64,000 bases of DNA. Source: an uncultured Gemmatimonadales bacterium. GTDB taxonomy: Bacteria > Gemmatimonadota > Gemmatimonadetes > Longimicrobiales > RSA9. Each line of letters starts with the position of its first letter. Within the stretch, counting starts at the first letter, position 1. The notes beneath the pieces are model-generated. The model saw only the letters and a list, made by a program, of their open reading frames with translations, was not told where the DNA came from and did not search any database. Position numbers and translations under genes: made by a program. The DNA is taken from assembly GCA_963741945.1 (NCBI GenBank), contig CAVUKA010000003.1, forward strand, positions 828,489 through 892,488, given 5' to 3'. This document shows, piece after piece, positions 1 through 64,000 of the stretch.

Positions 1-2
1 CG

Positions 3-623
3 TACGTGGACAGCCTTTCGTCGCTCCTGGACCGGCGCTACCGGGCGTGGTCGATCCGGCGCATGTACTTCAGCGGGCACGATGAAGCGCTGGCGGACAC
101 GCTGGCGCGCCAGGCCGGGTTCCGCGTGGACGTGCCGGACGTGTATCGCTGGCGACAGGTGGGCGACTCCGCCTACATGTTCCTGAACGACGAGCCGGAC
201 GCGTCGCAGCTGGTGCGCTCGCTCCTGGTGACCTGGCGCGCGGGAACCGAAGGACCGCCCGCGGTGGAGCCGGCGCTGGCGTGGCGGGATTCCGTGGCCA
301 CGCGCTTCTACGACTGGGGCCAGATCACGGAGCGCCACCCGATCCAGACCACGGAGGTCACCATCGAGGGGCAGGCGTCGGGCATCGACGAGATGCTGCA
401 GATCCGGGGCGTGTGGAGCGGCACCGACGCGTCCTTCCCCACGGGCGGACCGTTCATCACCCGCGTGGTGGACTGTCCTGCGCAGGACCGTCGCTACCTC
501 CTGGACGCGTGGCTCTACGCCCCGGCGAAGGACAAGTACCAGTACATCATCCAGCTCGAAACCCTGCTCGACTCCTTCCGCTGCGATGGGGCCGCCGCCA
601 ACGCACCGGCCCCATCCGCGTGA
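3..623 (+). CDS. 5'-truncated conserved protein, DUF4837-like
   Basis: Frame is open from the window edge. The C-terminus 'RGVW...GGPF...LLDAWLYAPAKDKYQYIIQLETLLDSF' resembles DUF4837 C-termini. Confidence 0.55.
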   Translation, partial: YVDSLSSLLDRRYRAWSIRRMYFSGHDEALADTLARQAGFRVDVPDVYRWRQVGDSAYMFLNDEPDASQLVRSLLVTWRAGTEGPPAVEPALAWRDSVATRFYDWGQITERHPIQTTEVTIEGQASGIDEMLQIRGVWSGTDASFPTGGPFITRVVDCPAQDRRYLLDAWLYAPAKDKYQYIIQLETLLDSFRCDGAAANAPAPSA

Positions 624-727
624 GCGCCGCGCAGCACAGCGCCCGCCGTCCGGGTAGCTCTCGCCTCGCCGCGAGCGCGAGCGTACCCGAGCCGAGCCAC
701 TCTTCGAACGAAGTGAGCCCATAACCC

Positions 728-3700
728 GTGTTCGTCCACCTCCATACACATTCCGAATTCTCGCTCCTCGATGGCGCGAACCGGCTGAGTGACCTGATCC
801 GACGGGCGCAGGAGTACGAGATGCCCGCTGTCGCGCTGACGGACCACGGCACACTATACGGGGCGTGGCAGTTCCGGCAGCAGGCGACGAAGGCGGGGAT
901 CAAGCCGATCATCGGCATGGAAGCGTACGTGGCCCCCGGCGCGCGGCAGGAGCGGAGCGTGACCCGGGGCGAGCGGCCGTACTACCACCTGGTGCTCCTG
1001 GCCCGTGACCTGGCCGGCTACCGCAACCTGGTGCGCCTCTCCTCCATCGGCTTCCTGGAGGGCTTCTACCACCGCCCGCGCGTGGACCGGGAACTCCTGG
1101 AGCGCCATTCCGAGGGTCTCCTGGTCAGCAGCGCGTGCATGGCGGGGGAAGTGGCGCGCCACCTGATGGCCGACCGCCTGGACGCGGCCCGGGAGGCGGC
1201 CTCCTGGTACGCGGACGTCTTCCGCGACCGCTACTACCTGGAAGTCCAGGCACACGACACGGAAGGACAGGCGGGGCTGAACGAAAAGGTGTTCGCGCTG
1301 GCCGACGAGCTGTCGCTCCCGGTCGTCGCCACGAACGACGCCCACTTCCTCCGGCCCGAGGACCACGACGCGCACGACGTGCTCCTCTGCATCGGCCTCG
1401 GCAAGGACCGCGAGGACCAGAACCGGATGCGCTACGACCGCGGGCTCTATTTCAAGTCCGGGCGCGAGATGGCGGAGCGCTTCCCCGGCCATCCGGACGT
1501 GCTGGAGAACACGCTGGCCATCGCCGACCAGGTCTCGCTGGACCTGCCGAAGCAGTACCACGTCCCCAAGTTCCCGCTCCCCGACGGGATCAGCCTGGAG
1601 TCCGAGCTGCTGACGGCGCTGGCGACAGAAGGGACGAAGAAGCTCTATGGCGATCCGCTGCCGCCGCACGTCCGGGAGCGGCTGGACTACGAGCTGGGCG
1701 TGATCACGAACCCGACCGCGGACTACTCGGGCTATTTCCTGATCACCGCGGACTTCATCAACTGGGCGAAGGACCACGGGATCCCGGTGGGGCCGGGACG
1801 CGGGTCGGCGGCCGGCTCCATCGTCGCCTACGCCATGGGCATCACGGGCGTGGACCCGCTCGAGTTCGACCTGCTGTTCGAGCGGTTCCTGAACCCGGAC
1901 CGCGTGTCCATGCCCGACATCGACATCGACTTCTGCTACGAGCGCAGGGGCGAGGTCATCGAGTACGTGCGGGAGAAGTACGGGCGCGACAGCGTGGGAC
2001 AGATCATCACGTTCGGGACCATGAAGTCCCGGGCGGTGATCCGGGACGTGGGACGCGTGCTCGGATTCGAGCCCGCGGAGACGGACCGGCTGGCGAAGCT
2101 GATCCCGAACGCTCCCGGGAACAGCATGACGGTATCGGAGGCGAGGGAGAAGATCGGCGAGCTGCGGGAGATGGCGCGCTCCGATGACCGGGTCCGGCGC
2201 CTGCTCGACTACGCGGAGACGCTGGAGGGGCTGGCCCGCCACGCCAGCGTGCACGCCGCGGGCGTGGTCATCGCGCCCGGGCCGCTCCAGGAGTACGTCC
2301 CCGTGTGCACGCAGTCGGGCGGGCGCGGCGCCGGCTCGAACGGGGATGAGGACACGATCGTGACCCAGTGGGACATGATCGCGCTGGAGCAGGCCGGGAT
2401 GCTGAAGATGGACTTCCTCGGCCTGAAGACGCTCACGGTGATCTACGACGCCGCGGACGCGGTGCGGCAGAACCACGGGGAGCTGAAGCACCCGGTCACG
2501 GGCGAAGCGTACGAGCGGATCGAGGACGTCCCGCTGGACGACGCGGCCGTATACGAGATGCTCGCCCATGGCGGCACCAGCGGCGTGTTCCAGTTCGAGT
2601 CGAGCCTGGCCACGGACAAGCTGCGGGCCATGAAGTGCGACCGCTTCGAGGACCTGGTGGCCACGAACGCGCTCATCCGGCCGGGCCCGCTGGACAGCGG
2701 GATGACGGACGTGTTCATCCGTCGGAAGCTCGGCAGGGAGCCGGTCACGTACCCGTTGCCGCAGCTGGAGGAGGTGCTGGAGCCGACGTACGGCGTCATC
2801 ACCTACCAGGAGCAGCTGATGCGCATCGCGCAGGTCCTGGCCGGCTTCACGCTGGCCGAGGCGGACGTGATGCGGAAGGCCGTCGGGAAGAAGGACGCGG
2901 AGCTGATCGCCGCGCAGCTGGAGAAGTTCGTGTCGCGCGCCGAGGAGCTCGGGGTGCCGCGCGCGAAGGCGAGAGAGATCGCCGAGCAGATCGAGACGTT
3001 CGGCCGCTACGGCTTCAACCGGAGCCACTCGGTGGCGTACGCGCTGCTGAGCTACCAGACCGCGTGGCTGAAGCGGCACTACCCCGCCGAGTTCATGGCG
3101 GCGCTGCTGTCGTCGGTTGTGGACAAAACGGACGACGTGGTAAAGTACATCGCGGAGTGTCGCGAGATGACGCGCCACATCCCCGGCCGCGAGGACCCCA
3201 TCGAGGTCCTCCCCCCCGACGTCAACGAGAGCGGTTGGAAGTTCACGGCGGTGAGCGATACCGCCATCCGCTTCGGCATGGGCGCGTGCCGTGGTGTGGG
3301 CGAGGGTGCGGTGCGGGAGATCCTGACGGCAAGGGCCGACGGCGCGTTCGAGAGCCTGTTCGAGCTGGTGGACCGGCTCGACCTGCGGACCGCGGGGAAG
3401 CGCACGCTGGAAGCGCTCATTGCCGCGGGGGCGTGCGACTCGTTCGGTCACCGGGCGCAGCTCATGGCCGGGCTGGAAATGGCCGTGGGCGAGGCGCAGC
3501 TGCGGCAGGCGGAGCGGGAGAGCGGGCAGGGATCGCTCTTCGACCTGGGCGCGGAAGCGGCGCCCGTGCGCGAGCCGCCGAAACTTCCGGACGTGCCGAA
3601 GTGGCCGGAATCGGACCGGCTGGCGCGGGAGAAAGAGATCCTGGGCTTCTTCATCAGCGGGCATCCGCTGGACAAGTTCGGGGACGAGCTGAAGCTGTTC

Positions 3701-4270
3701 GGCAGCGTGAACACGGCGAACCTGTCGGAGTACCGGGACAGGAAGGTGGAGCTGGCGTGCGTGGTCACGGCCATCGCGCGCCAGATCTCGAAGCGGAACG
3801 GACAGGAGTGGGGGCGGGTGAGCGTGGAGGACTTCCACGGCACGGCTTCCGTGCTGGCGTTCGGTGAGGCGTGGGAGAAGTACCGGGACGTGCTGCTGCA
3901 GGACGCGGCCGTCATTGTCCGGGGACAGGTCTCGGGCCGCGACCGCGACGAGGACGACCCGCCCATCTTCCTCGATGAGGCGCTGCCGCTCGCCACGGTG
4001 CGCGACGCCGGCTCCGTCGGCATCGAAGTGCGGCTGCGGCGTGGCGCGTCGGCGAACGCCATCGAGGCGGCTACCGTTGCGTTCCGTCGCAGCCCGGGCG
4101 ACGCTCCGCTGTACGTCCGCCTGGACGGGAACGGTGGCGGCGGGGACGCCGCGAGGCCGAAGCGCTTCCGCTCCCGGTCGGTTCGGGTGTCGGCATCGCC
4201 GGAGCTGGTGGCGGAGCTGAAGGAGCTGTTCGGTCCGGAGCGGGTCCGACTCGTACGAGCGCAAGGGTGA
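728..4270 (+). CDS. dnaE: DNA polymerase III alpha subunit
   Basis: PHP 'FVHLHTHSEFSLLDG', 'GPGRGSAAGS', 'MPDIDIDF', 'YGFNRSHS', C-terminal OB fold; 1180 aa. Confidence 0.98.
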   Translation: MFVHLHTHSEFSLLDGANRLSDLIRRAQEYEMPAVALTDHGTLYGAWQFRQQATKAGIKPIIGMEAYVAPGARQERSVTRGERPYYHLVLLARDLAGYRNLVRLSSIGFLEGFYHRPRVDRELLERHSEGLLVSSACMAGEVARHLMADRLDAAREAASWYADVFRDRYYLEVQAHDTEGQAGLNEKVFALADELSLPVVATNDAHFLRPEDHDAHDVLLCIGLGKDREDQNRMRYDRGLYFKSGREMAERFPGHPDVLENTLAIADQVSLDLPKQYHVPKFPLPDGISLESELLTALATEGTKKLYGDPLPPHVRERLDYELGVITNPTADYSGYFLITADFINWAKDHGIPVGPGRGSAAGSIVAYAMGITGVDPLEFDLLFERFLNPDRVSMPDIDIDFCYERRGEVIEYVREKYGRDSVGQIITFGTMKSRAVIRDVGRVLGFEPAETDRLAKLIPNAPGNSMTVSEAREKIGELREMARSDDRVRRLLDYAETLEGLARHASVHAAGVVIAPGPLQEYVPVCTQSGGRGAGSNGDEDTIVTQWDMIALEQAGMLKMDFLGLKTLTVIYDAADAVRQNHGELKHPVTGEAYERIEDVPLDDAAVYEMLAHGGTSGVFQFESSLATDKLRAMKCDRFEDLVATNALIRPGPLDSGMTDVFIRRKLGREPVTYPLPQLEEVLEPTYGVITYQEQLMRIAQVLAGFTLAEADVMRKAVGKKDAELIAAQLEKFVSRAEELGVPRAKAREIAEQIETFGRYGFNRSHSVAYALLSYQTAWLKRHYPAEFMAALLSSVVDKTDDVVKYIAECREMTRHIPGREDPIEVLPPDVNESGWKFTAVSDTAIRFGMGACRGVGEGAVREILTARADGAFESLFELVDRLDLRTAGKRTLEALIAAGACDSFGHRAQLMAGLEMAVGEAQLRQAERESGQGSLFDLGAEAAPVREPPKLPDVPKWPESDRLAREKEILGFFISGHPLDKFGDELKLFGSVNTANLSEYRDRKVELACVVTAIARQISKRNGQEWGRVSVEDFHGTASVLAFGEAWEKYRDVLLQDAAVIVRGQVSGRDRDEDDPPIFLDEALPLATVRDAGSVGIEVRLRRGASANAIEAATVAFRRSPGDAPLYVRLDGNGGGGDAARPKRFRSRSVRVSASPELVAELKELFGPERVRLVRAQG

Positions 4271-4273
4271 GGA

Positions 4274-5245
4274 ATGGCCGGTGAACCGCTGGATTTCGAG
4301 CGTGACATCAGGGAGCTGGAAGAGCAGATCGACCGGCTCCAGGGACTGGCCCAGGACCGGGGCCTGGACGCGTCGCACGAGCTCGACACGCTGGAGGCGA
4401 AGGTGGAGGAGCTGAAGAAGGACGCGTACCGTGGGCTCTCGCCCATCGAGCGGGTCCAGCTCGCGCGCCACCCGCAGCGCCCGTTCACGCTGGACTACGT
4501 GGAGCGGGTGTTCACCGAGTTCATGGAGATGCACGGCGACCGCGCCTACCGCGACGACGAGGCCATCGTGGGGGGTTGGGCGAGACTGGACGGGCGAACC
4601 GTGATGGTGATCGGGCACCAGCGCGGGCGGGACATGAAGGAGAACCTGCGGCGCAACTTCGGCATGCCGCACCCGGAGGGATACCGCAAGGCGCTCCGGC
4701 TGATGCACCAGGCGCAGAAGTTCGGCCATCCGGTGATCACGCTCATCGACACTCCGGGCGCCTACCCGGGGATGGGAGCGGAGGAGCGGGGGCAGGCAGA
4801 GGCCATCGCGCGGAACCTGCGCGAGATGGCCGCGCTGCGTGTGCCGTCCGTCTCGGTCGTGATCGGTGAGGGCGGGAGCGGCGGCGCGCTCGCGCTGGGC
4901 GTCACGGACCGGATCCTCATGTTCGAGAACGCGATCTACAGCGTGATCACGGCCGAGGGGTGCGCGGCGATCCTGTGGAAGACGTCCGACGCGAAGGAGA
5001 AGGCAGCGGCCGCGCTCAAGATCACGGCGGGGGACCTCCAGCGCCTGAGCGTGGTGGACGAGGTCCTGCCGGAGCCCGGCGCCGGCGCCCACAACGACTG
5101 GGACGCGGCCGCGGATACGCTGCGGGACGCCCTCGTGCGACACGTGGGCGAGCTCGCCGAGCTCGATCCGGACGACCTCCGCGAGCGCCGCTGGGCGAAG
5201 TACGACGCGCTCGGCGAGTGGAAGGAATCCGTCCGCGCCGGCTGA
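4274..5245 (+). CDS. accA: Acetyl-CoA carboxylase carboxyltransferase alpha subunit
   Basis: 'RNFGMPHPEGYRKALRLM', 'IDTPGAYPG', 'GEGGSGGALA'; follows dnaE. Confidence 0.97.
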   Translation: MAGEPLDFERDIRELEEQIDRLQGLAQDRGLDASHELDTLEAKVEELKKDAYRGLSPIERVQLARHPQRPFTLDYVERVFTEFMEMHGDRAYRDDEAIVGGWARLDGRTVMVIGHQRGRDMKENLRRNFGMPHPEGYRKALRLMHQAQKFGHPVITLIDTPGAYPGMGAEERGQAEAIARNLREMAALRVPSVSVVIGEGGSGGALALGVTDRILMFENAIYSVITAEGCAAILWKTSDAKEKAAAALKITAGDLQRLSVVDEVLPEPGAGAHNDWDAAADTLRDALVRHVGELAELDPDDLRERRWAKYDALGEWKESVRAG

Positions 5246-5273
5246 GCCGCCGTCGCCTAGCCATCGAAGCCCC

Positions 5274-6173
5274 ATGCACATCGTCGAAGTCAGCTTCAAG
5301 GGAAACCGCCGGGACTATTTCGCCGCCGATGGCGAGCTGGCCTCCGTGGATTCGCACGTCATCGTGGAAGCGGACCGGGGCGAGGACCTGGGCCGCGTGA
5401 CCGCGGCCGGCGCCGTGGCCGAGCGGAAGTGCACCGGGTGCTCCACCGGGTGCGCCGCGCCCACGCCATCGAAGCGCGTGCTCCGGCCCGCTCGCCCGGA
5501 GGAGATCGAGCGCTCCGTCGCGCTGCGGGCTGACGAGCCGCGGGTTCGCCGCACCGTGCGCGAGAAAGTGCAGCGGCACCAGCTGAAGATGAAGGTGAGC
5601 GAGGCCGAGTGGCAGTTCGACCGCAACAAGCTCACGGTCTACTTCACCGCCGATCGGCGGGTCGATTTCCGCGAGCTGGTGAAGGACCTGGCGCGCACGT
5701 TCCGGACGCGGATCGAGCTGAAGCAGATCGGGGTGCGGGACGAGGCGGCGCTCCTGGGCGGCGTCGGGCGCTGCGGCCGCGAGCTCTGCTGCTCCACCTG
5801 GCTGCGGGAGCTCAAGCCGGTGAGCCTGCAGCTGGCCAAGGACCAGCGCCTGTCGCTCAACCCGGCGCAGATCTCCGGCTGCTGCGGTCGGCTCATGTGC
5901 TGCCTCACCTACGAGCACGCGGCCTACGTGGAGGCCAGGAAGCGCTTCCCGCGCGAAGGGAAATGGCTCTCCACCGCCCGCGGCCGGGAGCGTGTCATCG
6001 CCGTGGACATCTGGAGAGAGCGGGTCGTGCTCAAGGACGAGGAAGGGGAGCGCCGCACGCTGGAGCTGGCGGCGCTGAAGTCGGAGGTGGACGCGGGCTC
6101 GCGTCTGTCGGCGAAGCGGGAGCGCAGCCGCGGCGAGGCGGGGACGAACGGGAACGAGGGTGGTGAGGGGTGA
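5274..6173 (+). CDS. ricT: PSP1/RicT (YaaT) family iron-sulfur regulatory protein
   Basis: 'RVDFRELVKDLARTFRTRIEL', 'GRCGRELCC', 'ISGCCGRLMCCLTYE'; lies upstream of metG. Confidence 0.9.
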   Translation: MHIVEVSFKGNRRDYFAADGELASVDSHVIVEADRGEDLGRVTAAGAVAERKCTGCSTGCAAPTPSKRVLRPARPEEIERSVALRADEPRVRRTVREKVQRHQLKMKVSEAEWQFDRNKLTVYFTADRRVDFRELVKDLARTFRTRIELKQIGVRDEAALLGGVGRCGRELCCSTWLRELKPVSLQLAKDQRLSLNPAQISGCCGRLMCCLTYEHAAYVEARKRFPREGKWLSTARGRERVIAVDIWRERVVLKDEEGERRTLELAALKSEVDAGSRLSAKRERSRGEAGTNGNEGGEG

Positions 6174-7732
6174 ACCCGAAGCGCTACAAGTACATAACGA
6201 CGGCCATCGACTACGCCAACGGCGCGCCGCACCTGGGCCACGCGCTGGAGAAGATCGGCGCTGACGCCATGGCACGGTACCGCCGGCTGAAGGGCGAGGT
6301 CGTGCACTACGTCATCGGCATGGACGAGCACGGCCTCAAGGTGTTCCAGAGCGCCGAGGAGCGCGGGATCACGCCACAGGAGTGGGTGGACGAGCTGGCC
6401 GCCCAGTTCCAGGCCGCGTGGGAGCGGCTGCACATCAGCAACGACGACTTCATCCGCACCACGCAGGCGCGACACCGCCGCGCCGCGCAGGAGATGGTCC
6501 GCCGCATCGAGGCCGCCGGCGACCTCTACACCGACACGTACGCCGGCTACTACTGCGTGGGGTGCGAAGCGTACAAGACGGAGGACGAGCTGGAGTGGCG
6601 GGACCCCGAGTCGCCGCTGCCGAGGAGCGAGCCGCGCGCCGATCGGGCGCACGCGCTGCGCTGTCCGCTCCACCCGCGCCGGGAGCTGGAGTGGATGGAG
6701 GAGGAGAACTGGTTCTTCCGCCTCTCCCGTTACCAGGACCGCCTGCTCGACCTGCTGGACGAGCGTCCCGAGTTCGTCCAGCCGGAGACCCGCCGCAACG
6801 AGGTCCGGCGCGTCATCGAGGGCGGCCTCGAGGACATCTCCGTCTCCCGCGCCCGCCTCCGCTGGGGCGTGCCGTGGCCGGACGACCCGGAGCACGTGGT
6901 CTACGTCTGGCTGGAGGCGCTCAGCAACTACCTGTCCGCCACCGGCTTCCCCGACGAGGACTACACCCGCTACTGGCCCGCCGACTTCCACGTCATCGGC
7001 AAGGACATCACCCGCTTCCACTGCATCTACTGGCCCGCGTTCCTCATGAGCGCCGGCCTGTCGCTCCCACGCACCGTCTGGGCACACGGCTTCATCAATT
7101 ACGGCGGCGGCAAGATGTCGAAGTCGGAGGGCGTGAGCATCACCCTCGACGCCGCCATCGAGCGCCACGGCCCCGACGCCCTCCGCTATTACCTGCTCCA
7201 CGACATCCCCTGGACCGGCGATGGCGACTTCTCCCTCGACCGCTTCGACGATGTCTACACCGCCGAGCTCGCCAACGACCTCGGCAACCTGGCCAGCCGC
7301 AGCCTCTCCATGATCGAGCGCTACCGCGACGGCGTGGTCCCGCACGGCGGCAAGACGGACCTGGACGAGCGCATCCCGGACGTGCTCGTCCGCTACCGCG
7401 CCGCCATGGATGGCAACCTCCTCCACCAGGGGATCGGCGCCGCCATGGAGCTCGCCGACGCGGCCAACGGCTTCGTCGAGACCCGCGCGCCCTGGAGCCA
7501 GGCGAAGGATCCGTCGCAGGCGACGGAGCTCGATGCCACCCTCGCCGCCCTCGCCCGCGCCCTCGCCGCCCTCGCCACCATGCTCGAGCCCTTCCTCCCC
7601 GAGCGCATGCGCGTCCTCGCCGCCGCGCTCGGCCTCGAGCGGATCCCCGGCCTCGACGACATCGCCCGCCTCGACCTCGAAGGGCACAATGTCGCGCGAG
7701 GCGAGATCCTGTTCCCCCGTACCGAGCGGTAG
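6170..7732 (+). CDS. metG: Methionyl-tRNA synthetase (short form, no C-terminal tRNA-binding domain)
   Basis: 'YITTAIDYANGAPHLGH' (HIGH), 'KMSKS', 'GKDITRFH'; GTGA overlap with the upstream gene. Confidence 0.96.
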   Translation: MNPKRYKYITTAIDYANGAPHLGHALEKIGADAMARYRRLKGEVVHYVIGMDEHGLKVFQSAEERGITPQEWVDELAAQFQAAWERLHISNDDFIRTTQARHRRAAQEMVRRIEAAGDLYTDTYAGYYCVGCEAYKTEDELEWRDPESPLPRSEPRADRAHALRCPLHPRRELEWMEEENWFFRLSRYQDRLLDLLDERPEFVQPETRRNEVRRVIEGGLEDISVSRARLRWGVPWPDDPEHVVYVWLEALSNYLSATGFPDEDYTRYWPADFHVIGKDITRFHCIYWPAFLMSAGLSLPRTVWAHGFINYGGGKMSKSEGVSITLDAAIERHGPDALRYYLLHDIPWTGDGDFSLDRFDDVYTAELANDLGNLASRSLSMIERYRDGVVPHGGKTDLDERIPDVLVRYRAAMDGNLLHQGIGAAMELADAANGFVETRAPWSQAKDPSQATELDATLAALARALAALATMLEPFLPERMRVLAAALGLERIPGLDDIARLDLEGHNVARGEILFPRTER

Positions 7733-7766
7733 CTGTGGGGAAATCCCCCAAACCTCGCGGCGCGCC

Positions 7767-7796
7767 TTGACGACGCGCCGCGGGTGGGGATATCCT
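7767..7796 (+). promoter_or_regulatory. Putative sigma70 promoter of the M23 gene
   Basis: TTGACG (7767-7772), 18-nt spacer, TATCCT (7791-7796). Confidence 0.4.
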
Positions 7797-7851
7797 TGCC
7801 CGGTTCCACTCAGGAAATCATCCAGAACGCTTCCCCGAACCCAGGATCTCC

Positions 7852-8793
7852 ATGGCACGGCGCCATTGGACACTCATGGTCGTTCCGGACGACCAGTCCT
7901 GTGTGCGGCAGTACCGGCTGTCGAGCCGGTCGCTGCGTACCGCCCTGCTGGTGACGGCCGGCGCGCTGATCCTCCTCGTGAGTCTCGCGGCCGGCTTTTT
8001 CGTCGAAGAAGGGCAGCGGAACGAAGCGGAGCGGCTGGAGCGGACGAACGCGCTGCTGCAGAGCCAGCTGGAGACGATCCGGTCGGACATGTCGGTGCTG
8101 CAGAACTCGCTCGCGGAGCTTTCGGCGAAGGACGAGCGCTACCGGCTGCTGGCGAACCTCGACCCGCTGGACGAGGACGTGAAGAAGGCCGGTGTCGGCG
8201 GCCCGGGCACGCGCACGGTGGAGGAAATGCCGCTCTGGCACGTGGACCGCATCCTGGCCCGTGAAGCGTTCGGTGCGAGCGCGGACGTGCGCTCGCTGGT
8301 CCGCCGCGCGCGTGTGCTGGTGGCGAGCTGGGACGAGGCGACGGAGTCGATGGAGACGCAGGTGGACGCGTGGGAGCGCACCCCGTCGATCATGCCCACG
8401 ACCGGATACGAGACCAGCGGCTTCAGCTACAGCCGGCTTCATCCGATCCTGAACGTGCGGAGGCCGCACAAGGGGATCGACATCGTGGCCAAGCGCGGGA
8501 CCCCGGTGGTGGCTGCCGCGAAGGGGACGGTCGCGTTCGCCGGGGACACGCACGGCGAGTACGGCTGGATGGTGGAGATCGACCACGGGAACGGGATGAG
8601 CACGCGCTACGCTCACCTGGCGAAGGGGAGTGTGCTGGTGGAGCCCGGGCAGCTGGTGGAGCGGTGGCAGAAGCTGGCCGAAGTGGGGAGCACCGGCATG
8701 GTGACAGCGCCGAGCACGCACTATGAAGTGCTCGTACGCGGGCGGCCCGTGGACCCCGACAAGTTCGTCATCGGGGACGTACTCCGCTTCTGA
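7852..8793 (+). CDS. M23 family metallopeptidase (membrane anchor plus coiled coil)
   Basis: 'HKGIDI' (HxxxD), 'TRYAHL', 'GSTG...HYEV'; N-terminal TM segment. Confidence 0.92.
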   Translation: MARRHWTLMVVPDDQSCVRQYRLSSRSLRTALLVTAGALILLVSLAAGFFVEEGQRNEAERLERTNALLQSQLETIRSDMSVLQNSLAELSAKDERYRLLANLDPLDEDVKKAGVGGPGTRTVEEMPLWHVDRILAREAFGASADVRSLVRRARVLVASWDEATESMETQVDAWERTPSIMPTTGYETSGFSYSRLHPILNVRRPHKGIDIVAKRGTPVVAAAKGTVAFAGDTHGEYGWMVEIDHGNGMSTRYAHLAKGSVLVEPGQLVERWQKLAEVGSTGMVTAPSTHYEVLVRGRPVDPDKFVIGDVLRF

Positions 8794-8957
8794 CCGCGAT
8801 CCGCGCGGGGGCGCTGGCAGACGCGCGAGCCCTGCCTGCCTCGGCGCCGGCCCTGCCGGAGGCGGGGGGCCAGACCGTGGGCGCCATGGCTTGATGGACC
8901 CCGCGGGCGCCTGTACTTTGTTGTCCTTCCAGCGATCCATCTTTCCGAGAGAGACAG

Positions 8958-9743
8958 ATGAAACGAGTGGTCCTGATCCTGGCGGCCGCGGTATTCGCGG
9001 CGAGCACTGCGGCCTGTGGCGGTGGGAACGTTACCGTGCTGGCGCAGCTCCAGGGCGCGTCCACCGGGGCCGAGACGGCCGAGCCGGTGGCACTGGGGAG
9101 CCTCCCCGTCCGCCTGCTGCCGTACGATCGTGACGCGATCTTCGACTCACTGAAGGCGGCGTACCCGGAGCCGGAGCCGGAAGTGCCGGACAGCATCCTC
9201 GATCTCCAGAACCGGGTGGTCACGCAGCAGCGGGAGTGGCAGCAGGCCAACAACCGGTGGCTGACGCTGCGGGACAGTCTGAAGACGCTGTCGGACAAGA
9301 TGGCGCGAATGGACAAGAGCTCCGGCCAGTATTTTGCCATGTTCCGCGACTTCAACGACCTGGACGACCAGGTCAACCAGTTGGAGCGGCGATCGAACCA
9401 GGCGTTCCAGGAGTTCACCACCGCGCAGAACCGGCTGAGCGAGCAGGCGCGCGAGATCCGGCTGGCGAAGCAGGCATGGTCGGACGAGGCGTACGCGCCC
9501 ATCGATTCGATCATCCAGGCGAAGCTGGAGGCGATGGGGTTGGAAGAGCGCGCGGACACGACCAATGCCCAGGGGATGGCCTATTTCAAGGGCGTTCCCA
9601 CGCGGAAGTGGTGGGTCACGGCGCGCTACGAGCGGCAGTTCGATGAGCTCTACTGGAACGTCCCGGTCGACGTCCAGGGCGGCAAGGAGCCGACGCAGGT
9701 CCGTCTCACCGAGGAGAACGCCGAGGTGCGACAGAAGCTCTGA
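8958..9743 (+). CDS. Hypothetical lipoprotein with coiled coil
   Basis: Signal peptide ending 'STAAC'; codon usage typical of the host. Confidence 0.75.
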   Translation: MKRVVLILAAAVFAASTAACGGGNVTVLAQLQGASTGAETAEPVALGSLPVRLLPYDRDAIFDSLKAAYPEPEPEVPDSILDLQNRVVTQQREWQQANNRWLTLRDSLKTLSDKMARMDKSSGQYFAMFRDFNDLDDQVNQLERRSNQAFQEFTTAQNRLSEQAREIRLAKQAWSDEAYAPIDSIIQAKLEAMGLEERADTTNAQGMAYFKGVPTRKWWVTARYERQFDELYWNVPVDVQGGKEPTQVRLTEENAEVRQKL

Positions 9744-9766
9744 CCGGGCCTGAACCGTGAGGTAGA

Positions 9767-11926
9767 GTGCCTGAAGCCACGCGCACAAAGACCCAGGCGG
9801 TGCTGACGCTGGAGATTCCCGGCGACGGCACCGCCTGGCTCGTTTTCGACGATCCTGGCAGGAAGGTCAACATCCTTTCCACGCCCGTCATGGAGCGGCT
9901 GGACGCACTGCTGGACGAGGTGAAGCGGGGTGCGGCGGCAGGCGAAGTCCGGGCGCTGGTGGTGCGGAGCGGGAAGGACGGCAGCTTCATCGCCGGGGCG
10001 GACATCGACGAGATCGTCGACATCACGGACCCGGTGGAAGGGCGGGCAAAGGCAGCGCAGGGGCAGGGCGTGTTCCAGCGTCTCGCCAGCCTCTCCATCC
10101 CCACGGTGGCGGCCGTGGACGGCACATGCGTGGGTGGCGGCACGGAGCTGATCCTTGCCTGCGACGTCCGGCTCGCCAGCGACCGAGCGGAAACCAGGAT
10201 CGGGCTGCCGGAGACCCGCCTGGGGATCCTCCCCGGCTTCGGCGGCACCACGCGCCTCCCCCGCCTGGTGGGGCTGGCGGCCGCCGCGGACATCATCCTG
10301 GCGGGAAAGTCCGTGGACGCGCGCAAGGCGCAGAAGATCGGGCTCATCGAGGAGCGCATGCACGCGGGCGTGCTCTACGACCGCGCCCGCGAAGTGGCGC
10401 TGGGCATGGCCGATGGTGGTGCTGCGCCCTCCCGGTCGAAGCCGCCGCTGCAGATGCGGCTCATGGAAGCCACGGCGCCGGGCCGGGAGCTCATCCTGAG
10501 GCAGGCCCGCAAGCAGGTCATGAAGCAGACCCGGGGGCACTACCCCGCCCCGCTCCGGGCCATCGACGTGATGCGCCGCTCCGCCGGCGCTCCCATCGGC
10601 AAGGCGCTCGCGCTGGAAGCGCAGGCGCTGGGCGAGCTCGTCGCCACACCGGAGTGCAAGAACCTGATCCGCGTCTTCCGGCTCATGGAAGGCGCGAAGA
10701 GAGCCGCGCCCGACGCGCGGCCCCGGAGCGTGGACCGGGCCGCAGTGCTCGGCGCGGGCGTGATGGGCGGCGGCATCGCGCAGCTCCTGGCCTACCACGA
10801 GATCCCCGTCCGGCTCAAGGACATCGATCGGGAGGCCCTTTCCACGGGCCTGCGCCACGCCCGCAGCATGTTCGACAAGCTGACCAGGCGGCGGAAGCTC
10901 CGGACGCGGGAGGCACGGGACCGGATGGGCACCATCGCCCCGTCGCTCGACTACACCGGCTTCGGTGCGGTGAACCTGGTGATCGAGGCCGTGGTCGAGC
11001 GGATGGACGTGAAGAAGGCGGTCCTGAGCGAGACGGAGGGGAAGGTCCGCCCCGGGACGGTGCTGGCGAGCAACACGTCGTCGCTCTCCATCACGGAAAT
11101 GGCTTCCGCCCTCGAGCGCCCCGGCGACTTCGCCGGGATGCACTTCTTCAATCCGGTGGAGAAGATGCCGCTGGTGGAAGTCATTCGCGGCGAAGCGACC
11201 TCTGACGATGCCGCGGCCACCGTGTTCGCGCTCGCGCTGCGCCTGGGCAAGACGCCCGTGCTGGTGCGCGACGGCCCGGGGTTCCTGGTGAACCGGATCC
11301 TCACGCCCTACCTCAATGAGGCCGGGTACCTGCTCGGGGAGGGGGCGTCCATCGCACAGGTCGATGAGGCGCTGGTGGACTTCGGCATGCCCATGGGCCC
11401 GCTCCGGCTGCTGGACGAAGTGGGCCTCGACATCGCCAGCCACGCAGGGGACACCATGCACGAGGCCTTCGGCGAGCGGTTCGCGCCGGCCCCGGTGCTC
11501 CAGGCGCTCGAGGGGACGGACCGGCTCGGGCGCAAGAACGCGTGCGGCTTCTACACGTACGAGGATGGGAAGGCCACGCACCCGGATCCCGGCATGTACC
11601 AGGCTTTCGGCGCGGTGCCCCCCGGCGGACGGGCCGCCCCTCCACCGGCCACGATCGTCGATCGCACGATCCTCCCCATGATCAACGAGGCCGCCCGCAT
11701 CCTCGACGAGGGGATCGCCCGCTCCGCCGACGACGTGGACCTCGCCATGATCACGGGCACCGGCTTCCCGCCGTTCCGGGGCGGCCTGCTGCGCTATGCC
11801 GACGAGCGGGGCCTGGACGGGATCGTCGCGCGGCTAAGGGAGCTGGCCGCCCGGTTCGGCGCGCGCTACGAGCCCGCGCCGCTCCTGGTCCGGAAGGCCG
11901 AAGCCGGCGAGAGGTTCGTCGTCTGA
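9767..11926 (+). CDS. fadJ: Fatty-acid oxidation multifunctional enzyme (enoyl-CoA hydratase/3-hydroxyacyl-CoA dehydrogenase, FadJ/FadB-like)
   Basis: 'FIAGADI', 'GGGTEL', 'GAGVMGGGIA', 'ASNTSSL', 'GMHFFNPV'. Confidence 0.9.
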   Translation: MPEATRTKTQAVLTLEIPGDGTAWLVFDDPGRKVNILSTPVMERLDALLDEVKRGAAAGEVRALVVRSGKDGSFIAGADIDEIVDITDPVEGRAKAAQGQGVFQRLASLSIPTVAAVDGTCVGGGTELILACDVRLASDRAETRIGLPETRLGILPGFGGTTRLPRLVGLAAAADIILAGKSVDARKAQKIGLIEERMHAGVLYDRAREVALGMADGGAAPSRSKPPLQMRLMEATAPGRELILRQARKQVMKQTRGHYPAPLRAIDVMRRSAGAPIGKALALEAQALGELVATPECKNLIRVFRLMEGAKRAAPDARPRSVDRAAVLGAGVMGGGIAQLLAYHEIPVRLKDIDREALSTGLRHARSMFDKLTRRRKLRTREARDRMGTIAPSLDYTGFGAVNLVIEAVVERMDVKKAVLSETEGKVRPGTVLASNTSSLSITEMASALERPGDFAGMHFFNPVEKMPLVEVIRGEATSDDAAATVFALALRLGKTPVLVRDGPGFLVNRILTPYLNEAGYLLGEGASIAQVDEALVDFGMPMGPLRLLDEVGLDIASHAGDTMHEAFGERFAPAPVLQALEGTDRLGRKNACGFYTYEDGKATHPDPGMYQAFGAVPPGGRAAPPPATIVDRTILPMINEAARILDEGIARSADDVDLAMITGTGFPPFRGGLLRYADERGLDGIVARLRELAARFGARYEPAPLLVRKAEAGERFVV

Positions 11927-12471
11927 CCGATCTGCCGCTCCCCCGCCCGGTCGAGATCCACTACCTGCGCCCGCCCGACCGCGCGCAGCTGTTCTCCCAG
12001 ACCCTCGTCCACGAAGGCGACGCCCTGGTCACGTACCTCCCCGCCGCGGGCGTGTCCCGGCCCACCGTGGTGAACGGGCAGACCGTGCTGGAGGCGGCGT
12101 CGCCCGTGGTCTGGCTCACGTTCCCCGGTCGGGCCCACGACATCGGCCGGTTCCACACCCCTGACGGCCGCTTCACCGGCTACTACGCCAACATCCTCAC
12201 GCCGGTCGCAGTGGAGCGGCGGGCGGCCGGCGACGTATGGCGCACCACCGACCTGTTCCTCGACGTTTTCCTGACCCCCGGCGGCGAGGCGTTCGTGCTG
12301 GACCGTGACGAGCTGGAGGAGGCCATCGCCGCCGGCTGGGTGGACGCGGAAACGGCGAGACGCGCCGAGCGCGAAGCCGCGACGCTGGTGCGGTCGGCCC
12401 GGGAGGGGAGCTGGCCGCCGGCCGTGGCGCGGGAGTGGACGCTGGAGCGGGCGAGGCGGGCGGCGCAGTGA
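11923..12471 (+). CDS. DUF402 family protein (start uncertain)
   Basis: 'GYYANILTP...TDLFLDV...LDRDELEEA' is typical of DUF402; the frame overlaps the fadJ stop. Confidence 0.7.
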   Translation: MTDLPLPRPVEIHYLRPPDRAQLFSQTLVHEGDALVTYLPAAGVSRPTVVNGQTVLEAASPVVWLTFPGRAHDIGRFHTPDGRFTGYYANILTPVAVERRAAGDVWRTTDLFLDVFLTPGGEAFVLDRDELEEAIAAGWVDAETARRAEREAATLVRSAREGSWPPAVAREWTLERARRAAQ

Positions 12472-12592
12472 GCCCGAGCGGCTTCCGGATCCAGGGGCAG
12501 ACGCCAAGCACGGTCCGGAAAAGGGGATCGGCCATCGTCGCACGGTGTAACGAAGCCGATCAGGAACCCGACGGAGTGGAGACGACACGACG

Positions 12593-13306
12593 ATGATGGG
12601 ACGGAAGCTGACCGGCCTGCTGGCGCTCGGCGCCGCACTGGGCCTATTCGTACCGGCCACCCTGGTGGCGCAGTCCGAGGCGGGGGCGGCGGGTGCCGAG
12701 AGCGCGCTGATCGAGCGGGCGCTGGCCAGCCGCACGGCGGGGCCCGACAGCGCCGCCGTGGTGGTGTTCGAGATCGCCGACTTCCAGTGTCCGTACTGCG
12801 CCCAGTTCGCTACCACCGTGGGCCCGCAGGTGATGGACCGGTACGTCCGCAGCGGGAACGTGCAGTGGGTGTTCGTGAACATGCCCCTGCACAGCCATCC
12901 GCTGGCCTGGGGCGCGGCTGAAGCGGCGCTCTGCACCGGCGCGGCCGGGGGCGATTTCTGGGCCATGCACGACCGGCTCTACGGCCAGCAGCGCGCCTGG
13001 ACGAACCTGGACGACCCGTCGGATCAGTTCGCCCGCATGGCCACCGATGCTGGCGCGTCACCGGGCGCCTACGCCACCTGCGTCGCACGCGACCAGGTGG
13101 CCTCCCTCATCCTGCAGGACTTCGGCTCGGCCGTGAGCGCGGGGATCAACGGCACGCCCACGTTCGTGATCACCCACAAGCAGCAGGTGCTGGACCAGAT
13201 GGTGGGCGTCCAGACGATCAAGACCTGGACGAACGTCCTCGACCTCGCGCTCCAGGGGAAGTCCGCCCAGCGCCCCGCCGCCGACTCCGCTGGATCCGGG
13301 GGCTGA
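12593..13306 (+). CDS. DsbA family thiol-disulfide oxidoreductase
   Basis: Signal peptide, 'DFQCPYC', 'GTPTF'. Confidence 0.9.
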   Translation: MMGRKLTGLLALGAALGLFVPATLVAQSEAGAAGAESALIERALASRTAGPDSAAVVVFEIADFQCPYCAQFATTVGPQVMDRYVRSGNVQWVFVNMPLHSHPLAWGAAEAALCTGAAGGDFWAMHDRLYGQQRAWTNLDDPSDQFARMATDAGASPGAYATCVARDQVASLILQDFGSAVSAGINGTPTFVITHKQQVLDQMVGVQTIKTWTNVLDLALQGKSAQRPAADSAGSGG

Positions 13307-13360
13307 GCCGGCTCCGGGGGCTGAACCGGCTCCGGGCGGCTGAACCGGGTCCGGGCGGCG
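13290..13360. repeat. Short tandem repeat, about 18-19 bp, 3-4 copies (CTGARCCGGSTCCGGGSG)
   Basis: ctgagccggctccggggg / ctgaaccggctccgggcgg / ctgaaccgggtccgggcgg, between convergent genes. Confidence 0.7.
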
Positions 13361-13430
13361 AGCGACGGGGGCGCGGGCCGGGCTGACAGCTCGCCGCGCC
13401 TTCGCGTGGGGCGATGTGCTTCGCGCGCCC

Positions 13431-13874
13431 TCAGCTCTCCCGGCGCCGCCGCAGGCGCCCCACTTCGGGGAGCGCGGCAATGAAAGCGAGGGTCGAGACG
13501 GTGGCGGAGCCGATGCACCAGCGGCACCAGGCCCCGATCACCCATTCCTCGAGGGCGCTCAGATAGAGCGTGAAGACGAACGCCACGCCGGTGAGCGTGA
13601 CGAGCGCGGTGGAGACCCACGCGCGCTCGGCCAGACCGGCCCGCGTTCCGGCGAGTGCCACGACCAGGATGGCGATGTAGCCGGCGAGGCCCAGGGCGGC
13701 GACGGGAATGCCGGCGAACATGGCATAGCGGGAGGCCTGCACGGTCTCGCAGCCGCCGCCGACGCCACAGATCACGGTGGGGATCAGGCCGAGCTTGTAC
13801 AGCAGGAGGTAGCCGGCAATGAAGATCCCGGCCATGGCGAGCACCGCGATGGCCTGGCGATTGACGAGGTTCAT
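13431..13874 (-). CDS. Vitamin K epoxide reductase (VKOR) family membrane protein
   Basis: 'C-GVGGG-CETVQASRYA', TM helices, 'WCRWC'. Confidence 0.92.
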   Translation of the reverse strand: MNLVNRQAIAVLAMAGIFIAGYLLLYKLGLIPTVICGVGGGCETVQASRYAMFAGIPVAALGLAGYIAILVVALAGTRAGLAERAWVSTALVTLTGVAFVFTLYLSALEEWVIGAWCRWCIGSATVSTLAFIAALPEVGRLRRRRES

Positions 13875-14629
13875 TGGCCCGGGGTCGCTGCCTCCGCGGC
13901 AGTGGAGTCGAGGACCCGGAGCAGGTTGCGCTCCATGTCGCCCACGGTCCGGCCGCCGACCTGTCGATTGTTGACGAGCACGGTGGGCGTGCTGTTGACG
14001 CCCAGCTGTTCGCCGACCATGCGGTTGGCCGTGACCACCTGCGCGTACTGGTCGCTCTTCAGGCAGCGCTCGAACGCGCCCGCGTCCAGCCCGATCGCCT
14101 TCGCGTAGCCGACGAACGTGTCCTCCACGTCCCGCTGCGCGCTCCAGTTGGGCTGCTCCTGGAAGAGCTTCTCGTGCATGGGCCAGTACCCGCTCTCGCC
14201 GTTCAGCTGCTGGGCGCCGGCGCAGCGCGCGGCGCGCGCGGCCAGGAAGGAGTGGATGTGGGTGCCGCCGAGGGGGAAGTCGTAGAAGATCAGCTCGGCC
14301 TCACCGCGATCGATGTACGGCATGAGCTTCGGCCGCACCTCGAGCGAGAACTCCCGGCACGCGGGGCACATGAAGTCGGCGAACTCGACGATCTTGATCG
14401 GCGCGTTCTCGTTTCCAATGCGGACCGGCGTGGCCTGCTCGTACAGCGCACGCGCATCGGACGCGTCCAGCTCCACGGGCTCCGTGGCGGCCGTGCCGCC
14501 TCCACCCGTGAGCGCGTACCCCAGGGCGGCCAGGCCGATGACGGCGACCACCGCCAGCACGGCATAGAAAATCCCGTTCCCCCCGCCACCCTTCTGGGCG
14601 GGCGACCCCTTCCGCTGTCTCTGCGCCAC
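13871..14629 (-). CDS. DsbA family protein, membrane anchored
   Basis: 'EFADFMCPAC', 'NSTPT'; ATGA overlap with the VKOR gene. Confidence 0.92.
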   Translation of the reverse strand: MAQRQRKGSPAQKGGGGNGIFYAVLAVVAVIGLAALGYALTGGGGTAATEPVELDASDARALYEQATPVRIGNENAPIKIVEFADFMCPACREFSLEVRPKLMPYIDRGEAELIFYDFPLGGTHIHSFLAARAARCAGAQQLNGESGYWPMHEKLFQEQPNWSAQRDVEDTFVGYAKAIGLDAGAFERCLKSDQYAQVVTANRMVGEQLGVNSTPTVLVNNRQVGGRTVGDMERNLLRVLDSTAAEAATPGQ

Positions 14630-14738
14630 GCTCGACCCCCTCGCTGTGTTGCGGCTCGTTACGCCCTCGCTGATACACGCCGGAAGATGACGGGGTTTCC
14701 GGGTGGGTCAAGGGCGGCGGACCACCCGGCCCGGTCGC

Positions 14739-15428
14739 TCAGCCCACCGTGGCGAGAAGCGCGTCCGTATCCCGCAGGTCGGTCAGGACCACATCGGCGC
14801 CAGCCTCCTCGAGCTCGGCCACGCTGTGCTTCCCGGTGGCCACGGCCACGGCCCACACACCCAGCTCGCGGCCGCACGTCACGTCGAACGGCGTGTCCCC
14901 GATGATGACGATGTCGCGACCGCGAAAGTCGATGCCCGTGCGCTCCTTCGCTCGCCGGACCGCCACGGCGGGGAGCCGGTCCCGGCGCTCGTGGTCGGAG
15001 CCGAACGCGCCGAAGTCGAAGCGCTTCCAGAGGTCCACGGCGCCCAGCTTCAGCCGGGCCCCGGGCGCGATGTTCCCGGTGAGGAGGGCCACCAGGTGGT
15101 CGCCCGTCTGGTGCAGCCGGTCGAGTGCGGTGTAGACGCCGGGCAGGACGCGCGTGTCGGCGTCCGGCCGCGCCAGCTCCACTTTCAGCTCGCGCAGGTA
15201 CGCCTCCCAGAGGAGCGGGAGGGCGGGGTCGATACGCGCGTCCTCGAAGCCGGCCATGTGGAGCAGCTCGCGGGCGATCTGCGGGTCGGTCCGGCCATGG
15301 AAGTCGTACGTGTCCATGGGCCCCGTCTCGCCATAGACCTGGAGCATGGCTCGTCGGAAGGAGCGCGACCCGGCCCCGTGCGTGTTGACCAGCGTGCCGT
15401 CGATATCGAACAGGACCAGCTTCCGCAC
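14739..15428 (-). CDS. HAD-superfamily hydrolase
   Basis: 'LFDIDGTL', 'LLTGN', 'IIGDTPFD'. Confidence 0.92.
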   Translation of the reverse strand: MRKLVLFDIDGTLVNTHGAGSRSFRRAMLQVYGETGPMDTYDFHGRTDPQIARELLHMAGFEDARIDPALPLLWEAYLRELKVELARPDADTRVLPGVYTALDRLHQTGDHLVALLTGNIAPGARLKLGAVDLWKRFDFGAFGSDHERRDRLPAVAVRRAKERTGIDFRGRDIVIIGDTPFDVTCGRELGVWAVAVATGKHSVAELEEAGADVVLTDLRDTDALLATVG

Positions 15429-15431
15429 CGC

Positions 15432-16361
15432 TCAGCTCCCGTCCACGGCCCGCTCGATGGCCTCGGCCATGGCATCGGCCGCGAGTGCGCCAAGGGCGAG
15501 GAGAAGTCCCGGCTCCACGGGCGACGCCGATTCGGCGGTGGACACGGCGAACGTGACGTCGCCATCGAACGGCGTGTGCGCGGGGAAGATGCGCCGTGCC
15601 TGCGCCGCGGACCCCGCCCGCGCCAGCGACTGCAGCGCCGGCCGCGTCAGCGGCGCGTCCGTGGCGATCACGCACAGCGTGGTGTTCGTCCCCGGCACCG
15701 CCCCGCCCAGGGGCGCGCCGGCCTCCCCGCCGCGGAGGAGGGCGACGGCATCGACGAAGCCGCCATCGTCGCCCCGTGCCCCCGCCAGGATCCGGCCCCG
15801 GGCGTCCCGCACGTCGCCCAGCGCGTTCACCACCGCGAGCGCACCCACCGTGTAGCCGAGCGCCCGCAGCGATGCCGTACCCACGCCCCCGGGCGACACC
15901 CGGTCCGGGCCCAGGAGCTTGCCGACCGTTGCGCCCGTCCCCGCGCCCACGCGCCCTTCCGCCACGTCCGCCCCCGCGGCCTCGCACGCCGCCCTGCCCG
16001 CGGCCGCGTCCGGGCGCCGGTCCGGGCGGCCGGCCGCCAGGTCGAAGATCACGGCCGCCGGAACGATGGGGACGCGGGCGACCCCGGTGTCGAACCCCTG
16101 CCCGGCTTCTTCCAGCCACGCCGCCACGCCGTCCGCCGCCGCGAGCCCGAACGCCGAGCCGCCGGTGAGGAGGATGGCGTCCGCGCGCTCCACCAGGTGC
16201 AGATGCGAGATGGCCTCCAGCTCGCGCGTGCCCGTGGCCGTGCCGCGCACGTCGCAGCCCGCGCGGAACGGCCCGAGGACCACGGTGCACCCGGTGCGCG
16301 CGTCGGGATCGGTGGCGTGCCCGACGCGGATCCCCGGGACATCGGTGATCCGGCCGCTCAT
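15432..16361 (-). CDS. Peptidase S58/P1 (DmpA-like) family
   Basis: 'ITDVPGIRVGH', 'GGSAFGLAAADG', 'NTTL', 'HTPFDGD'. Confidence 0.9.
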   Translation of the reverse strand: MSGRITDVPGIRVGHATDPDARTGCTVVLGPFRAGCDVRGTATGTRELEAISHLHLVERADAILLTGGSAFGLAAADGVAAWLEEAGQGFDTGVARVPIVPAAVIFDLAAGRPDRRPDAAAGRAACEAAGADVAEGRVGAGTGATVGKLLGPDRVSPGGVGTASLRALGYTVGALAVVNALGDVRDARGRILAGARGDDGGFVDAVALLRGGEAGAPLGGAVPGTNTTLCVIATDAPLTRPALQSLARAGSAAQARRIFPAHTPFDGDVTFAVSTAESASPVEPGLLLALGALAADAMAEAIERAVDGS

Positions 16362-16416
16362 GCCCCGGCCGTCGGAACGCCGGCGCAAGCCGGCCGGAAC
16401 AGCGTCGCCTCCCGAC

Positions 16417-17163
16417 TCACCGGGCGGCGCGGGCGGCGCGCACCGCTTCCGCGAACGCGGTCATGAGGCGGATGTTGGGATCGGTGTTCTCCGCCTCCGC
16501 TTCCAGCCGTTCCGGGTGCCACTGGACGCCCAACACCCAGTCGCGCCCGGTGTGCTCGATCCCTTCCACCAGCCCGTCCGCGGCGCGGGCGGTGCACCGC
16601 AGCCCTTCGCCCAGGTCCTTCACGGCCTGGTGATGGAACGAGTTGATCTCCAGCGGCGCGCACTCCCCCAGGATCTCATACAGCCGGCTGTCTGGCGTGC
16701 AGTCCACGGTGTGGTGGTGCTGACCCCACGGCTCTTCCTGGTAGTGCGTGACCTGCTCGCCACGCTGGGTGGGCAGGTCCTGGTACAGCGTGCCGCCGAA
16801 ATAGACGTTCAGGACCTGCATCCCGCGGCAGATGCCCATCACGGGGATGTTCTCCGCCATGGCCGCATCCAGCGCCGTCCACTCGGCGGCATCGCGCGCG
16901 GGATTCACCACGTCGAGCTCGGGCACCGGCTTCTCGCCATACCTCGCGGGCACGATGTCCTCGCCGCCCGTGAGCAGCAGCCCGGACGCGATGCCCACCA
17001 GCTCGGCGATGGCCTCGGGGTCGTGGGCGGGCGTGACCAGGACGGGAGTGAGCCCCACGCGCGCCAGGAGGCGGAGATAATTGGAGTAGATCTCCACCCG
17101 CGGCTGGCGATCGCGGCCGCCCTGCGGATTGAGTGTGGTGGTCAGTGCGACGAACGGTTCCAT
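16417..17163 (-). CDS. Peptidase C26 / gamma-glutamyl-gamma-aminobutyrate hydrolase-like
   Basis: 'LLTGGEDI', 'GICRGMQ', 'NSFHHQAV', 'VQWHPE'. Confidence 0.92.
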   Translation of the reverse strand: MEPFVALTTTLNPQGGRDRQPRVEIYSNYLRLLARVGLTPVLVTPAHDPEAIAELVGIASGLLLTGGEDIVPARYGEKPVPELDVVNPARDAAEWTALDAAMAENIPVMGICRGMQVLNVYFGGTLYQDLPTQRGEQVTHYQEEPWGQHHHTVDCTPDSRLYEILGECAPLEINSFHHQAVKDLGEGLRCTARAADGLVEGIEHTGRDWVLGVQWHPERLEAEAENTDPNIRLMTAFAEAVRAARAAR

Positions 17164-18311
17164 GGCCTCGTTGTTCTCGTGCTCGATTCCGGAGCCACCG
17201 GTGCGGCTCCGCCCCGGGCGACGACCCCCAGCAAGAGCTGTCCCACCCGGTCATTGTCGACCACCCCGCCGAACGCGGCCGCGCCGGGGCCGCGAGCGAA
17301 CAGCGGGACCAGGGACGCCGTGTGGCCGGTGGTGGTGTAGTGCGCGCCGAACGTTCCCATCGGGTCGGCGTGGAGCGCCAGCCCGCCGGTGTTGTGGTCG
17401 GCCAGCACCACGATCAGCGTGTTCGGGTGCTCCTCCTGGTACGCCAGCGCGCGGCGGATGGACAGGTCGAGGTCCAGCACTTCGGCGATGACCTCCTGGA
17501 GCGGCGCGTTCTCGTGTCCGCGCCAGTCGATCTGCGAACCCTCCACCAGCAGGAAGAAGCCCCGGTCCTGGTGCGACAGCACCCGCAGCGCCGATCCCGT
17601 CATCTCGGGCAGCGAGGGCTTCCGCTCCGTGGCCGTGCCGGGATTGTTCTCGGAGAACAGCCCCACCAGCGACCGGATCGTGTCGGGGTCCAGCGCGGCG
17701 AACGTCTCCGGCGAGTCCACGAACACGGACCGGCCGCGGAAGGCCGCCAGCAGGTCCAGCTGGTCCGCACGCCGGGTGGGGTCGAAATACTGGCGACCAC
17801 CGCCCAGCAGCACCGTGGGCGCCAGCTTCGCGATCTGCGCCGCGATCTCCCAGTGCTCGTTCCGGCTGGCTACGTGGGCGAGGAACGCGGCCGGCGTGGC
17901 GTGCGTCACGGTGGCCGTCACCACCACGCCGGTGCCCATCCCGTTCTTCTGCGCCACTTCCAGAACGGTCGGGAGCGGCGTCGTGTCGGTCGACACGGCG
18001 ATCCCGCCGTTGTACGTCCGCTGCCCGGTGGAGAACGCGGTCGCGCCCGCGGCGCTGTCGGTGACCCGGCTGTCCGCGCTCTGCGTGGTCATCAGCCCGA
18101 TGGTCGGGAAGCGGTCGATCGCCAGATCCGACGTCGCCAGCTTCGCGGCCGTCCAGTACGCCAGCCCTGCTCCGTCGGCGACGAAGAGCACCACGCTGAA
18201 CGGCCCCCCTGCCGCCGGTGTCGGGGGCGGGGCGGGCCGCGCGGGCGGGCCGCACGCCGCGGCCGTGAGGAGGGCGAGGAGGGCGGCGCTGCGGCGTATC
18301 CGGAGTTTCAC
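17142..18311 (-). CDS. Alkaline phosphatase (lipoprotein)
   Basis: 'FVADGAG', 'VTDSAAGAT', 'HATPAAF', 'VEGSQIDWRGH', 'ADH'; lipobox 'TAAAC'; GTG start inferred. Confidence 0.88.
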   Translation of the reverse strand: MKLRIRRSAALLALLTAAACGPPARPAPPPTPAAGGPFSVVLFVADGAGLAYWTAAKLATSDLAIDRFPTIGLMTTQSADSRVTDSAAGATAFSTGQRTYNGGIAVSTDTTPLPTVLEVAQKNGMGTGVVVTATVTHATPAAFLAHVASRNEHWEIAAQIAKLAPTVLLGGGRQYFDPTRRADQLDLLAAFRGRSVFVDSPETFAALDPDTIRSLVGLFSENNPGTATERKPSLPEMTGSALRVLSHQDRGFFLLVEGSQIDWRGHENAPLQEVIAEVLDLDLSIRRALAYQEEHPNTLIVVLADHNTGGLALHADPMGTFGAHYTTTGHTASLVPLFARGPGAAAFGGVVDNDRVGQLLLGVVARGGAAPVAPESSTRTTRPWNRSSH

Positions 18312-18334
18312 GGGTCCGTTCGGTTCCTGGTGGC

Positions 18335-19327
18335 TCAGCGCGCGGCCAGCAGCTCCGGCACGCGCGAGGGGTCGATGTTCCCGCCGGAGATCACGGCAGC
18401 CGCGGCCCCGCCGGACCACGCCCCCGACTCCAGCGCGGCGACGGTGGCCGCGCCGGAATACTCGACCAGCAGCTTGCCCCGCGCCAGCAGGCGACCGGCC
18501 GCGGCGCGGATCGCGTCGTCATCCACGAGCACCACGTCGTCCACCAGCGCGCGGGCGTGGGCGAACGTGAGCGCGCCCACGCGGACCGGGAGCAGCCCGT
18601 CGGCGATGCTGTCCGTGGCATCCAGCGTCACCAGCTCGCCGGCGTCGAGAGAGCGACGCATGGCCGCGGAGCCCGTGGGCTCCACCCCCACCACCGCCAC
18701 TCCGGGGCGGAGCCGCTTCACCGCCGCAGCAACGCCGCTCAGCAGCCCGCCCCCGCCGATCGGAACCAGGATCGCCTCCACGCCAGGCCAGTCCTCCACG
18801 ATCTCCAGCCCGACCGTCCCCTGCCCCGCGATGATGTCCGGATGGTCGAACGGCGGGATCATGACCATGCCCCGCCGCTCCTGCTCCCGCTCCGCACGCG
18901 CCCGCCGCTCCTCCGACGTGGTCCCCTCCATCACCACTTCCGCCCCCAGACGCTTCGTCCCTTCCACTTTCACTGCCGGCGCGTTCACCGGCATGACGAT
19001 GAGCGCCGGGACCCCGAACCGACGCGCCGCGTACGCCACGGCCTGGGCGTGGTTCCCGCTGGAGTAGGTGATGACGCCGCGGGCCCGCTCCTCCGCCGAA
19101 AGCCGGGAGACCATGGTGTACGCGCCCCGGAGCTTGAACGCGCCGATCGGCTGGAACGACTCGCACTTCAGCCGCACTTCGCTCCCCACCACCTCCGTGA
19201 CCCACGGCGCCGGGAGCAGCGGAGTGCGCACCGCCACACCTTCCAGGCCGCGGGCGGCGGCGAGGATCGAGTCGAGCGTGACCAGCTCCGCGGCCGTAGC
19301 GGCCGGGCCCCCGGACGCGGGACTCAC
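18335..19327 (-). CDS. PLP-dependent threonine/serine dehydratase (serine racemase-like)
   Basis: 'GAFKLRGA', 'SSGNHAQ', 'PIGGGGL', 'SGGN'. Confidence 0.92.
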
Positions 19328-22020
19328 GACTCCGGCTCTGCGTCCGCGGACAGCCCCTCCGCGCTCGGCTCCGCCGACAGCGCCTCGCCGGCCGCTTCGT
19401 CGCCGATCAATTCGTCGCCGATCAACTCGCCGTCGATCGCCTCGTCGTCCTCCGGGACCAGCCGCGCCACGTCCATCACTTCGTCCGCCTCGTCCAGCGC
19501 GATCAGGCGCACGCCCTGCGTGTTGCGACCGATGACCCGGATCTCGGACACCGACTGCCGATTCACCACGCCGTTGCGCGTGATCATGACCAGCTCGTCA
19601 TCCGGGTTGACGCCCTTGATCGACACCACCTTCCCCGTCTTGCTCGTCGTCCGGATGTTGATCACGCCCTTCCCGCCCCGGCCCTGCAGACGGTAGTCGT
19701 CGATCCGGCTTCGCTTCCCGAGCCCCCGCTCCGTCACCACCAGCAGCGTGGGCTCCCCCTCGACTCCCGCTGCCGGCGGCTCCGCCGGCGACGCCCCGTC
19801 ACCCGCCAGCGCGGCCGCTTCCTCGTCCGCCGCCGTGCCGGCCGCCGACGTGGCTCCGCCCGCCTCGCCGATCGCCGCGGCGCCCGGGCGGACCACGACC
19901 ATGCCGACCACGTAGTCGTCCTTCATCAGGCGGATGCCCCGGACGCCGGTGGTGGCCCGCCCCATCTGCCGGACGTCATCCTCCTGGAAGCGGATGGCCA
20001 TGCCCTCGTGCGTGGCCAGGATCACCTGGTCGTCGCCCGACGTGATCTGGACATCGATCAGCTCATCGCCCTCCAGCACGTTGATGGCGTTCACGCCCGT
20101 GACGCGGATGTGCTGGTATGCGCTGAGCGCGCTCTTCTTCACCACGCCGCGACGCGTGGTGAACAGCAGGTTCAGCTCGTCGCTGAACTCGCGCACGGGG
20201 ACCACCGCGGCGATGGCCGCCTCCGGCCCGAGCTGGAGCAGGTTGATGATCGGCTTCCCCCTCGCGGCGCGGCCGACCTGCGGGATCTGGTGCACTTTCA
20301 GCCAGTAGCACTGGCCGCGGCGGGTGAACACCATGAGGTAGTCGTGGGTCTGCGCCAGGAACAGGTGCTCGACCCAGTCTTCCTCCTTCGTGTTCATCCC
20401 CATCAGCCCCCGCCCGCCCCGGCGCTGCGTCCGGTACGTGTCCAGCGGGAGGCGCTTGACATACCCCGCGTGGGAGATGGTGACGACCATGGGCTCGTCG
20501 GGGATCAGGTCCTCGATGGACAGGTCGACACTGTCGCCCACGATCTGGGTCCGCCGGTCGTCGCCGTACTTGTCCGCCAGCTCCTGGAGCTCGTCCTTGA
20601 TGATCTGGAAGCGGCGAGCCTGGTTGGACAGGATGTCCTCCAGGTCCTCGATGGTGGCCAGGACCTGCCGGATCTCCTCTTCCAGCTTCTCGATCTCCAG
20701 CCCCGTGAGGCGGGCCAGGCGCATGTCCAGGATCGCCCGCGCCTGCGCCTCGCTCAGCTCGAACTCCGACATGAGGGAGCCGCGCGCTTCCTCCGTGTCG
20801 CTCGAGCCGCGGACGATCTCGATCACGCGGTCGATGTTGTCGACGGCGATCTTCAGCCCCTGGAGGATGTGCTCGCGCGCCCGGGCCTGCGCCAGGTCGT
20901 GCTCGCTCCGGCGCACGATCACTGTGTGGCGATGATCGATGAAGTGGCGGAGCAGCTCCTTCAGGCTCATGACCCGCGGCACGCCATTGTCCAGCGCCAG
21001 CATGATCACGCCGAACGTGGACTGCATCTGCGTGTGCTTGAACAGCTGGTTCAGCACGATGTAGGGGATGGCGTCGCGCTTGAGCTCGATCACCACGCGC
21101 ATTCCGTCCCGGTCGCTCTCGTCGCGCAGGTCCCGGATGTCCGTGATCCGCTTGTCGCGCACCAGCTGCGCCATCTGCTCGATCATGCGCGCCTTGTTCA
21201 CCATGTACGGGATCTCGTGGACGATGATCCGGCTGCTGCCGTCGTCGTCCTCCTCGATCTGCGCTTTCGCCCGCATGATGATCCGGCCCCGCCCCGTCTC
21301 GTACGCCTCACGGATCCCGTCGCGACCATGGATGAACCCGCCCGTGGGCAGGTCCGGGCCGCGCACGTGCTCCATCAGGTCCGCCACCGTGCACTCCGGG
21401 TTGTCCACCAGGTGCTGCGCCGCCGCCACCACTTCACGCAGGTTGTGCGGCGGGATGTTCGTGGCCATCCCCACCGCGATCCCGGACGCCCCGTTCACCA
21501 GCAGGTTCGGCAGCTTCGACGGCAGGACCACCGGCTCCTCGCGCTGGTCGTCGAACGTGGGCGTGAAGCCCACGGTGTCCTTGTCGATGTCCGCCAGCAG
21601 CTCCTGCGCGATGGCCTGGAGCCTCGCCTCCGTGTACCGGTACGCCGCGGCGTTGTCGCCATCGATGGAGCCGAAGTTCCCCTGCCCGTCCACCAGCGGG
21701 TAGCGCAGCGAGAAGGACTGGACCATCCGCACCATGGCGTCGTACACCGCCGAGTCGCCGTGCGGGTGGTACTTCCCCAGCACTTCGCCCACCACGTTCG
21801 CGCTCTTCTTGTACGGCCGCGTGGGGCCCAGACCCAGCTCGCTCATGGCGTACAGGATCCGCCGGTGCACCGGCTTCAGACCGTCCCGCACGTCCGGCAG
21901 CGCCCGCTGCACGATCACGCTCATCGAGTAGTCCAGGAAGGACTCCCGCATCTCCTCCTCGATGAGGCGAGGAAGGACTTTCGACTGCGTTCCGGGCATG
22001 TCCGGAGTGTCCATCGGCAA
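19324..22020 (-). CDS. gyrA: DNA gyrase subunit A
   Basis: 'DGLKPVHRR', 'YHPHGD', 'AAAYRYTE', GyrA-box 'QRRGGRG', acidic tail. Confidence 0.97.
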
Positions 22021-22149
22021 CCGTTTTCTTGAATGAGTCGAGTCGGGGGGCCGGCCGGTTGACCGGCAACCCCGTAATTTAGCCAGTTTCCAGGGTTTCT
22101 GCGAGTCATTCGTCGTACACCTCCGGGCCTCCGAAGTTCACGCGCGCGC

Positions 22150-22326
22150 GCGCGGAGAACGGCGGAGAGGCGGAGAGAGGCGGAGAGGCGGAGAGGCGGA
22201 GAGGCGGAGAGGCGGAGAGGCGGAGAGGCGGAGAGGCGGAGAGGCGGAGAGCGCGGAGAGGCGGAGAGGCGGAGAGGCGGAGAGGCGGAGAGGCGGAGAG
22301 GCGGAGAGCGGCGGAGAGCGCGGAGG
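22150..22326 (+). repeat. 8-bp tandem repeat (GCGGAGAG)n, about 20 units
   Basis: Directly visible; a few units are GCGGAGAGC variants. Confidence 0.95.
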
Positions 22327-22619
22327 AACAGCGGTTCACGCGGAGCCGCGGAGAACGCGGAGGTCCGGCGGCGAGGGCCGGGAGACGGACTCGCCCGGGC
22401 GGCTTCCGGGGGATTCTCTTTTGTTTGTGCCGCGCGCGGCTACGGTGGCGGCATGGCGGGCCCCGCGGGGGATGCCGGGATCACGGTGGAGCGTCGGAGG
22501 GAGCGGAGGAACAGCGATTCACGCGGAGTCGCGGAGAACGCGGAGGGTCCGGCGGCGCGGGCCGGGAGACGGACTGGCCCGGGCGGCTTCCGGGGGATTC
22601 TCTCTTGTTTCTGCCGGGC
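22320..22619 (+). repeat. Two direct copies of a ~115-bp unit (about 22320-22435 and 22503-22619), each with TTCACGCGGAGYCGCGGAGAACGCGGAG
   Basis: Near-identical sequence from 'gcggaggaacagcg' to 'gggggattctct...ttgttt' in both copies. Confidence 0.9.
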
Positions 22620-22629
22620 GCGTTGACAC

Positions 22630-22950
22630 CGCCCGGCCACTCGGGGGACCCCGGGGGTCCTCCGCGTCCTCCGCGGCTCCGCGGCTCCGCGTGGAATGGT
22701 GTATCGGAGCGCTCGGTGGCGGCGGAGGCTGGCACCGCTCGGCATGCCCCGGCCACTCGGGGCAACCCGGGGGTTCTCCGCGTCCTCCGCGGCTCCGCGT
22801 GGAACGGTGTATCGGAGCGCTCGGTGGCGGCGGAGGCTGGCACCGCCCGGCATGCCCCGGCCGCTCGAAGCAGCCCGGGGGTCCTCCGCGTCCTTCGCGG
22901 CTCCGCGTGGAATGGTGTATCGGAGCGATCGGTGGCGGCGGAGGCTCGCG
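22630..22950 (-). repeat. Three tandem copies of a 108-bp unit carrying the same motif in inverted orientation
   Basis: 'ggaa(t/c)ggtgtatcggagcg' at 22693, 22801 and 22909, each preceded by ctccgcgtcct(c/t)cgcggctccgcgt. Confidence 0.92.
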
Positions 22951-22961
22951 CCGCCCGGACG

Positions 22962-23432
22962 CTAGGAATTGACCCGGAGTCGGGAACCGGAGTCGGGGAC
23001 GTAGCCGTTCACGATGCGGGAGATGCCCTCCTTCATGGTGGGCGCGCCGAAATTGAGGAGGAGGGCGACCTGCAGGTCCATCAGGCGGAGATACGTGAAG
23101 GTCTGCCGGCGGTGGACCGGAAGCAGGTGCTCCACCGCCTTGACCTCCACCACCACGATCTCGTTGATCAGCAGGTCCACCGTGAGCGCGCCGTCGAAAC
23201 GGAGGCCGTCGTATTCGAACGTGACCGGCCGCTGGCGCTCCACCCGCAGTCCACGCCGCGCCAGGTCCTTCGCCAGCAGCCGCTCGTACACCGACTCCAG
23301 CAGCCCCGGCCCCAGCCCCCGGTGCAGCCAGTAGGCGGCATCTACGATCTCCGCCGTGATCACATCCGTTCCGGGCACGACTTCGACGATTCCGCAGTCG
23401 TGTCCCCCGCCCGCCTCACCACTCCCCTTCAT
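22962..23432 (-). CDS. GxxExxY family protein (PD-(D/E)xK nuclease fold)
   Basis: 'LGPGLLESVYE' (GxxExxY), 'VDLLINEIVVVEVKAV', 'LLLNFG'; GAGGAG upstream. Confidence 0.93.
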   Translation of the reverse strand: MKGSGEAGGGHDCGIVEVVPGTDVITAEIVDAAYWLHRGLGPGLLESVYERLLAKDLARRGLRVERQRPVTFEYDGLRFDGALTVDLLINEIVVVEVKAVEHLLPVHRRQTFTYLRLMDLQVALLLNFGAPTMKEGISRIVNGYVPDSGSRLRVNS

Positions 23433-23440
23433 GGCTCCTC

Positions 23441-23580
23441 ACGCAGTTCCCTCCGCGCTCTCCGCGCCTCCGCGTGACCGCAGTTCCTCCGCGCTCTCCG
23501 CGCCCTCCGCGTGACCGCAGTTCCTCCGCGCTCTCCGCGCCCTCCGCGTGACCGCAGTTCCCTCCGCGCTCTCCGCGTGG
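23441..23580 (-). repeat. About 37-bp tandem repeat, ~4 copies (CACGCGGAGGGCGCGGAGAGCGCGGAGGAACTGCG on the minus strand)
   Basis: 'cgcagttcctccgcgctctccgcgccctccgcgtgac' repeated immediately upstream of the GxxExxY gene. Confidence 0.92.
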
Positions 23581-23685
23581 GAATGTTCCGGGTGTGGTGG
23601 GGCACGGGAATGGCCCGATGCGCCGTCCTGCGGGGATACCGGGCGCCGCGCCGCGCCCTGGAACGGTCCGGCCGCTCCGCTCCGC

Positions 23686-25983
23686 CTACTCCGCGGCCTT
23701 GATTCTCTTCTGCAGCTCGTCGATGAGCGCCGAAGCCGTGCCCTCCGCGCCGCCGGTGAGCTCGTCGAGGGACTCCGCGCCGACCAGCCGGGCGGCCTCT
23801 GTCGGCGACAGCCCGGCCTCGGAGACCAGGTCATCGATGAAGCGGCGCTGCCTGGCGCTCGCGGGCTTGCGCTCGTCGTAGACGCGGCGGAGCTCGTCGA
23901 TGGCCGCGCTGGCCTGGACGCTGGTCCGGATCTCGTCGGGAGAGCGATGGCCGGTGAGCTGCTCGAGCTCGTCGTCGTCCAGGGCCAGGTCGGCCACGAG
24001 CTCGCGCAGGTAGGTCATCTGCCGCTCCGTCGGGGCGGGGTGGACGCCGGCGTCGCGGAGCTCGCGGATGAGCTCGCTGGCCTCATCGTAGGAGAGACCG
24101 GAAATGTGGGGATGTGCCGCGCGCACCTCCTCGGGCGCATTCTCCAGCAGCCGGTTGAGCGTCTTCTTCTGGCTGGAGACGATGCCGCCCGCCTTCTTCT
24201 TTTCGAGGGCGATGTTGTGCAGGTCGCGGACTTCGTCGCGCCATTCCTCCCAGCTCGCCGGCGCCGCCTCCTCACCCTCCGCGATCCGGTCCAGCCGCTC
24301 CTCCATCACGGCAGTGAATTCGGGGCTGAACAGCTCCTCCACCACGCTCTCCTCGGCGCCATCCTTCGCGTACAGCGGCGCGGCGTGCAGCCAGATGATG
24401 CGGCCCCGCTCCGTGGGGACGAGGGCGCCATCCTCGAGCGCCACGTAGTCGCGCTCTTCCAGCTTCTCCACGGTGCGGCTGTACGTGGACGGCCGTCCGA
24501 TCCCCGCGTCCTTCATGGCCTTGATCAGCGTGTGCGGCCGGTAGCGCGGCGGCGGCTTGGTCTCGTCCGCCACGAGCAGCGGGTTGTCGCGGTCGTCGGC
24601 GGGCGGGTCCAGCTCCCAGACCGCGCCCTCGGTCAGCGGGACGTCCGGCGGCGACGTGGCCACCTCGCCCATGAACTCGGCGTACGCGGCTTCCCAGCCG
24701 GCGAACGTGCGCCACGAGACGCTCCCCGTGAGCGGCCGGTCGAGCCCGTCGGCCGCGGCCCCGATGCTCACGATGGTGCGCTGCGACGGCGCCATCTGGC
24801 TCGCCAGCGTATGGGCGCGGATGAGGCGGTACATGCGACGCGCGTCGGCGTCGTCCAGCGCGGGCTCCTCCACTTCCAGACGCGTGGGGCGGATCGCCTC
24901 GTGCGCGTCCTGGACCGGCCCCTTCAGCACGCCGCTCGCCGTGCCCGGGCCCAGGTGGTCCTCGCCGAACGCCGCCTTCACCACGTCGCGCGCACGCGCC
25001 ACCGCCGACGCCGCGAGGCGGGTCGAGTCGGTGCGGATGTACGTGATGTGGCCGGCCTCGTAGAGCATCGACGCCAACGCGGACGTCTTCCGGGGCGACC
25101 ACCCGAAGCGCGAGCCCGCGGCCTGGAGCAGCGCGTCCGTGGTCAGCGGCGAGTCCGGGCGACGCTGCCGCGTCCGCTCCGCCAGCAATGTCACGGTCAC
25201 GCGCCCGGCCGCCTTCAACGCCCGCACTGCGCGCCCCGCCAGGTCGCCATCGAACGTGCGGGACGGATGCACCTTGCCCGCCTCGTCATGCCAGGCATCG
25301 GCGTCGTCGCGCTCGTGGAAGCGGACTTCCAGGTCCACGCCCAGCGCCAGCCCGTGCACTTCGAAATACGGGATCGGGACGTGCGCTTCGCGCTCCAGCT
25401 CCCGCTCCACCACGAAGCCGAGCGTGGGCGTCTGCACGCGGCCCATCGACGCGGAGCCGCCCACCAGCGACTTCGCCGTCTTGGCCGACCGATACCCGAT
25501 CAGCCGGTCCAGGAACTTGCGGACCAGCGCGCTCTCCACCATCCGCGCGTCCACCGGCCGCGGATTCGCGATGGCGGCCTCCACCGCCTCCCGCGTCACT
25601 TCCTGGAACGCCACCCGGTGCGTGGGCCCGCGCTCGGAAAGGATGCGGTCGAGACACCAGGCGATGAACTCGCCCTCGCGGTCCGGGTCCGTGGCGATCC
25701 AGAACTCGGCCCCCTCATCGCCCGCCTCGCTGGCCGCGGCCTCCGCCTCCTCCACGATCTTCCGCACCGCCTCCTGCCCCCGCTCCGTCCATACCCACGG
25801 CGGCGACGGCAGCTCGCCCGGACGGTTCGCCCAGTACGCTTTCGACGCGTCCTTCCCGTGCAGCTTCCGGTTGTCCGGCAGCGTCTGCACGTGCCCGCCC
25901 GTCGCGAACACGCTCCACCCGGGACCCAGGTAGTTCTGCAGTGTTCGCGATTTCGCGGCCGATTCGACAATGAGGATATTCAT
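23686..25983 (-). CDS. Type IA DNA topoisomerase with atypical C-terminal repeats
   Basis: TOPRIM 'ILIVES', 'ATDPDREGE', 'SMGRVQ', catalytic 'ITYIRTDS', 'QDAHEAIRPT', 'GIGRPSTY'; no Cys4 zinc ribbons. Confidence 0.92.
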   Translation of the reverse strand: MNILIVESAAKSRTLQNYLGPGWSVFATGGHVQTLPDNRKLHGKDASKAYWANRPGELPSPPWVWTERGQEAVRKIVEEAEAAASEAGDEGAEFWIATDPDREGEFIAWCLDRILSERGPTHRVAFQEVTREAVEAAIANPRPVDARMVESALVRKFLDRLIGYRSAKTAKSLVGGSASMGRVQTPTLGFVVERELEREAHVPIPYFEVHGLALGVDLEVRFHERDDADAWHDEAGKVHPSRTFDGDLAGRAVRALKAAGRVTVTLLAERTRQRRPDSPLTTDALLQAAGSRFGWSPRKTSALASMLYEAGHITYIRTDSTRLAASAVARARDVVKAAFGEDHLGPGTASGVLKGPVQDAHEAIRPTRLEVEEPALDDADARRMYRLIRAHTLASQMAPSQRTIVSIGAAADGLDRPLTGSVSWRTFAGWEAAYAEFMGEVATSPPDVPLTEGAVWELDPPADDRDNPLLVADETKPPPRYRPHTLIKAMKDAGIGRPSTYSRTVEKLEERDYVALEDGALVPTERGRIIWLHAAPLYAKDGAEESVVEELFSPEFTAVMEERLDRIAEGEEAAPASWEEWRDEVRDLHNIALEKKKAGGIVSSQKKTLNRLLENAPEEVRAAHPHISGLSYDEASELIRELRDAGVHPAPTERQMTYLRELVADLALDDDELEQLTGHRSPDEIRTSVQASAAIDELRRVYDERKPASARQRRFIDDLVSEAGLSPTEAARLVGAESLDELTGGAEGTASALIDELQKRIKAAE

Positions 25984-26168
25984 GCGGCCCGGACGGTAAA
26001 GGGTCGGCGGCCGGGGGACAAGGTGCGCGGGTGCCCCCGTGAGGCTGTCCCGACCGGGCCCGCGCCGCCATCTTCAGACTGGTGGACCGGTTGGCCGGTC
26101 CGCAGGGGCAACCGCGTCGCCGTCCGCCGTGGCGGTGGCGCTCCGGAACGGAGCCTGTCGTGATCACG

Positions 26169-27497
26169 ATGACGCCGACGACGGCGCAACCCGAGCGCGC
26201 GCTCGACCCTCTGCCACCGGATCTCCTCGAGGAGATCCGGGAAGGGCGGTGCGTGGCCTTCGTGGGGGCGGGCTTTTCCGCGCCGGCGGGGCTCCCCTCC
26301 TGGCGCGACCTGCTGCTCCGGATCACCGGGGAAGTGGCCACGCCGGGAGTGCTGACGTACGCGTTGCACAGGCTCGGCAGCGGGTCGTCGGATGGCAACG
26401 AGGAGGTGGCGCAGATCCTCGAGCGCGAGCTGGGCCGGGAGCGGTTCGAGCGCGCGCTGCGGCGGGAGCTGGCCGTGGAGCGCTATCCCGACGCCATGAC
26501 GAAGCGGCTCAACCTGCTCTACAACATCCCGTTCCAGGCCGTCCTGACCACGAACTTCGACACCGTGCTCCCCGGCGAGATCCCGGGACGCGACGTCTAC
26601 CAGAAGGTGCTGAAGCACCAGCGGAGCGTCCGGTCTCTGTTCGCCCGCGCCATGAACGAGGGGAGCACGCACTGGCCCACGCCCGTGGTCAAGCTGCACG
26701 GCGACATCACCCGGCCGGGCAGCACGGTTCTGTCGCGGCTCGACTACCGCCGGCGGCTCTACAGCGATATCGCCTATCTCGGGTTCCTGCGCTCCGTCTT
26801 CCTGTACAACACGGTCCTCTATCTCGGCTTCTCCTTCACGGACGCCTACATCAACCAGCTCCGCTCCGAGACGCTGGAGATGCTGGGCCGCCGCCCGGAA
26901 GACCGCCCCCGTTCCTACGCCGTCATCAACGACGTGCCCGATGTCGCCCGCAAACACCTGCTGGAAGTGGAAGGGATCGAGGTCCTCTCCTACGACAGCC
27001 GGGCCGGGACCGACTTCAGCGATTTCGACCGGATCCTGGAAGCGATCCAGGATCACACCAACCCGCTGGCCCACTTCGGACGGATGCTCGCCGACAAGCG
27101 CATCCTCTGGGTGGACCAGGACCGCCGCAACGTGGAGCCCATCACCGACGTGGTGCTTCCCGCCGCGGCCGCCGCCGCCAAGGCGCCCCCCTGCCGCGTC
27201 GACTTCGCCCCCACGGTGGTGGACGCCGTCTCCAGGCTCCGGCGCGACAGTGGCTACGACCTCGTCATCACCCACTGGGGCCATTACGCCCCGGGCTGCC
27301 CCACCGCGCTGCAGATCCTCTCCCACATCCGGGCCAGCGACGTGCAGGTGCCCCTGATCGTCTTCGCCTCCGTCGATTACGCCGACGAGAACAAGGCCGA
27401 GCTGCTGCGCCGCGGGGGAATCGGATACTACCACAGCTGGGATGGCGTGCTGCGCGGGATGGAGCACGTGTTCTCCTCCGCCCGCGACGAGGGCTGA
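26169..27497 (+). CDS. SIR2-like (SIR2_2) domain protein with C-terminal receiver-like domain
   Basis: 'FVGAGFS', 'LTTNFD', 'KLHG', 'LYLGFSFTD'; C-terminal 'RILWVD...YDLVIT...PLIVFAS'. Start could be GTG 26160. Confidence 0.85.
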   Translation: MTPTTAQPERALDPLPPDLLEEIREGRCVAFVGAGFSAPAGLPSWRDLLLRITGEVATPGVLTYALHRLGSGSSDGNEEVAQILERELGRERFERALRRELAVERYPDAMTKRLNLLYNIPFQAVLTTNFDTVLPGEIPGRDVYQKVLKHQRSVRSLFARAMNEGSTHWPTPVVKLHGDITRPGSTVLSRLDYRRRLYSDIAYLGFLRSVFLYNTVLYLGFSFTDAYINQLRSETLEMLGRRPEDRPRSYAVINDVPDVARKHLLEVEGIEVLSYDSRAGTDFSDFDRILEAIQDHTNPLAHFGRMLADKRILWVDQDRRNVEPITDVVLPAAAAAAKAPPCRVDFAPTVVDAVSRLRRDSGYDLVITHWGHYAPGCPTALQILSHIRASDVQVPLIVFASVDYADENKAELLRRGGIGYYHSWDGVLRGMEHVFSSARDEG

Positions 27498-27518
27498 GGC
27501 CGGCAGCCTACCCGGGCC

Positions 27519-27917
27519 ATGTCGCCATCCGAGCCACCCGCCATTCCCGTCCTCGCCGCCGTCATCCGGCGCGGCAACCACGTCCTCCTCGGCCGCCGAC
27601 CCGCCGGAACGCGCCATGCCGGGCTGTGGGAGTTCCCGGGTGGCAAGCTGGAGCCCGGCGAGTCGTGGACCGGGGCTGCGACGAGGGAGCTGCGGGAGGA
27701 GCTGGGCGTGGAAGTCGCCCGCGTCGGAACCCCTCTTCGGCGGCACCAGGACCCCGGCTCCCGCTTCGAGATCGTCTTCGCCGACGTGGAGATCCGCGGC
27801 GAGCCACGGCCGCTCGAGCACGACGAGCTGCGGTGGGTCCGAACGGAGGAGCTGTCCGCGCTGCCCATGCCCCCCGCGGATGCCGCGTTCGTCGACTGGC
27901 TGGCCGGGCGGCGCTGA
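27519..27917 (+). CDS. NUDIX hydrolase (MutT/NudG-like)
   Basis: 'WEFPGGKLEPGESWTGAATRELREELG' Nudix box. Confidence 0.92.
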   Translation: MSPSEPPAIPVLAAVIRRGNHVLLGRRPAGTRHAGLWEFPGGKLEPGESWTGAATRELREELGVEVARVGTPLRRHQDPGSRFEIVFADVEIRGEPRPLEHDELRWVRTEELSALPMPPADAAFVDWLAGRR

Positions 27918-27990
27918 GGGGGGGATCACGCACGGCCCCGACGCCCGGGGGGGGCGGCCGGACCGTGTCAGGGGGCGACGGGGCCGTGAA

Positions 27991-28644
27991 TCAGAACCGG
28001 GCGGGCTCCCGCGCGCGGCGGACGGTCCACTCGTGCAGCGGCTGCATGCGCGCCCTCGCCTCCGCGAACAGAGTCTCCCACGCCATCCGTCCACCCGCCT
28101 CGTACTCGAACGTCAGGCGCGGCGAGACTTCGCCTTCCACCTGCTCGCCGCCATCCAGCGTCACCACCTGCGTGGCGCGGCCGCGGAGCCGCCGGCGGGC
28201 GTTGAGGCAGCCGGACGCCTCGTCGAGAGACGCCCTCCACCCCTCCGGCGAGAGGTCGCCGAGGGCGATGGGCGTGGGCCCGATGAAGCCCTCCTCGATC
28301 TCCGGGCGGGCCATGGGCTGCCAGTAGTCGCGCCGCCAGAGCAGACGCACGGAAGCCAGTCCCGGATGCTCGCGCAGCAGCACGAACAGCCGGGGCTCCC
28401 GCAGCTCACGCCCGATCAGGCGGGCGACGGGCCAGTCGTCGTACTGCATCCCCTCGAGGTTCACCCCCACCCACTGGCGACCATCGCGGGGATCGTAGCC
28501 CGCGGTCCACTGCACGCCCTCCTCGTCGTCGCTGAGGCCGCCCACCTTCGCGGCCGGGCTGCCGAACGGGGCCAGACGACTTCCGAACACGCGGCTGAAC
28601 GCGACGCGCATCGCGTCGGCTTCCGGACCGAGCCATTCCAGCAT
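27991..28644 (-). CDS. Hypothetical protein
   Basis: 217-aa ORF with globular-protein composition; no motif recognised. Confidence 0.6.
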   Translation of the reverse strand: MLEWLGPEADAMRVAFSRVFGSRLAPFGSPAAKVGGLSDDEEGVQWTAGYDPRDGRQWVGVNLEGMQYDDWPVARLIGRELREPRLFVLLREHPGLASVRLLWRRDYWQPMARPEIEEGFIGPTPIALGDLSPEGWRASLDEASGCLNARRRLRGRATQVVTLDGGEQVEGEVSPRLTFEYEAGGRMAWETLFAEARARMQPLHEWTVRRAREPARF

Positions 28645-28845
28645 TTAAGCGCTCCTGTGGGGACAACGTCCGGCGAGGCGGGGTGCCGCGGCCGGCGAGA
28701 AAATGGCCGCCGGCGCCCGGGCCCGCAACGATTCGCGTCAGGCCGCCAGCTCCTCCGTCGAGCCCGGGCACGACTCCCGGCGCGACGCCTGCCACGACGA
28801 GCAACACGCTGAAGATAACACGGGGCGGGATGTCCCGGGGCCGAA

Positions 28846-29385
28846 CGCCCTCGACGCCCTCGACGCCCTCGACGCCCTCGTCGTCCTCGTCGTCCTCGTC
28901 GTCCTCGTCGTCCTCGTCGCCCTCGTCGCCCTCGTCGCCCTCGTCTCCCCGTCTCCCTCGTCGTCCTCGTCGCCCTCGTCGCCCTCGTCGCCCTCGTCGT
29001 CCTCGTCGTCCTCGTCGTCCTCGACGCCCTCGTCGCCCTCGTCGCCCTCGTCGCCCTCGTCGCCCTCGTCGCCCTCGTCGCCCTCGTCGCCCTCGTCGTC
29101 CTCGACGCCCTCGTCGTCCTCGACGCCCTCGACGCCCTCGTCGCCCTCGTCGCCCTCGTCGCCCTCGTCGCCCTCGTCGCCCTCGTCGCCCTCGTCGCCC
29201 TCGTCGCCCTCGTCGCCCTCGTCGTCCTCGACGCCCTCGTCGCCCTCGTCGTCCTCGTCGCCCTCGTCGTCCTCGTCGTCCTCGTCGTCCTCGTCGTCCT
29301 CGTCGTCCTCGTCGTCCTCGTCGTCCTCGTCGTCCTCGACGTCCTCGACGTCCTCGTCGTCCTCGTCGCCCTCGTCGCCCTCGTC
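28846..29385. repeat. 9-bp variable tandem repeat (CCCTCGTCG / TCCTCGTCG / CCCTCGACG), about 60 units
   Basis: Directly visible; one interruption near 28940-28956. Confidence 0.95.
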
Positions 29386-29762
29386 TCCCCGTCGCCCCGG
29401 CGCCCTCGGCCGTCGCGCGCCTTCTCCAGGCACCGCCCCGTGGCAGTCATGTCCCTCTCTCCGGGAGTCAAGTCGACTCCTCGAACGGTCGAGAGGGCCC
29501 CGCTGTCAGGTTGGCGGCGGGTTTCGCCGTCAATTCGACCTGACGCCGCGAAGCCGAACCTCACGATGTCGGTTCCGGCCCGTTCCGCGCGGACAACATG
29601 ACAACAGGCTCAGTCGGGCGGTCGAGTGGTCGAGTTAGCCGTGGGACGAAGGGCCGCACAGGTGCCCGGGAGCGGGGTGTCGTGTTCCACCATGGATGTG
29701 CCCCAGGAGAGGTGGCACGTTCGCGGCCTGAACCGGGTGGGTGCGGAGGAGCTCATGGAGCC

Positions 29763-30707
29763 ATGACGCGACAGGACGTGGATCGGACCATCGACGAACT
29801 GGCTGTGGCACAGCACGGCGTGGTGGGGCGGCGCCAGCTGCTGCAGGTCGGCGTTGCGGCGCATGTGATCGATCGCCGGGTGGCCGGCGGCCGGCTGACG
29901 CGAGTGCACCGCGGCGTGTATCGGGTCGGCCCGCTGGCGCCGCCGTGGGCCGAGGAGATGGCCGCAGTCCTGGCGAGCGGGGAGAACGCCGCACTGTGCG
30001 CCGGGAGCGCGGGCGCACTGTGGCAGGTGCTGCCGGCCGGCGAGCGGCCGGTGCCGCCGCACGTGGCCGTGCCGGGTCGGAATTGTCGCCCGGCGGGGGT
30101 GCGGGTGCACCGCGTCGCCGTGCTCGGGCCCGCCGAAGTCACGCGGTGCGACGGGATTCCCGTGACGGCGCCTGCGCGTACGCTCGTGGACCTGGGCGGC
30201 TCGCTCGGTGCCAGGGCGCTGGAGCGGGCGGTGGCCGAGGCGTTCGCCCTCCGGCTGACCGGCGAACGGGGACTCCGCAGACAGCTCGCGCGGCATCCCG
30301 GGGCAAGAGGCGTTCGGGCGATCCGGGCGCTGCTCGGAGCCGACTTGCCGCTGCGCACCCGCTCCGAAGCGGAGGAGCGATTCCTCGCCCTCGTGACCGA
30401 GGCCGGGCTGCCGCGCCCCCGGGGCAACGTCCGGGTCCTCGGGATGGAAGTCGATTTCTGCTGGCCTGACGAAAGCCTGATCGTCGAGATCGATGGACTG
30501 GCTTTTCACCATTCCCCGCCGTCGTTCGAGCGGGACCGGCGTCGCCACGACACGCTCGCCGCCGCGGGCTTCACGATCCTGAGGTTCACGTGGACGCGGC
30601 TGGTGGAGGAGCCCAAACCGGTAATCGGCCAGGTCGCGCTGGCGCTCGGGATCTCGCGCGGTCGAAGATGGCGGGCCGCGCCGACGCCGCCGGCGGCCGC
30701 GAGGTAG
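29763..30707 (+). CDS. AbiEi-like N-terminal domain plus DUF559/Vsr-like endonuclease
   Basis: 'QHGVVGRRQL...RVHRGVY', 'GIPVTAPARTLVDL', 'RSEAE', 'EVDFCW...IVEIDGLAFH...DRRR...GFTILRFTW'; GGAG upstream. Confidence 0.85.
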   Translation: MTRQDVDRTIDELAVAQHGVVGRRQLLQVGVAAHVIDRRVAGGRLTRVHRGVYRVGPLAPPWAEEMAAVLASGENAALCAGSAGALWQVLPAGERPVPPHVAVPGRNCRPAGVRVHRVAVLGPAEVTRCDGIPVTAPARTLVDLGGSLGARALERAVAEAFALRLTGERGLRRQLARHPGARGVRAIRALLGADLPLRTRSEAEERFLALVTEAGLPRPRGNVRVLGMEVDFCWPDESLIVEIDGLAFHHSPPSFERDRRRHDTLAAAGFTILRFTWTRLVEEPKPVIGQVALALGISRGRRWRAAPTPPAAAR

Positions 30708-31002
30708 GCGAGGTGAACGCGACTCCTCGATTGCGGTTGAGTGCGGCCGTGGCGATCTGACGTCGATTTTCGCGGGGTTCTCGACATGGCGCCATGTGGG
30801 CTCGCCCCGGCGAGTCGAGTTTATCAGCTTCGGCGAGGTCAATGTGCCCAGAGCACCGAGCCGAGACACCGAGGGGTCGAATTGACCGCGGATCACGCCC
30901 CGCCCCCGCCCCGCCCCCTGGCGCCGGCTGCCCCCCTGGCGCCCGCCCACCTGGCGCCGCCCACCCCCCCGGGCGCCCCCTGGCCCCCTGCCCCCCCTCG
31001 GC

Positions 31003-34000
31003 TCAGGAGCCGCCGCCGGTCGGCTCCCGCGCCCGGTCGAGCCACGGCACGCCGTCCTTCATCCATTCCGGCGCGGGCGCGTCCTTCAGGTAATGGTCGA
31101 AGAACTGCTTCATGCGGCGCTGGAAGTCCTTCTGGTTGGCCTCCTTCGCCAGGTGGTGCGGCTCGTCGGCGTAGGACAGGAAGATGACTTTCTTCCCCAG
31201 CTCGCGGGCGGCGATGTAGAACTCCAGCCCCTGGTTCCAGTCCACGGCGCCATCGGCGGTGCCCTGGAGGATGAGGAAGGGCGTGGTGATGTCGGGCGCG
31301 TGGGTAACGGGCGACTGGTCCTCGTACAGCGACAGGCTGTCCCACGGCGTCACGCCCATGCGCCCCTGGCTCCACTCGATGATCGCCGCGTTGGGGCCGC
31401 CGGTGCTCTTGTACAGGATGTTGTGCATGCTCACCAGGTCGGTGAGCGGCGCGCCCGTGACCACGGCGGCGAACAGGTCCGTCTGCGTCACGATGTACGA
31501 CGACTCGTACCCGCCCCACGAGTGCCCCTGGAGCCCGATGTGGGCGGGGTCCGCGTAGCCGAGGTCGATGGCCCGGTGGACGGCGGCGCTCACGTCGTCC
31601 AGCGCGGACGACCCCGGCTGCCCCTCCGTGTACACGATGTCCGGCATGAGCACCAGGTAGCCGTCGGAGGCGTACTCGGACATGTGCGGCCGGTCGTCGT
31701 AGACGGGCTGCGAGAAAGCGTGGTGCATCTGCGACATCTTCTCGTAGAAGTACACCAGCATCGGGTACTTCTTCCCCTTCTCGTACCCGGCCGGGAGCGT
31801 CAGCGTGGCCTGGAGGTGGTTGCCGCGGCCGTCCACGTAGTCGATGAGCCGCCGCGTCCCCCAGGCGTAATCGTCGAGCTGCGGGTTGCCGTCGGTCGCC
31901 CGGGCGGGGCGGCGGAAGCCGGTGTCCGTGACCCACCAGTCCGGGAACGCCTCGAACGTCTGCTTCGTGTAGACGACGACATCCGCGTCGCCCGCCTTCG
32001 TCACCCCCCCGTACATGGCGTCCCCCCACACCATCGGCTCCGGCGCCGACGCCCCCGGCTCCAGCCGCCACCAGCCGGACTTCTTCGTCCAGTCGCCGTA
32101 GGCCGACAGCAGCACCGGCTTCGACAGGTCCACCGCCTCCGCCGGCCCGCCGCCGAACCGCCCGGAGCGCCGCGCCGCCCGGGGCGCCGACCGCGTGTCG
32201 AAGGAGAAGCCGGGCTCGATGCGGAAGCGGATGCTGTCCCGGTCCGCCATGCCGCCCGTCAGGCTCCAGACCGCGTCGGCCTGCCCGCGCGCCGCCGGGT
32301 GGCGAACCGCCGCCGCCCGTCCGCGCGCCGGGCCGCGCCGGCCGCCGGGTCACCGGCCACGCCCTCGGTGCCGGCGGCGGCCGGGAGCGGGACCGCCCAG
32401 ACGTCGTATTGCGTGTTGAGCAGGACCTGGCGCCCGTCCTTCGACCAACCCGCCACGCCCCACGTGCCGACCTCGCCCGGGATCTGGCGGTCGTTCTCGC
32501 TGAAGTCCGCGCCCGCGACGTCCGAAAGGTTCACCGTGCGGCCCGTGGCGATCTCCGTGGCCATGGCCTCGCCCGCCCGGGCCCAGGCGTACCATTTCCC
32601 GTCGGGCGACGCGCCCATGGGGCTGCGCACGCTGTCCGCCAGCGCAATCGCCTCGCCCGTGCGCGTGTCGATGCGCACGATGTCCGCCCTGCCCGGCTGC
32701 GCCAGCAGGTCGAGGCGGTAGGGGCCGTCGCGGCGGCCAATGGCATAGTTGCCCTGGCCCACCACTTCCACGCGGGGCATGGCTTCCGTGGCCAGGCGCA
32801 CGAACCGGCCGCCGGGCACGGACACCACGGACGTGTACGTGAAGCGGCGGTCCGCGGGGGCCTGCACCTCCTGCACCGACTGCACGCGCTCGTCCGCGTA
32901 GTGCCAGACCGTGACGTCGGCCCGGTCGTCGTCGCCCTCCGGCTCGACTTTCGCCTTCTGCTCCCTGACGCCCACCACCAGGCGAGCATGGTCCTTCGTC
33001 CACGTGGGCCGGGCGTTCTCGCTCAGGACGAAGCCGGCGGGGAAAGCGTCGTCGGACGACGGGTCGTACGTGAACGGCCCGGCGTCGCCCGCCGGCGCCG
33101 CACCCGCCGGCGCCCCGGGAGCCAGCGCCTCGCCCGCGTCCGGCCACGCCAGCAGCACGTTGGCCCGCTCTTCCATCCCCTTCACCGTGTCCCCCTTCAG
33201 CACGGCCAGGCTCTTCCCGTCCTCGCTCCAGCCCAGGCCATCGTAGAGCCACGGCCCCGTCGAGAGCGCCACCGTGCGGCCGGCCGCCGGGTCCAGCAGG
33301 TAGGCGCCGTTGCCCGCGCGGTCCCCGGCGTCCACCAGGTAGGCCAGCCGCGCGCCGGTGGAGTCGAACGCGAATGCGGACACGTTGCCGATGTTGCGCA
33401 GCGAGCGGTCGCCCAGGTCCACGAGGACCAGGTCCGCGCCGTCGTGCTCGGCTTTCGGGTCCGCCTTGGCCTTGTGCACCGCCAGCCAGCGCCCGCCCTC
33501 GGCGAACGCCACGTCCCGCGCGTCCGCGATGGAGTCCCGCGCGCCCGTCCGCAGGTCGATCCAGTGCGCCATGCGTGGCACCGGCTTCTTCTCCTTCCGC
33601 AGCTTCTTCGCCTCCGTCTCCCCCGGCGACGTCATGAACGCCACGTGCATCCCGTCGCTGGCGAACACGGGCGACGCGCCGTTCGCGGCGGTGTAGTCCT
33701 CCTCGCCTCGCAGCGCCTTCACGTGCAGCTCGCCGTCCCCGTCGTTGGGCTCGTACGAGAACGCCAGCCAGCCGCCGTCCGGCGAGAGCTCCACGTTCCG
33801 GATCTGCCGCCACTCCCCGTAGTCGGCCAGCGTCAGCACCTTCCTGCCGTCCCGCATGGGGTGCGCCTGCGGCGAGGCGGGCGAGGGCGAGGGGGCGGGG
33901 GCGGCGGGCCGCGGGGGGCGCTGCGCGGCGGCGGCGCCGGGCAGCACCGCGGGCGCGGCCAGGGCGAGGAGCAGGGCTGGCAGGGGGAAGCGGAAGGACC

Positions 34001-34019
34001 GGCGTCGGTGCGTGTGCAT
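31003..34019 (-). pseudogene. S9 prolyl oligopeptidase family, split by a frameshift near 32280-32360
   Basis: Signal peptide and beta-propeller part 34019-32259; catalytic part 32250-31003 with 'GHSWGGY', 'GTADGAV', 'EPHH'. May be a sequencing error. Confidence 0.8.
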
Positions 34020-34126
34020 GGCTGTCTCTGGTGCTGGCGCCCGGGCGGGCGGCTGGGTGGATCGCGGACCGGGTGCAGGTTGGCACCGGCGGTCGGGGGA
34101 GGCAAGGCCGCCGGGGAGGCGGCCTG

Positions 34127-34640
34127 TCAGCCGTCGCGCTCCCCGTAGAGGAGGACCAGCCGGGCGACGACCGGCTCGAGCGCGCTGCCGGCCCGGCCGA
34201 TCGCCGGCGCGTCCCCGGCATCGACGGCGCGGGCGAGCTCGTCCAGCGCCGCCCGCTCCGCCGCCAGCAGCCCCGCGCGCCGCGCGACCAGCGCCGGCGT
34301 CAGGCCGTACACGGCGTCGTGGGGCGCCGCCTCCACCGCGGACCACCGCTCCATGGCCTCGGGGAGCGCCGCCCGGATCTCCGCCACGGCTTCAGGCCCG
34401 GGCCCCGCCATGCCGCCGGACTGCGACGCGCGCACGATCGCTTCCATGGGCGCGTGGTAGGCCGTCACGGCGGACGGTACCGCGGGCGCGGCCCCGTCCG
34501 TCGCGCTAGCCCGCGTCCACGCCCCGTGGCCCACCGTGTAGATCACCAGCACCAGCATGATCAGGAACGGGAGAGGGATCCCCCGGATCGACGGGCACGC
34601 CCCTCCACCCGTCCCGCACGATTCACCCGCCTGCTGGCTC
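34127..34640 (-). CDS. Hypothetical membrane-anchored helical protein (start uncertain)
   Basis: Hydrophobic 'LPFLIMLVLVIYTVG' followed by Ala-rich helices. Confidence 0.45.
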
Positions 34641-34774
34641 ATCCCCCGCGCCTCCGCGCTGCGGCCGGCCCGCATCGGCCGACGTTTCACACTGGATTCC
34701 CAAACGGGAATATAGCCCCTGCGCCGCGCGGGAGGCAGGGGCGTAGGCCGCGGCCCGCGCCGGGCCGGCCCCGG

Positions 34775-36076
34775 TCACCGGTTGCTGTTGGTCCACGTGT
34801 ACGCGTGGGGCCATTCGCTGGTCCGGGTGGAGATGGCCGTGTGACAGACGTGACACGCGTTCTGCCGCTCGGGATGGGAGCCGCCGTGCACTTCGGCGAA
34901 ATCGCCGCCCGCGCCCTCACCGCGCGAGTTCCCGTGGCACACGCCACAGCTCCCGATGCTCTTGGCGCCGCCCTGGTAGTGGAGCGCCTGGTAGTTGTCG
35001 ATGGCCACGCTCGTGGGGACCATGGCGTGCGGGCTCCCGTGACACCCCGCGCAGGCGACGCCGCCGTGCCCCGTGGAGTTCCGGTAGAGCGTGGCGCCCG
35101 TGGCCACGCCTTCCACGCCCGAATGGCAGTCCGAGCAGGCGGGCTCACCGGCCCAGGGCGTCCGCCCCCGGGCGATGGACGCGGCCACTTCAGCCATGGT
35201 CCCGTGGCAGGTGGTGCAGTTCCCGTCTGAGCCGGTGTGGGCGATGCTCCGGGAGCACTGCGTGCTCGGCCCGGGGTGGCAGTCGTAGCACTCGGCTCCC
35301 TTGTCGGCGTGGAAGGAATGGATGGCGTACGACAGGTACTCGCCCGAGGAGCCGGGCGAGGTCTGGCCGAGCGCCGGGTCGCCGTGGCAGTCGGCGCACA
35401 GGACGGGCGTGGCGGCCAGGAGGTTCGTTCCGCTCTCCTCGTCGTGCTTCGCGAGGACATCGGCGAACGCGTTGTCGCCGTGGCAGTGGTCGCAGCGGAT
35501 CTCGTCCGAGGTCGGCACGGTGGCGTGGGTCTCCACGAGAACGTTGTTCGACGCGTCCTTCACCGTGACCACGCCCACCTGGTAGGGGTTCCACGTGCCG
35601 TCGTCCTCCACGGGCGTGACCGGGATGGCGTCGGCGACGAACCGGTCGCCCGCCGCGGTCATGGTACCGGAGAGCCCGAACCCCTGAAGACCCACGTCGT
35701 GGGGCAGGCTGTTGAAGCCGAACATGTCGCCGAACAGCACCACCGCGTTGTCCCAGAACTCGCCGTACTCCCGCTTTCCGTACGAGTACGTGTTGTCCTG
35801 GATCCGGTACTCGACCGTGACGCCGGTAGTCACGATCTCCGGCGGGTCGCCTCGCCGGATCACCTGCGCCACGAGGTTGTTGTAGGGCGGGAGTATGACC
35901 AGCTCGTCGTACGTGGGGTTCAGGCAGTGCATCCCGAGATCGTTCCAGGCGACCACCACGTAGTCACCCGGCTGGATCCCGCCCGGGCCGGTGGCGTCGC
36001 CGCCACAGCCGGAGACGCCCAGGACCAGGAAGGGTGCGAAGACTGCCGCTCTGCACCTGCCGCCGTTCAACGACAT
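34775..36076 (-). CDS. Octaheme c-type cytochrome lipoprotein
   Basis: Eight CxxCH motifs (CDHCH, CADCH, CYDCH, CTTCH, CSDCH, CAGCH, CGVCH, CHVCH); lipobox 'VSGC'; 'AWNDLGMHC'. Confidence 0.92.
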   Translation of the reverse strand: MSLNGGRCRAAVFAPFLVLGVSGCGGDATGPGGIQPGDYVVVAWNDLGMHCLNPTYDELVILPPYNNLVAQVIRRGDPPEIVTTGVTVEYRIQDNTYSYGKREYGEFWDNAVVLFGDMFGFNSLPHDVGLQGFGLSGTMTAAGDRFVADAIPVTPVEDDGTWNPYQVGVVTVKDASNNVLVETHATVPTSDEIRCDHCHGDNAFADVLAKHDEESGTNLLAATPVLCADCHGDPALGQTSPGSSGEYLSYAIHSFHADKGAECYDCHPGPSTQCSRSIAHTGSDGNCTTCHGTMAEVAASIARGRTPWAGEPACSDCHSGVEGVATGATLYRNSTGHGGVACAGCHGSPHAMVPTSVAIDNYQALHYQGGAKSIGSCGVCHGNSRGEGAGGDFAEVHGGSHPERQNACHVCHTAISTRTSEWPHAYTWTNSNR

Positions 36077-36309
36077 GCCACGGCCCTCCTTCCGGAGATC
36101 GATTCGGAGACCCGCCGGATCCCGGCCGCTGCGGGCAGGCCGGCGGGTGCGAGAACGCGCCCGCCTTCAGACCGCGCACCGTCAAAGTACGGCGGACGCG
36201 CGCCACCGGATACAGGGAGGACCGGGGGGGTGTCGCCGGGGGTGTCGGCGCGAGTGCTGCATCGCCCCGGATCCCGTGGCACGCGCCCCCATCCTGAACG
36301 GGAGTGACC

Positions 36310-37032
36310 ATGGACCGGTTCCTCGACATCCTGCCGTACGCCGGCGGCGCGGCGGCCGCGGCGCTGGTCGGCGGCCTCGTCGCAGCGCTGTGGCAGCCGC
36401 CGAGGCGATGGCAGAGCTACATCCAGCACTTCGCGGCGGGGCTCGTCATCGCCGCCGTGGCCGTGGAGATGCTGCCGGAGATCGAGCGCCTCCACGCGAA
36501 CGGCTGGCTCATCGTCGGCAGCTTCGCCGCGGGCGGTGTCGTCATGGTCGGGCTGAAGTGGCTGACGCACCGGATCGAATCCCGGGCCGAAGGGACCGCG
36601 GAGGCGTTCGGCCTGGCCGCGGCGTCCGGGTTCGACACCATGATCGATGGCCTCACCATCGGGGGCAGCTTCGTCGCCGGACAGCGGATGGGCTTCATCC
36701 TCGCCGTCGCCCTCGGCGTCGAGCTCCTGTTCCTCACCCTCTCCCTCGGCTCGGAGTTCCGGAGCAAGGGCGTAGGCGCGCTGCGCGCCGGCGCCACCGC
36801 CGCGTCGCTGGCGCTGCCGCTGCTGCTGGGCGCCTTCCTCGGCGTGCTCGTGCTCGGAGGCGCGCCGGAGGGTGCGCTCGCCGCGTCACTCTCCTTCGGC
36901 GCCGCCGCGCTCATCTACCTCGTCACGGAGGAGCTGCTCGTGGAGGGGCACGAGGCGGCCGAGACGCTGGCGTCCACAGCCTTCCTCTTCCTGGGCTTCC
37001 TCGGCCTGCTCGCCCTGCGGCTGCTGGGGTAG
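36310..37032 (+). CDS. ZIP-family-like metal transporter
   Basis: Multiple TM helices, 'QHFAAG...VEMLPE', 'DGLTIG', 'YLVTEELLVEGH'. Confidence 0.8.
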   Translation: MDRFLDILPYAGGAAAAALVGGLVAALWQPPRRWQSYIQHFAAGLVIAAVAVEMLPEIERLHANGWLIVGSFAAGGVVMVGLKWLTHRIESRAEGTAEAFGLAAASGFDTMIDGLTIGGSFVAGQRMGFILAVALGVELLFLTLSLGSEFRSKGVGALRAGATAASLALPLLLGAFLGVLVLGGAPEGALAASLSFGAAALIYLVTEELLVEGHEAAETLASTAFLFLGFLGLLALRLLG

Positions 37033-37159
37033 GAGAGCGACCCGCCTGCGCCGCCGACACGGACCACCACCGAGTCCTCTCTTTCACCGCGTTCGGAGCG
37101 GCATCTGCGTCGATCCAGATCTTCACGCCGGAACGTACTCCCAGAGCACGAGGACCCGC

Positions 37160-38293
37160 ATGCCCGATTTCCCCGACGCGAAGCAGCTGTTCACCACACT
37201 CACGGACCACGCCACCCTGGTCCTCTCCATCGAGCCCGACCCGGTGGACCCTCCTTCGGACGACGAGGTGATCGTCCGGATCGAGGCGGTCCCCATCAAT
37301 CCCAGCGACCTCGGCCTCCTCCTCGCCCCCGCCGACATGGCGACGCTGCGCCGCGACACCGTGGACGGGCACCCCGCCCTCGTCGCCGACGTCCAGCCCC
37401 GCATGGCGCGCTTCTTCGCCGACCGCGCGGCGAAGAAGCTGAACGCCGGCAACGAGGGGGCCGGCACCGTGGTGGCCGCGGGGTCGTCGGACGCGGCGAG
37501 GGCGTTGGTGGGACGGACCGTGAGCCTGGTGGGCGGCGGCCTCTACCGCACCCACGCGCGCGCCACGGCCGGTCGGGTCGTGCCGCTCCCCGACGGCGCG
37601 CCAGCCGTGGAGGGCGCGTCGCTGTTCGTGAATCCCATGACCGTGCAGGGGTTCCTGAACACCATGCGCGCGGAGGGGCACGCGTCGCTGATCCACACGG
37701 CGGCGGCGTCCAACCTGGGCCAGATGCTGGCGAAACTGTGCCTGCGGGAGGGCGTCCCGCTGGTCGCCATCGTCCGCTCGGACGCGCAGAAGGAGATCCT
37801 CACCGGGATCGGCGTGACGCACGTCCTGGACAGCTCGAAGGACGGCTTCATGGACCGCCTCGTCGACGCTCTCGCCGGGACCGGAGCGACGCTCGCCTTC
37901 GACGCCATCGGCGGTGGCCGGATGGCCAGCCGCATCCTCGTCGCCATGGAGCGGGCGCAGGTGAGGCGCGGCGCCGAAGTCGGCAGCTACGGCACGACCG
38001 TGCCCAAGCAGGTCTACATCTACGGCCGCCTCGACACGGGCGAGACGGTCCTGACCGGCGCCTGGGGCATGACCTGGGGCGTGGGCGGCTGGCTCCTGGG
38101 GCCGCACCTCGAGGCCGTGGGCCCCGAGCGGGCGCTGGAGATGCGCCGCTTCGCCGTGGCGGAGCGCAACGGCATCTTCGCCAGCCACTACACCGACACC
38201 ATCAGCCTCGAGGACATGATCGACCCGGACATCGCACGCGCCTACCAGCGGAAGGCCACGGGGCAGAAGTACCTGGTGGATCCCAGCCAGTGA
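37160..38293 (+). CDS. MDR-superfamily oxidoreductase (NADH oxidase/enoyl reductase-like)
   Basis: 'PINPSDLG', 'GNEGAG', 'FVNPMT', 'TAAASNLG', 'FDAIGGG'. Confidence 0.88.
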   Translation: MPDFPDAKQLFTTLTDHATLVLSIEPDPVDPPSDDEVIVRIEAVPINPSDLGLLLAPADMATLRRDTVDGHPALVADVQPRMARFFADRAAKKLNAGNEGAGTVVAAGSSDAARALVGRTVSLVGGGLYRTHARATAGRVVPLPDGAPAVEGASLFVNPMTVQGFLNTMRAEGHASLIHTAAASNLGQMLAKLCLREGVPLVAIVRSDAQKEILTGIGVTHVLDSSKDGFMDRLVDALAGTGATLAFDAIGGGRMASRILVAMERAQVRRGAEVGSYGTTVPKQVYIYGRLDTGETVLTGAWGMTWGVGGWLLGPHLEAVGPERALEMRRFAVAERNGIFASHYTDTISLEDMIDPDIARAYQRKATGQKYLVDPSQ

Positions 38294-38308
38294 GTCTGCG
38301 CGGGGGGC

Positions 38309-38630
38309 TCATGGCGGAATCCGGGCGCCCGCCCCGCGGGTCCGCCACGTCGCCCCGGTAGCGCGGGATCACGTGGATGGGCGCGTGTCCCACCGTCTGC
38401 CCCGCCGCCTCGCCGTCGTTGACCCCGATGTTGAACCCATCCGGCGCATGCGACGCCGCCAGCGCCCGCCGCACCTCGCCCGCCAGCGCCCACAGCTCCG
38501 CCCGTTCCCCTGGGTCGAGGTCCCAGAGCCTGGCCACGTGGCGCCCCGGTACGACGAGGGTGTGGCCGTCGGCGAAGGGGGAAGGCGTCGCGGAGGGCGA
38601 GGCCGTGGGTGGAGCGGAGGACCACGCGGT
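38309..38630 (-). pseudogene. Degenerate HIT-family gene (paralogue of 41823-42215)
   Basis: 'FNIGVNDGEAAGQTVGHAPIHVIPRY' with the middle triad His changed to Pro; frameshift after 'LRDAFP'; truncated 3' end. Confidence 0.8.
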
Positions 38631-38675
38631 CCGGGGCGACGTCGCAGAAGGGGCAGGGTCCGACGGGCGGAGCCT

Positions 38676-38918
38676 TCAGTATTCCCGCTGCAGCGAGTCC
38701 AGCACCGCCGCTCGCCGCGCCGCGGCGTCCGACGCTTCCAGCGCCCCCTTCACCCCCCGCGCGCCGGGGAGGCGCGACTCGCCGATCGCGCTGTCCACCT
38801 GCCGCTGCGTCACCGAGTCCGGGCGCGCCGATGACGACGCCGGCGCGCCCCCGGAGCAGGCCGCGAGGGCGGGAATGCTCGTGGCGAGCAGGAGGGCAAG
38901 CGCGGTGCGACGTCGCAT
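38676..38918 (-). CDS. Small hypothetical lipoprotein
   Basis: 'MRRRTALALLLATSIPALAAC'; AGGAG upstream. Confidence 0.7.
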   Translation of the reverse strand: MRRRTALALLLATSIPALAACSGGAPASSSARPDSVTQRQVDSAIGESRLPGARGVKGALEASDAAARRAAVLDSLQREY

Positions 38919-39305
38919 GGTCTGGCTCCTGTCAGGATCGGGGGTATGGTCGCGCTGGTTGCACGCTCCTCGATAATAGGAACCGGGGAAAGGTGGGGCG
39001 AGAACTCGCCCACCGAAGCCGTTCAGGCCGTCCGCGTCTCCGGCGGCACGATCTCCGTCCCCTGCCGCAGGCGACGCCGCCCTGGCGCGGGATCGCTCCA
39101 CCCGCCGCCGAGCTCGCCCGGGCCGGCGGCGGCGGGCGACGGCGTCGCATGGGGGCGCTCGGCCACGGCCAGCCACAGGCTCCGGCCGGGCTCCGCGGTG
39201 AGGTCGTACGTGCGGCCGATCAATCCTCCCACGGCGCCATCTCGGTGCGACGGAGCCGCTCGATCCGGTCGCGGAAGGCCTGCTGGCGCCCGGAACCGTT
39301 CAATC

Positions 39306-39545
39306 ATGGCCACGAACGAGGAACGCATGTCCGTCGATGAGCTGGAGGCAGAAGCGCTGAAGCTGTCTGCCGACGATCGCGAGCGGCTCGCGATCCTGCT
39401 GCTCTCGAGTGTCGAGTCGAAGCTGGAGTTCGAGGCTGAATGGATCGAGGAAGTCGAGCGGCGGGCCCGAGAGATCGATAAGGGTGTCGTCGAGACGATC
39501 CCGGCCGACCAGGTCCTCCGCAAGGCACTGGACCGCCTGAAGTGA
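39306..39545 (+). CDS. Putative addiction-module antitoxin (TIGR02574-like), no adjacent toxin
   Basis: 'EALKLSADDRERLA...EWIEEVERR...IPADQV'. Confidence 0.8.
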   Translation: MATNEERMSVDELEAEALKLSADDRERLAILLLSSVESKLEFEAEWIEEVERRAREIDKGVVETIPADQVLRKALDRLK

Positions 39546-39556
39546 GCCCGCCGCCT

Positions 39557-39826
39557 TCACCCCATCCACGCCGGCCGCGCGATCCCATACAGAACGTCGG
39601 GATCGATGTCGGCACCATTAGGCCACACGATGGTTCCCAGCTCCCGGTCCACCTCCACCGCTTCGAAGAAGCCGCGATCCTTCCGTACGCGCTCAAAGAT
39701 CGGTCCCCGCAGGAACGGCTCGACGTCGATCACCTTCTCCGTCCCGTCGCTGAACCCGACGCGGAGCCGGTATCCCTCGCCCGGTGTCACTCTATCGACG
39801 CGTACCATCAGCACACTCCGTCTCAT
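39557..39826 (-). CDS. DUF2442 family protein
   Basis: 'YRLRVGFSDG...GPIFE...TIVWPNGADIDPDVLY'. Confidence 0.88.
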   Translation of the reverse strand: MRRSVLMVRVDRVTPGEGYRLRVGFSDGTEKVIDVEPFLRGPIFERVRKDRGFFEAVEVDRELGTIVWPNGADIDPDVLYGIARPAWMG

Positions 39827-39999
39827 TCGAGCCCCGCGATCCGCTCGAGGGGCTCACCGTGTCGTGCCGCCTCCCAGTTGTTCCGCAGCTCCAGCACCGT
39901 GGCCTCGTGCTCCCCGTACTTCGCGTGGAAGTGCGGCGGCGCATGATCATTGTAATACATCGCAATGGTGATTCCGAAGAACTCGCTGATTCTCGGCAC
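39823..39999 (-). pseudogene. DUF4160 family protein with internal deletion
   Basis: 'PRISEFFGITIAMYYNDHAPPHFHAKYGEHEA' joined almost directly to 'ELRNNWE...PLERI'; only 58 aa. Confidence 0.75.
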
Positions 40000-40109
40000 G
40001 ACACGCCCGTGGCTCGGTTCCAGGGCCACGCTGTCCTTGGGATCGGGGCAGATCCATGGCAGAATCAGACGAGCTCATGGTCACTCCCCCGCCCTCTTCG
40101 CCTTCGCGA

Positions 40110-40309
40110 TCCGCACCAGTGCCCTCGCCTGTGGTGCAGTTGCCAAGCCGAATCCAGATGACCTTGGGCGGTGGTCCGTGCAGGAAGCTTCGCTGGTGGA
40201 AGTCCGAGTCCTTGGAAACGATCGTGAAGCCGTGCGCGGATCCAGGGTACAGCTCAGCAAGCGAAGCGATCAGCCTCGGGGAGAGGTTCTGATCGAGGAG
40301 GAGCTTCAC
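40110..40309 (-). pseudogene. DUF5615/PIN-like toxin, internally deleted and truncated
   Basis: 'MKLLLDQNLSPRL...SAH|GFTIVSKDSDF...PPKVIWIRLGNCTT'; the usual segment between SAH and GFTI appears missing. Confidence 0.75.
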
Positions 40310-40536
40310 GCCGCAGGAGGATCGGACGCCAGTTTACGCTCGCGGTCGGCGGCGAAGGCGAGGCATGCCCGGATATCGTCACTGGTGAGGTCCGGAAAGT
40401 CCGAAAGGATCTCCCCCTCGGTCATACCGCCCGCCAAGTAGTCGAGGACGTCGTAAACGGTGATCCGCATTCCGCGGATACAGGGTTTGCCGCCCCTCTT
40501 ACCGGGCTCGATGGTGATGATATCGCGGTAGTCCAT
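40306..40536 (-). CDS. DUF433 family antitoxin
   Basis: 'ITIEPGKRGGKPCIRGMRITVYDVL...DFPDL...IRACLAFAA'; GTGA overlap with the PIN gene. Confidence 0.92.
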   Translation of the reverse strand: MDYRDIITIEPGKRGGKPCIRGMRITVYDVLDYLAGGMTEGEILSDFPDLTSDDIRACLAFAADRERKLASDPPAA

Positions 40537-40769
40537 ACCTGACGCTAAGCCGTCCGATCCCCCGGGACAAGCTTGCGTCCCTGGTGCCATCTCGACCTCC
40601 TGATTGCAGGTTTCCGCTCAATCTCCTCAGAAGATACGCGCTGGGCCGGAAGCTTCCATGGCGTAACGGGTCGAGTGCCGGTCGGCACGGGCAGCTCCCG
40701 GGCGAGGCGCTGGGTGTCGGCCCGGAGGTCGGCGTCGCGCTCGGCCCAGAGGGTGTCGGAGGCATCGCG

Positions 40770-41826
40770 GACGGTCCACGGCAGCACCTCCTGCCACTCC
40801 GCCGTCAGCGGCTCCAGCACCTTCCCCCTCACCCACACCTGCCCGCCCGCCCGCGCCACCTGGTCGTAGGCCCAGCGCGTGATCCTGAGCGACGCCTCCC
40901 GGTCGTGCGCCACGCCGGCCGCCGCGAACCGCCTCGGGCAGCTCGTACAGCTGATTGCGATTGCGTTCGTCCCAGCGGCGCAGGTGATCGACGGCGGCCA
41001 GGCGGTCGCCCTTGCGGCCGTTACAGGTCGGGTGCGCGAGGACGAAGTTGTGGCCGAGGTCGAAGGGGTAGCGGCGCCAGGGGACGAAGTGGTCCACGGC
41101 GACGTCGCCCCGCATGCGCCCGTCGCAGTAGAAGCACCGGCCGTCCTGGATGTCGTCGAGTAGGTCCCGGTAGGTGGAGAGGTCCCGGCGGTCGCTGCCG
41201 AACAGGAACCAGCGAAGCTCCGCCTCCGGCCCGAGCAGGTGCACGTTGGTGCGGCGGATGTACCCGGTCCACGCCCCCTGCACCATCTCGACGATCATCG
41301 AGTAGAAGCGCCGGAAGCACCAGGCGACGCCGGGCTTCAGCGTGATCTCCCGCGGGTTCTCCCGTTCCCGGTGCTCGTAGAGGAACTCGACGCGCTCGTC
41401 GCCGATGGTCTGGAGCTTCCAGAGCGGCATGCGACGGACTGTGTCCTCCACCGTCCGGAGCAGCCGCGGCCACGCCTCGCTCGCCTCGACGCGGCCCAGC
41501 CGGGCGTCGTACCGCGCCCGGGCTTCCCTAACCTCCCGCACCACCGCGGCCTGGCGCCCGGTGTTCTGCTTGAGCGGCTCCGTGCCCGCGGTGCCGGGAA
41601 AGGGAGCGACCTGGCGCCAGTACAGGCGGACGAACTGGTCGGCGAGGTCGCGCGTGGCGAGGGTGAGGGGGGCGCCGGAGTCGTCGCCCTGGAGCACGCA
41701 CAGGTCGGCAATGGCGTGGAGCAGCGCGTACTTGTAGCTGGCGACGAAGCTGCCCTCGTCCAGCAGCCGCTGGAGCCGGGCCAGGAACTCGAGCTGCGCC
41801 TCCGCGCTGGGGACGGCCGGGATCAC
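40770..41826 (-). pseudogene. HNH endonuclease with N-terminal helical domain; frameshift near 40933 (3' end uncertain)
   Basis: 'CFYC...VDHFVPW...NFVLAHPTCNGRK'; the plausible C-terminus 'RFAAAGVAHD...WAY...VWV' continues in another frame. Confidence 0.75.
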
Positions 41827-42215
41827 CCGTCCCCCCAGTACCGCGCCCGCTCCGGGATCACCCAGCGGATCCCGCCCCGGGGGTCCGCCACGTCGCCCGC
41901 GTAGCGCGGGATCACGTGGATGTGCGCGTGCGCCACCGTCTGCCCCGCCGCCTCGCCGTCGTTCACCCCAAGGTTGAACCCGTCCGGACCATGCGACGCC
42001 GCCAGCGCCTCCCTCACCTCGCCCACCAGCGCCCACAGGTCCGCCCGCTCCTCCGGCGCGAGGTCGAAGAGGCTGGCGACGTGGCGGTGCGGGACGACCA
42101 GGGTGTGGCCGTCGGAGACGGGCCAGGCGTCGCGGAGGGCGCGGCCGTGGGCGGAGGCGTGCAGGACGCGGGAGGCGGGCAGGCCGCAGAACGGGCACTC
42201 GGTCGGATGGCTCAT
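41823..42215 (-). CDS. HIT family protein
   Basis: 'CPFC', 'PVSDGHTLVVP', 'FNLGVNDGEAAGQTVAHAHIHVIPRY'; GTGA overlap with the HNH gene. Confidence 0.93.
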   Translation of the reverse strand: MSHPTECPFCGLPASRVLHASAHGRALRDAWPVSDGHTLVVPHRHVASLFDLAPEERADLWALVGEVREALAASHGPDGFNLGVNDGEAAGQTVAHAHIHVIPRYAGDVADPRGGIRWVIPERARYWGDG

Positions 42216-42272
42216 GATGTCCCGACCCACCATGGCTGTGCCCCACCCCGCGCGCAACGCTCGGTCGACAGG

Positions 42273-42301
42273 TTGCGCATATACAAAGTCCAGTATAGGC
42301 T
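42273..42301 (+). promoter_or_regulatory. Putative promoter with overlapping palindromic operator
   Basis: TTGCGC-N17-TAGGCT overlapped by TATAC-N8-GTATA (42280-42297), upstream of an XRE antitoxin. Confidence 0.5.
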
Positions 42302-42343
42302 CGGATGACGGAAGCGGCCGTGCTGTTGAATCGGGAGGTTCCA

Positions 42344-42643
42344 ATGCCTGAGTTCACGTACTCGAGCGGGAACGTCTTCGAGGATCTCGGCTTCTCGAAG
42401 GAAGAAGCGGAGAACCTGAAGGTGCGGTCCGTGCTCATGGCGGGCATCCGGCGGATCATCGAGGCGGAAGGCATCACGCAGAAGGAAGCCGCGGAGCGAT
42501 TCGGCGTCACTCAGCCGCGGATCAGCGATCTGGTCCGCGGCAAGATCGAGCTGTTCAGCATCGACGCGTTGATCAACATGCTCGCCGCGGCCGGGCACCA
42601 TGTGGAGATCTCGGTGAGCGGCGGCAGCGATCGGGCGGCCTGA
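42344..42643 (+). CDS. XRE/HigA-like HTH antitoxin, no upstream toxin
   Basis: 'SSGNVFEDLGF...TQKEAAERFGVTQPRISDLVRGKIELFSIDAL'; GGAGGT RBS. Confidence 0.9.
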   Translation: MPEFTYSSGNVFEDLGFSKEEAENLKVRSVLMAGIRRIIEAEGITQKEAAERFGVTQPRISDLVRGKIELFSIDALINMLAAAGHHVEISVSGGSDRAA

Positions 42644-42741
42644 CGGGTCGGCCATGGTGCACCCAATTTCCACCGGCAGGAGCCTTGGCCGGACCTTTGC
42701 CCCCGGTGTATCTTCGGGACCTGGTACACCTGGGAGGCACA

Positions 42742-43265
42742 CTGAACACCACCTATCTCGCCCGCGGCCTCTATTCAGTGCCGGCCGCCGCCCGGCTCAT
42801 CGACACGAAGCCCGACACGATCCGACGCTGGGCGTTGGCTACGAGCGCGGTGGCCGTTGGCACGACCCGGCGATTCATACCGACCTCGATGAGCTGGGCG
42901 GTGAGCCGGTCCTGACCTTCCTGGAGCTGGTCGAGTTGCTGTTCATCCATGGGCTGCGGGCATCGGGGCACTTCCCCCTGGGATCTACGCCCTGTTGGAG
43001 CGCGAGGACCGGGGCGACCTGCTGGTTGAGCTCAAGGGAGCCGGTCAAATCGCGATGTGGCCCGCGTTGCACCGGTACCTCGAGCAGCTCGAGTTCGGCC
43101 TGGACGAGATTGCGAGCCGCTGGTATCCCGCTGGACGCGCCTCTCCCATTGTCGTCGATCCCCGAATTTCAACTTGGCAGGGGCGCAACCGACGAGCAGA
43201 TCGTCACCTTCGCGGGCGAGTGGGACTATCGCATCGTCGGCCGCGACCGCGCGATGCTCAAGCGG
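42742..43265 (+). pseudogene. Fragmented HTH-DUF433 antitoxin plus PIN-like toxin remnant
   Basis: Pieces in three frames: 'GLYSVPAAARLI...IRRW', 'LTFLELVELLFI', 'RWYPAG...IVVDPRIS', then 'GATDEQI...IVGRD'. Confidence 0.6.
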
Positions 43266-43317
43266 TCGAGATCTCTGCGGCTGAAGGCAGGCTCGGGGTG
43301 TGACAGCGAGGTCCGGA

Positions 43318-43644
43318 TCAGGCCGTGCGCCGCTCCGAAGCCACGATTCGACCCAGTTCCCGGCGGCTCGCCCCCAGTGAGAGCAGCGAGCGGATCAGGA
43401 GGTCGACGGTCACGCTGGCATCCGCGGTTTCCATCCTGGAGACCCGGGACTGACTGGATCCGAGACGCCGCGCCAGCTCGGCCTGCGACAGCCCTGCGCG
43501 CTCACGTTCGCGCCGCAGGCTGTCACTCAACGCGAGCTTGAGGTCGACGTACGCGGCCTCTTCCGCGGATAGGTCCAGAAGCTCCGCCGCGGAGCCGACC
43601 GCCCAACCCGTCTCACGCAATCTCTTCCTGGTGGCGTCTTTCAT
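43318..43644 (-). CDS. XRE HTH antitoxin
   Basis: 'RLRETGWAVGSAAELL...LSQAELARRLGSSQSRVSRME...DLLIRSLL'. Confidence 0.88.
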   Translation of the reverse strand: MKDATRKRLRETGWAVGSAAELLDLSAEEAAYVDLKLALSDSLRRERERAGLSQAELARRLGSSQSRVSRMETADASVTVDLLIRSLLSLGASRRELGRIVASERRTA

Positions 43645-43773
43645 GATCCTCCCACCGCTTCGTCGTAGCGCCGGAAGCAATGACTGCAGCGTTTCAGCAC
43701 GCGATTCGGCGTCCGCGTCGTCGTCTTCTCAAATACATCGCCGATGATCACCGCGTCGGGGTCGACGCGGTAG
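43641..43773 (-). pseudogene. 3' remnant of a RelE/Gp49-like toxin cut by the IS3 left end
   Basis: 'YRVDPDAVIIGDVFEKTTTRTP...RRYD'; ATGA overlap with the XRE gene; 5' part absent. Confidence 0.7.
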
Positions 43774-43869
43774 TGGTCTTCTCCCCGGAATCGAGTCCGG
43801 GCGGACTCCCGTTTAGGAGCATAATCTTCGGGCCGGACCTGGAGCCTCGGGAGAGGCGGGGAGCGACCC

Positions 43870-44136
43870 ATGAGGCGGAGTCGGTTTTCGGAAGAGCAGA
43901 TCGCGATGGCGCTGCGGCAGGCGGACGCCGGGACGTCGGTCGCGGAGATCTGCCGGAAGCTGGAGATCTCGGAGACCACGTTCTTCCGGTGGAAGAAGAA
44001 GTTCGGGGGCCTCGGGGTTCCCGAGCTGCGCGAGCTCAGGCAGTTGCGGGATGAGAATCGTAAGCTGAAGGGGCTCGTGGCGGACCTCTCGCTGGACAAG
44101 AGCATTCTTCAGGAGGCGCTGCGAAAAAAATGGTGA
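43870..44136 (+). CDS. IS3 OrfA (element A)
   Basis: 'MRRSRFSEEQI...RWKKKFGG...ENRKLK'; A7 run at 44124-44130. Confidence 0.92.
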   Translation: MRRSRFSEEQIAMALRQADAGTSVAEICRKLEISETTFFRWKKKFGGLGVPELRELRQLRDENRKLKGLVADLSLDKSILQEALRKKW

Positions 44137-44421
44137 CGCCGACGCAGCGGCGGGAGGTGGTCGGGTGGGCTCGAACTGCGTACGGGCTCGCGGAGCGGCG
44201 CGCCTGTCGAGCGGTGGGGGTCAGCCGGTCCCTCGTTCGGTATCGCTCGGTCAAGCCTGCCCAGGAGCCGCTCCGGCGGCGTTTGCGGGAGATCGCGGCC
44301 AGCCGGGTGAGCTGGGGCTATCCGCGGCTCACCATTCTTCTGCGGCGCGAAGGCTGGCGGGTCTGAGGTGACCCCCGGATCCTGACCCAGCTATTATGGG
44401 ACTCCCGAGCAGGAGGAGTCC

Positions 44422-44685
44422 ATGCGGAAGAGCCGGTTCACGGAAGAGCAGATCATCGGAATCCTGAAGGAGGCGGAGGCCGGGGCGCAGGTGCAGGAGG
44501 TCTGCAGGCGCCACGGGATTGCCGAAGCGACGTTCTATCGGTGGCGGAAGAAGTACGGCGGTCTGGACGTGAGCGAAGCGCGGCGGTTGAAGCAGTTGGA
44601 AGAAGAGAACCGCCGATTGAAACGGATCGTGGCCGACCAGGCGGTGAACCTCCAGGTGCTGAAGGATCTCCTGGGAAACGGGTGA
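44422..44685 (+). CDS. IS3 OrfA (element B)
   Basis: 'MRKSRFTEEQII...YRWRKKYGG...ENRRLK'; GGGAAAC slippery site at 44673-44679. Confidence 0.92.
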   Translation: MRKSRFTEEQIIGILKEAEAGAQVQEVCRRHGIAEATFYRWRKKYGGLDVSEARRLKQLEEENRRLKRIVADQAVNLQVLKDLLGNG

Positions 44686-45074
44686 AGACGGCCGTGGAGC
44701 GGCGCAGGGTCGTCGAGCAGGTCCAAGCCGCAGCAGGGGTATCGGAGCGACGGGCGATTCGGTTCACGGGCTTCCCGCGCTCCACCATGCGCTATAAGAG
44801 CCTGACCGATCCCCAGGAGGAGCTCCGTCAACGGATCAAGGAGCTGGCGGCGCAGCGAATCCGCTGGGGCTACCGGCAGATCCACACGCTGCTCCAGCGG
44901 GAAGGCTGGACGGTGAACCGGAAGCGCGTCCAGCGGCTCTATCGGGAGGAAGGACTGGCAGTGAGGCGCAAAGGAAAGAAGCGGCGGAGCCAGGCGCCGC
45001 GGCCGGTGCGGGATGTGGGTCCTCTAAACTATGTCGCGGTTTCTCTCTAAACTTTGTCGCGGCAAGGGCGTGAG

Positions 45075-45854
45075 CTAAGCGGCTTCAGAGTCAGGGGCCT
45101 CCTCCTGCTTATGGTGGCGGGTGCGGTAGGAGCGGCCGCGGAGCACGAAGTGGGTACCGCGCTCCAGGAGCCGATCCAGAATCGCTTCCGCGAGATCGGC
45201 ATCATGCAGCACCTGACCGAGGGCGGCCAGGGGTTTGTTGGTGGTCACGATCATGGGCCGGTGCTTCAGGTAGCGATCGTTGACCACCCGGTAGAGTACG
45301 TTGGCGGCATCGGCAGCGTAGCTCTGATAACCGAGTTCGTCGATCACCAGCACGTGCGGATGGACGTAGGGCTCGAGGGCTTCTTCCAGCCGTCCCTCCG
45401 CGGCTGCCTTCGAGAGGGCGCCGATCAGCTCGTCTGCGGTGGTGAAGCGGGCGTCGAAGCCGTTCTGGATGGCCCGATAGGCGATGGCCACGCCCATATG
45501 CGTCTTTCCCCGACCGGGCGGCCCCGTGAAGATCGCGGACCGCCCCTCGCTCACGAGCTCCGGCCCCAGCAGCGTGCCGAGCATCTGAAGGCGGACGCTG
45601 GTCTGGAAGGTGAAGTCGAATTCCTCGATGGTGCGGAGGAAGGGAAACTTCGCTTTGCGGACGTATCGGGTGATCCGAGTCTGCGCCCGGTGGGCGATCT
45701 CCTCGGCGCAGAGTAGCTCGAGAAACGTGCGGTAGCTCATGCCCTCGTCCTCGGCCCGGATCACCAGGTCCGGATAGAGGCGTCGGACCGTGGGCAGGTG
45801 AAGACGGTGGAGCATCGCATCCAGATCGTCCAGCGGCACGGGAGTGCTGATCAT
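45075..45854 (-). CDS. istB: IS21 helper ATPase
   Basis: 'GPPGRGKTH', 'LVIDELGY', 'TTNK', 'AILDRL'. Confidence 0.95.
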   Translation of the reverse strand: MISTPVPLDDLDAMLHRLHLPTVRRLYPDLVIRAEDEGMSYRTFLELLCAEEIAHRAQTRITRYVRKAKFPFLRTIEEFDFTFQTSVRLQMLGTLLGPELVSEGRSAIFTGPPGRGKTHMGVAIAYRAIQNGFDARFTTADELIGALSKAAAEGRLEEALEPYVHPHVLVIDELGYQSYAADAANVLYRVVNDRYLKHRPMIVTTNKPLAALGQVLHDADLAEAILDRLLERGTHFVLRGRSYRTRHHKQEEAPDSEAA

Positions 45855-47257
45855 GAGGCCGCCTCCTTCGCCACGAGTCCCATCACGTACTCCGCCCCGA
45901 TCAGGCGCTGAAAGAGCGCTCGCTGGAGCAGCCGGAGGAAACGCTCCTGGCCCACCTCCTCCAGCAGGGCGAAGAGCCGCTCGACGTCTCCTTTCCAGGT
46001 GTAAGGACGAGAGTGGATGAGTTCGGTCAGGTAGCCCTCACCGATGGGCCCCAGCTCCAGGATCCGCTCCCGCATGAAGTAGAGGCGCTTCCGGGCGCCG
46101 GCCACGGCCGCCAGCTGCTCCGCCCTCTGGCCGGGCAGGTAGCTGGTAGTCCCCACTTTGGGAAAGCGTGGGTGGGTGGCCTCGAAGCGGGCACCGGTCG
46201 TGACGATCCGGACCCGGTCCGGGTACAGGTGCAGCGTGGCCGGAATCCCGCACGCCCCCGCCGGCATAGCGTAGCGGACTCCCTGGAAATCCACGAGGGC
46301 CGTGGGACCCACATGCACGGCGTAGCGCAGCCCGTATTCTGTGGGCGCAATGGCCAGCGGCTTCATGCGGGCCTGTTCGGTCACGAGCCGGAGCTTTGGG
46401 ATCTCCTTCGTGGCGCGGGACGGCCGCTCCTCATTCACCCCCAGCAGCCACTCAAGGAGCTGACGGGGGAGGTCGTGATCGAGATCGGCGAAGCGGCGGG
46501 CTCGGAAGAAGCTCCGCTTCACCCAGCCCACAAGATTCTCCACCGAACCCTTCTGCTCGGGACTCCGCACCGCGCACAGCTCGATGGTGAAGCCGTAGTC
46601 GATGGCCACCTGCGCCAGGGTCGAGTTCCAGATCGGCCGGTCGCCGTCCCGGCCCACCACCACGGTCTTCGGATTGTCGAAAACTACCCGGAGCGGCACG
46701 CCCCCCGAGTGCTCGAAGGCCGCGAGCAGCGCGCGCACCAGCGATTCGATCCGCTCGTCCGGCACGATCACCACCCACACCCACCGCGAGTACTTTAGCC
46801 GGAAGGCCGCGAAGTGGACCCGCTTCTTCCGCCCGTCCAGCAGCCGGACGTCGGCCTGCCCGAAGTCGAACTGGGCGAACTCCCCCGCTACCCCCTCGAA
46901 CCGCACCATCAGCTCCGCCGGCAGCTTCCCCTTCTCCAGCCGAAACACCCGATAGAAGGTGCTCTCGGCGAGCTGAACTCCTTCGTCACGAAGCAAGCGA
47001 AGGTACTCCAGCGGTGGAGCTTCCGGATCCTCCGCGATCAGATCCACCAGCCGCTGCTTCACCGCTGACCTCACTGGCGGTCGGCCCACACCACGGCGCC
47101 GCCGCTCCGCCACGTCATCCCCGTCCTCTACCAGCGGCTCTTTGGCGATCCGCTGGATCGTCCGCACGGTGACGCCGAACTGCTCCGCAATCTGCTTCTT
47201 CTCTTCCCCCGCCTTCAGCAGAGCATGGACTGCATGTCGATCAATCATCCTGAGCAT
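45851..47257 (-). CDS. istA: IS21 transposase
   Basis: 'AQFDFG', 'FDNPKT', 'KGSVENLVG'. Confidence 0.95.
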   Translation of the reverse strand: MLRMIDRHAVHALLKAGEEKKQIAEQFGVTVRTIQRIAKEPLVEDGDDVAERRRRGVGRPPVRSAVKQRLVDLIAEDPEAPPLEYLRLLRDEGVQLAESTFYRVFRLEKGKLPAELMVRFEGVAGEFAQFDFGQADVRLLDGRKKRVHFAAFRLKYSRWVWVVIVPDERIESLVRALLAAFEHSGGVPLRVVFDNPKTVVVGRDGDRPIWNSTLAQVAIDYGFTIELCAVRSPEQKGSVENLVGWVKRSFFRARRFADLDHDLPRQLLEWLLGVNEERPSRATKEIPKLRLVTEQARMKPLAIAPTEYGLRYAVHVGPTALVDFQGVRYAMPAGACGIPATLHLYPDRVRIVTTGARFEATHPRFPKVGTTSYLPGQRAEQLAAVAGARKRLYFMRERILELGPIGEGYLTELIHSRPYTWKGDVERLFALLEEVGQERFLRLLQRALFQRLIGAEYVMGLVAKEAAS

Positions 47258-48607
47258 CCTCCCCGCCCTCCGATTCTCAGAGCCCTGAGCCCTCGGAACG
47301 GCGGCATTCTACGCTGTGGATGCCCTCAACTGCGACATAGTTTGGAGAGAATCAGCGACAGAATTTCGGGAACTCACACGGGAGCCGCTCGGGGGGCCGA
47401 ACGAGCGGTGGAGCATGGACTTCGTCTCGGACACGCTCAGCAACGGGCGGCGCTTCCGCTGCCTGAACATCATCGACGAGTTCAACCGGGAGTGCCTGGC
47501 GATCCACGTGGCGCACTCGATCCCGTCGGTGGGCGTGATCGAGGTCCTCGAGCAGCTGAGGGAAGAGCGCGGGCTGCCGGACGTGATCGTGACCGACAAC
47601 GGCTCGGAATTCACCAGCCGTGCCTTCAATGCGTGGGCCTATTCGCGGGGGGTGAAGATCGACTACATCCAGCCGGGCAAGCCAATGCAGAACGGGTTTG
47701 TGGAGAGCTTCAACGGGACCTTCCGGGACGAGTGCTTGAACCTGCACTGGTTCCTCACCCTCCGGGACGCCCGAACGACCATCGAGGCGTGGAGAGTGGA
47801 CTACAACGAAGTACGGCCGCATAGTTCCCTTGACCGCCTCACCCCCGCTGAATATGCGGGATTACATCAACAGAGCGAGGAGAACCTCGCCATCACCAGC
47901 TCGCACCTCCCGTAAAGACTGGATCAGCTTTGGGGGTCACCTCAGGTCAACCACAAGCGGATCTACCGGCTCTACCGCGAAGAGGGGCTGACGCTGAAGC
48001 GAAAACGCCCGAAGCGGCGGAAGAGCGCGGTTCGTCGACAGGCTCGGTCCGCAGCGCAGGCGCCGAATGAGCGCTGGGCCATGGATTTCGTTCACGACGT
48101 CCTGGCCGGCGGCCGCACGATCCGGATCCTGACGGCCATCAATGCCTTCACCCGGGAGTGCGTGGCACTGGTCGCGAAGCCGAACTTCAAGGGTGAGGAT
48201 GTGGCGGCGATGCTGACCGAGGCTGGCCGGCAGCGTGGCGCTCTGCCTGGCCTGATCTCCGTGGACAATGGCACGGAGTTCACCTCGAAAGCCTTGGATC
48301 ACTGGGCCTACTGGAACAAGATTCAACTGGACTTCAGCCGGCCCGGAAAGCCAACCGACAATGCCCATATCGAGAGCTTCAACGGGACACTGAGACGGGA
48401 GTGCTTGTCGCAACACTGGTTCATCAATGTCGAGGACGCTCGACTTACCCTCGAGAAATGGAGGGATGATTATAACAAGTTCAGGCCCCACAGCAGCTTG
48501 GGCCAGATCCCGCCGCGCCAATTCCGGCTCGGCGAAACCTTCACCCCCGTCCCGGAGAAGCTCGTAAACTCACCTGTTTCCCGGACCTAATTCGGGGTCA
48601 GGACCAA

Positions 48608-48657
48608 ACCAGCTCGCACCTCCCGTAAAGACTGGATCAGCTTTGGGGGTCACCTCA
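48608..48657 (+). mobile_element. Orphan right end of IS3 element B (50 bp)
   Basis: Identical to 47895-47944. Confidence 0.9.
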
Positions 48658-49521
48658 GTCATCTTCCGTGTAGGCGCAGTTGGCACCGAGCACCGCCAGA
48701 ATGCTGTTCGGAAAGAGGAAGTTCGGCTGCCGCACCAGTGCTGCCCGGATTTCGTCGAGCTTCTTCTTAATGAGCGGTCGCTGATAAGGCAGAGCCGAAG
48801 TCGGCCCAATCGCCGGCAGCTCGTCTTTCCGAAACACCCGCGAAACGCCGAGAAGGTCATAGGGCGAGACCTCAAACGTGAACACGTCTGCTTCGGGGCT
48901 GGTTGCATCAGCGCTCCCAACAATGGTCCGGTCGCTCACCCGTAGCAGCCCGTGTGTGTCCTTGCGGATTTCGATCGGCCGGCGGCCTTGGCCGAGGTTT
49001 ACCTCCAAGCGATCCAAGAAGTGGGACTTTGCGAATTCACCAATGCAGTCGGCGTAGTTCTCGAGGACCCCTACACTAGACCGGAAGAAGACGGCCATGC
49101 GAGGGATCGTTAGGTCGACATCGACATCGAACTGTTCGGCCTTCGTCGTGATGAAGAACCCAATGAGAGTGCGAACACGGCGGAATGCCGCAAGCTGGTC
49201 CGCCGGGACTCCGAGTGCCGTCCAGACTGCGTCGGTCCGATTCGTGGTCTCCAAAGCCCGGATGTGGCCGCGAAACTTGGAATACTTTCGCTCGAGATCA
49301 CGCTTTCCCGAGCGGGCCGTGATCTCGCCCAAAAGAGCGAACCTGCCTTCAGCTATGAGGAAGTCAATCTCACAGTGCTCGTTTGCGCTAAAGCGACCCT
49401 GAGGGAACATGTCCCGCATTCTGGCGTGCGTCCCCCGCGCGCAGGCGAACCCCAACCTCGCGAGTAGGTCAGCCATGCCAGATTCCAGCTGTGGTCCGGT
49501 AAGTCCGAGTAGGGCGCTCAT
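48658..49521 (-). pseudogene. Nuclease-like N-terminus plus DGQHR/DndB-like domain, 3'-truncated by an IS end
   Basis: 'EIDFLI...LLGEIT'; 'YQRPL...LDEI...LFPNSIL'; the ORF stops at the IS boundary before any DGQHR motif. Confidence 0.65.
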
Positions 49522-49555
49522 TATGAATGGATGTCCGCGGAGCGGCTCAGCAGAG

Positions 49556-50734
49556 TCAGGTGACCGCAGACCCGCGCAAGCGTCTTAGCTTCCGAGCCGC
49601 AGCAATCAGACGGGTCGCCGCGTAATCTACGTCTTCTTCCGTCGTCGTTCTCCCCAGTCCAATCCGTACTCCCTCACGAACCTGTTCGGGGGTGAGACCA
49701 ATCGCCGAGAGCACATGCGACGGCTGCGCTTTCGCACTCGCGCAGGCTGCGCCGGTGGAGAAGGCTAGGTCCGGAAGGTTGACCACGAGAGACTTCGCCT
49801 TTACGCCGGGAATGCCAAACGCCAGGTTGTGCGGAAGCCTTTCCCGCGGGTGGCCGTGCAGTCGCAGGTCGTCGAAATCCGATCGTAGACGGTCGAGGAG
49901 GCGGTCCCGAAGACTTCTCAGCCGCTCCCCCTCGGCTTCCAAGCGCTTGGCGGCGATTTCAGCGGCTGCGCCCAGTCCGACGATTCCGGGGACGTTCAGC
50001 GTCCCGGAACGCCACCCGCTTTCTTGCCCTCCTCCGAATTGCCGAGCCTGCAGCTTCACGCGCGGGTTCCGTGAGCGTACGTACAAAGCTCCAACGCCTT
50101 TGGGACCATAAAATTTGTGAGCACTCAAGGAAACGAGGTCGAGACCGAGTCCCTCGATACTTATGGGAATGTGCCCAACTGCCTGCGTTGCGTCAGTGTG
50201 AAACAGAACGCCGGCTTCTCGCGTGGCGCCCGCGATAACGGAGAGCGGTGCAAGTGTCCCGATTTCGTTATTCGCAGCCATTACGCTGACGAGAATCGTA
50301 TCCGGGCGCAGAGCCGCCGCCACACGATGAGGGTCCACGCGCCCCTCGTTGTCGACGCCGAGAAAGGTGATTTCGAATCCGCTATCCTCGAGGTGCCGGA
50401 GCGGATCGAGAACTGAAGGGTGCTCCGTCTGGACAGAAATGATGTGGCGCCCGCGCTCGCGATACTGCTCGGCGGCTCCAAGAAGGGCCAGGTTGTTTGA
50501 CTCGGTTGCCCCGCTAGTGAATACAATGTCGTCAGCGGAACAGCCGAGGAGTAACGCTAGTTGTTCCCTCGCGCGATCCACAGCGACGGTGGCCTCGTGC
50601 CCCAGGCGATGGTCACGGCTGGAAGCATTCCCGAACGCCCTGGTAAAGAACGGCAGCATTGCGTCGAGCACACCCGGATCAACAGGCGTTGTGGAATGAT
50701 GATCGAGGTAAACCGGGCGTTCTTCTCCTGTCAT
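49556..50734 (-). CDS. dndA: Cysteine desulfurase, DndA/IscS-type
   Basis: 'YLDHHSTTP', 'FTSGATESNN', 'SAHKFYGPKG', 'STGAAC'; ATGA overlap with dndE. Confidence 0.9.
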   Translation of the reverse strand: MTGEERPVYLDHHSTTPVDPGVLDAMLPFFTRAFGNASSRDHRLGHEATVAVDRAREQLALLLGCSADDIVFTSGATESNNLALLGAAEQYRERGRHIISVQTEHPSVLDPLRHLEDSGFEITFLGVDNEGRVDPHRVAAALRPDTILVSVMAANNEIGTLAPLSVIAGATREAGVLFHTDATQAVGHIPISIEGLGLDLVSLSAHKFYGPKGVGALYVRSRNPRVKLQARQFGGGQESGWRSGTLNVPGIVGLGAAAEIAAKRLEAEGERLRSLRDRLLDRLRSDFDDLRLHGHPRERLPHNLAFGIPGVKAKSLVVNLPDLAFSTGAACASAKAQPSHVLSAIGLTPEQVREGVRIGLGRTTTEEDVDYAATRLIAAARKLRRLRGSAVT

Positions 50735-51123
50735 GCAGCCGTGCGCGCCTGCGAGGGCACGAGGCCGAGGAGGTCCGAGTAATCGCGGACGCGGTTGCAG
50801 ACCATGTTTGCGCCGCGATTCATGTGAGCTCGGAGCTGGGACAGGTACTCTCCGTCGGGATCTAGGCCGTCCTGCAGAAGCCGCTCCTTCAGGTAAACGT
50901 CGAACAGTTGCTCCCACTCCCCGAAGAGCGTCGATCTGTTCAGCTCCGGTCCCTCTTCATCGAAGGACTCCGCCTGTGGGATTCCAGGCTCCGCGAGGGA
51001 CATGATGAACCCGAGCCTGCATAGCAAGTTTGGTGTGACGCCTAGCTTTCCCTTTAGATTGCGGAGCCGAAACCCGACGTCCGAGCTAAGCCGAAGCCGG
51101 TTCCATTTCACTTGCGCGCTCAT
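50731..51123 (-). CDS. dndE: DNA sulfur modification protein DndE
   Basis: 'LKGKLGVTPNLLCRLGFIMSL...ELNRSTLFGE...AHMNRG'. Confidence 0.9.
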   Translation of the reverse strand: MSAQVKWNRLRLSSDVGFRLRNLKGKLGVTPNLLCRLGFIMSLAEPGIPQAESFDEEGPELNRSTLFGEWEQLFDVYLKERLLQDGLDPDGEYLSQLRAHMNRGANMVCNRVRDYSDLLGLVPSQARTAA

Positions 51124-53143
51124 AGGTCCCTCCGTCCCAGAAGTACCCGGGTTCAATGACGGTGTGTTGCCAATCTTCTATGAACTCCAACCGGTAGCTA
51201 CGAGCAGTAGCGCCGGCGAGACCCTCGAAGTAAATGCGGTCGATTTCGGTGTCCGTCGAGAGAATGATCACCTGGTGCGCGGCTTCCGGGAAATATCCTT
51301 CGATTAGGCGCCGTCGATGATCTGCGTCCAAGCGCCCGAGCGGTGTGTCAATGATCAGCGGCAACGGCCTGCCGGATGTCTGCGCAAGTGCCCAAAGCAT
51401 AGCAATCGCATAGATCTGCTTCTCACCTGCCGAGAGGTCTCGCTTCGGCAAGGCGCGGCCGCCACTGTCTACGAGCAGAACCTCGAACGTTACGGGATCA
51501 ATCCTTACCTGCTCCACAAGTTCATCTTTCCGGGCGAGGCGATTGAAGCACTTCACGAACCGGTCACTCAGGTCAGACAGCTTTTCCTCCGTGAGTCGGG
51601 CCTCAAACCTCGAGAGCACCTCCTGAACGGACTTCATAAGCCGCACACGGGTAACCTCCCCTTGTGCGGCGATAGCTTCCTCTCGGGCCTTTCTGGTCTC
51701 ACGCTCGTTCTGGGTGATCCGCGTACAGAAGCGCTCAATCGCAGCCTCCTGCTGGCGAGCCGCTTGTTCCATCCGTCCGAGGTCCGCGTGGGCGGCGTTC
51801 AGCTCTTCAAGAAGCGGACGGAGCACGTCATCGGCAGGTGCAGCGCGCAACCGCTGCTCAACGCGGGCGCGTGCCCGCGTTGCGCGCTCGAGTCGAGCCT
51901 CCAGATCCTGAACGAGTTCGGGGATTTTGGTCTGCACTTCTCGGATCCATGCCTGAAGCCGCCGTGCGTCGCCTTCCGAAACGTCGAAGACCGGATCGGT
52001 ATGTGCTTCAACGGCGTCCAAGGAGAGGATTTCGCGTACGCGGGCCTTCAGGAGTCGAGAGATCTTCCCGCGGGTCTGGTGGTGGATTTTCTCGAACGTG
52101 CTGACCTCCTCTTCCAATGCGCTGTTCAGCTTCGTCAGCTTCGACATCAGGAGGGTGCGGGCAGCAACCACCTGCTGCCTTTCGGATTCACTCCTAAGCC
52201 TTCGCTCAACGCCCTCGCCGAGCTCCGGCGCAAGCGCAAACGGCAGCAGTGTTTCGCAGAGACTGCGCACATGGGTATTAATCTCGGCCAACTCGGCTTC
52301 AAGTCGTCCGCGCTTCTCGATATACTCCTCGCGCTTCTCAGCGTAAGCGCCGCCCTCGCGGCGAATCCGCTCCTCGATCCGCGCGATTACCTTCTGCTGC
52401 TCAGCGATCGTGGAGCGGATCCTGTCTGCCTCGCTCTCCGCAGCCGCAAGCTCCGCACGGAGTGCAGCTAGTTCCTTCTCCCTTACGGCCGAAGCCTCGC
52501 GAGCCGCCCGGCCGGCGGAGGCGCTCGAGGCTCTCCCGATGAGGACATCGAGGTCAGCTTGGAGCCGGTCCGCGTAATCTAAACCGATCAAGTTCTTGAC
52601 GGAGCGGGCGAAATCGAGGTTCTCCCCATCTTCCGCAAGCGCCTGAATCTTCTCTCCGTCGAAGAAAAACAGCTGCGAAATGCCAGGTGGAATGAGGTCG
52701 CGGACGAAATCCTCCCACTGATCCTGGTCCAGATCGCCGAGCGGCTTACCATCGCGCTTTACGAGGAGGCTCTCTACGGCCCTAGCGCCCCGGATGCGCC
52801 AGCTTCTTTCGACGAGATAATCCGTGGCCTTGCCAGCGTGAACGTGCTGAAACTCAATGGCAACTGCGGCCTCCTCCAGCGACACTGTAGGATTCCGCGG
52901 TCGGTGAATTCGATCCCGTAGAAAGGTTTCGTAATCAACGCGACGCACGCGAGCGCCGAGCGCGCGCTGCCCGTACAGACAGACCCGAATCGCGTCGAGG
53001 ATTGATGTTTTTCCGCTTCCGTTTCGGCCGCCGATCAGCACGATCGGCTTCTTGGGACTGCTGGCGAGCTGTGGTCGCAGATCGATTGCATGCGCGCCGC
53101 AGAACACGCCGTAGTTCTTGAGGCGCAGGCGGGTGATGATCAT
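51086..53143 (-). CDS. dndD: DNA sulfur modification ATPase DndD (SMC-like)
   Basis: 'GGRNGSGKTS', 'LFFFDGEKI', 'LSAGEKQIYA', 'IIDTPLGRLD', 'LSTDTEI'; TAATG coupling to dndC. Confidence 0.95.
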   Translation of the reverse strand: MIITRLRLKNYGVFCGAHAIDLRPQLASSPKKPIVLIGGRNGSGKTSILDAIRVCLYGQRALGARVRRVDYETFLRDRIHRPRNPTVSLEEAAVAIEFQHVHAGKATDYLVERSWRIRGARAVESLLVKRDGKPLGDLDQDQWEDFVRDLIPPGISQLFFFDGEKIQALAEDGENLDFARSVKNLIGLDYADRLQADLDVLIGRASSASAGRAAREASAVREKELAALRAELAAAESEADRIRSTIAEQQKVIARIEERIRREGGAYAEKREEYIEKRGRLEAELAEINTHVRSLCETLLPFALAPELGEGVERRLRSESERQQVVAARTLLMSKLTKLNSALEEEVSTFEKIHHQTRGKISRLLKARVREILSLDAVEAHTDPVFDVSEGDARRLQAWIREVQTKIPELVQDLEARLERATRARARVEQRLRAAPADDVLRPLLEELNAAHADLGRMEQAARQQEAAIERFCTRITQNERETRKAREEAIAAQGEVTRVRLMKSVQEVLSRFEARLTEEKLSDLSDRFVKCFNRLARKDELVEQVRIDPVTFEVLLVDSGGRALPKRDLSAGEKQIYAIAMLWALAQTSGRPLPLIIDTPLGRLDADHRRRLIEGYFPEAAHQVIILSTDTEIDRIYFEGLAGATARSYRLEFIEDWQHTVIEPGYFWDGGTYERASEMEPASA

Positions 53144-54570
53144 TAGTTTCGCTCCGCTCGCAGGGCCAGTAGTTCCTCGGGGGTGCGCCATTCCTCGCGG
53201 AATGCCGCCTCAAGCTGGCTATAGATCCCGGCCCGGCGGTTCATCCCCATGTAGCTACGTTCAACGTCCAGGAGCTTGGCGACCAGTTCAGCCGGGACCT
53301 CATGCTCCGAGCAGATCTCGGCCAGAATGGCGGTCTCCCGAACTCCGTAGCTCCCATTGTCGTCCACCAGCCACGCGAGGTCCACCCCTTTAACTTGGCG
53401 ATAGATGGCCGGTACGGAGTCCTGCCAATCCTGGCGCTCAACTCTCCAGATGCGCCGGATCTCGTGAAGCTCCGATTCCGAGATCAGCGCGAAATCGGTG
53501 TCGCCGGACATTTCCTGTGCGGCCACCTCGGCCTCGAGCAGCTGTTTCAGAAAGGCGCGACAGGTCTCGAGCGAGTAGGGGCCAGGAATGATGGAACCGT
53601 CTTGTTTGAACGAAACCCTACCGTTCTTCCGCTTGTACTCGCGAAGCTCCACCTTTCGCTCTGGGTCCTGCGTCTTCGCGAGCATGTTTCTGAAATCGAG
53701 CAGGGGTGTGAGCCACTCCTGCCCCGAACGGACGAGCGACTCCATGGACTGGTCCTTTACCACCACTGTGCAAACCCAGCATCCGAAGCGGCTATTGCCG
53801 CAGGAGGGTGTTGTCTCGTCAATGACTAGGGGGCATTCGCCCGCGTTCGCGTTCCGATACAAGTCGAGGAGTTCGTGATTATCGTTCCCCCACGGCGAGT
53901 CGACCTCGAGGAGGAACGACCAAATGTCCCGGACCGAGAACTCCTCCACAGGCGTGTAGACAAAGGCATTCGGGAGGCTGGAGTGGCGCTTCAGCAGTTT
54001 GCCCGGGATGCGGTGGAGGCTGAGCACCTGGTCTCTGGTGGTACTCTCACCCCTTCTTACACCCAGGATCATGACGACCTCGCCGTGTTCTGCAACGCGA
54101 TCGAGGATGAACTTGTTCGCCGGCTTGATCTTGAGGCGGTCGGTGCACCAGCGGAAGCGGCTAGAGGGTGCCGCGTACCCATGACCGAGGAGGTTCACCC
54201 AAAAACTATCCGCGAGGGCTGGCTCAACCTTTTCGGCGTGAAAAGGTAGCCCATGGGCGGCAGCGGCCTCGTTGATGCGTGCCAGCGTCGTGTCAATGTA
54301 CTCAACGATAACCGGCGTCTCGACCTGGGTGTCCGAGGCGATGACGAAGATCTTCTTCTTACGCTTCTCGGCTGGCAGGCTGCGTACTGCTTCCCAAATC
54401 AGCTGTAGCGCGGCCGTACTGTCCTTCCCGCCGCTATAACCCACGATCCAAGGGCGGTCATCGCCCACGTAAACTGTGCGAATTTCGTCATAGATATCGT
54501 CGATTGTCCTGTGATCGAACACCGAAGGCGGCTCGTCTTCGGAAACCACCCGAACCAACTGCTCAGCCAC
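53143..54570 (-). CDS. dndC: DNA phosphorothioation sulfurtransferase DndC
   Basis: 'PWIVGYSGGKDS', 'RWCTDRLKIKP', 'ECPLVID...SCGNSRFGCWVC'. Confidence 0.96.
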   Translation of the reverse strand: MAEQLVRVVSEDEPPSVFDHRTIDDIYDEIRTVYVGDDRPWIVGYSGGKDSTAALQLIWEAVRSLPAEKRKKKIFVIASDTQVETPVIVEYIDTTLARINEAAAAHGLPFHAEKVEPALADSFWVNLLGHGYAAPSSRFRWCTDRLKIKPANKFILDRVAEHGEVVMILGVRRGESTTRDQVLSLHRIPGKLLKRHSSLPNAFVYTPVEEFSVRDIWSFLLEVDSPWGNDNHELLDLYRNANAGECPLVIDETTPSCGNSRFGCWVCTVVVKDQSMESLVRSGQEWLTPLLDFRNMLAKTQDPERKVELREYKRKNGRVSFKQDGSIIPGPYSLETCRAFLKQLLEAEVAAQEMSGDTDFALISESELHEIRRIWRVERQDWQDSVPAIYRQVKGVDLAWLVDDNGSYGVRETAILAEICSEHEVPAELVAKLLDVERSYMGMNRRAGIYSQLEAAFREEWRTPEELLALRAERN

Positions 54571-54910
54571 GCTGCCCCCAATGGGGCGATCCCGCCCCGT
54601 CGAAAAGATTTGGTTCGTCGCGTTCGGCCTCGCTCTGGTCGAGTCTGCGTGCCTCCGCTTCCTCAGCCAAAACCTGCCCTAAGCGCTTAGAAACCGCCAA
54701 TATCCGCTCACCCTGAATCTGCAGAATTGCAGCAACCGCCTTCAGGTTATCCGGCCGAGGTACGCGCTCCCCCGTCCGCCAGTAGTGTAGGGTTTGAGGG
54801 TGTAGCCCGGCCCGCTGCATCACCGCGCGGATGGAGAGCTGCGAGGCCTGTGCAGCTTCCTCTGCGAGCTTCTGCAGTTGGTCCGTGCTGATCGTTTGCC
54901 AGTCAGCCAT
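54563..54910 (-). CDS. XRE-type HTH protein (alternative start 54949)
   Basis: 'LSIRAVMQRAGLHPQTLHYWRTGERVPRPDNL'; stop overlaps the dndC start. Confidence 0.7.
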   Translation of the reverse strand: MADWQTISTDQLQKLAEEAAQASQLSIRAVMQRAGLHPQTLHYWRTGERVPRPDNLKAVAAILQIQGERILAVSKRLGQVLAEEAEARRLDQSEAERDEPNLFDGAGSPHWGQRG

Positions 54911-54937
54911 AGGTGCTGCGGGATACGAAGTTAGACA

Positions 54938-54975
54938 ATCGTAAAACATCTTCCTCCTGTTGACAAGAATCTCAA
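54938..54975 (-). promoter_or_regulatory. Putative sigma70 promoter/operator of the XRE-dndCDEA operon
   Basis: Minus strand TTGTCA-N17-TACGAT; palindrome TTGA-N8-TCAA (54960-54975) over the -35 box. Confidence 0.5.
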
Positions 54976-55099
54976 CTTCTCGCCCCGGATACTAGTGCTG
55001 GCTGGAAGACGGAGGCGAAGGCGACCCCCGGGACGGCTGCACTGCCGATTTTGCTTGACGGCTGAGTCCTCCCAAACTCCGAACCTTCGCGAGCGGATT

Positions 55100-55588
55100 C
55101 TACACGAACAGGTGGTCGGCGGTATCAATGAGTTCGTCCAGGATCTCGGCGTATCGGGGAAGAAACTCCTCTGGGCTTCGAGGCTGTGCGTCCCCGTAGC
55201 GCTCGACCAGCAGGTCGAACCCGCCGCTGGCGTAGCGGTTCAATAGAGCCACACCTTCAGCACCGAGAGCCAGCGCTCTCGAGTTGACCAGCTGTGAAAG
55301 CAATTCTTGAATCTCTTTCCGGTCTTCGACGCGGTAGCCTACGCGCGCCATTTGAGCCAGCAATAAGAGCGACACGAATATCAACTCGACGGGCTTATAA
55401 TCCTCGATCACGTACTGGACAAAGACCGGCGCCGGAATCCCGGCCTCCCCTGGATCGCTGCTCCGCTGCCCGAACAGACCGAGCATCGCGCACAAGTGAT
55501 AAATATCCCATTTCGACTTGATGGGTTGTGCGCCCTGAATATGACGGAAGAATTCGTCGGCGTCCTCGCGCAGCCGGAAGTCAGCCAT
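55100..55588 (-). CDS. pbeD: PbeD-like protein
   Basis: 162 aa, 'FRL...WDIYHLC...LLNRYASGGF'; fourth gene after the PLD-helicase, small gene and ATPase. The call rests mainly on synteny. Confidence 0.65.
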   Translation of the reverse strand: MADFRLREDADEFFRHIQGAQPIKSKWDIYHLCAMLGLFGQRSSDPGEAGIPAPVFVQYVIEDYKPVELIFVSLLLLAQMARVGYRVEDRKEIQELLSQLVNSRALALGAEGVALLNRYASGGFDLLVERYGDAQPRSPEEFLPRYAEILDELIDTADHLFV

Positions 55589-57569
55589 CTCGCTCCTCCT
55601 CCCGGAACTCGACTGAGTCGAAGAACGCCCGATCGCGGACGATCACGCCCCCCTCCACGCGTTGAACCCCGTTCGGGGGGAGCTTATCAAGAAGTTCTTG
55701 ATTTTCAGGGCGATCGGCAAACGCGGTCAAGAAGATCACGTTGTCACTGCCGGCTGAGCGCTCCAGTGCCGGCACAAAGCCGGCGCGCTCTCGGTCGATG
55801 ATAAATCCGACGAACTGGGGGCAAATGTGAGGGAGCTTCCCTCCCACCTCTGAGGCCACGCGCGTGTCCAATGCAAGCGCTGGCGCGTCAACTACGAACG
55901 GCAGCGAATTGTGCCCCCTGCCGAACAGCGTCGACAGAAAGCTGTAGCCCACAGCGAGAGTCTGTCCCTGACTAGCTCCCTTTTGGCCGCTCAGGATCAG
56001 CGATCGATCGATCGCTTCGACGGTGATCTCATGCCCCTCCAAGACGTCGCTGAGATTTCGATTCATGTCCTCCACGATCGCGTCGCTAAGCTGCCTCAAC
56101 GCTATCTGGCGAGCCCGAGACAGAATGGTTCTCAAGGTCTGAGTATTCTGACGCAGGGTCAGAGTTTCCGTGACTTCGGCGTACGCATTCTCTGCGTCTT
56201 CTAGCTCCCTGTCCCAAAAAGCGATACAGAGAAGTGAATCGTCCGTCTTCCTGTCCGTCGGCTTCGGCTTCCGGGTCAGCTCCTCAATCACCCCTACGAG
56301 CTTTCCGAGGCGCGACTCTTTGGCCTCCAGATCTGACAGTATCACAGCGAGCTCGTCGTCCCCCTGCTCGACCAGTTGCTGGGCGATTCCGGTGAGCCGT
56401 GTATCGATAGCGTCTCGGTCGTGTGCTGCGGCCGCGAGCCGCTGCCCCAGCTCCGAAAGTGAGGCGGTGGGCGCCTCGACGGCTTCCACCATGCGTGCCA
56501 CATCTGTCTTGAGTGCGTTGATCACTCCGGCGGCATCGTCAGCGAGGTACTGCTCTGATTTTCGACGAATGCTGTCCTTCGAACTCTCGTCGAGCGGGCG
56601 GCCGCAAATGCACTCGACTTCCTCGAGGAGTTCCTCGAAGAAGCGCCGAGACGTGCTCTCAGGGAGCTTCAACCTGTCCAGGTGGTCTCTTAGCTGCACG
56701 AGTGCATCGGCCACCCGACGGTTGAACTTGTGAGGCTCGCGCAATCGGTCCATGAGGGCACCAGAACCCGTAGCGACGTCCTCTGCGGCGAATTCAAGCT
56801 GCCGTTGCAGTTCCTCCCGCTTCGTCCGCAGCTCCTCCGTCCGACCGGTATGGAGATCCCTTCGGCCGCGAAGTTCAGCGACGTCTTGCTCTAGGATATC
56901 TGTGTGGGCACTTGCCTCACGCAACGCTTCCTTCAACTCTCGAACCTTGCTCCTCAACTCATCGCGGCGATTCTTGCGCGCCGTGAGGCCAGCCTGCGCC
57001 GTGGCACCCACCTTATCCGCGCGTTTCTCCCAGATCCCGTTAAGCGCTGCGCCCAGCTCGTCCAAGAGGTAAAGCTGAAAAAATGCTTCGATGGCTTCCT
57101 CTGCGCGTGTATTCGCGGAATCCAGGAGTGCCTGGGGTAACTCCCCATCGAAAACGATCAGGTTCACGAAATGCGGTTCTAGGAAGCGGAGCAGTTCAAC
57201 CGGCGGGTCGTACTTCGCCTTCTGCCCCCGATGGAATGTCGTCGCGTAGTGAATCAGTCCGGCTTCGAAGTCGAAATCCATGCGGAACGTGAGAGGACTC
57301 CCGTCGAATCGAAGACGGAGTTCAAAGCTACCGCTGTCCGCCGATAGACCCCTTCGCCGGAACGACCGGACCTTTTCTTGGTCCCAATTTCGGGCTTCAC
57401 CAGTGAGCGCGGCGCGGAGGCAGCGCAGGGTGGTTGTCTTTCCCGTTCCGTTCGGCATCTGAAGCAGTGCGACTCGAGCGGGAGATTGCCTGTCGCCTTT
57501 ACGGAAGTCAAAGGAAAAGTCTGGGCAGCGAAGGTTATGCGCCTCCCAACCCAATAGTTCCAAGTTCAT
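55581..57569 (-). CDS. pbeC: PbeC-like Rad50/SMC-type ATPase with CxC motif
   Basis: 'MPNGTGKTT', 'VFDGE', coiled coils with 'ECICGR', 'ASQGQ', 'FVVDAP'. Confidence 0.78.
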   Translation of the reverse strand: MNLELLGWEAHNLRCPDFSFDFRKGDRQSPARVALLQMPNGTGKTTTLRCLRAALTGEARNWDQEKVRSFRRRGLSADSGSFELRLRFDGSPLTFRMDFDFEAGLIHYATTFHRGQKAKYDPPVELLRFLEPHFVNLIVFDGELPQALLDSANTRAEEAIEAFFQLYLLDELGAALNGIWEKRADKVGATAQAGLTARKNRRDELRSKVRELKEALREASAHTDILEQDVAELRGRRDLHTGRTEELRTKREELQRQLEFAAEDVATGSGALMDRLREPHKFNRRVADALVQLRDHLDRLKLPESTSRRFFEELLEEVECICGRPLDESSKDSIRRKSEQYLADDAAGVINALKTDVARMVEAVEAPTASLSELGQRLAAAAHDRDAIDTRLTGIAQQLVEQGDDELAVILSDLEAKESRLGKLVGVIEELTRKPKPTDRKTDDSLLCIAFWDRELEDAENAYAEVTETLTLRQNTQTLRTILSRARQIALRQLSDAIVEDMNRNLSDVLEGHEITVEAIDRSLILSGQKGASQGQTLAVGYSFLSTLFGRGHNSLPFVVDAPALALDTRVASEVGGKLPHICPQFVGFIIDRERAGFVPALERSAGSDNVIFLTAFADRPENQELLDKLPPNGVQRVEGGVIVRDRAFFDSVEFREEERDG

Positions 57570-57784
57570 GTTTCAGTCCCAAGATCGGTTTTCAGGGCCG
57601 ACTCAAGCGCGCGGTAGTGCTCTTCCACATCGCTTCCCCGCCCGAGGTTGGATTCTCCTCTTGCAGTCGCTCGCAACCATGCCAGGAGACGATCGGCGAC
57701 GACGTCATCCTGCCCGTTTTCGCGCACCGCCTCCCTTATTGCCCCAACCACCTGGCTGTCGAAGATTTGATCTCCCGTACTCAA
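57566..57784 (-). CDS. pbeB: PbeB-like small protein
   Basis: 72 aa, 'IREAVRENGQDDVVADRLLAWL'; overlaps both neighbours by 4 nt. Confidence 0.65.
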   Translation of the reverse strand: MSTGDQIFDSQVVGAIREAVRENGQDDVVADRLLAWLRATARGESNLGRGSDVEEHYRALESALKTDLGTET

Positions 57785-59745
57785 GCCTTCCTCCTCGTTC
57801 TTGAGAGTTGGGTAAGCCAGTTCCTTCTCTCAGCATCAGCGCTCACGGGCTCCCCATCGTCGAGATTTTCATCCAACGCATCCGCCCGTACGAAATCAAC
57901 GATCAAGGCTCGCTTTTCCGGATTAAGAGGATCCGTTCTGAGGCACCGGCCCATACGCTGTATGGTCTCCAGTTTAGCCCGATCGGATGCGAACAAAACC
58001 ACCGTGGTCAGACCGCGGACGTCGATACCCTCAGAAATCCTGTGGCATGTTATGAGGCAATCAAGTTCGCCCTTCGCAAAAGCCTCCAACCGGTCTTGCT
58101 GATCATCGCTGTAGTATGTCGAGTACCGACTCGTATAGCCGTGTACAAGGTCCAAGAGTTGCTCACCGAAGGCGGTGTCGTGGACAAAGATGATGCAGCT
58201 CTCCAGAGCGGACGAGTTGCTTTTCAGGTACTCAGAAAAGGCAGGTATCTTGTTCTCGGCCGTCTTGTAGACGTCTGAGAGGCGCCTCCACACCTCTTCC
58301 TTCGTCATCGGCTTCCCTTCTTTGGCCCGAGCTGCCTGGAGTCCGTAGACTGCCTGCAATCGCTGGCGGTCGTAGTCGGTTAATTCAAAGACGAGCTCAT
58401 GATAGTCGAACTCGCAGAGGATGCCCCGCTCGATAGCCTCAGAGAGCCCGAAGCGAAAAATCACTTCGCCGACCTCCTCCTCTATGAATATGTTGCCTTC
58501 TTCATCGTATGTGCGTTCGGGAGTCGCGCTCAGGCCTAGAACATACCGAAACTGCCTGTGTGCACCTGACAATTCGGCGCGGTTCTGGGGACTTCCAAAC
58601 CGATGCACCTCATCGTGTACAATCATCGTTCGCGGATGGGCGGCTGGTGGGAGCCCTTTGATCACGCTCGCAAGTTGCTGCCGAGAGGCCACGAGCACGG
58701 ATTTGCGTGGGTGAGCAACATACCGGCCGAGCTGGTGGTACCGGTCAAAGTGCCGATAGATCGAGATACGCGGCTCGTCGATCCATCGAATCAGTTCCCC
58801 AGCCCATTGATTCAGCAAGTCGGTCCCAAACGTCGCCACAATCAGGCTGTCGATCTCACCCAGTTCGTAGAGTGTGCTGAAGATCCTGAGTGCCGTGCGG
58901 GTCTTGCCAGTTCCTGTGGCCATCTCCAGGACGCCGCGCTTCTTGTCCAAGAAAGCGGCTATCGCAGCATCCTGGTGACGCCAGAGGTTCTCGGGTTCGG
59001 GGCGAGACTTGGGAGCCGAGAAGGGAGGCGTGTCAGGAGAATACGTGCGGATTTGCTCCAGAAACGCCTCGGAAGGCTCTGAAATGGCAAGTCCCTTAAG
59101 TCGTCCCTCCCACGCTTCCTCAAACTGCTGCACCTTGGTCCTGACTCTTGTCTCGTCCCCGGCGACCCAACTCCGGAAGACATCTAGGGTTTCATGGTTG
59201 CGCGAGTGGCCGCCTTGCGTTTCGTTGGCAGAGCCTGTGAAAGCGACAGAGTATCCTCCGTCGAATTCGAACACTCCGATCTTTTCGTGGAAGATCGCCC
59301 CGCTCTCGAAACGCTCAGGGAGAGCGAAGCGGAGAGCCAGCCGTTCGTTGGCAATCATCCACGCAAATACCTCCCGACGCACATCCGACAATTCAGTTGG
59401 CTGGAGACTCTGCATCAACTGACTAAGAAGGTCGTCAACGACCTTTCGGCGCAGCTTCTCCCGAGCCTCACCTCCCTCCACAGCGCGCCGTAGGGCCTTC
59501 AAGTCCTCGTCGGAGAGCACCGGCGCAATGAGCAGCCGAATCCCCGCGCTACTCGCGTTCAAGAGGCGGGGGAGCGCCCCCACCCAGCTCGCGAGGGCGT
59601 CGGTCGTGAAATACGCCGCTGCTCGGCTGTAACGGGAGCAATGGCTCAAACAGGGCTCGAAGAAGTCCGTAGCAAGATCGCTCGTTCCCGACCTATAGTG
59701 CGGCTTAAGGTGTGCAATAGCGCTCGGGAGTTCATGCATCGTCAC
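57781..59745 (-). CDS. pbeA: PbeA-like PLD-nuclease/SF2 helicase fusion
   Basis: 'IFHEKIG...FTGSANET' (PLD), 'MATGTGKT', 'DEVH', 'GLSATPER', 'EGIDV', 'IQRMGRCLR'. Confidence 0.82.
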   Translation of the reverse strand: MTMHELPSAIAHLKPHYRSGTSDLATDFFEPCLSHCSRYSRAAAYFTTDALASWVGALPRLLNASSAGIRLLIAPVLSDEDLKALRRAVEGGEAREKLRRKVVDDLLSQLMQSLQPTELSDVRREVFAWMIANERLALRFALPERFESGAIFHEKIGVFEFDGGYSVAFTGSANETQGGHSRNHETLDVFRSWVAGDETRVRTKVQQFEEAWEGRLKGLAISEPSEAFLEQIRTYSPDTPPFSAPKSRPEPENLWRHQDAAIAAFLDKKRGVLEMATGTGKTRTALRIFSTLYELGEIDSLIVATFGTDLLNQWAGELIRWIDEPRISIYRHFDRYHQLGRYVAHPRKSVLVASRQQLASVIKGLPPAAHPRTMIVHDEVHRFGSPQNRAELSGAHRQFRYVLGLSATPERTYDEEGNIFIEEEVGEVIFRFGLSEAIERGILCEFDYHELVFELTDYDRQRLQAVYGLQAARAKEGKPMTKEEVWRRLSDVYKTAENKIPAFSEYLKSNSSALESCIIFVHDTAFGEQLLDLVHGYTSRYSTYYSDDQQDRLEAFAKGELDCLITCHRISEGIDVRGLTTVVLFASDRAKLETIQRMGRCLRTDPLNPEKRALIVDFVRADALDENLDDGEPVSADAERRNWLTQLSRTRRKA

Positions 59746-62270
59746 GGCACATCCTCTCCGAGCTGCCGCACAAGCTCTGCCTGAGCCTCCCGTCGTTTGA
59801 GGCTCTCATAGCGTTCCAGCAGGCTCTCGAGGTCCAGGGGCGCTTCTATTGAGTCCGGCTGGCTCCGAGGTTGGAGGCGGAGCCTGTCTCGCGCCCACCC
59901 AATGTTCGAATCCGAGATGCGTCGAGAAACCTCCTCGTAGAAGCGCTCCCTCGACCACTCTCCGGGCCTTGACTCGAGCGGGTGAAAAATCTGCTGCAGA
60001 TTTGCCCTAGCGTCGGGGCGAGCGTCGTGTGATTTCCACCAATCAGAAGAAGTGGCGAGGATTTCGGTGAGGGTGAGGAGGGCGACGGCGGTGACGCCGG
60101 TAGACGCGTCCAAGCGCTTCCCCAAGACTCGATTTGCCCGGACCCAGTTCATCTGGCCTGTGGAAATCGCCACTCTGGCGACAGCGAACAGTCGCTCGAG
60201 ATCGACAGAGCTTACTTCTAGGTCGGCAGGCAGTTCAGAAATGGGCCCCATACTATTACAACGACCATCGCCGTGGAATCGATTGCGCGCGACTTCAGAG
60301 ACCGGCCACTTGCTGGGTTCGGCGACAGAGAGTAAGCCATTGTAAAGCCTGGAGGGCACGGCACCCTCCCCCCAGCGGACCCAATCAAACTCCATCCCCG
60401 ACGTCCACAGGGGGAAGGCATTCAGAGGCTCTCCTCCTTGACGTGCCAGGACATACCAGAAGAGATCATTCTCATTTAGAAGAAACTCGGCGCTCGTTGA
60501 GACCGGATCCAACGCCAACAGATGCCGAGGCAAACCGTAGACTCCGGGGGCCAACCTCACGAAGGCTCCGTGTATGGTCAGCACGGCAGCGGCAGAGCTG
60601 TCGGGGTACCGCGCTTCTGTCCGTTCGCGGAACCGTGCGATCAGCTCGCGGGACGGCAGCGGGCCCTCGCTTGCGAGCACCGACGCAAGCTGGCCAGCGA
60701 TCGTCTGATCGCCTTCGTTTGGAGGGGACCGCTTCAGTGCCTCAGCCGCCTGCACAGGAATGCCAGCGAGGTAATCGGTGACGGGGATAAAAGGAGGAGC
60801 AGGCTCCATTTTCCAATCGACCGCCCCGATTCCGAGGTCGCCGCAGTCGAGGAACAAGTGCGAAAAATCCTCATCGCTAACCGTTCGTTGCACGTCGTTC
60901 ACGGTCAAGGAACTGCCCGCTTCCCGCGCGAGGACCCAGAGGCGGAGCAGCGGAATCGGCCGTCCTCTCCCCACGAGCAGGTCGTGGAGATCTAGCGCAC
61001 GGCGGCGATAAGTGGTGAGAGGCCGCCTACATGCGTATTGCCTGTATGGGATGAGGTTTTCGGACACTACTGCGGCCAACGCCCACGGAACTCCCTCCCC
61101 TAACTTCAGGTCCTCCAGCCGCCGCGCGACCAAGTCCTGGAACGATCGCTCAAGCTCAAGAGAAGCCTGGAGAATCGCCTCTCTATGAAGGGGACCTCGA
61201 TAAAAGGCGTTGCCGAGGTACTGACTCGTCGCGTCTAGCCACTCCTCGATCCCTCCGGCGTGCACGGTGAGATACAGACGTTCCAGCCCCTCAAGTGCCG
61301 CATCCCAGGCATCCGGATCCCGGATAACGAAATTCGTTGAGAGCGCGAGTTTCCGCCACAGCATTTGGTCGACCGATTTCGGGATACCCCGGCCGTCATT
61401 GAGCTTCTCAAATGTGCGATTGCGGATTTGGCGGACTCGCTCCCGCGTAACGCCGAGCTCAGCCCCAAGTTCGTCCAGCGTAAGGCGCTCCGTTTTCCGG
61501 TCTGGGAATCGAGCAGCCACGATTCGTCTTTCGCGGCCCTTCAGAGCGGCGCTCTGCTGCTCCCACCACTCAGCGGGCGTGCTGTACGTAGGGTGAGGCG
61601 GGATGGCTTCGCTGCTCTCGGATGCACATGACTCCTCTGAAGCAGTGCCGAACTCCGGCCCGTCAGACGCGGGCGCTGGCGTGGTGCTGCCCATGGAGTC
61701 TGAGGAAAGACCCCCAGCGGTGCTTTGGGACCGATCATCTTCTCCTGCGCTGCCTGTTGCTCCAGGTACAACTCTGGCGACACCGAGCTTCCGCAGTCCC
61801 CGCACGAGTTCCGCAGCCCCCTTACGCCCCAACAGTGGGATCTGCCGGAAGTCTTGAACTCCCCAACCCGCAAAGTCAGCCAGCCTTTGAAAGCCGCTTC
61901 GCAGCAATGCGTTCGAGATTCTCGTGCTTAGCTCGAGCTCCTCGACCGGTGTGGTCCGGAGTCGCGGGGGGATATGTAGTGGGGGTTTGCTACGTCGCAT
62001 CGGTTCGATTTGTGGCTCAGATGAGCGAGTCAGGACCCGAACAACGGACCTGACGGGTGGCAGGGGGTGGGACCAGCAGCTGAGACCGAACTCATTTTTC
62101 GCAACAAAGATGTTAGCGAGCGATGGATGCGGCAAGCGACAACTACTTTCCTCCACTGGCCAAAATGGCCCAACGCTTATCCTCTCTCCCCGTAGGGCTA
62201 CTTGTGCCTCAGGTTCGAAGGATGGGCGACGTTTTCCAGGCGGATGCGGCACGTTGGCCTCCGTGATCAC
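59742..62270 (-). CDS. Large protein with RNAP alpha-CTD-like and sigma70 region-4 HTH domains (start uncertain)
   Basis: 'VEELELSTRISNALLRSG...IPLLGRKGAAEL'; 'RERRIVAARF...TLDELGAELGVTRERVRQI'. Confidence 0.75.
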   Translation of the reverse strand: MITEANVPHPPGKRRPSFEPEAQVALRGERISVGPFWPVEESSCRLPHPSLANIFVAKNEFGLSCWSHPLPPVRSVVRVLTRSSEPQIEPMRRSKPPLHIPPRLRTTPVEELELSTRISNALLRSGFQRLADFAGWGVQDFRQIPLLGRKGAAELVRGLRKLGVARVVPGATGSAGEDDRSQSTAGGLSSDSMGSTTPAPASDGPEFGTASEESCASESSEAIPPHPTYSTPAEWWEQQSAALKGRERRIVAARFPDRKTERLTLDELGAELGVTRERVRQIRNRTFEKLNDGRGIPKSVDQMLWRKLALSTNFVIRDPDAWDAALEGLERLYLTVHAGGIEEWLDATSQYLGNAFYRGPLHREAILQASLELERSFQDLVARRLEDLKLGEGVPWALAAVVSENLIPYRQYACRRPLTTYRRRALDLHDLLVGRGRPIPLLRLWVLAREAGSSLTVNDVQRTVSDEDFSHLFLDCGDLGIGAVDWKMEPAPPFIPVTDYLAGIPVQAAEALKRSPPNEGDQTIAGQLASVLASEGPLPSRELIARFRERTEARYPDSSAAAVLTIHGAFVRLAPGVYGLPRHLLALDPVSTSAEFLLNENDLFWYVLARQGGEPLNAFPLWTSGMEFDWVRWGEGAVPSRLYNGLLSVAEPSKWPVSEVARNRFHGDGRCNSMGPISELPADLEVSSVDLERLFAVARVAISTGQMNWVRANRVLGKRLDASTGVTAVALLTLTEILATSSDWWKSHDARPDARANLQQIFHPLESRPGEWSRERFYEEVSRRISDSNIGWARDRLRLQPRSQPDSIEAPLDLESLLERYESLKRREAQAELVRQLGEDVP

Positions 62271-62734
62271 AACTCAAACAGCAGCGTAGCGAGCAGGGGT
62301 TCGGCCTCGTCCATCGGAATAGCCGAGATGAGGAGCCGGCCTGCCTCCGACCTTAGTTCCGGCGACCTGACCAGCAGATCCCACACTTCGTCTGTCAGCC
62401 CGCCAACAGCTCGCGCAGCAATCAAGTCTCGGGGAGAAACGTCACCCTGGGCAGAGACCTTCAACCCTTCCGAAGGGATCACGACCCAGATGCCGTCGTT
62501 CTGAAGTCGCCAAAATGGATAGTTCGGTTGGAGCCGAGTTCGCGCAGCGTCGAACTGAGCCAGCAAAGTCGTGAGCGCGTCGTGCACTTCGGCATAGGGA
62601 AGGAAGCGGCGCCCCCTTAGCCTACATTCACGCAGCGCATACAATAAGAGCAGCGGTTTGTGAGGAGCCCTTTCGCCAGCGCGCTTCCAGCGGACGATCG
62701 CTCCCAGACGCTCCAACATTTGGCGTTCCGTCAC
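62267..62734 (-). CDS. Stand-alone sulfur-binding-domain (SBD)-like protein, no HNH domain
   Basis: 'GERAPHKPLLLLYAL' and 'PNYPFWRLQNDGIW', the signature of the N-terminal domain of ScoMcrA-type PT-dependent endonucleases; GGAGGT RBS. Confidence 0.75.
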   Translation of the reverse strand: MTERQMLERLGAIVRWKRAGERAPHKPLLLLYALRECRLRGRRFLPYAEVHDALTTLLAQFDAARTRLQPNYPFWRLQNDGIWVVIPSEGLKVSAQGDVSPRDLIAARAVGGLTDEVWDLLVRSPELRSEAGRLLISAIPMDEAEPLLATLLFEL

Positions 62735-62836
62735 GTGAGATCACCTCCGCCGGTCGTCGCTCATGCTACGATCGAAGTTCCCAAAATTACGCCCCATATC
62801 GAGTTTCGAAGTTATGAAATGCCTTTTGTATTGAAT

Positions 62837-63469
62837 TTAGAAATCTCCCGAGAGGTACAGCCTCTCCCGGCAATACCTATGTTCCCAGTTCTCCTTCTTA
62901 TGGGCGAGAAGGCGTTCGATTGACCGCGCCTCTCGATTGATGACGAAATAGGCGTTGTGTGCGGAGGTGTCACTTACTAAACCGAGGAAACCCCGGCCCA
63001 AGTATAGCCGCATGTCCGTGGTGTAGTACTTTGCCTCGATGGCAATCACTACCTTATGACTCCTAGGGGCCACGGCTGTGCCTTGATTACGACACACCTC
63101 CGCCTCATCATGAAATATGACTGCAACATCGAACTCGTGAAGCACGGCGGAGCGTCCCGAAACTCTTATTCCGAGGTGCGCCTCAAGATCCGGGCACCCG
63201 GGGAAACGGATCACTGCGTAGCCGTAATTGCGGTGGTTTGAATTGATGTAGCCTGGACTGGTGCGAAAAACGAAGGGACTTGGATGGCTGCCCTGAATAG
63301 ACCTCAGTTCGATCGCTCCGCCTTCGGTCTCGGCAGCCTTCAGCACCAAGGAAAAGAGGTAGGCTTCGTATAGATCATGTACCGCTGACGAACTAGTCAG
63401 CGAAGGGAGCACCGCCTGTCCTAGCGCTGCCTGTATCTCAGCGAGCAGATTCGGTCGAATTGGCAACAT
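62837..63469 (-). CDS. Putative PD-(D/E)xK nuclease-fold protein
   Basis: 'DLYEAY', 'HEFDVAVI', 'AIEAKYY'. Confidence 0.6.
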   Translation of the reverse strand: MLPIRPNLLAEIQAALGQAVLPSLTSSSAVHDLYEAYLFSLVLKAAETEGGAIELRSIQGSHPSPFVFRTSPGYINSNHRNYGYAVIRFPGCPDLEAHLGIRVSGRSAVLHEFDVAVIFHDEAEVCRNQGTAVAPRSHKVVIAIEAKYYTTDMRLYLGRGFLGLVSDTSAHNAYFVINREARSIERLLAHKKENWEHRYCRERLYLSGDF

Positions 63470-63941
63470 TCCCTCCACGGCGCAGTTCCTCGATAAGTGC
63501 GACAAGCGAGGCTGCCGCATCCTGGCGCTCCGCCGCTTCAGTACGACGTAGCTCAAACATCTTCTTTACTTCGGCTTCTGGCTCGAACACCAAGTGCTCT
63601 TGAAGGCCGAAGCCCTCCAGATTATCAAAGGTTGCCTCTGCAACCGCATTTGCCTTCGGTATCGCTAGAACTATGGCATCTAGGAGTATCTCCAGGCGTT
63701 CTGTCGCGGAGTACTCCTCAGAAACAGCGAACGTTTCCGTCTTGGTCGAAGGTGGGCGTTGGTAATAGATCTCAGCATCCAGAAGTTCGCGGTGCTGCTT
63801 GGCCCGAAGACGTCTAGTCTGAACCTTGCCGAGGGCAATCTGTTCCTCCACTTCCGCGATGACCCACTCCAACTCCTGTACGCGGAGGGCATCCGCAAGT
63901 TGATCGTACGCTTGTCGGGCTTCGCTTGCAGTCAGATCCAC
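63438..63941 (-). CDS. Hypothetical helical protein
   Basis: 167-aa ORF, AAGGAG RBS, overlaps the next gene. Confidence 0.65.
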   Translation of the reverse strand: MDLTASEARQAYDQLADALRVQELEWVIAEVEEQIALGKVQTRRLRAKQHRELLDAEIYYQRPPSTKTETFAVSEEYSATERLEILLDAIVLAIPKANAVAEATFDNLEGFGLQEHLVFEPEAEVKKMFELRRTEAAERQDAAASLVALIEELRRGGNVANSTESAR

Positions 63942-64000
63942 AGGGCTCCTTTGGTGGAAAACCGTTCATGGGTTGCCGCTAATGTAGGACCCGCTGCTAC

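What the first reader, a model, noticed from the sequence alone, without database searches (positions are those of the whole stretch)
49556..62734. Extended phosphorothioation defence locus: SBD + alphaCTD/sigma4 + pbeABCD-like + XRE-dndCDEA
Seen: six genes from 62734 to 55100 are chained by start/stop overlaps (SBD-like, 842-aa alphaCTD/sigma4 protein, PLD-helicase, 72-aa protein, CxC SMC-ATPase, 162-aa protein). They are followed by an overlapping XRE-dndC-dndD-dndE-dndA chain, and no dndFGH is present in the window. Known: DndCDEA-PbeABCD was described as a PT-based antiviral system in haloarchaea, with four Pbe genes and the dndCDEA order. Inference: this is a bacterial version with two extra co-translated components that I do not recognise from the described system, suggesting a variant with a dedicated PT reader and a transcription-linked sensor or regulator.
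Basis: partly seen in the sequence, partly recalled or inferred. Interest (0 to 1): 0.88.

Follow-up and report, generated by a model that had tools for sequence, protein, structure and literature searches.

The report
Dnd-Pbe defence island with extra readers
A horizontally acquired gene cluster combines a known sulfur-marking (phosphorothioate) DNA system and its known anti-virus partner PbeABCD with two extra DNA-reading genes, one of which is a stand-alone reader of the sulfur mark that could explain how this defence tells own DNA from foreign DNA.

Summary
Eleven co-directional genes lie at 62734-49556 on the minus strand, in a low-GC island at a contig end. Their order is SBD-only protein, 842-aa alphaCTD/sigma4 protein, PbeA, PbeB, PbeC (CxC motif present), PbeD, a 150-nt gap, then XRE-DndC-DndD-DndE-DndA.

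The core is not new. Dnd plus Pbe (the CxC-ATPase system) is published for hundreds of bacterial taxa (PMC6459918, PMC10853773).

The 842-aa protein is not a sigma factor. It belongs to a large unnamed family: sigma region 4 followed by a roughly 540-residue module containing winged-helix domains. A family member sits directly upstream of pbeA in three other loci I examined, those with the closest PbeA (49-51% identity). It is absent from 13 of 15 PbeA plasmids and from 4 of 5 PbeA genomes in one sample, so it is an optional fifth partner. Five earlier notes of this scan reached the same reading on other DNA.

The new element is the 155-aa sulfur-binding domain without a nuclease. Its pocket residues are intact and it is tightly coupled to the next gene, but I found this arrangement only here. 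In the three proteobacterial loci that slot holds a RelA/SpoT-like gene instead.

Verdict: a new variant of a known kind. It offers a testable candidate for the unknown phosphorothioate sensor of Pbe.

The parts
62267..62734 (-). Stand-alone sulfur-binding domain (SBD) protein, 155 aa (150 aa if it starts at the ATG at 62719). No nuclease domain.
   Evidence: NF045808 positions 3-136 of 284, 112 bits, below the 180-bit cut-off because the HNH half is missing. PDB 5zmo_A/7cc9_A E 4e-12 to 4e-11. Pocket residues H25, K26, Y72 and P73 are present (roles from PMC6224610). No HNH remnant anywhere in the window.
59742..62270 (-). 842-aa multi-domain DNA-binding protein ('Sig4L'), an optional fifth partner of PbeABCD. 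Probable start at 62252.
   Evidence: Pfam hits only for RNA_pol_A_CTD and Sigma70_r4. Family of 329 50%-identity clusters at E<=1e-10. A family member lies directly upstream of pbeA in L113, L114 and L123.
61794..61955 (-). alphaCTD-like helix-hairpin-helix domain (residues 106-159)
   Evidence: PF03118 28.2 bits against a cut-off of 23.8. Present in 6 of 40 family members scanned.
61401..61547 (-). Sigma-70 region 4 HTH (residues 242-290)
   Evidence: PF04545 46.9 bits. Present in 40 of 40 family members. 39% identical over 61 aa to a sigma factor of the same genome, with the stretch GVTRERVRQ identical.
59745..61370 (-). Conserved C-terminal module (residues 301-842): at least two winged helices plus a Trp-rich helical end
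   Evidence: AF2 model with pLDDT 90.1 and pTM 0.88. VIA-align finds winged-helix matches at model residues 218-285 (Z 9.1, 2od5_A) and 118-186 (Z 7.5). Foldseek found nothing at E<=1e-3.
57781..59745 (-). PbeA: HKD (PLD-like) nuclease fused to an SF2 helicase
   Evidence: PDLC02703 786 bits. ResIII, Helicase_C and a weak PLDc_2 hit. H153-x-K155, a GTGKT motif and a DEVH motif are present.
57566..57784 (-). PbeB: small protein of CxC-ATPase systems, 72 aa
   Evidence: PF20304 27.2 bits against a cut-off of 27.5. 40% identity over 52 aa to the genes annotated 'CxC ATPase DNA modification system associated small protein' in L113 and L114.
55581..57569 (-). PbeC: CxC-type coiled-coil ABC ATPase
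   Evidence: PADLOC PbeC 64 bits. C320-I-C322 sits at mid-length and NGTGKT is the Walker A motif. 28-37% identical to PbeC of six other loci.
55100..55588 (-). PbeD, 162 aa (called a DndE cognate in PMC10853773)
   Evidence: 30-34% identical to the fourth gene of six pbe loci. AF2 model pLDDT 82. The best of 48,161 chains is DndE 7x4e_A (Z 5.2, 106 residues aligned); DndE 5wtu_A is rank 4. hhalign against DndE was inconclusive.
54950..55099 (.). 150-nt gap between pbeD and the XRE gene, possibly the promoter region of the dnd operon
   Evidence: Junction table. One sigma-70-like match at 54966-54938, no more than chance would give.
54563..54949 (-). XRE-family HTH protein in the position where dndB usually lies
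   Evidence: HTH_3 25.2 bits. No dndB found in the genome. No homolog in the other eight loci compared.
53143..54570 (-). DndC sulfurtransferase
   Evidence: TIGR03183 556 bits against a cut-off of 290. It is the only dndC in the genome.
51086..53191 (-). DndD ABC ATPase
   Evidence: PDLC02663 694 bits. AAA_23 and SMC_N hits. No CxC motif.
50731..51156 (-). DndE
   Evidence: PF08870 80 bits. PDLC02669 130 bits.
49556..50917 (-). DndA / IscS-type cysteine desulfurase
   Evidence: PADLOC DndA 509 bits. TIGR03235 420 bits, below its 480-bit cut-off. The SAHK (PLP lysine) motif and Cys392 are present.

Best explanation
This is a horizontally acquired phosphorothioate (PT) defence island.

Shown by sequence:
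- XRE-DndCDEA is the PT-writing module.
- PbeABCD is the known CxC-ATPase-centred anti-invader module: an HKD nuclease-SF2 helicase, a small protein, a CxC ABC ATPase and a small fourth protein.
- Two accessory genes lead the pbe operon.
- The 842-aa protein is not a sigma factor. It belongs to a large unnamed family of enzyme-free DNA-binding proteins (sigma region 4 plus a winged-helix-containing module, here also with an alphaCTD-like domain). This family recurs directly upstream of pbeA in one PbeA clade.
- The first gene is a sulfur-binding domain with an intact PT pocket and no nuclease.

Inferred:
- DndCDEA marks host DNA.
- The SBD protein reads the Rp-PT mark in trans and passes 'self' information to the Pbe machine, directly or through the 842-aa adaptor.
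- As a result PbeA acts only on unmarked invader DNA, or the pbe genes become active only once the chromosome is marked.
- The slot upstream of the adaptor is exchangeable. Three proteobacterial loci carry a RelA/SpoT-like gene there.
For: Core identities.

Island nature:
- GC is 0.56-0.61 from 48 kb to the window end, against about 0.70 in the first 40 kb of the window.
- All eleven genes have GC 0.57-0.62 and GC3 0.60-0.74, against GC3 0.82-0.84 for the adjacent IS21 genes.
- The Sig4L C-terminal query matched 0 of 60 relatives. A profile of it matched 0 of 400 other genomes of the phylum.

Adaptor linked to Pbe:
- tblastn of residues 301-842 against 72,556 plasmids gave 4 records. Two of them (Rhizobium) have the order RelA/SpoT - homolog - pbeABCD next to dndBCDE-desulfurase.
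- Among 401 genomes of the order of Bradyrhizobium sp. Arg816 (G438), 2 carry the family. One of them, G469, has dndCDEA - RelA/SpoT - homolog - pbeABCD on one strand, with 4-nt and 11-nt overlaps.
- These three loci hold the PbeA closest to the window's (49-51% identity) among the 15 plasmid and 5 genome PbeA hits.
- PbeD homolog P0201 (75% identity) and adaptor homolog P0007 (42-43%) both come from JGI with a longest contig of 27,185 bp, so they are probably on the same contig.

SBD:
- H25, K26, Y72 and P73 correspond to the ScoMcrA sulfur-pocket residues H116, R117 (lysine in most homologs), Y164 and P165.
- Its base composition matches the rest of the island.
- Its stop codon lies 14 nt before, or 4 nt inside, the next gene, and that gene's Shine-Dalgarno sequence lies in the 3' end of the SBD gene.
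- There is no HNH remnant.

Context: Xiong et al. state that how Pbe senses PT is unknown (PMC6459918, discussion passage).
Against: - SBD next to the adaptor or Pbe was seen only in this window.
- None of 151 family representatives carries a fused SBD.
- All annotated SBD hits on plasmids are SBD-HNH enzymes.
- No SBD homolog shares the 27,185-bp contig length of the closest relative system.
- The adaptor is missing from 13 of 15 PbeA plasmids and from 4 of 5 PbeA genomes in the 401-genome sample. It is therefore not needed for core Pbe function.
- The family also occurs without Pbe: beside a C5 methylase and an AIPR-DUF4420-Z1-HATPase operon in G687, and in a toxin-antitoxin-rich region of Acidiphilium plasmids.
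- No expression, binding or PT data exist.
- The base-contact loop of ScoMcrA (SRGRR) reads SAQGDV here, so the sequence preference is unknown.
Confidence: 0.55

Rival explanations
1. Regulatory interlock. The 842-aa protein, with the SBD protein as its PT sensor, is a transcription regulator rather than a subunit of the Pbe machine. It binds promoter-like DNA through its sigma4 and alphaCTD-like domains. It switches pbe expression on or off according to how well the chromosome is PT-marked, as C-proteins time restriction enzymes in R-M systems.
For: - Sigma region 4 is the best conserved part of the family: 10 of the 35 near-invariant columns lie in residues 243-290.
- Its recognition helix is identical over 9 residues to that of a host sigma factor.
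- The family also sits beside unrelated defence operons, sometimes on the opposite strand (G687).
- An AT-rich 5' region with a hairpin precedes the SBD gene.
Against: - 842 aa carrying at least four DNA-binding domains is far larger than known operon regulators.
- Tight start/stop coupling to pbeA is conserved in three distinct loci.
- No operator repeats were found in the 5' region or in the pbeD-XRE gap.
Confidence: 0.22
2. The SBD ORF is a leftover. A former SBD-HNH type IV restriction gene lost its nuclease half, and the remnant merely lies in front of the pbe operon without contributing to it.
For: - 94% of 1722 SBD homologs carry HNH, and no SBD-only clade is listed in the passages I read (PMC10602919).
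- This is the only pbe locus seen with an SBD gene.
- The island carries IS elements and a probably truncated neighbouring gene.
Against: - The domain is complete to its natural end and all pocket residues are kept.
- No HNH remnant survives in any frame: the best match to the HNH half has E 1.4.
- Composition is the same as the operon's.
- The adaptor's ribosome-binding site is embedded in the 3' end of the SBD gene.
- Short SBD proteins that end naturally after the domain occur on long contigs elsewhere, for example P0157 (171 aa, 165 kb) and P0191 (158 aa, 193 kb).
Confidence: 0.15
3. Decoy sensor. The 842-aa protein displays copies of RNA-polymerase surfaces (sigma region 4, alphaCTD) that phages commonly target. 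Binding or modification by a phage takeover protein then releases PbeABCD activity.
For: - Two RNA-polymerase-derived domains occur in one enzyme-free protein.
- Sigma4 is present in 40 of 40 and alphaCTD in 6 of 40 family members.
- The sigma4 helix stays sigma-like while the rest of the protein diverges to 20-28% identity.
- The idea that phages target these surfaces is recalled knowledge, not taken from a call.
Against: - Identity to a sigma factor of its own host is only 39%.
- The gene was acquired horizontally, so it cannot track the host polymerase closely.
- alphaCTD is missing from most members.
- Most of the conserved mass is the winged-helix-containing module.
Confidence: 0.08

Closest known systems
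DndCDEA-PbeABCD of haloarchaea (Xiong et al. 2019, PMC6459918), re-annotated as the CxC ABC-ATPase/DndE-anchored system (Rakesh et al. 2024, PMC10853773)
   Same: - All four Pbe genes are present in the order A-B-C-D: an HKD-SF2 helicase, a small protein, a CxC ATPase and a roughly 160-aa fourth protein.
- dndC-D-E-A are in the same order, with no dndB and no dndFGH.
- PbeA is 36% and DndC 56% identical to those of a Halorubrum plasmid locus.
   Different: - Here pbe lies upstream of dnd, not downstream.
- An XRE gene precedes dndC.
- Two extra genes, an SBD-only gene and an 842-aa DNA-binding protein, lead the pbe operon.
- I did not find either extra gene in the main texts of the two papers (find searches). 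Their supplementary neighbourhood tables could not be read.
SBD-HNH / SBD-SRA-HNH PT-dependent type IV restriction endonucleases (ScoMcrA, SprMcrA; PMC6224610, PMC7470945)
   Same: The same sulfur-binding winged-helix domain with the conserved H, K/R, Y and P pocket.
   Different: - There is no nuclease domain, so it cannot be a PT-dependent restriction enzyme on its own.
- It sits inside a PT-writing island, where a PT-cutting enzyme would attack the host's own DNA.
- The base-contact loop differs.
Rhizobium plasmid loci NZ_CP007048 and NZ_CP021031, and the chromosomal locus of genome G469
   Same: - They have the same adaptor-pbeABCD unit with dnd genes alongside.
- PbeA is 49-51%, PbeC 34-37%, PbeD 34% and the adaptor about 27% identical to the window's.
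   Different: - A RelA/SpoT-like gene (the Rhizobium leguminosarum plasmid and G469 copies are 66% identical to each other) occupies the slot held here by the SBD gene.
- The adaptor N-termini are not alignable with the window's: BLAST matches start at residues 207-222.
- The plasmids have dndB; the window has XRE.
DndG / SspB / FokI-type triple winged-helix DNA readers of PT systems (described in PMC10853773)
   Same: These are also enzyme-free or recognition-only arrays of winged helices attached to a PT-linked restriction module. This is an analogy of role.
   Different: No sequence or fold match to them appeared in my searches, and homology was not tested directly. The window protein additionally carries sigma4 and alphaCTD-like domains.
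MzaA, the sigma-70-family component of the MZA anti-phage system
   Same: It shares a sigma region 4 HTH within a large defence-linked protein (PDLC02203 22 bits, NF041931 31.6 bits).
   Different: Only the 50-residue region 4 matches, and the score is far below the 800-bit cut-off. In MzaA the domain is near the C-terminus, whereas here it is N-terminal to the winged-helix module. The window protein is not a member.

Membership tests
Dnd PT-modification module (DndCDE + desulfurase) | DndC PAPS-reductase-like sulfurtransferase above the curated cut-off | tested here: met
   TIGR03183 556.3 bits against a cut-off of 290.4. It is the only copy in the genome.
Dnd PT-modification module (DndCDE + desulfurase) | DndD coiled-coil ABC ATPase paired with DndE | tested here: met
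   DndD PDLC02663 694 bits; DndE PF08870 80 bits against a cut-off of 25. The two genes are adjacent.
Dnd PT-modification module (DndCDE + desulfurase) | Dedicated cysteine desulfurase DndA | tested here: inconclusive
   PADLOC DndA 509 bits, but TIGR03235 gives 420 bits, below its 480-bit cut-off, and IscS models score as well or better. The PLP lysine motif and Cys392 are present. It is a desulfurase in the dndA position, but equivalog status was not reached.
Dnd PT-modification module (DndCDE + desulfurase) | Phosphorothioate actually present in host DNA at a consensus motif | not testable with these tools
   This needs LC-MS/MS, iodine cleavage or SMRT kinetics.
PbeABCD / CxC ABC-ATPase-anchored system | PbeA: HKD nuclease fused to an SF2 helicase | tested here: met
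   PDLC02703 786 bits across the full length. ResIII, Helicase_C and PLDc_2 hits. HxK, GTGKT and DEVH motifs are present.
PbeABCD / CxC ABC-ATPase-anchored system | ABC ATPase with a CxC Zn-hook motif at the coiled-coil apex (PbeC) | tested here: met
   C320-I-C322 at the middle of 662 aa; DndD of the same locus has none. PADLOC PbeC 64 bits.
PbeABCD / CxC ABC-ATPase-anchored system | Small, fast-evolving protein between PbeA and PbeC (PbeB) | tested here: met
   72 aa. PF20304 27.2 bits, 0.3 bits under the cut-off. 40% identity to two genes annotated as the CxC-system small protein.
PbeABCD / CxC ABC-ATPase-anchored system | Fourth gene orthologous to PbeD | tested here: met
   30-34% identity over about 130-160 aa to the fourth gene in L113, L114, L116, L117, L118 and L123.
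PbeABCD / CxC ABC-ATPase-anchored system | PbeD is a divergent DndE (double RHH) as stated in PMC10853773 | tested here: inconclusive
   hhalign PbeD against DndE profiles gave probability 1.1% with shallow alignments. The AF2 model's best match of 48,161 chains is DndE 7x4e_A (Z 5.2, rmsd 3.8, 106 aligned); DndE 5wtu_A is rank 4 (Z 4.2). This is supportive, but Z is low.
PbeABCD / CxC ABC-ATPase-anchored system | PT-dependent halt of virus propagation | not testable with these tools
   This needs phage assays in a laboratory host.
PT-dependent type IV restriction endonucleases (SBD-HNH) | Sulfur-binding domain with the conserved pocket | tested here: met
   NF045808 positions 3-136. 5zmo_A E 4e-12. 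H25, K26 and P73 are invariant in 20 of 20 aligned SBDs, and Y72 is the majority residue.
PT-dependent type IV restriction endonucleases (SBD-HNH) | Fused nuclease domain (HNH or PD-(D/E)XK) | tested here: not met
   The protein ends after the SBD. The score of 112 bits is below the 180-bit cut-off. tblastn of a 298-aa SBD-HNH matches only its residues 16-156, and the HNH half has a best E of 1.4.
Sigma-70 family sigma factors / MzaA | Region 2 (core binding, -10 recognition) together with region 4; for MzaA, a full-length match | tested here: not met
   Only Sigma70_r4 is found. All NCBIfam sigma models score 17-38 bits against cut-offs of 43-800, and MzaA scores 31.6 against 800.
Unnamed sigma4 + winged-helix family (optional fifth Pbe partner) | Sigma region 4 followed by the conserved roughly 540-aa Trp-rich module containing winged helices | tested here: met
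   phmmer matches span residues about 240-800 in most of the 150 listed representatives. Invariant residues include R424, P575, W622, E627, W633, W655, W709, N713 and W744. Model pLDDT 90.
Unnamed sigma4 + winged-helix family (optional fifth Pbe partner) | Position directly upstream of pbeA on the same strand | tested here: met
   Window: 4-nt overlap. The same position is seen in L113, L114 and L123. It does not hold for family members in G687 and the Acidiphilium plasmids.

The most novel reading that the evidence does not exclude
The SBD-only protein is the missing phosphorothioate sensor of a Pbe system, and the 842-aa protein is a signal-integrating DNA-binding hub. Its upstream slot takes interchangeable input modules: a PT reader here, and a RelA/SpoT-like nucleotide-signalling enzyme in proteobacteria. 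Its fast-diverging N-terminus is matched to that module. Under this reading, Pbe immunity is licensed either by reading the epigenetic mark directly or by a nucleotide signal.
Probability: 0.25. Interest if true: 0.8.

Novelty: new variant of a known kind. Interest (0 to 1): 0.55.

Why it matters
How PbeABCD distinguishes PT-marked host DNA from invader DNA is unknown. The discoverers only speculated that some Pbe protein senses PT (PMC6459918), and a later re-analysis questioned the whole model (PMC10853773). This locus contains an experimentally tractable PT reader without a nuclease as the first gene of a pbe operon. It also contains an enzyme-free multi-domain DNA-binding partner that I did not find in the main texts of those papers. 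That gives direct experiments: whether the SBD binds the motif written by this Dnd module, and whether its loss makes Pbe self-toxic or blind. If the SBD gene is only a remnant, the locus is an ordinary Dnd-Pbe island carrying the optional fifth subunit that this scan has already met several times.

Tried and rejected
- **Complex prediction.** SBD against the whole 842-aa protein gave 'no answer' (score 0.00, controls not run). This counts neither for nor against binding.
- **Expression.** No RNA holder is listed; there is only one soil-metagenome DNA run with a 0.06 share of words, which I did not lay.
- **Searches that found no relatives.**
  - Genome-contig scan with the single protein.
  - Genome-contig scan with alignment A1, which picked the sigma4 motif and returned ordinary sigma factors matching only residues 186-332.
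  - Profile A1 over 400 genomes of the phylum, which again hit only sigma factors at model positions about 80-280, with 2 candidates scored per genome. This was uninformative and was repeated properly with the C-terminal profile A3.
  - Metagenome scan and viral scan.
- **More plasmid queries.** P0010 and P0021 found only the same two Rhizobium records.
- **Fusion test.** No SBD or RelA/SpoT domain is fused to any of 151 family representatives.
- **Fold searches.**
  - Foldseek on the C-terminal model gave nothing at E<=1e-3. The best hit was AlkX/YcaQ at E 0.05, followed by SelB winged-helix arrays.
  - The ESM Atlas gave scores of 0.83-0.84 only, pointing to HARE-HTH/sigma4 clusters; this is a lead, not evidence.
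  - HARE-HTH was found by Pfam in 1 of 40 members at E 0.009.
  - Foldseek on PbeD gave nothing at E<=1e-3.
- **PbeD against DndE by hhalign.** Probability 1.1%.
- **Other negatives.**
  - tRNA genes as an integration site: none in the window.
  - Promoter and terminator scans: no more than chance.
  - orf288 against plasmids: no match.
  - The last 1 kb of the contig is not repeated elsewhere in the assembly.
- **Rejected reading.** The 842-aa protein is not a sigma factor or MzaA, because only region 4 matches.


Full report
**1. What is in the sequence**

The window has about 70% GC up to roughly 40 kb. GC falls to 0.56-0.61 from 48 kb to the end. The window is the last 64 kb of contig C3 of a 4.09-Mb, 8-contig assembly, so the island is cut at 64000.

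Eleven ORFs lie head to tail on the minus strand from 62734 to 49556. By longest ORFs, the first six overlap by 4, 4, 4, 4 and 8 nt. A 150-nt gap follows, and the next five overlap by 8 to 187 nt. The large dnd overlaps are artefacts of taking the longest ORF, because the profile matches begin 17-69 residues in.

The 842-aa gene probably starts at the GTG at 62252. That codon has GGAGG 5 nt upstream and agrees with the 836-aa gene call P0005. This start leaves 14 nt after the SBD stop, with the ribosome-binding site inside the SBD gene.

All eleven genes share GC 0.57-0.62 and GC3 0.60-0.74. The IS21 istA/istB pair downstream has GC3 0.82-0.84.

**2. The known core**

- DndC scores 556 bits against TIGR03183 (cut-off 290).
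- DndD scores 694 bits against PADLOC DndD.
- DndE scores 80 bits against PF08870.
- The last gene is an IscS/DndA-type desulfurase: PADLOC DndA 509 bits, TIGR03235 420 bits (below its 480-bit cut-off), with the PLP lysine and Cys392 present.
- PbeA matches PADLOC PDLC02703 over its full length at 786 bits and keeps the HxK, GTGKT and DEVH motifs.
- The 72-aa gene is the CxC-system small protein: PF20304 27.2 against 27.5 bits, and 40% identity to two annotated examples.
- PbeC has C320-x-C322 at mid-length.
- The 162-aa protein is 30-34% identical to the fourth gene of six other pbe loci.

An AF2 model of PbeD (pLDDT 82) has DndE of Natronorubrum bangense (7x4e_A) as its best match among 48,161 chains: Z 5.2, rmsd 3.8, 106 residues aligned. 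E. coli DndE (5wtu_A) is rank 4. This agrees with the published view that PbeD is a DndE cognate, but Z is low and hhalign saw nothing.

There is one dndC in the genome. No dndB, dndF, dndG or dndH was found with the TIGR models, although the control genomes were also silent for F, G and H.

**3. Dnd-Pbe in bacteria is already published**

- Xiong et al. 2019 (PMC6459918; passages read) report 235 bacterial pbeAC beside dndCD and call the system widespread in Bacteria.
- Rakesh et al. 2024 (PMC10853773; passages read) equate PbeABCD with their CxC ABC-ATPase/DndE system and count tandem DndD and CxC systems in 936 bacterial taxa.

What differs from the archaeal type locus is the order (pbe before dnd), an XRE gene in place of dndB, and the two leading genes.

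**4. The 842-aa protein**

Pfam finds only RNA_pol_A_CTD (residues 106-159) and Sigma70_r4 (242-290). All sigma-factor and MzaA models match region 4 alone, far below their cut-offs. It is not a sigma factor.

A full phmmer scan of 1.84 billion representatives gave 733 hits at E<=1e-3, 329 at E<=1e-10 and 59 at E<=1e-30. The listed matches mostly run from about residue 240 to 750-800. The family is therefore sigma4 plus a conserved C-terminal module, with variable N-termini: a median of 243 and up to 694 residues precede sigma4 in the 121 members where it was located.

Of 40 members scanned with Pfam, 40 have sigma4, 6 have alphaCTD and 1 has a weak HARE-HTH hit.

The C-terminal 542 residues fold with pLDDT 90.1 and pTM 0.88. 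VIA-align finds winged helices at model residues 218-285 (Z 9.1, 2od5_A, followed by many wH domains) and at 118-186 (Z 7.5). Foldseek gave nothing at E<=1e-3; its best rows are multi-winged-helix proteins, AlkX/YcaQ at E 0.05 and SelB. The remaining part of the module has not been assigned a fold.

The sigma4 domain is 39% identical over 61 residues to a sigma factor of the same genome, and the recognition-helix stretch GVTRERVRQ is identical.

**5. Is it linked to Pbe?**

tblastn of residues 301-842 against 72,556 plasmids found 4 records.

- Two Rhizobium plasmids have the order RelA/SpoT-like gene, homolog, pbeA-B-C-D, with convergent dndB-C-D-E-desulfurase.
- Two Acidiphilium plasmids carry a homolog. 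In the one I inspected it lies in a toxin-antitoxin-rich region with no pbe or dnd within 12 kb.

A C-terminal profile (A3) over 401 genomes of the order of Bradyrhizobium sp. Arg816 (G438) hit 2 genomes.

- G469 has dndC-D-E-A, a RelA/SpoT-like gene, the homolog and pbeA-B-C-D all on one strand, with 4-nt and 11-nt overlaps.
- G687 has a 1043-aa member between a C5 DNA methylase and a convergent AIPR-DUF4420-Z1-HATPase_c_3 operon, and no pbe.

In the same 401 genomes PbeA was found in 5, and only G469 has both. Of 15 plasmids with PbeA, only the two Rhizobium ones carry the family. The Bacillus thuringiensis, Halorubrum and Methylobacterium loci that I inspected have pbeABCD without it.

The three positive loci hold the PbeA closest to the window's, at 49-51% identity; the next best is 44%. 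The protein is therefore an optional partner tied to one PbeA clade, and it diverges much faster (about 27%) than PbeA.

In the window's own lineage it was not found. The C-terminal query matched 0 of 60 relatives, and profile A3 matched 0 of 400 other genomes of the phylum. These tallies include the unpublished genomes G224, G038, G202 and G116, and only as negatives.

The closest database relatives, P0006 (46%) and P0007 (42-43%), lack the alphaCTD part. P0007 and the PbeD homolog P0201 (75% identity) both come from JGI with a longest contig of 27,185 bp, so they are probably one contig. I could not fetch it.

I found no mention of such a partner in the main text of PMC10853773, PMC6459918 or the review PMC12707154 (find searches; library searches). 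Supplements were closed and may list it.

Five earlier notes of this scan, on other genomes, describe the same kind of protein as an undescribed optional fifth Pbe partner. I reached the association independently before reading them.

**6. The SBD gene**

The 155-aa protein matches the N-terminal half of the 'phosphorothioated DNA-binding restriction endonuclease' model (positions 3-136 of 284) and the solved SBDs of ScoMcrA and SprMcrA (E 4e-12 to 5e-11).

The residues that PMC6224610 (passages) shows to form the sulfur pocket are kept: H116/R117 correspond to H25/K26, and Y164/P165 to Y72/P73. The same paper notes that lysine is the usual residue at the R117 position. The less conserved A168 is R76 here, and the base-contacting SRGRR loop reads SAQGDV.

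The protein stops at the natural end of the domain. A 298-aa SBD-HNH query matches the window only over its residues 16-156, and nothing resembles the HNH half (best E 1.4).

PMC10602919 (passages) sorts 1722 SBD homologs into seven clades: 94% with HNH, 3% with a kinase and 2.8% with PD-(D/E)XK. No SBD-only clade is mentioned.

Short SBD proteins do exist. There are 41 hits of 85-272 aa (the window's own protein among them), with a best identity of 40%, and several end naturally after the domain on long contigs. I have no genomic context for them.

I found no second case of an SBD gene next to the adaptor or pbe. The three other adaptor-pbe loci have a RelA/SpoT-like gene in that slot (the L113 and G469 copies are 66% identical to each other). 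No family representative has a fused SBD, and plasmid SBD hits are SBD-HNH where annotated.

**7. How it most likely works**

Shown: the domain content, the gene order, the coupling geometry, the conserved pocket, the recurrence of the adaptor with one PbeA clade, and horizontal origin.

Inferred:
- DndCDEA, under XRE control, writes PT on host DNA.
- PbeCD scan DNA, and PbeA, a helicase-nuclease, acts on invaders.
- The 842-aa protein is a many-headed DNA-binding partner of that machine.
- The SBD protein reads PT in trans and supplies the self signal.

A nuclease-free SBD makes sense inside a PT-writing island, where an SBD-HNH enzyme would cut the host's own DNA.

I put about 0.55 on this integrated reading. 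The identity of the Dnd-Pbe core is near certain. The adaptor-Pbe link is well supported. The SBD role rests on one locus.

Rivals are a transcriptional interlock (0.22), a decayed SBD-HNH remnant (0.15) and an RNA-polymerase decoy sensor (0.08).

**8. Verdict**

This is a known system carrying an optional fifth component, which I did not find in the papers I could read but which this scan has met before, plus a stand-alone PT reader seen only here. It is a new variant of a known kind. Its main value is that it makes the open question of PT sensing by Pbe directly testable.

Noticed in passing
window 48655-49521 (-): A 288-aa ORF lies 34 nt downstream of dndA and has no Pfam hit. Its last roughly 75 residues give a weak DpdB/ParB-like match (PDLC02811, E 0.0017), and the ORF ends abruptly next to IS remnants. 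It may be a truncated DndB/ParB-like gene, and its N-terminal part may be nuclease-like. It has no plasmid homolog.
   Followed up: partly
window 44541-47257: An IS21 istA/istB pair (45075-47257, minus strand) and an HTH_21 transposase fragment (44541-45050, plus strand) lie on the inner side of the island. Their GC3 is 0.82-0.84, against 0.60-0.74 for the defence genes. GC starts to fall at about 42 kb.
   Followed up: partly
window 47937-48521 (-) and L116:2388-2954: A 194-aa ORF of odd R/P/L-rich composition is 33% identical over 190 aa to a stretch 6 kb upstream of pbeA in a Methylobacterium bullatum record. It may be the opposite strand of a shared mobile-element gene rather than a real gene.
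   Followed up: no
L113:9789-10874, L114:9381-10466, L123:6731-7831: A RelA/SpoT-domain protein of 361-366 aa directly precedes the sigma4-family gene in all three proteobacterial adaptor-pbe loci, with a 4-nt overlap in G469. Scores are PF04607 39-42 bits and a weak PADLOC PDC-S33 match. The L113 and G469 copies are 66% identical.
   Followed up: partly
L124 (G687:C28:18000-37999): A 1043-aa member of the sigma4 family sits between a divergent C5 cytosine methylase and a convergent four-gene operon, AIPR - DUF4420 - Z1 - HATPase_c_3. The family is therefore not restricted to Pbe systems.
   Followed up: partly
window 62735-62900: An AT-rich stretch lies upstream of the SBD gene and contains a GC-rich hairpin (about 62850-62875 on the minus strand). 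It overlaps the end of a 239-aa ORF (62837-63556) that has no family hit. This could be the operon's promoter or operator region, or a terminator of whatever lies upstream.
   Followed up: no
P0007 and P0201 (database proteins): The adaptor homolog P0007 and the 75%-identical PbeD homolog P0201 are both from JGI with the same longest-contig length, 27,185 bp. The closest relative of this system probably sits on that one contig, which I could not retrieve.
   Followed up: partly
window 53143-54570 (DndC residues 412-457): The C-terminal end of DndC matches Pfam Sp-DndD (PF20306, 43 bits) and PADLOC PbeB (PDLC02708, E 7e-6). The real PbeB of this locus matches no PADLOC PbeB model.
   Followed up: no

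Follow-up and report, generated by a model that had tools for sequence, protein, structure and literature searches.

A stand-alone sulfur-binding domain encoded at the head of a Pbe-Dnd operon: a possible free-standing sensor of the cell's own phosphorothioate mark

The 64,000-nucleotide stretch of DNA analysed here (the window) contains one same-strand chain of overlapping genes, in the order sulfur-binding domain (SBD) gene, a gene for an 842-aa protein, PbeABCD, an HTH gene, DndC-D-E, and a cysteine desulfurase gene (Table 1). Judging from the profile matches, the locus is a PbeABCD/CxC ABC-ATPase cassette together with a Dnd writer of phosphorothioate (PT) marks. The PbeB-like protein scores below the family cut-off and is 35% identical to the equivalent stretch of a metagenome locus, L100, while the PbeD-position gene, which had no family match in Pfam or PADLOC, is assigned by its place and by its similarity to L100; PbeD has been described as a DndE cognate (PMC10853773). 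No DndB gene was seen in the operon chain, and L100 has one. The operon is of the same kind as DndCDEA-PbeABCD (Xiong et al. 2019, PMC6459918) and the CxC ABC-ATPase systems (PMC10853773), but the text of these two papers names neither an SBD nor a sigma4/alpha-CTD protein among the components. The PT-modifying context claimed in the original prediction was borne out, as the SBD gene shares the overlapping chain with the Pbe and Dnd genes. It appears to be the first gene of an operon that writes PT and exploits PT for virus defense, and it is probably co-transcribed with the Pbe and Dnd genes.

Table 1. Genes and features of the operon, with coordinates given as positions in the window
Feature	Coordinates	Strand	Evidence
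AT-rich 102-bp spacer with ribosome-binding site, upstream of the SBD gene	62735..62836	-	Sequence; putative promoter region
Stand-alone SBD, 155 aa, nuclease domain absent	62267..62734	-	Sequence, profile and model comparisons
842-aa protein, directly 5' of PbeA	59742..62270	-	Pfam; AF2; Foldseek
PbeA (HKD/PLD nuclease + SF2 helicase)	57781..59745	-	PADLOC PDLC02703, E 7.5e-237; Pfam ResIII, Helicase_C, weak PLDc_2
PbeB-like small protein	57566..57784	-	Pfam Sp-CxC PF20304, E 4e-6, 27.2 bits (cut-off 27.5)
PbeC (CxC-type ABC ATPase)	55581..57569	-	PADLOC PbeC models, best E 2.1e-18
PbeD-position gene	55100..55588	-	Position; 37% identity to the L100 ORF that follows PbeC
XRE-type HTH protein between Pbe and Dnd genes	54563..54949	-	Pfam HTH_3, E 1.6e-5
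DndC-like PAPS-reductase protein	53143..54570	-	Pfam PAPS_reduct, Sp-DndD; 47% identity to L100 DndC
DndD-like ABC ATPase	51086..53191	-	Pfam AAA_23, SMC_N; tblastn match to L100 DndD
DndE	50731..51156	-	Pfam DndE PF08870, E 2.1e-22
Class-V aminotransferase/cysteine desulfurase (DndA/IscS-like)	49556..50917	-	Pfam Aminotran_5, E 6.2e-77

The SBD ORF starts with GTG and carries both motifs originally reported for it, 'APHKPLLLL' and 'YPFWRLQ'; the good ribosome-binding site ascribed to it is present as GGAGGTGA, 6 bases 5' of the start codon. The ORF matches the NCBIfam model NF045808, 'phosphorothioated DNA-binding restriction endonuclease' (E 2.1e-32, 112 bits, cut-off 180), over profile positions 3-136 of 284 only. 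Sequence matches in the PDB were to the SBDs of ScoMcrA (5zmo_A, E 4.1e-12, residues 8-136) and SprMcrA (7cc9_A, E 4.1e-11). The PADLOC mREase_IV model also matched, at model positions 98-229 of 560, and the precomputed protein-database label of the product is PF26340. Given the profile, PDB, and model matches, this is not a chance ORF; it is a complete, intact ScoMcrA-type SBD. The GTGA overlap with the next gene was upheld only in part. The TGA at 62269-62267 does overlap a GTG at 62270-62268 on the minus strand, but the next gene may instead start at GTG 62252, which is the start in a database gene call (P0042) and has GGAGG 5 bases upstream; with that start, the genes would be separated by a gap of 14 bases and would not overlap. 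The GC content of the SBD gene (0.59) is like that of the operon and unlike that of the genes upstream, dropping to 0.52-0.56 in the spacer and beyond it. Since a simple sigma-70 consensus scan of the spacer found no promoter, an operon promoter is placed there only tentatively.

The AF2 model of the SBD protein (pLDDT 83.9, pTM 0.82) was aligned by Foldseek with 5zmo_A at TM scores of 0.80/0.79 and an rmsd of 2.4 A over 150 columns. The top 13 structural matches were all SBDs, with ScoMcrA, SprMcrA, and Hga in the top ranks, and the next folds were MarR-type repressors with weak scores (TM ~0.3, E >0.05). In the sequence alignment, the ScoMcrA pocket residues H116, R117, Y164, P165, and A168 correspond to H25, K26, Y72, P73, and R76. 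Lysine is reported to be usual at position 117 in ScoMcrA homologues, and ScoMcrA SBD variants R117K and A168R to retain binding (PMC6224610). All five sulfur-pocket positions thus appear compatible with the ScoMcrA pocket. The comparison with ScoMcrA that had been proposed as a check therefore came out positive, both in fold (TM 0.80) and, by sequence alignment, in the presence of the pocket residues, and the 155-aa protein would be expected to bind Rp-PT DNA.

The SBDs of ScoMcrA (5ZMO/5ZMN/5ZMM; Liu et al. 2018, PMC6224610) and SprMcrA (7CC9, 7CCD, 7CCJ) share domain, fold, and pocket positions with the window protein, but they are parts of HNH nucleases, whereas the window SBD is a whole protein of ~27-30% identity to them. 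The nearest sequence relatives belong to the NF045808 SBD-HNH family (EcoWI-type, PMC7461809), with which it shares the H-K-P and Y-P-F-W motif regions; unlike these enzymes, it has no HNH_2 half, its helix before the linker has diverged, and its score falls below the family cut-off.

The absence of an HNH domain was confirmed: the NF045808 match stops at position 136, and no HNH domain was found nearby or genome-wide. A 298-position HMM built from 120 SBD-HNH relatives was run against all six frames of 59000-64000 (--max, E up to 1000). Only 62324-62731 matched (HMM positions 2-138) and no HNH remnant was seen, including around 61900-62270, the interval for which such a search had been suggested. 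In the genome, which is 96.73% complete, Pfam HNH_2 (PF13391) had no matches and NF045808 had one. The SBD ORF stops exactly at the domain boundary, i.e., the truncation is clean. Splitting of an SBD-HNH gene by insertion of the Pbe-Dnd block was also considered, and rejected because the HNH half is absent elsewhere in the genome.

The closest relatives of the SBD are two-domain nucleases (36-50% identity), and 118 of the 120 longer relatives listed are SBD+HNH_2 proteins. Among database relatives of nearly the same length, many can be seen to be SBD-HNH genes with a frameshift or a truncation. As to the suggested check on whether homologues beside pbe/dnd are consistently HNH-less, the SBD half was found in none of ten other Pbe loci (L100 and L184-L192). 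Together, these counts make the HNH-less copy a one-off in the present data, which is largely the situation that the original prediction had named as speaking against itself. They also imply that Pbe cassettes normally function without an SBD. Other SBD-only proteins do occur in the protein database (P0002, P0004, P0008, P0014, P0023, and P0036). A published census of 1722 SBD homologues gives HNH in 94%, kinase-containing architectures in 3%, and PD-(D/E)XK in 2.8%; in every architecture listed there, the SBD shares its chain with a partner domain that is enzymatic or unknown, and the text names no stand-alone SBD class (PMC10602919).

It had been assumed that an SBD nuclease is necessarily self-toxic in a dnd+ host. 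This is too strong, according to two sources: dnd clusters adjoin <3.6% of such enzymes (PMC7461809), and 698 taxa have been reported with a wHTH(SBD)+SAD+HNH gene inside their Dnd locus (PMC10853773). The latter readers, described by the Aravind group, are likewise PT readers in a PT-writer neighborhood, with a proposed part in self/non-self discrimination. They are, however, nuclease-fused and mostly downstream of the writer, whereas the window SBD is free, comes first, and lies ahead of Pbe.

The gene following that of the SBD lies directly before PbeA here, in L100, and in eight of the nine Pbe loci of the phylum; its product is a real, recurrent component of the Pbe cassette. The protein has a disordered N-terminus, an RNA polymerase alpha-CTD-like domain (residues 106-159), and a sigma-70 region 4 (242-290) by Pfam, followed by winged-helix-like domains in the C-terminal ~550 aa. 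Its AF2 model (pLDDT 81) gave only sigma4, alpha-CTD, and winged-helix array matches in Foldseek, and no nuclease. At E<=1e-3, 732 proteins belong to the family; in a separate search for relatives with the 842-aa protein, the 60 relatives obtained were sigma region-4 matches only, with no full-length homologue. A scan of genome contigs with an alignment picked up housekeeping sigma factors through the sigma region-4 motif (80 loci, L012-L091). None of 151 family members carries an SBD or HNH domain, and no SBD was found in the flanks of 38 metagenome loci of the family, only ~11 of which have at least 2.5 kb upstream. A hidden SBD in the partner protein was also considered and rejected, as the comparison of the SBD-family and partner-family profiles gave a probability of 0.4%; by this measure, the winged helices do not appear detectably SBD-like. 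Complex prediction for the SBD and the 842-aa protein (score 0.06, mark 0.32) bears on neither side.

What PbeABCD reportedly needs for its activity is the PT marks of the host rather than the Dnd proteins (PMC6459918). Such systems therefore require a PT-sensing function, which the text of that paper gives to no component. We tentatively prefer the reading in which the SBD is a trans-acting PT reader accessory to the Pbe cassette. The free SBD would occupy PT sites in the DNA of its own host, helping to provide the PT-dependent signal that Pbe requires; it could recruit or license the cassette on marked DNA, or tag marked DNA as self. Contact with cassette proteins is presumed, and the effect could take the direction of either licensing or restraint. 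The self-recognition role originally envisaged thus finds a genuine nuclease-free SBD with an intact pocket in a Pbe-Dnd chain, but no second Pbe locus with an SBD. Rather doubtful, in our judgment, is the more specific proposal that the SBD hands PT information to a non-HNH effector, consisting of the alpha-CTD/sigma4/winged-helix protein and PbeA-D, which would make it the PT sensor of this Pbe variant and the first SBD to serve self-recognition instead of the cleavage of marked DNA. The logic would be that of SspE in the SspABCD-SspE system (PMC9646914), a PT-sensing effector that relies on host PT. The likeness is one of logic only, since SspE is an unrelated protein that combines sensing and nicking in one chain, unlike the free SBD.

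The main competing explanation, possible but also doubtful, is that the HNH half of a type IV SBD-HNH enzyme was deleted, or was replaced at the joining of the Pbe-Dnd cassette, and that the surviving half stays open, perhaps still binding DNA, and may have no selected role. The preponderance of SBD+HNH_2 proteins among the longer relatives, the broken genes among those of similar length, and the uniqueness of the window copy among the loci examined are all consistent with this, and inactive enzymes have been offered as one explanation of SBD nucleases beside dnd (PMC7461809). Moreover, the terminal branch of the SBD is the second longest of 131, as relaxed selection could also produce. The core has changes at four invariant residues and the last helix has diverged; 35 of 46 family-invariant residues are retained overall, fewer than in any of 60 intact enzymes (minimum 39). 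The losses are unevenly distributed, however. Among columns at least 85% conserved, the SBD keeps 33 of 37 core columns but only two of seven last-helix columns (Fisher p 0.002), and in another alignment it keeps 35 of 40 invariant core columns, a value within the range of the 60 intact enzymes (33-40). A core that was kept while the last helix drifted fits time spent as a free domain with the binding core under selection, and the sparing of the core, pocket included, disfavors neutral decay. The strong Shine-Dalgarno sequence, the coupling to the next gene, the ORF end at the domain boundary, and the lack of any HNH trace in the frames and genome searched also argue against a remnant. Four decaying SBD-HNH genes of the same phylum (G230, G412, G197, and G283) look different, with both halves still side by side.

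Less probable is that the SBD is a PT-responsive transcription regulator, a winged-helix protein that would bind PT sites near the promoter and time or tune the cassette relative to the writer, by analogy with the controller (C) proteins of R-M systems, or that may stand in for the missing DndB repressor. Its gene heads the chain and is preceded by an AT-rich spacer, which would suit such a role, as would the lack of a visible DndB (present in L100), the sigma region 4 and alpha-CTD modules of the next gene, and the MarR-type repressors that follow SBDs in the structural ranking. The MarR matches are weak, however, a separate XRE-type HTH gene already precedes dndC, and the published SBD work cited here does not describe SBDs as regulators.

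We consider it very unlikely that the SBD is one half of a split PT-dependent nuclease, with a 239-aa protein (62837-63556) as a PD-(D/E)XK-type partner, by analogy with Hga, in which an SBD is fused to PD-(D/E)XK (PMC10602919). The gene for the putative partner is on the same strand ~100 bp upstream of the SBD gene, its product has a D...ExK-like pattern by eye, and the named Atlas clusters closest to it consist of type II restriction enzymes, at only 0.78. Against this, the 239-aa protein had no match in Pfam, PADLOC, NCBIfam, or the PDB and no fold support, and the GC content of its gene (0.52-0.55) is unlike that of the SBD-Pbe operon. One plasmid homologue has a small overlapping upstream ORF, an arrangement that matches the window pair 63438-63941 and 62837-63556, and no SBD nearby. 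A split nuclease would also cut the host's own PT DNA. Least probable of all is a PT shield, a free SBD covering host PT sites against foreign PT-dependent nucleases or oxidation, which draws on a broad suggestion in the literature that processes acting on PT DNA can be impeded by a tightly bound SBD (PMC7461809) but lacks supporting context, leaves the coupling to the Pbe cassette unexplained, and would act in a genome in which NF045808 and PF13391 searches found no resident PT-dependent nuclease.

The SBD gene may thus encode an independent sensor of the mark that the cell itself makes, and could also be a leftover, in which case it would represent ordinary gene decay in a defense island. 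The alpha-CTD/sigma4/winged-helix gene before PbeA is a recurrent and apparently unlisted cassette gene, and may outweigh the SBD in importance for the mechanism. If the SBD is a PT sensor, PT sensing by Pbe systems could be approached through it, and a free SBD heading a PT-writing operon would give simple and testable access to the way in which PT-dependent defense systems such as Pbe read the host mark.

The product of the 155-aa SBD ORF is beyond reasonable doubt a sulfur-binding domain (SBD), the reader of phosphorothioate (PT) DNA. The original prediction is borne out in this respect by matches to solved structures (ScoMcrA SBD, E 4e-12; SprMcrA SBD, E 4e-11), by coverage of the N-terminal half (positions 3–136 of 284) of NCBIfam NF045808, the two-domain type IV enzyme SBD-HNH, at E 2e-32, which is below the full-length cut-off, and by an AlphaFold2 model built with 63 relatives as input (pLDDT 83.9). 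The model superimposes on the ScoMcrA SBD–DNA crystal structure 5ZMO with a TM of 0.80 and 2.4 Å over 150 columns, and a structure search with it returned SBDs as all top hits. By sequence alignment, ScoMcrA pocket residues H116, R117, Y164, P165, and A168 correspond to H25, K26, Y72, P73, and R76. Lysine is the usual residue at position 117 in ScoMcrA homologues, and R117K and A168R still bind, as described in PMC6224610.

A two-domain HMM (298 positions, built from the 120 listed SBD-HNH relatives) was run against all six frames of 59000–64000, unfiltered and at an E threshold of 1000; the sole match was 62324–62731 (positions 2–138). The segment 61900–62270, which the original prediction singled out for a search for HNH remnants, yielded none, either with the HMM in all six frames or by eye in the three minus-strand frames. 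NF045808 has a single match genome-wide. Since the HMM sees no HNH half nearby and Pfam HNH_2 has no match across the genome (96.73% complete), we rejected the possibility that the Pbe–Dnd block had been inserted into an SBD-HNH gene, with the HNH half left at the far end.

The SBD ORF starts with a GTG six bases past GGAGGTGA, and the overlap with the following gene is as predicted: its TGA stop overlaps GTG 62270 of the 842-aa ORF, which may instead start at GTG 62252. Both belong to an unbroken chain of same-strand genes at the window end, most of them overlapping or abutting, that includes the PT-dependent defence cassette Pbe and the PT writer Dnd. A promoter presumably lies upstream of the SBD ORF; a consensus scan found none. 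The window makes up the final 64 kb of its contig, which leaves just 1.27 kb upstream of the SBD ORF. GC content across 44000–64000 drops from about 0.65–0.67 to 0.52–0.62 and an IS21 pair stands at the inner edge, which is consistent with acquisition of the whole Pbe–Dnd block as an island at the end of the contig. Two overlapping genes precede the SBD ORF, 63438–63941 (-) and 62837–63556 (-), with GC of 0.52–0.55 and no family matches; the 239-aa product of the latter contains a D...ExK-like pattern, noted by eye. Elsewhere in the window, a 627-aa ORF, 40627–42510 (-), weakly matches the HNH model PF01844 (E 9.7e-4, short of the cut-off) and is unrelated to HNH_2.

Genes of the minus-strand chain and the neighbouring IS21 pair
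Feature	Coordinates	Strand	Remark
SBD ORF, 155 aa	62267-62734	-	
842-aa ORF	59742-62270	-	
PbeA	57781-59745	-	PADLOC E 7.5e-237
Small PbeB-like protein	57566-57784	-	
PbeC	55581-57569	-	
PbeD-position gene	55100-55588	-	named by position
XRE-type HTH gene	54563-54949	-	
DndC	53143-54570	-	
DndD	51086-53191	-	
DndE	50731-51156	-	
Class-V cysteine desulfurase	49556-50917	-	
IS21 pair (IstA-like 468 aa, IstB 259 aa)	45075-47257	-	

The 842-aa protein contains an RNA polymerase alpha-CTD-like domain (residues 106–159) and sigma-70 region 4 (242–290). In its AlphaFold2 model (pLDDT 81), confidence is high beyond the first 88 residues, which are disordered, starting at residue 90 and save 161–213; Foldseek with this model returned only sigma region 4, alpha-CTD, and winged-helix arrays (SelB, UFL1, AlkX/YcaQ), the arrays at low confidence, and no nuclease. 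In a HMMER search covering 1.84 billion representatives, 732 relatives passed E 1e-3 and 59 passed E 1e-30; they have in common region 4 and, over about 550 residues, a body of winged-helix-like domains with many invariant tryptophans. Another search with the 842-aa protein, whose tallies took in the unpublished genomes G016, G017, G020, and G038 (no locus from these is described individually), gave 60 relatives with matches to sigma region 4 only and no full-length homologue. Neither SBD nor HNH was found in any of 151 family members or in the flanks of any of 38 metagenome loci.

The family is tied to Pbe. In one metagenome locus (L100), a 621-aa member (4309–6174) ends at the start of PbeA and is followed by PbeB, PbeC, and PbeD, with DndB, DndC, and DndD divergent upstream. 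A full-length PbeA-like gene is present in nine genomes of the phylum sample, and at eight of the nine loci (L184–L187 and L189–L192, which are kin, two of them identical, and thus not independent) a 560–770-aa protein with the same alpha-CTD/region-4 front is encoded immediately before PbeA (HMM E 1e-10 to 1e-19); for the L185 protein hhalign gave a probability of 96.9% over 434 columns. No protein of this type is among the Pbe components in PADLOC, and main-text passages of PMC6459918 and PMC10853773 on Pbe/CxC components name none. The family body also occurs within a 1605-aa protein (L110, 7877–12694) directly before BrxP, BrxC, and PglZ. At several metagenome loci (L104 8618–9517, L120 140–1039, L124 6238–7137, and L099 3054–3989), an about 300-aa protein with Recombinase and HTH_62 matches precedes the family gene, which suggests mobile elements as a second context. 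Alpha-CTD and sigma region 4 are frequent targets of phage proteins, so a decoy or sensor role for the family is conceivable, as speculation.

Of the SBD relatives above 272 aa in length, 206 reached E 1e-3; 118 of the best 120 of these are SBD plus HNH_2 proteins of about 295–300 aa with 34–50% identity to the SBD ORF. Relatives of similar length numbered 41. Several are clearly frameshifted or cut SBD-HNH genes. Twelve of 40 stop just past the domain (profile positions 153–169), some on long contigs (P0002, 165 kb; P0036, 193 kb; P0014, 26 kb; P0023, 14 kb), and SBD-only proteins may therefore recur. The phylum sample comprised 401 genomes, including the unpublished G116, from which no locus is described individually. 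A full SBD-HNH is present in 24 of them, and in four (G230:C149, G412:C1:3213691-3214573, G197:C41:52936-53650, and G283:C5:1507309-1508068) the enzyme is broken, but its two halves, in separate frames or ORFs, still lie next to each other; these serve as examples of ordinary SBD-HNH decay in the phylum. Besides a contig-start match in G340, the window alone carries an SBD half without an adjacent HNH half or larger ORF. In G209 (locus L158, G209:C62, 1–2130 (-)), the SBD (NF045808 positions 2–154, E 1.3e-31) heads an ORF that spans 710 aa or more, the open frame being 1011 aa, and whose remainder lacks HNH; an SPPLG motif in it, seen by eye, resembles methyltransferase motif IV. Proteins of about 300–324 aa encoded about 7 kb from PbeA (L187 1265–2167 (+), L189 17846–18820 (-), L190 1303–2202 (-)) align with NF045808 solely over its HNH half (E 1e-17 to 1e-21); the N-terminal half of each, about 175 aa, is unassigned and could be another reader domain or a very divergent one.

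That the SBD ORF is a remnant of an SBD-HNH enzyme, as the two-domain architecture of its relatives and the uniqueness of this copy among the loci would suggest, appears somewhat unlikely. Half of the two-domain proteins were used to build an HMM, against which the SBD ORF keeps 35 of 40 invariant columns in the SBD core, compared with 33–40 in 60 held-out intact enzymes. Over the first 150 columns, last helix included, it keeps 35 of 46, under the intact-enzyme minimum of 39, and in a MAFFT alignment the core retains 33 of 37 columns and the last helix 2 of 7 (Fisher p 0.002). The stop lies two residues past the end of the family's last SBD motif, where the HNH linker starts. Its terminal branch ranks second in length among 131 in an SBD-region tree, at least in part due to the absence of close relatives. 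The pattern would fit a domain that has been nuclease-free for some time under selection on its binding core, and, this being a single sequence, could fit relaxed selection too.

The original prediction also held that an SBD nuclease would be self-toxic in a dnd+ host, and gave as an alternative that an SBD-HNH gene was disarmed upon the arrival of dnd. The self-toxicity premise stands only in part. PMC7461809 reports that <3.6% of PT-dependent SBD-HNH enzymes adjoin dnd clusters, with inactive enzymes as one suggested explanation. On the other side, a wHTH(SBD)+SAD+HNH gene within the Dnd locus is described for 698 taxa (PMC10853773), and in the phylum sample G294 combines a complete SBD-HNH with a Pbe locus; coexistence is thus not precluded. 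The phylum Pbe loci (L184–L192) have an Ssp-like writer rather than DndCDE, consisting of a cysteine desulfurase, a ~325 aa protein, a ~1150 aa protein, and a PAPS-reductase-like protein of about 300–345 aa; the Ssp-type assignment is tentative, NCBIfam naming neither the 325-aa nor the 1150-aa protein.

A PT-responsive regulator, in keeping with the first position of the SBD ORF in a chain without DndB, is a less probable reading. Very improbable is a split nuclease formed by the SBD and the upstream 239-aa protein, since the composition of the two genes differs (GC 0.52–0.55 versus 0.59) and a homologue of the 239-aa protein on a Sphingomonas plasmid (32% identity, with a small overlapping ORF in front and SAVED/ThiF/MPN genes alongside) belongs to a two-gene module of its own without an SBD; the 239-aa protein also matched 30 Atlas clusters of hypothetical proteins of about 225 aa, at 0.96. 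A shield for PT sites is hardly probable at all.

[quoted passage not shown] That the ORF encodes an intact SBD at this place in the chain is shown, and that Pbe requires PT is published. We infer PT binding by the SBD, its partnership with Pbe, and the direction of its effect, and we tentatively regard the SBD ORF as a working free PT reader: the free domain would read PT marks for the Pbe cassette, serving it in trans.
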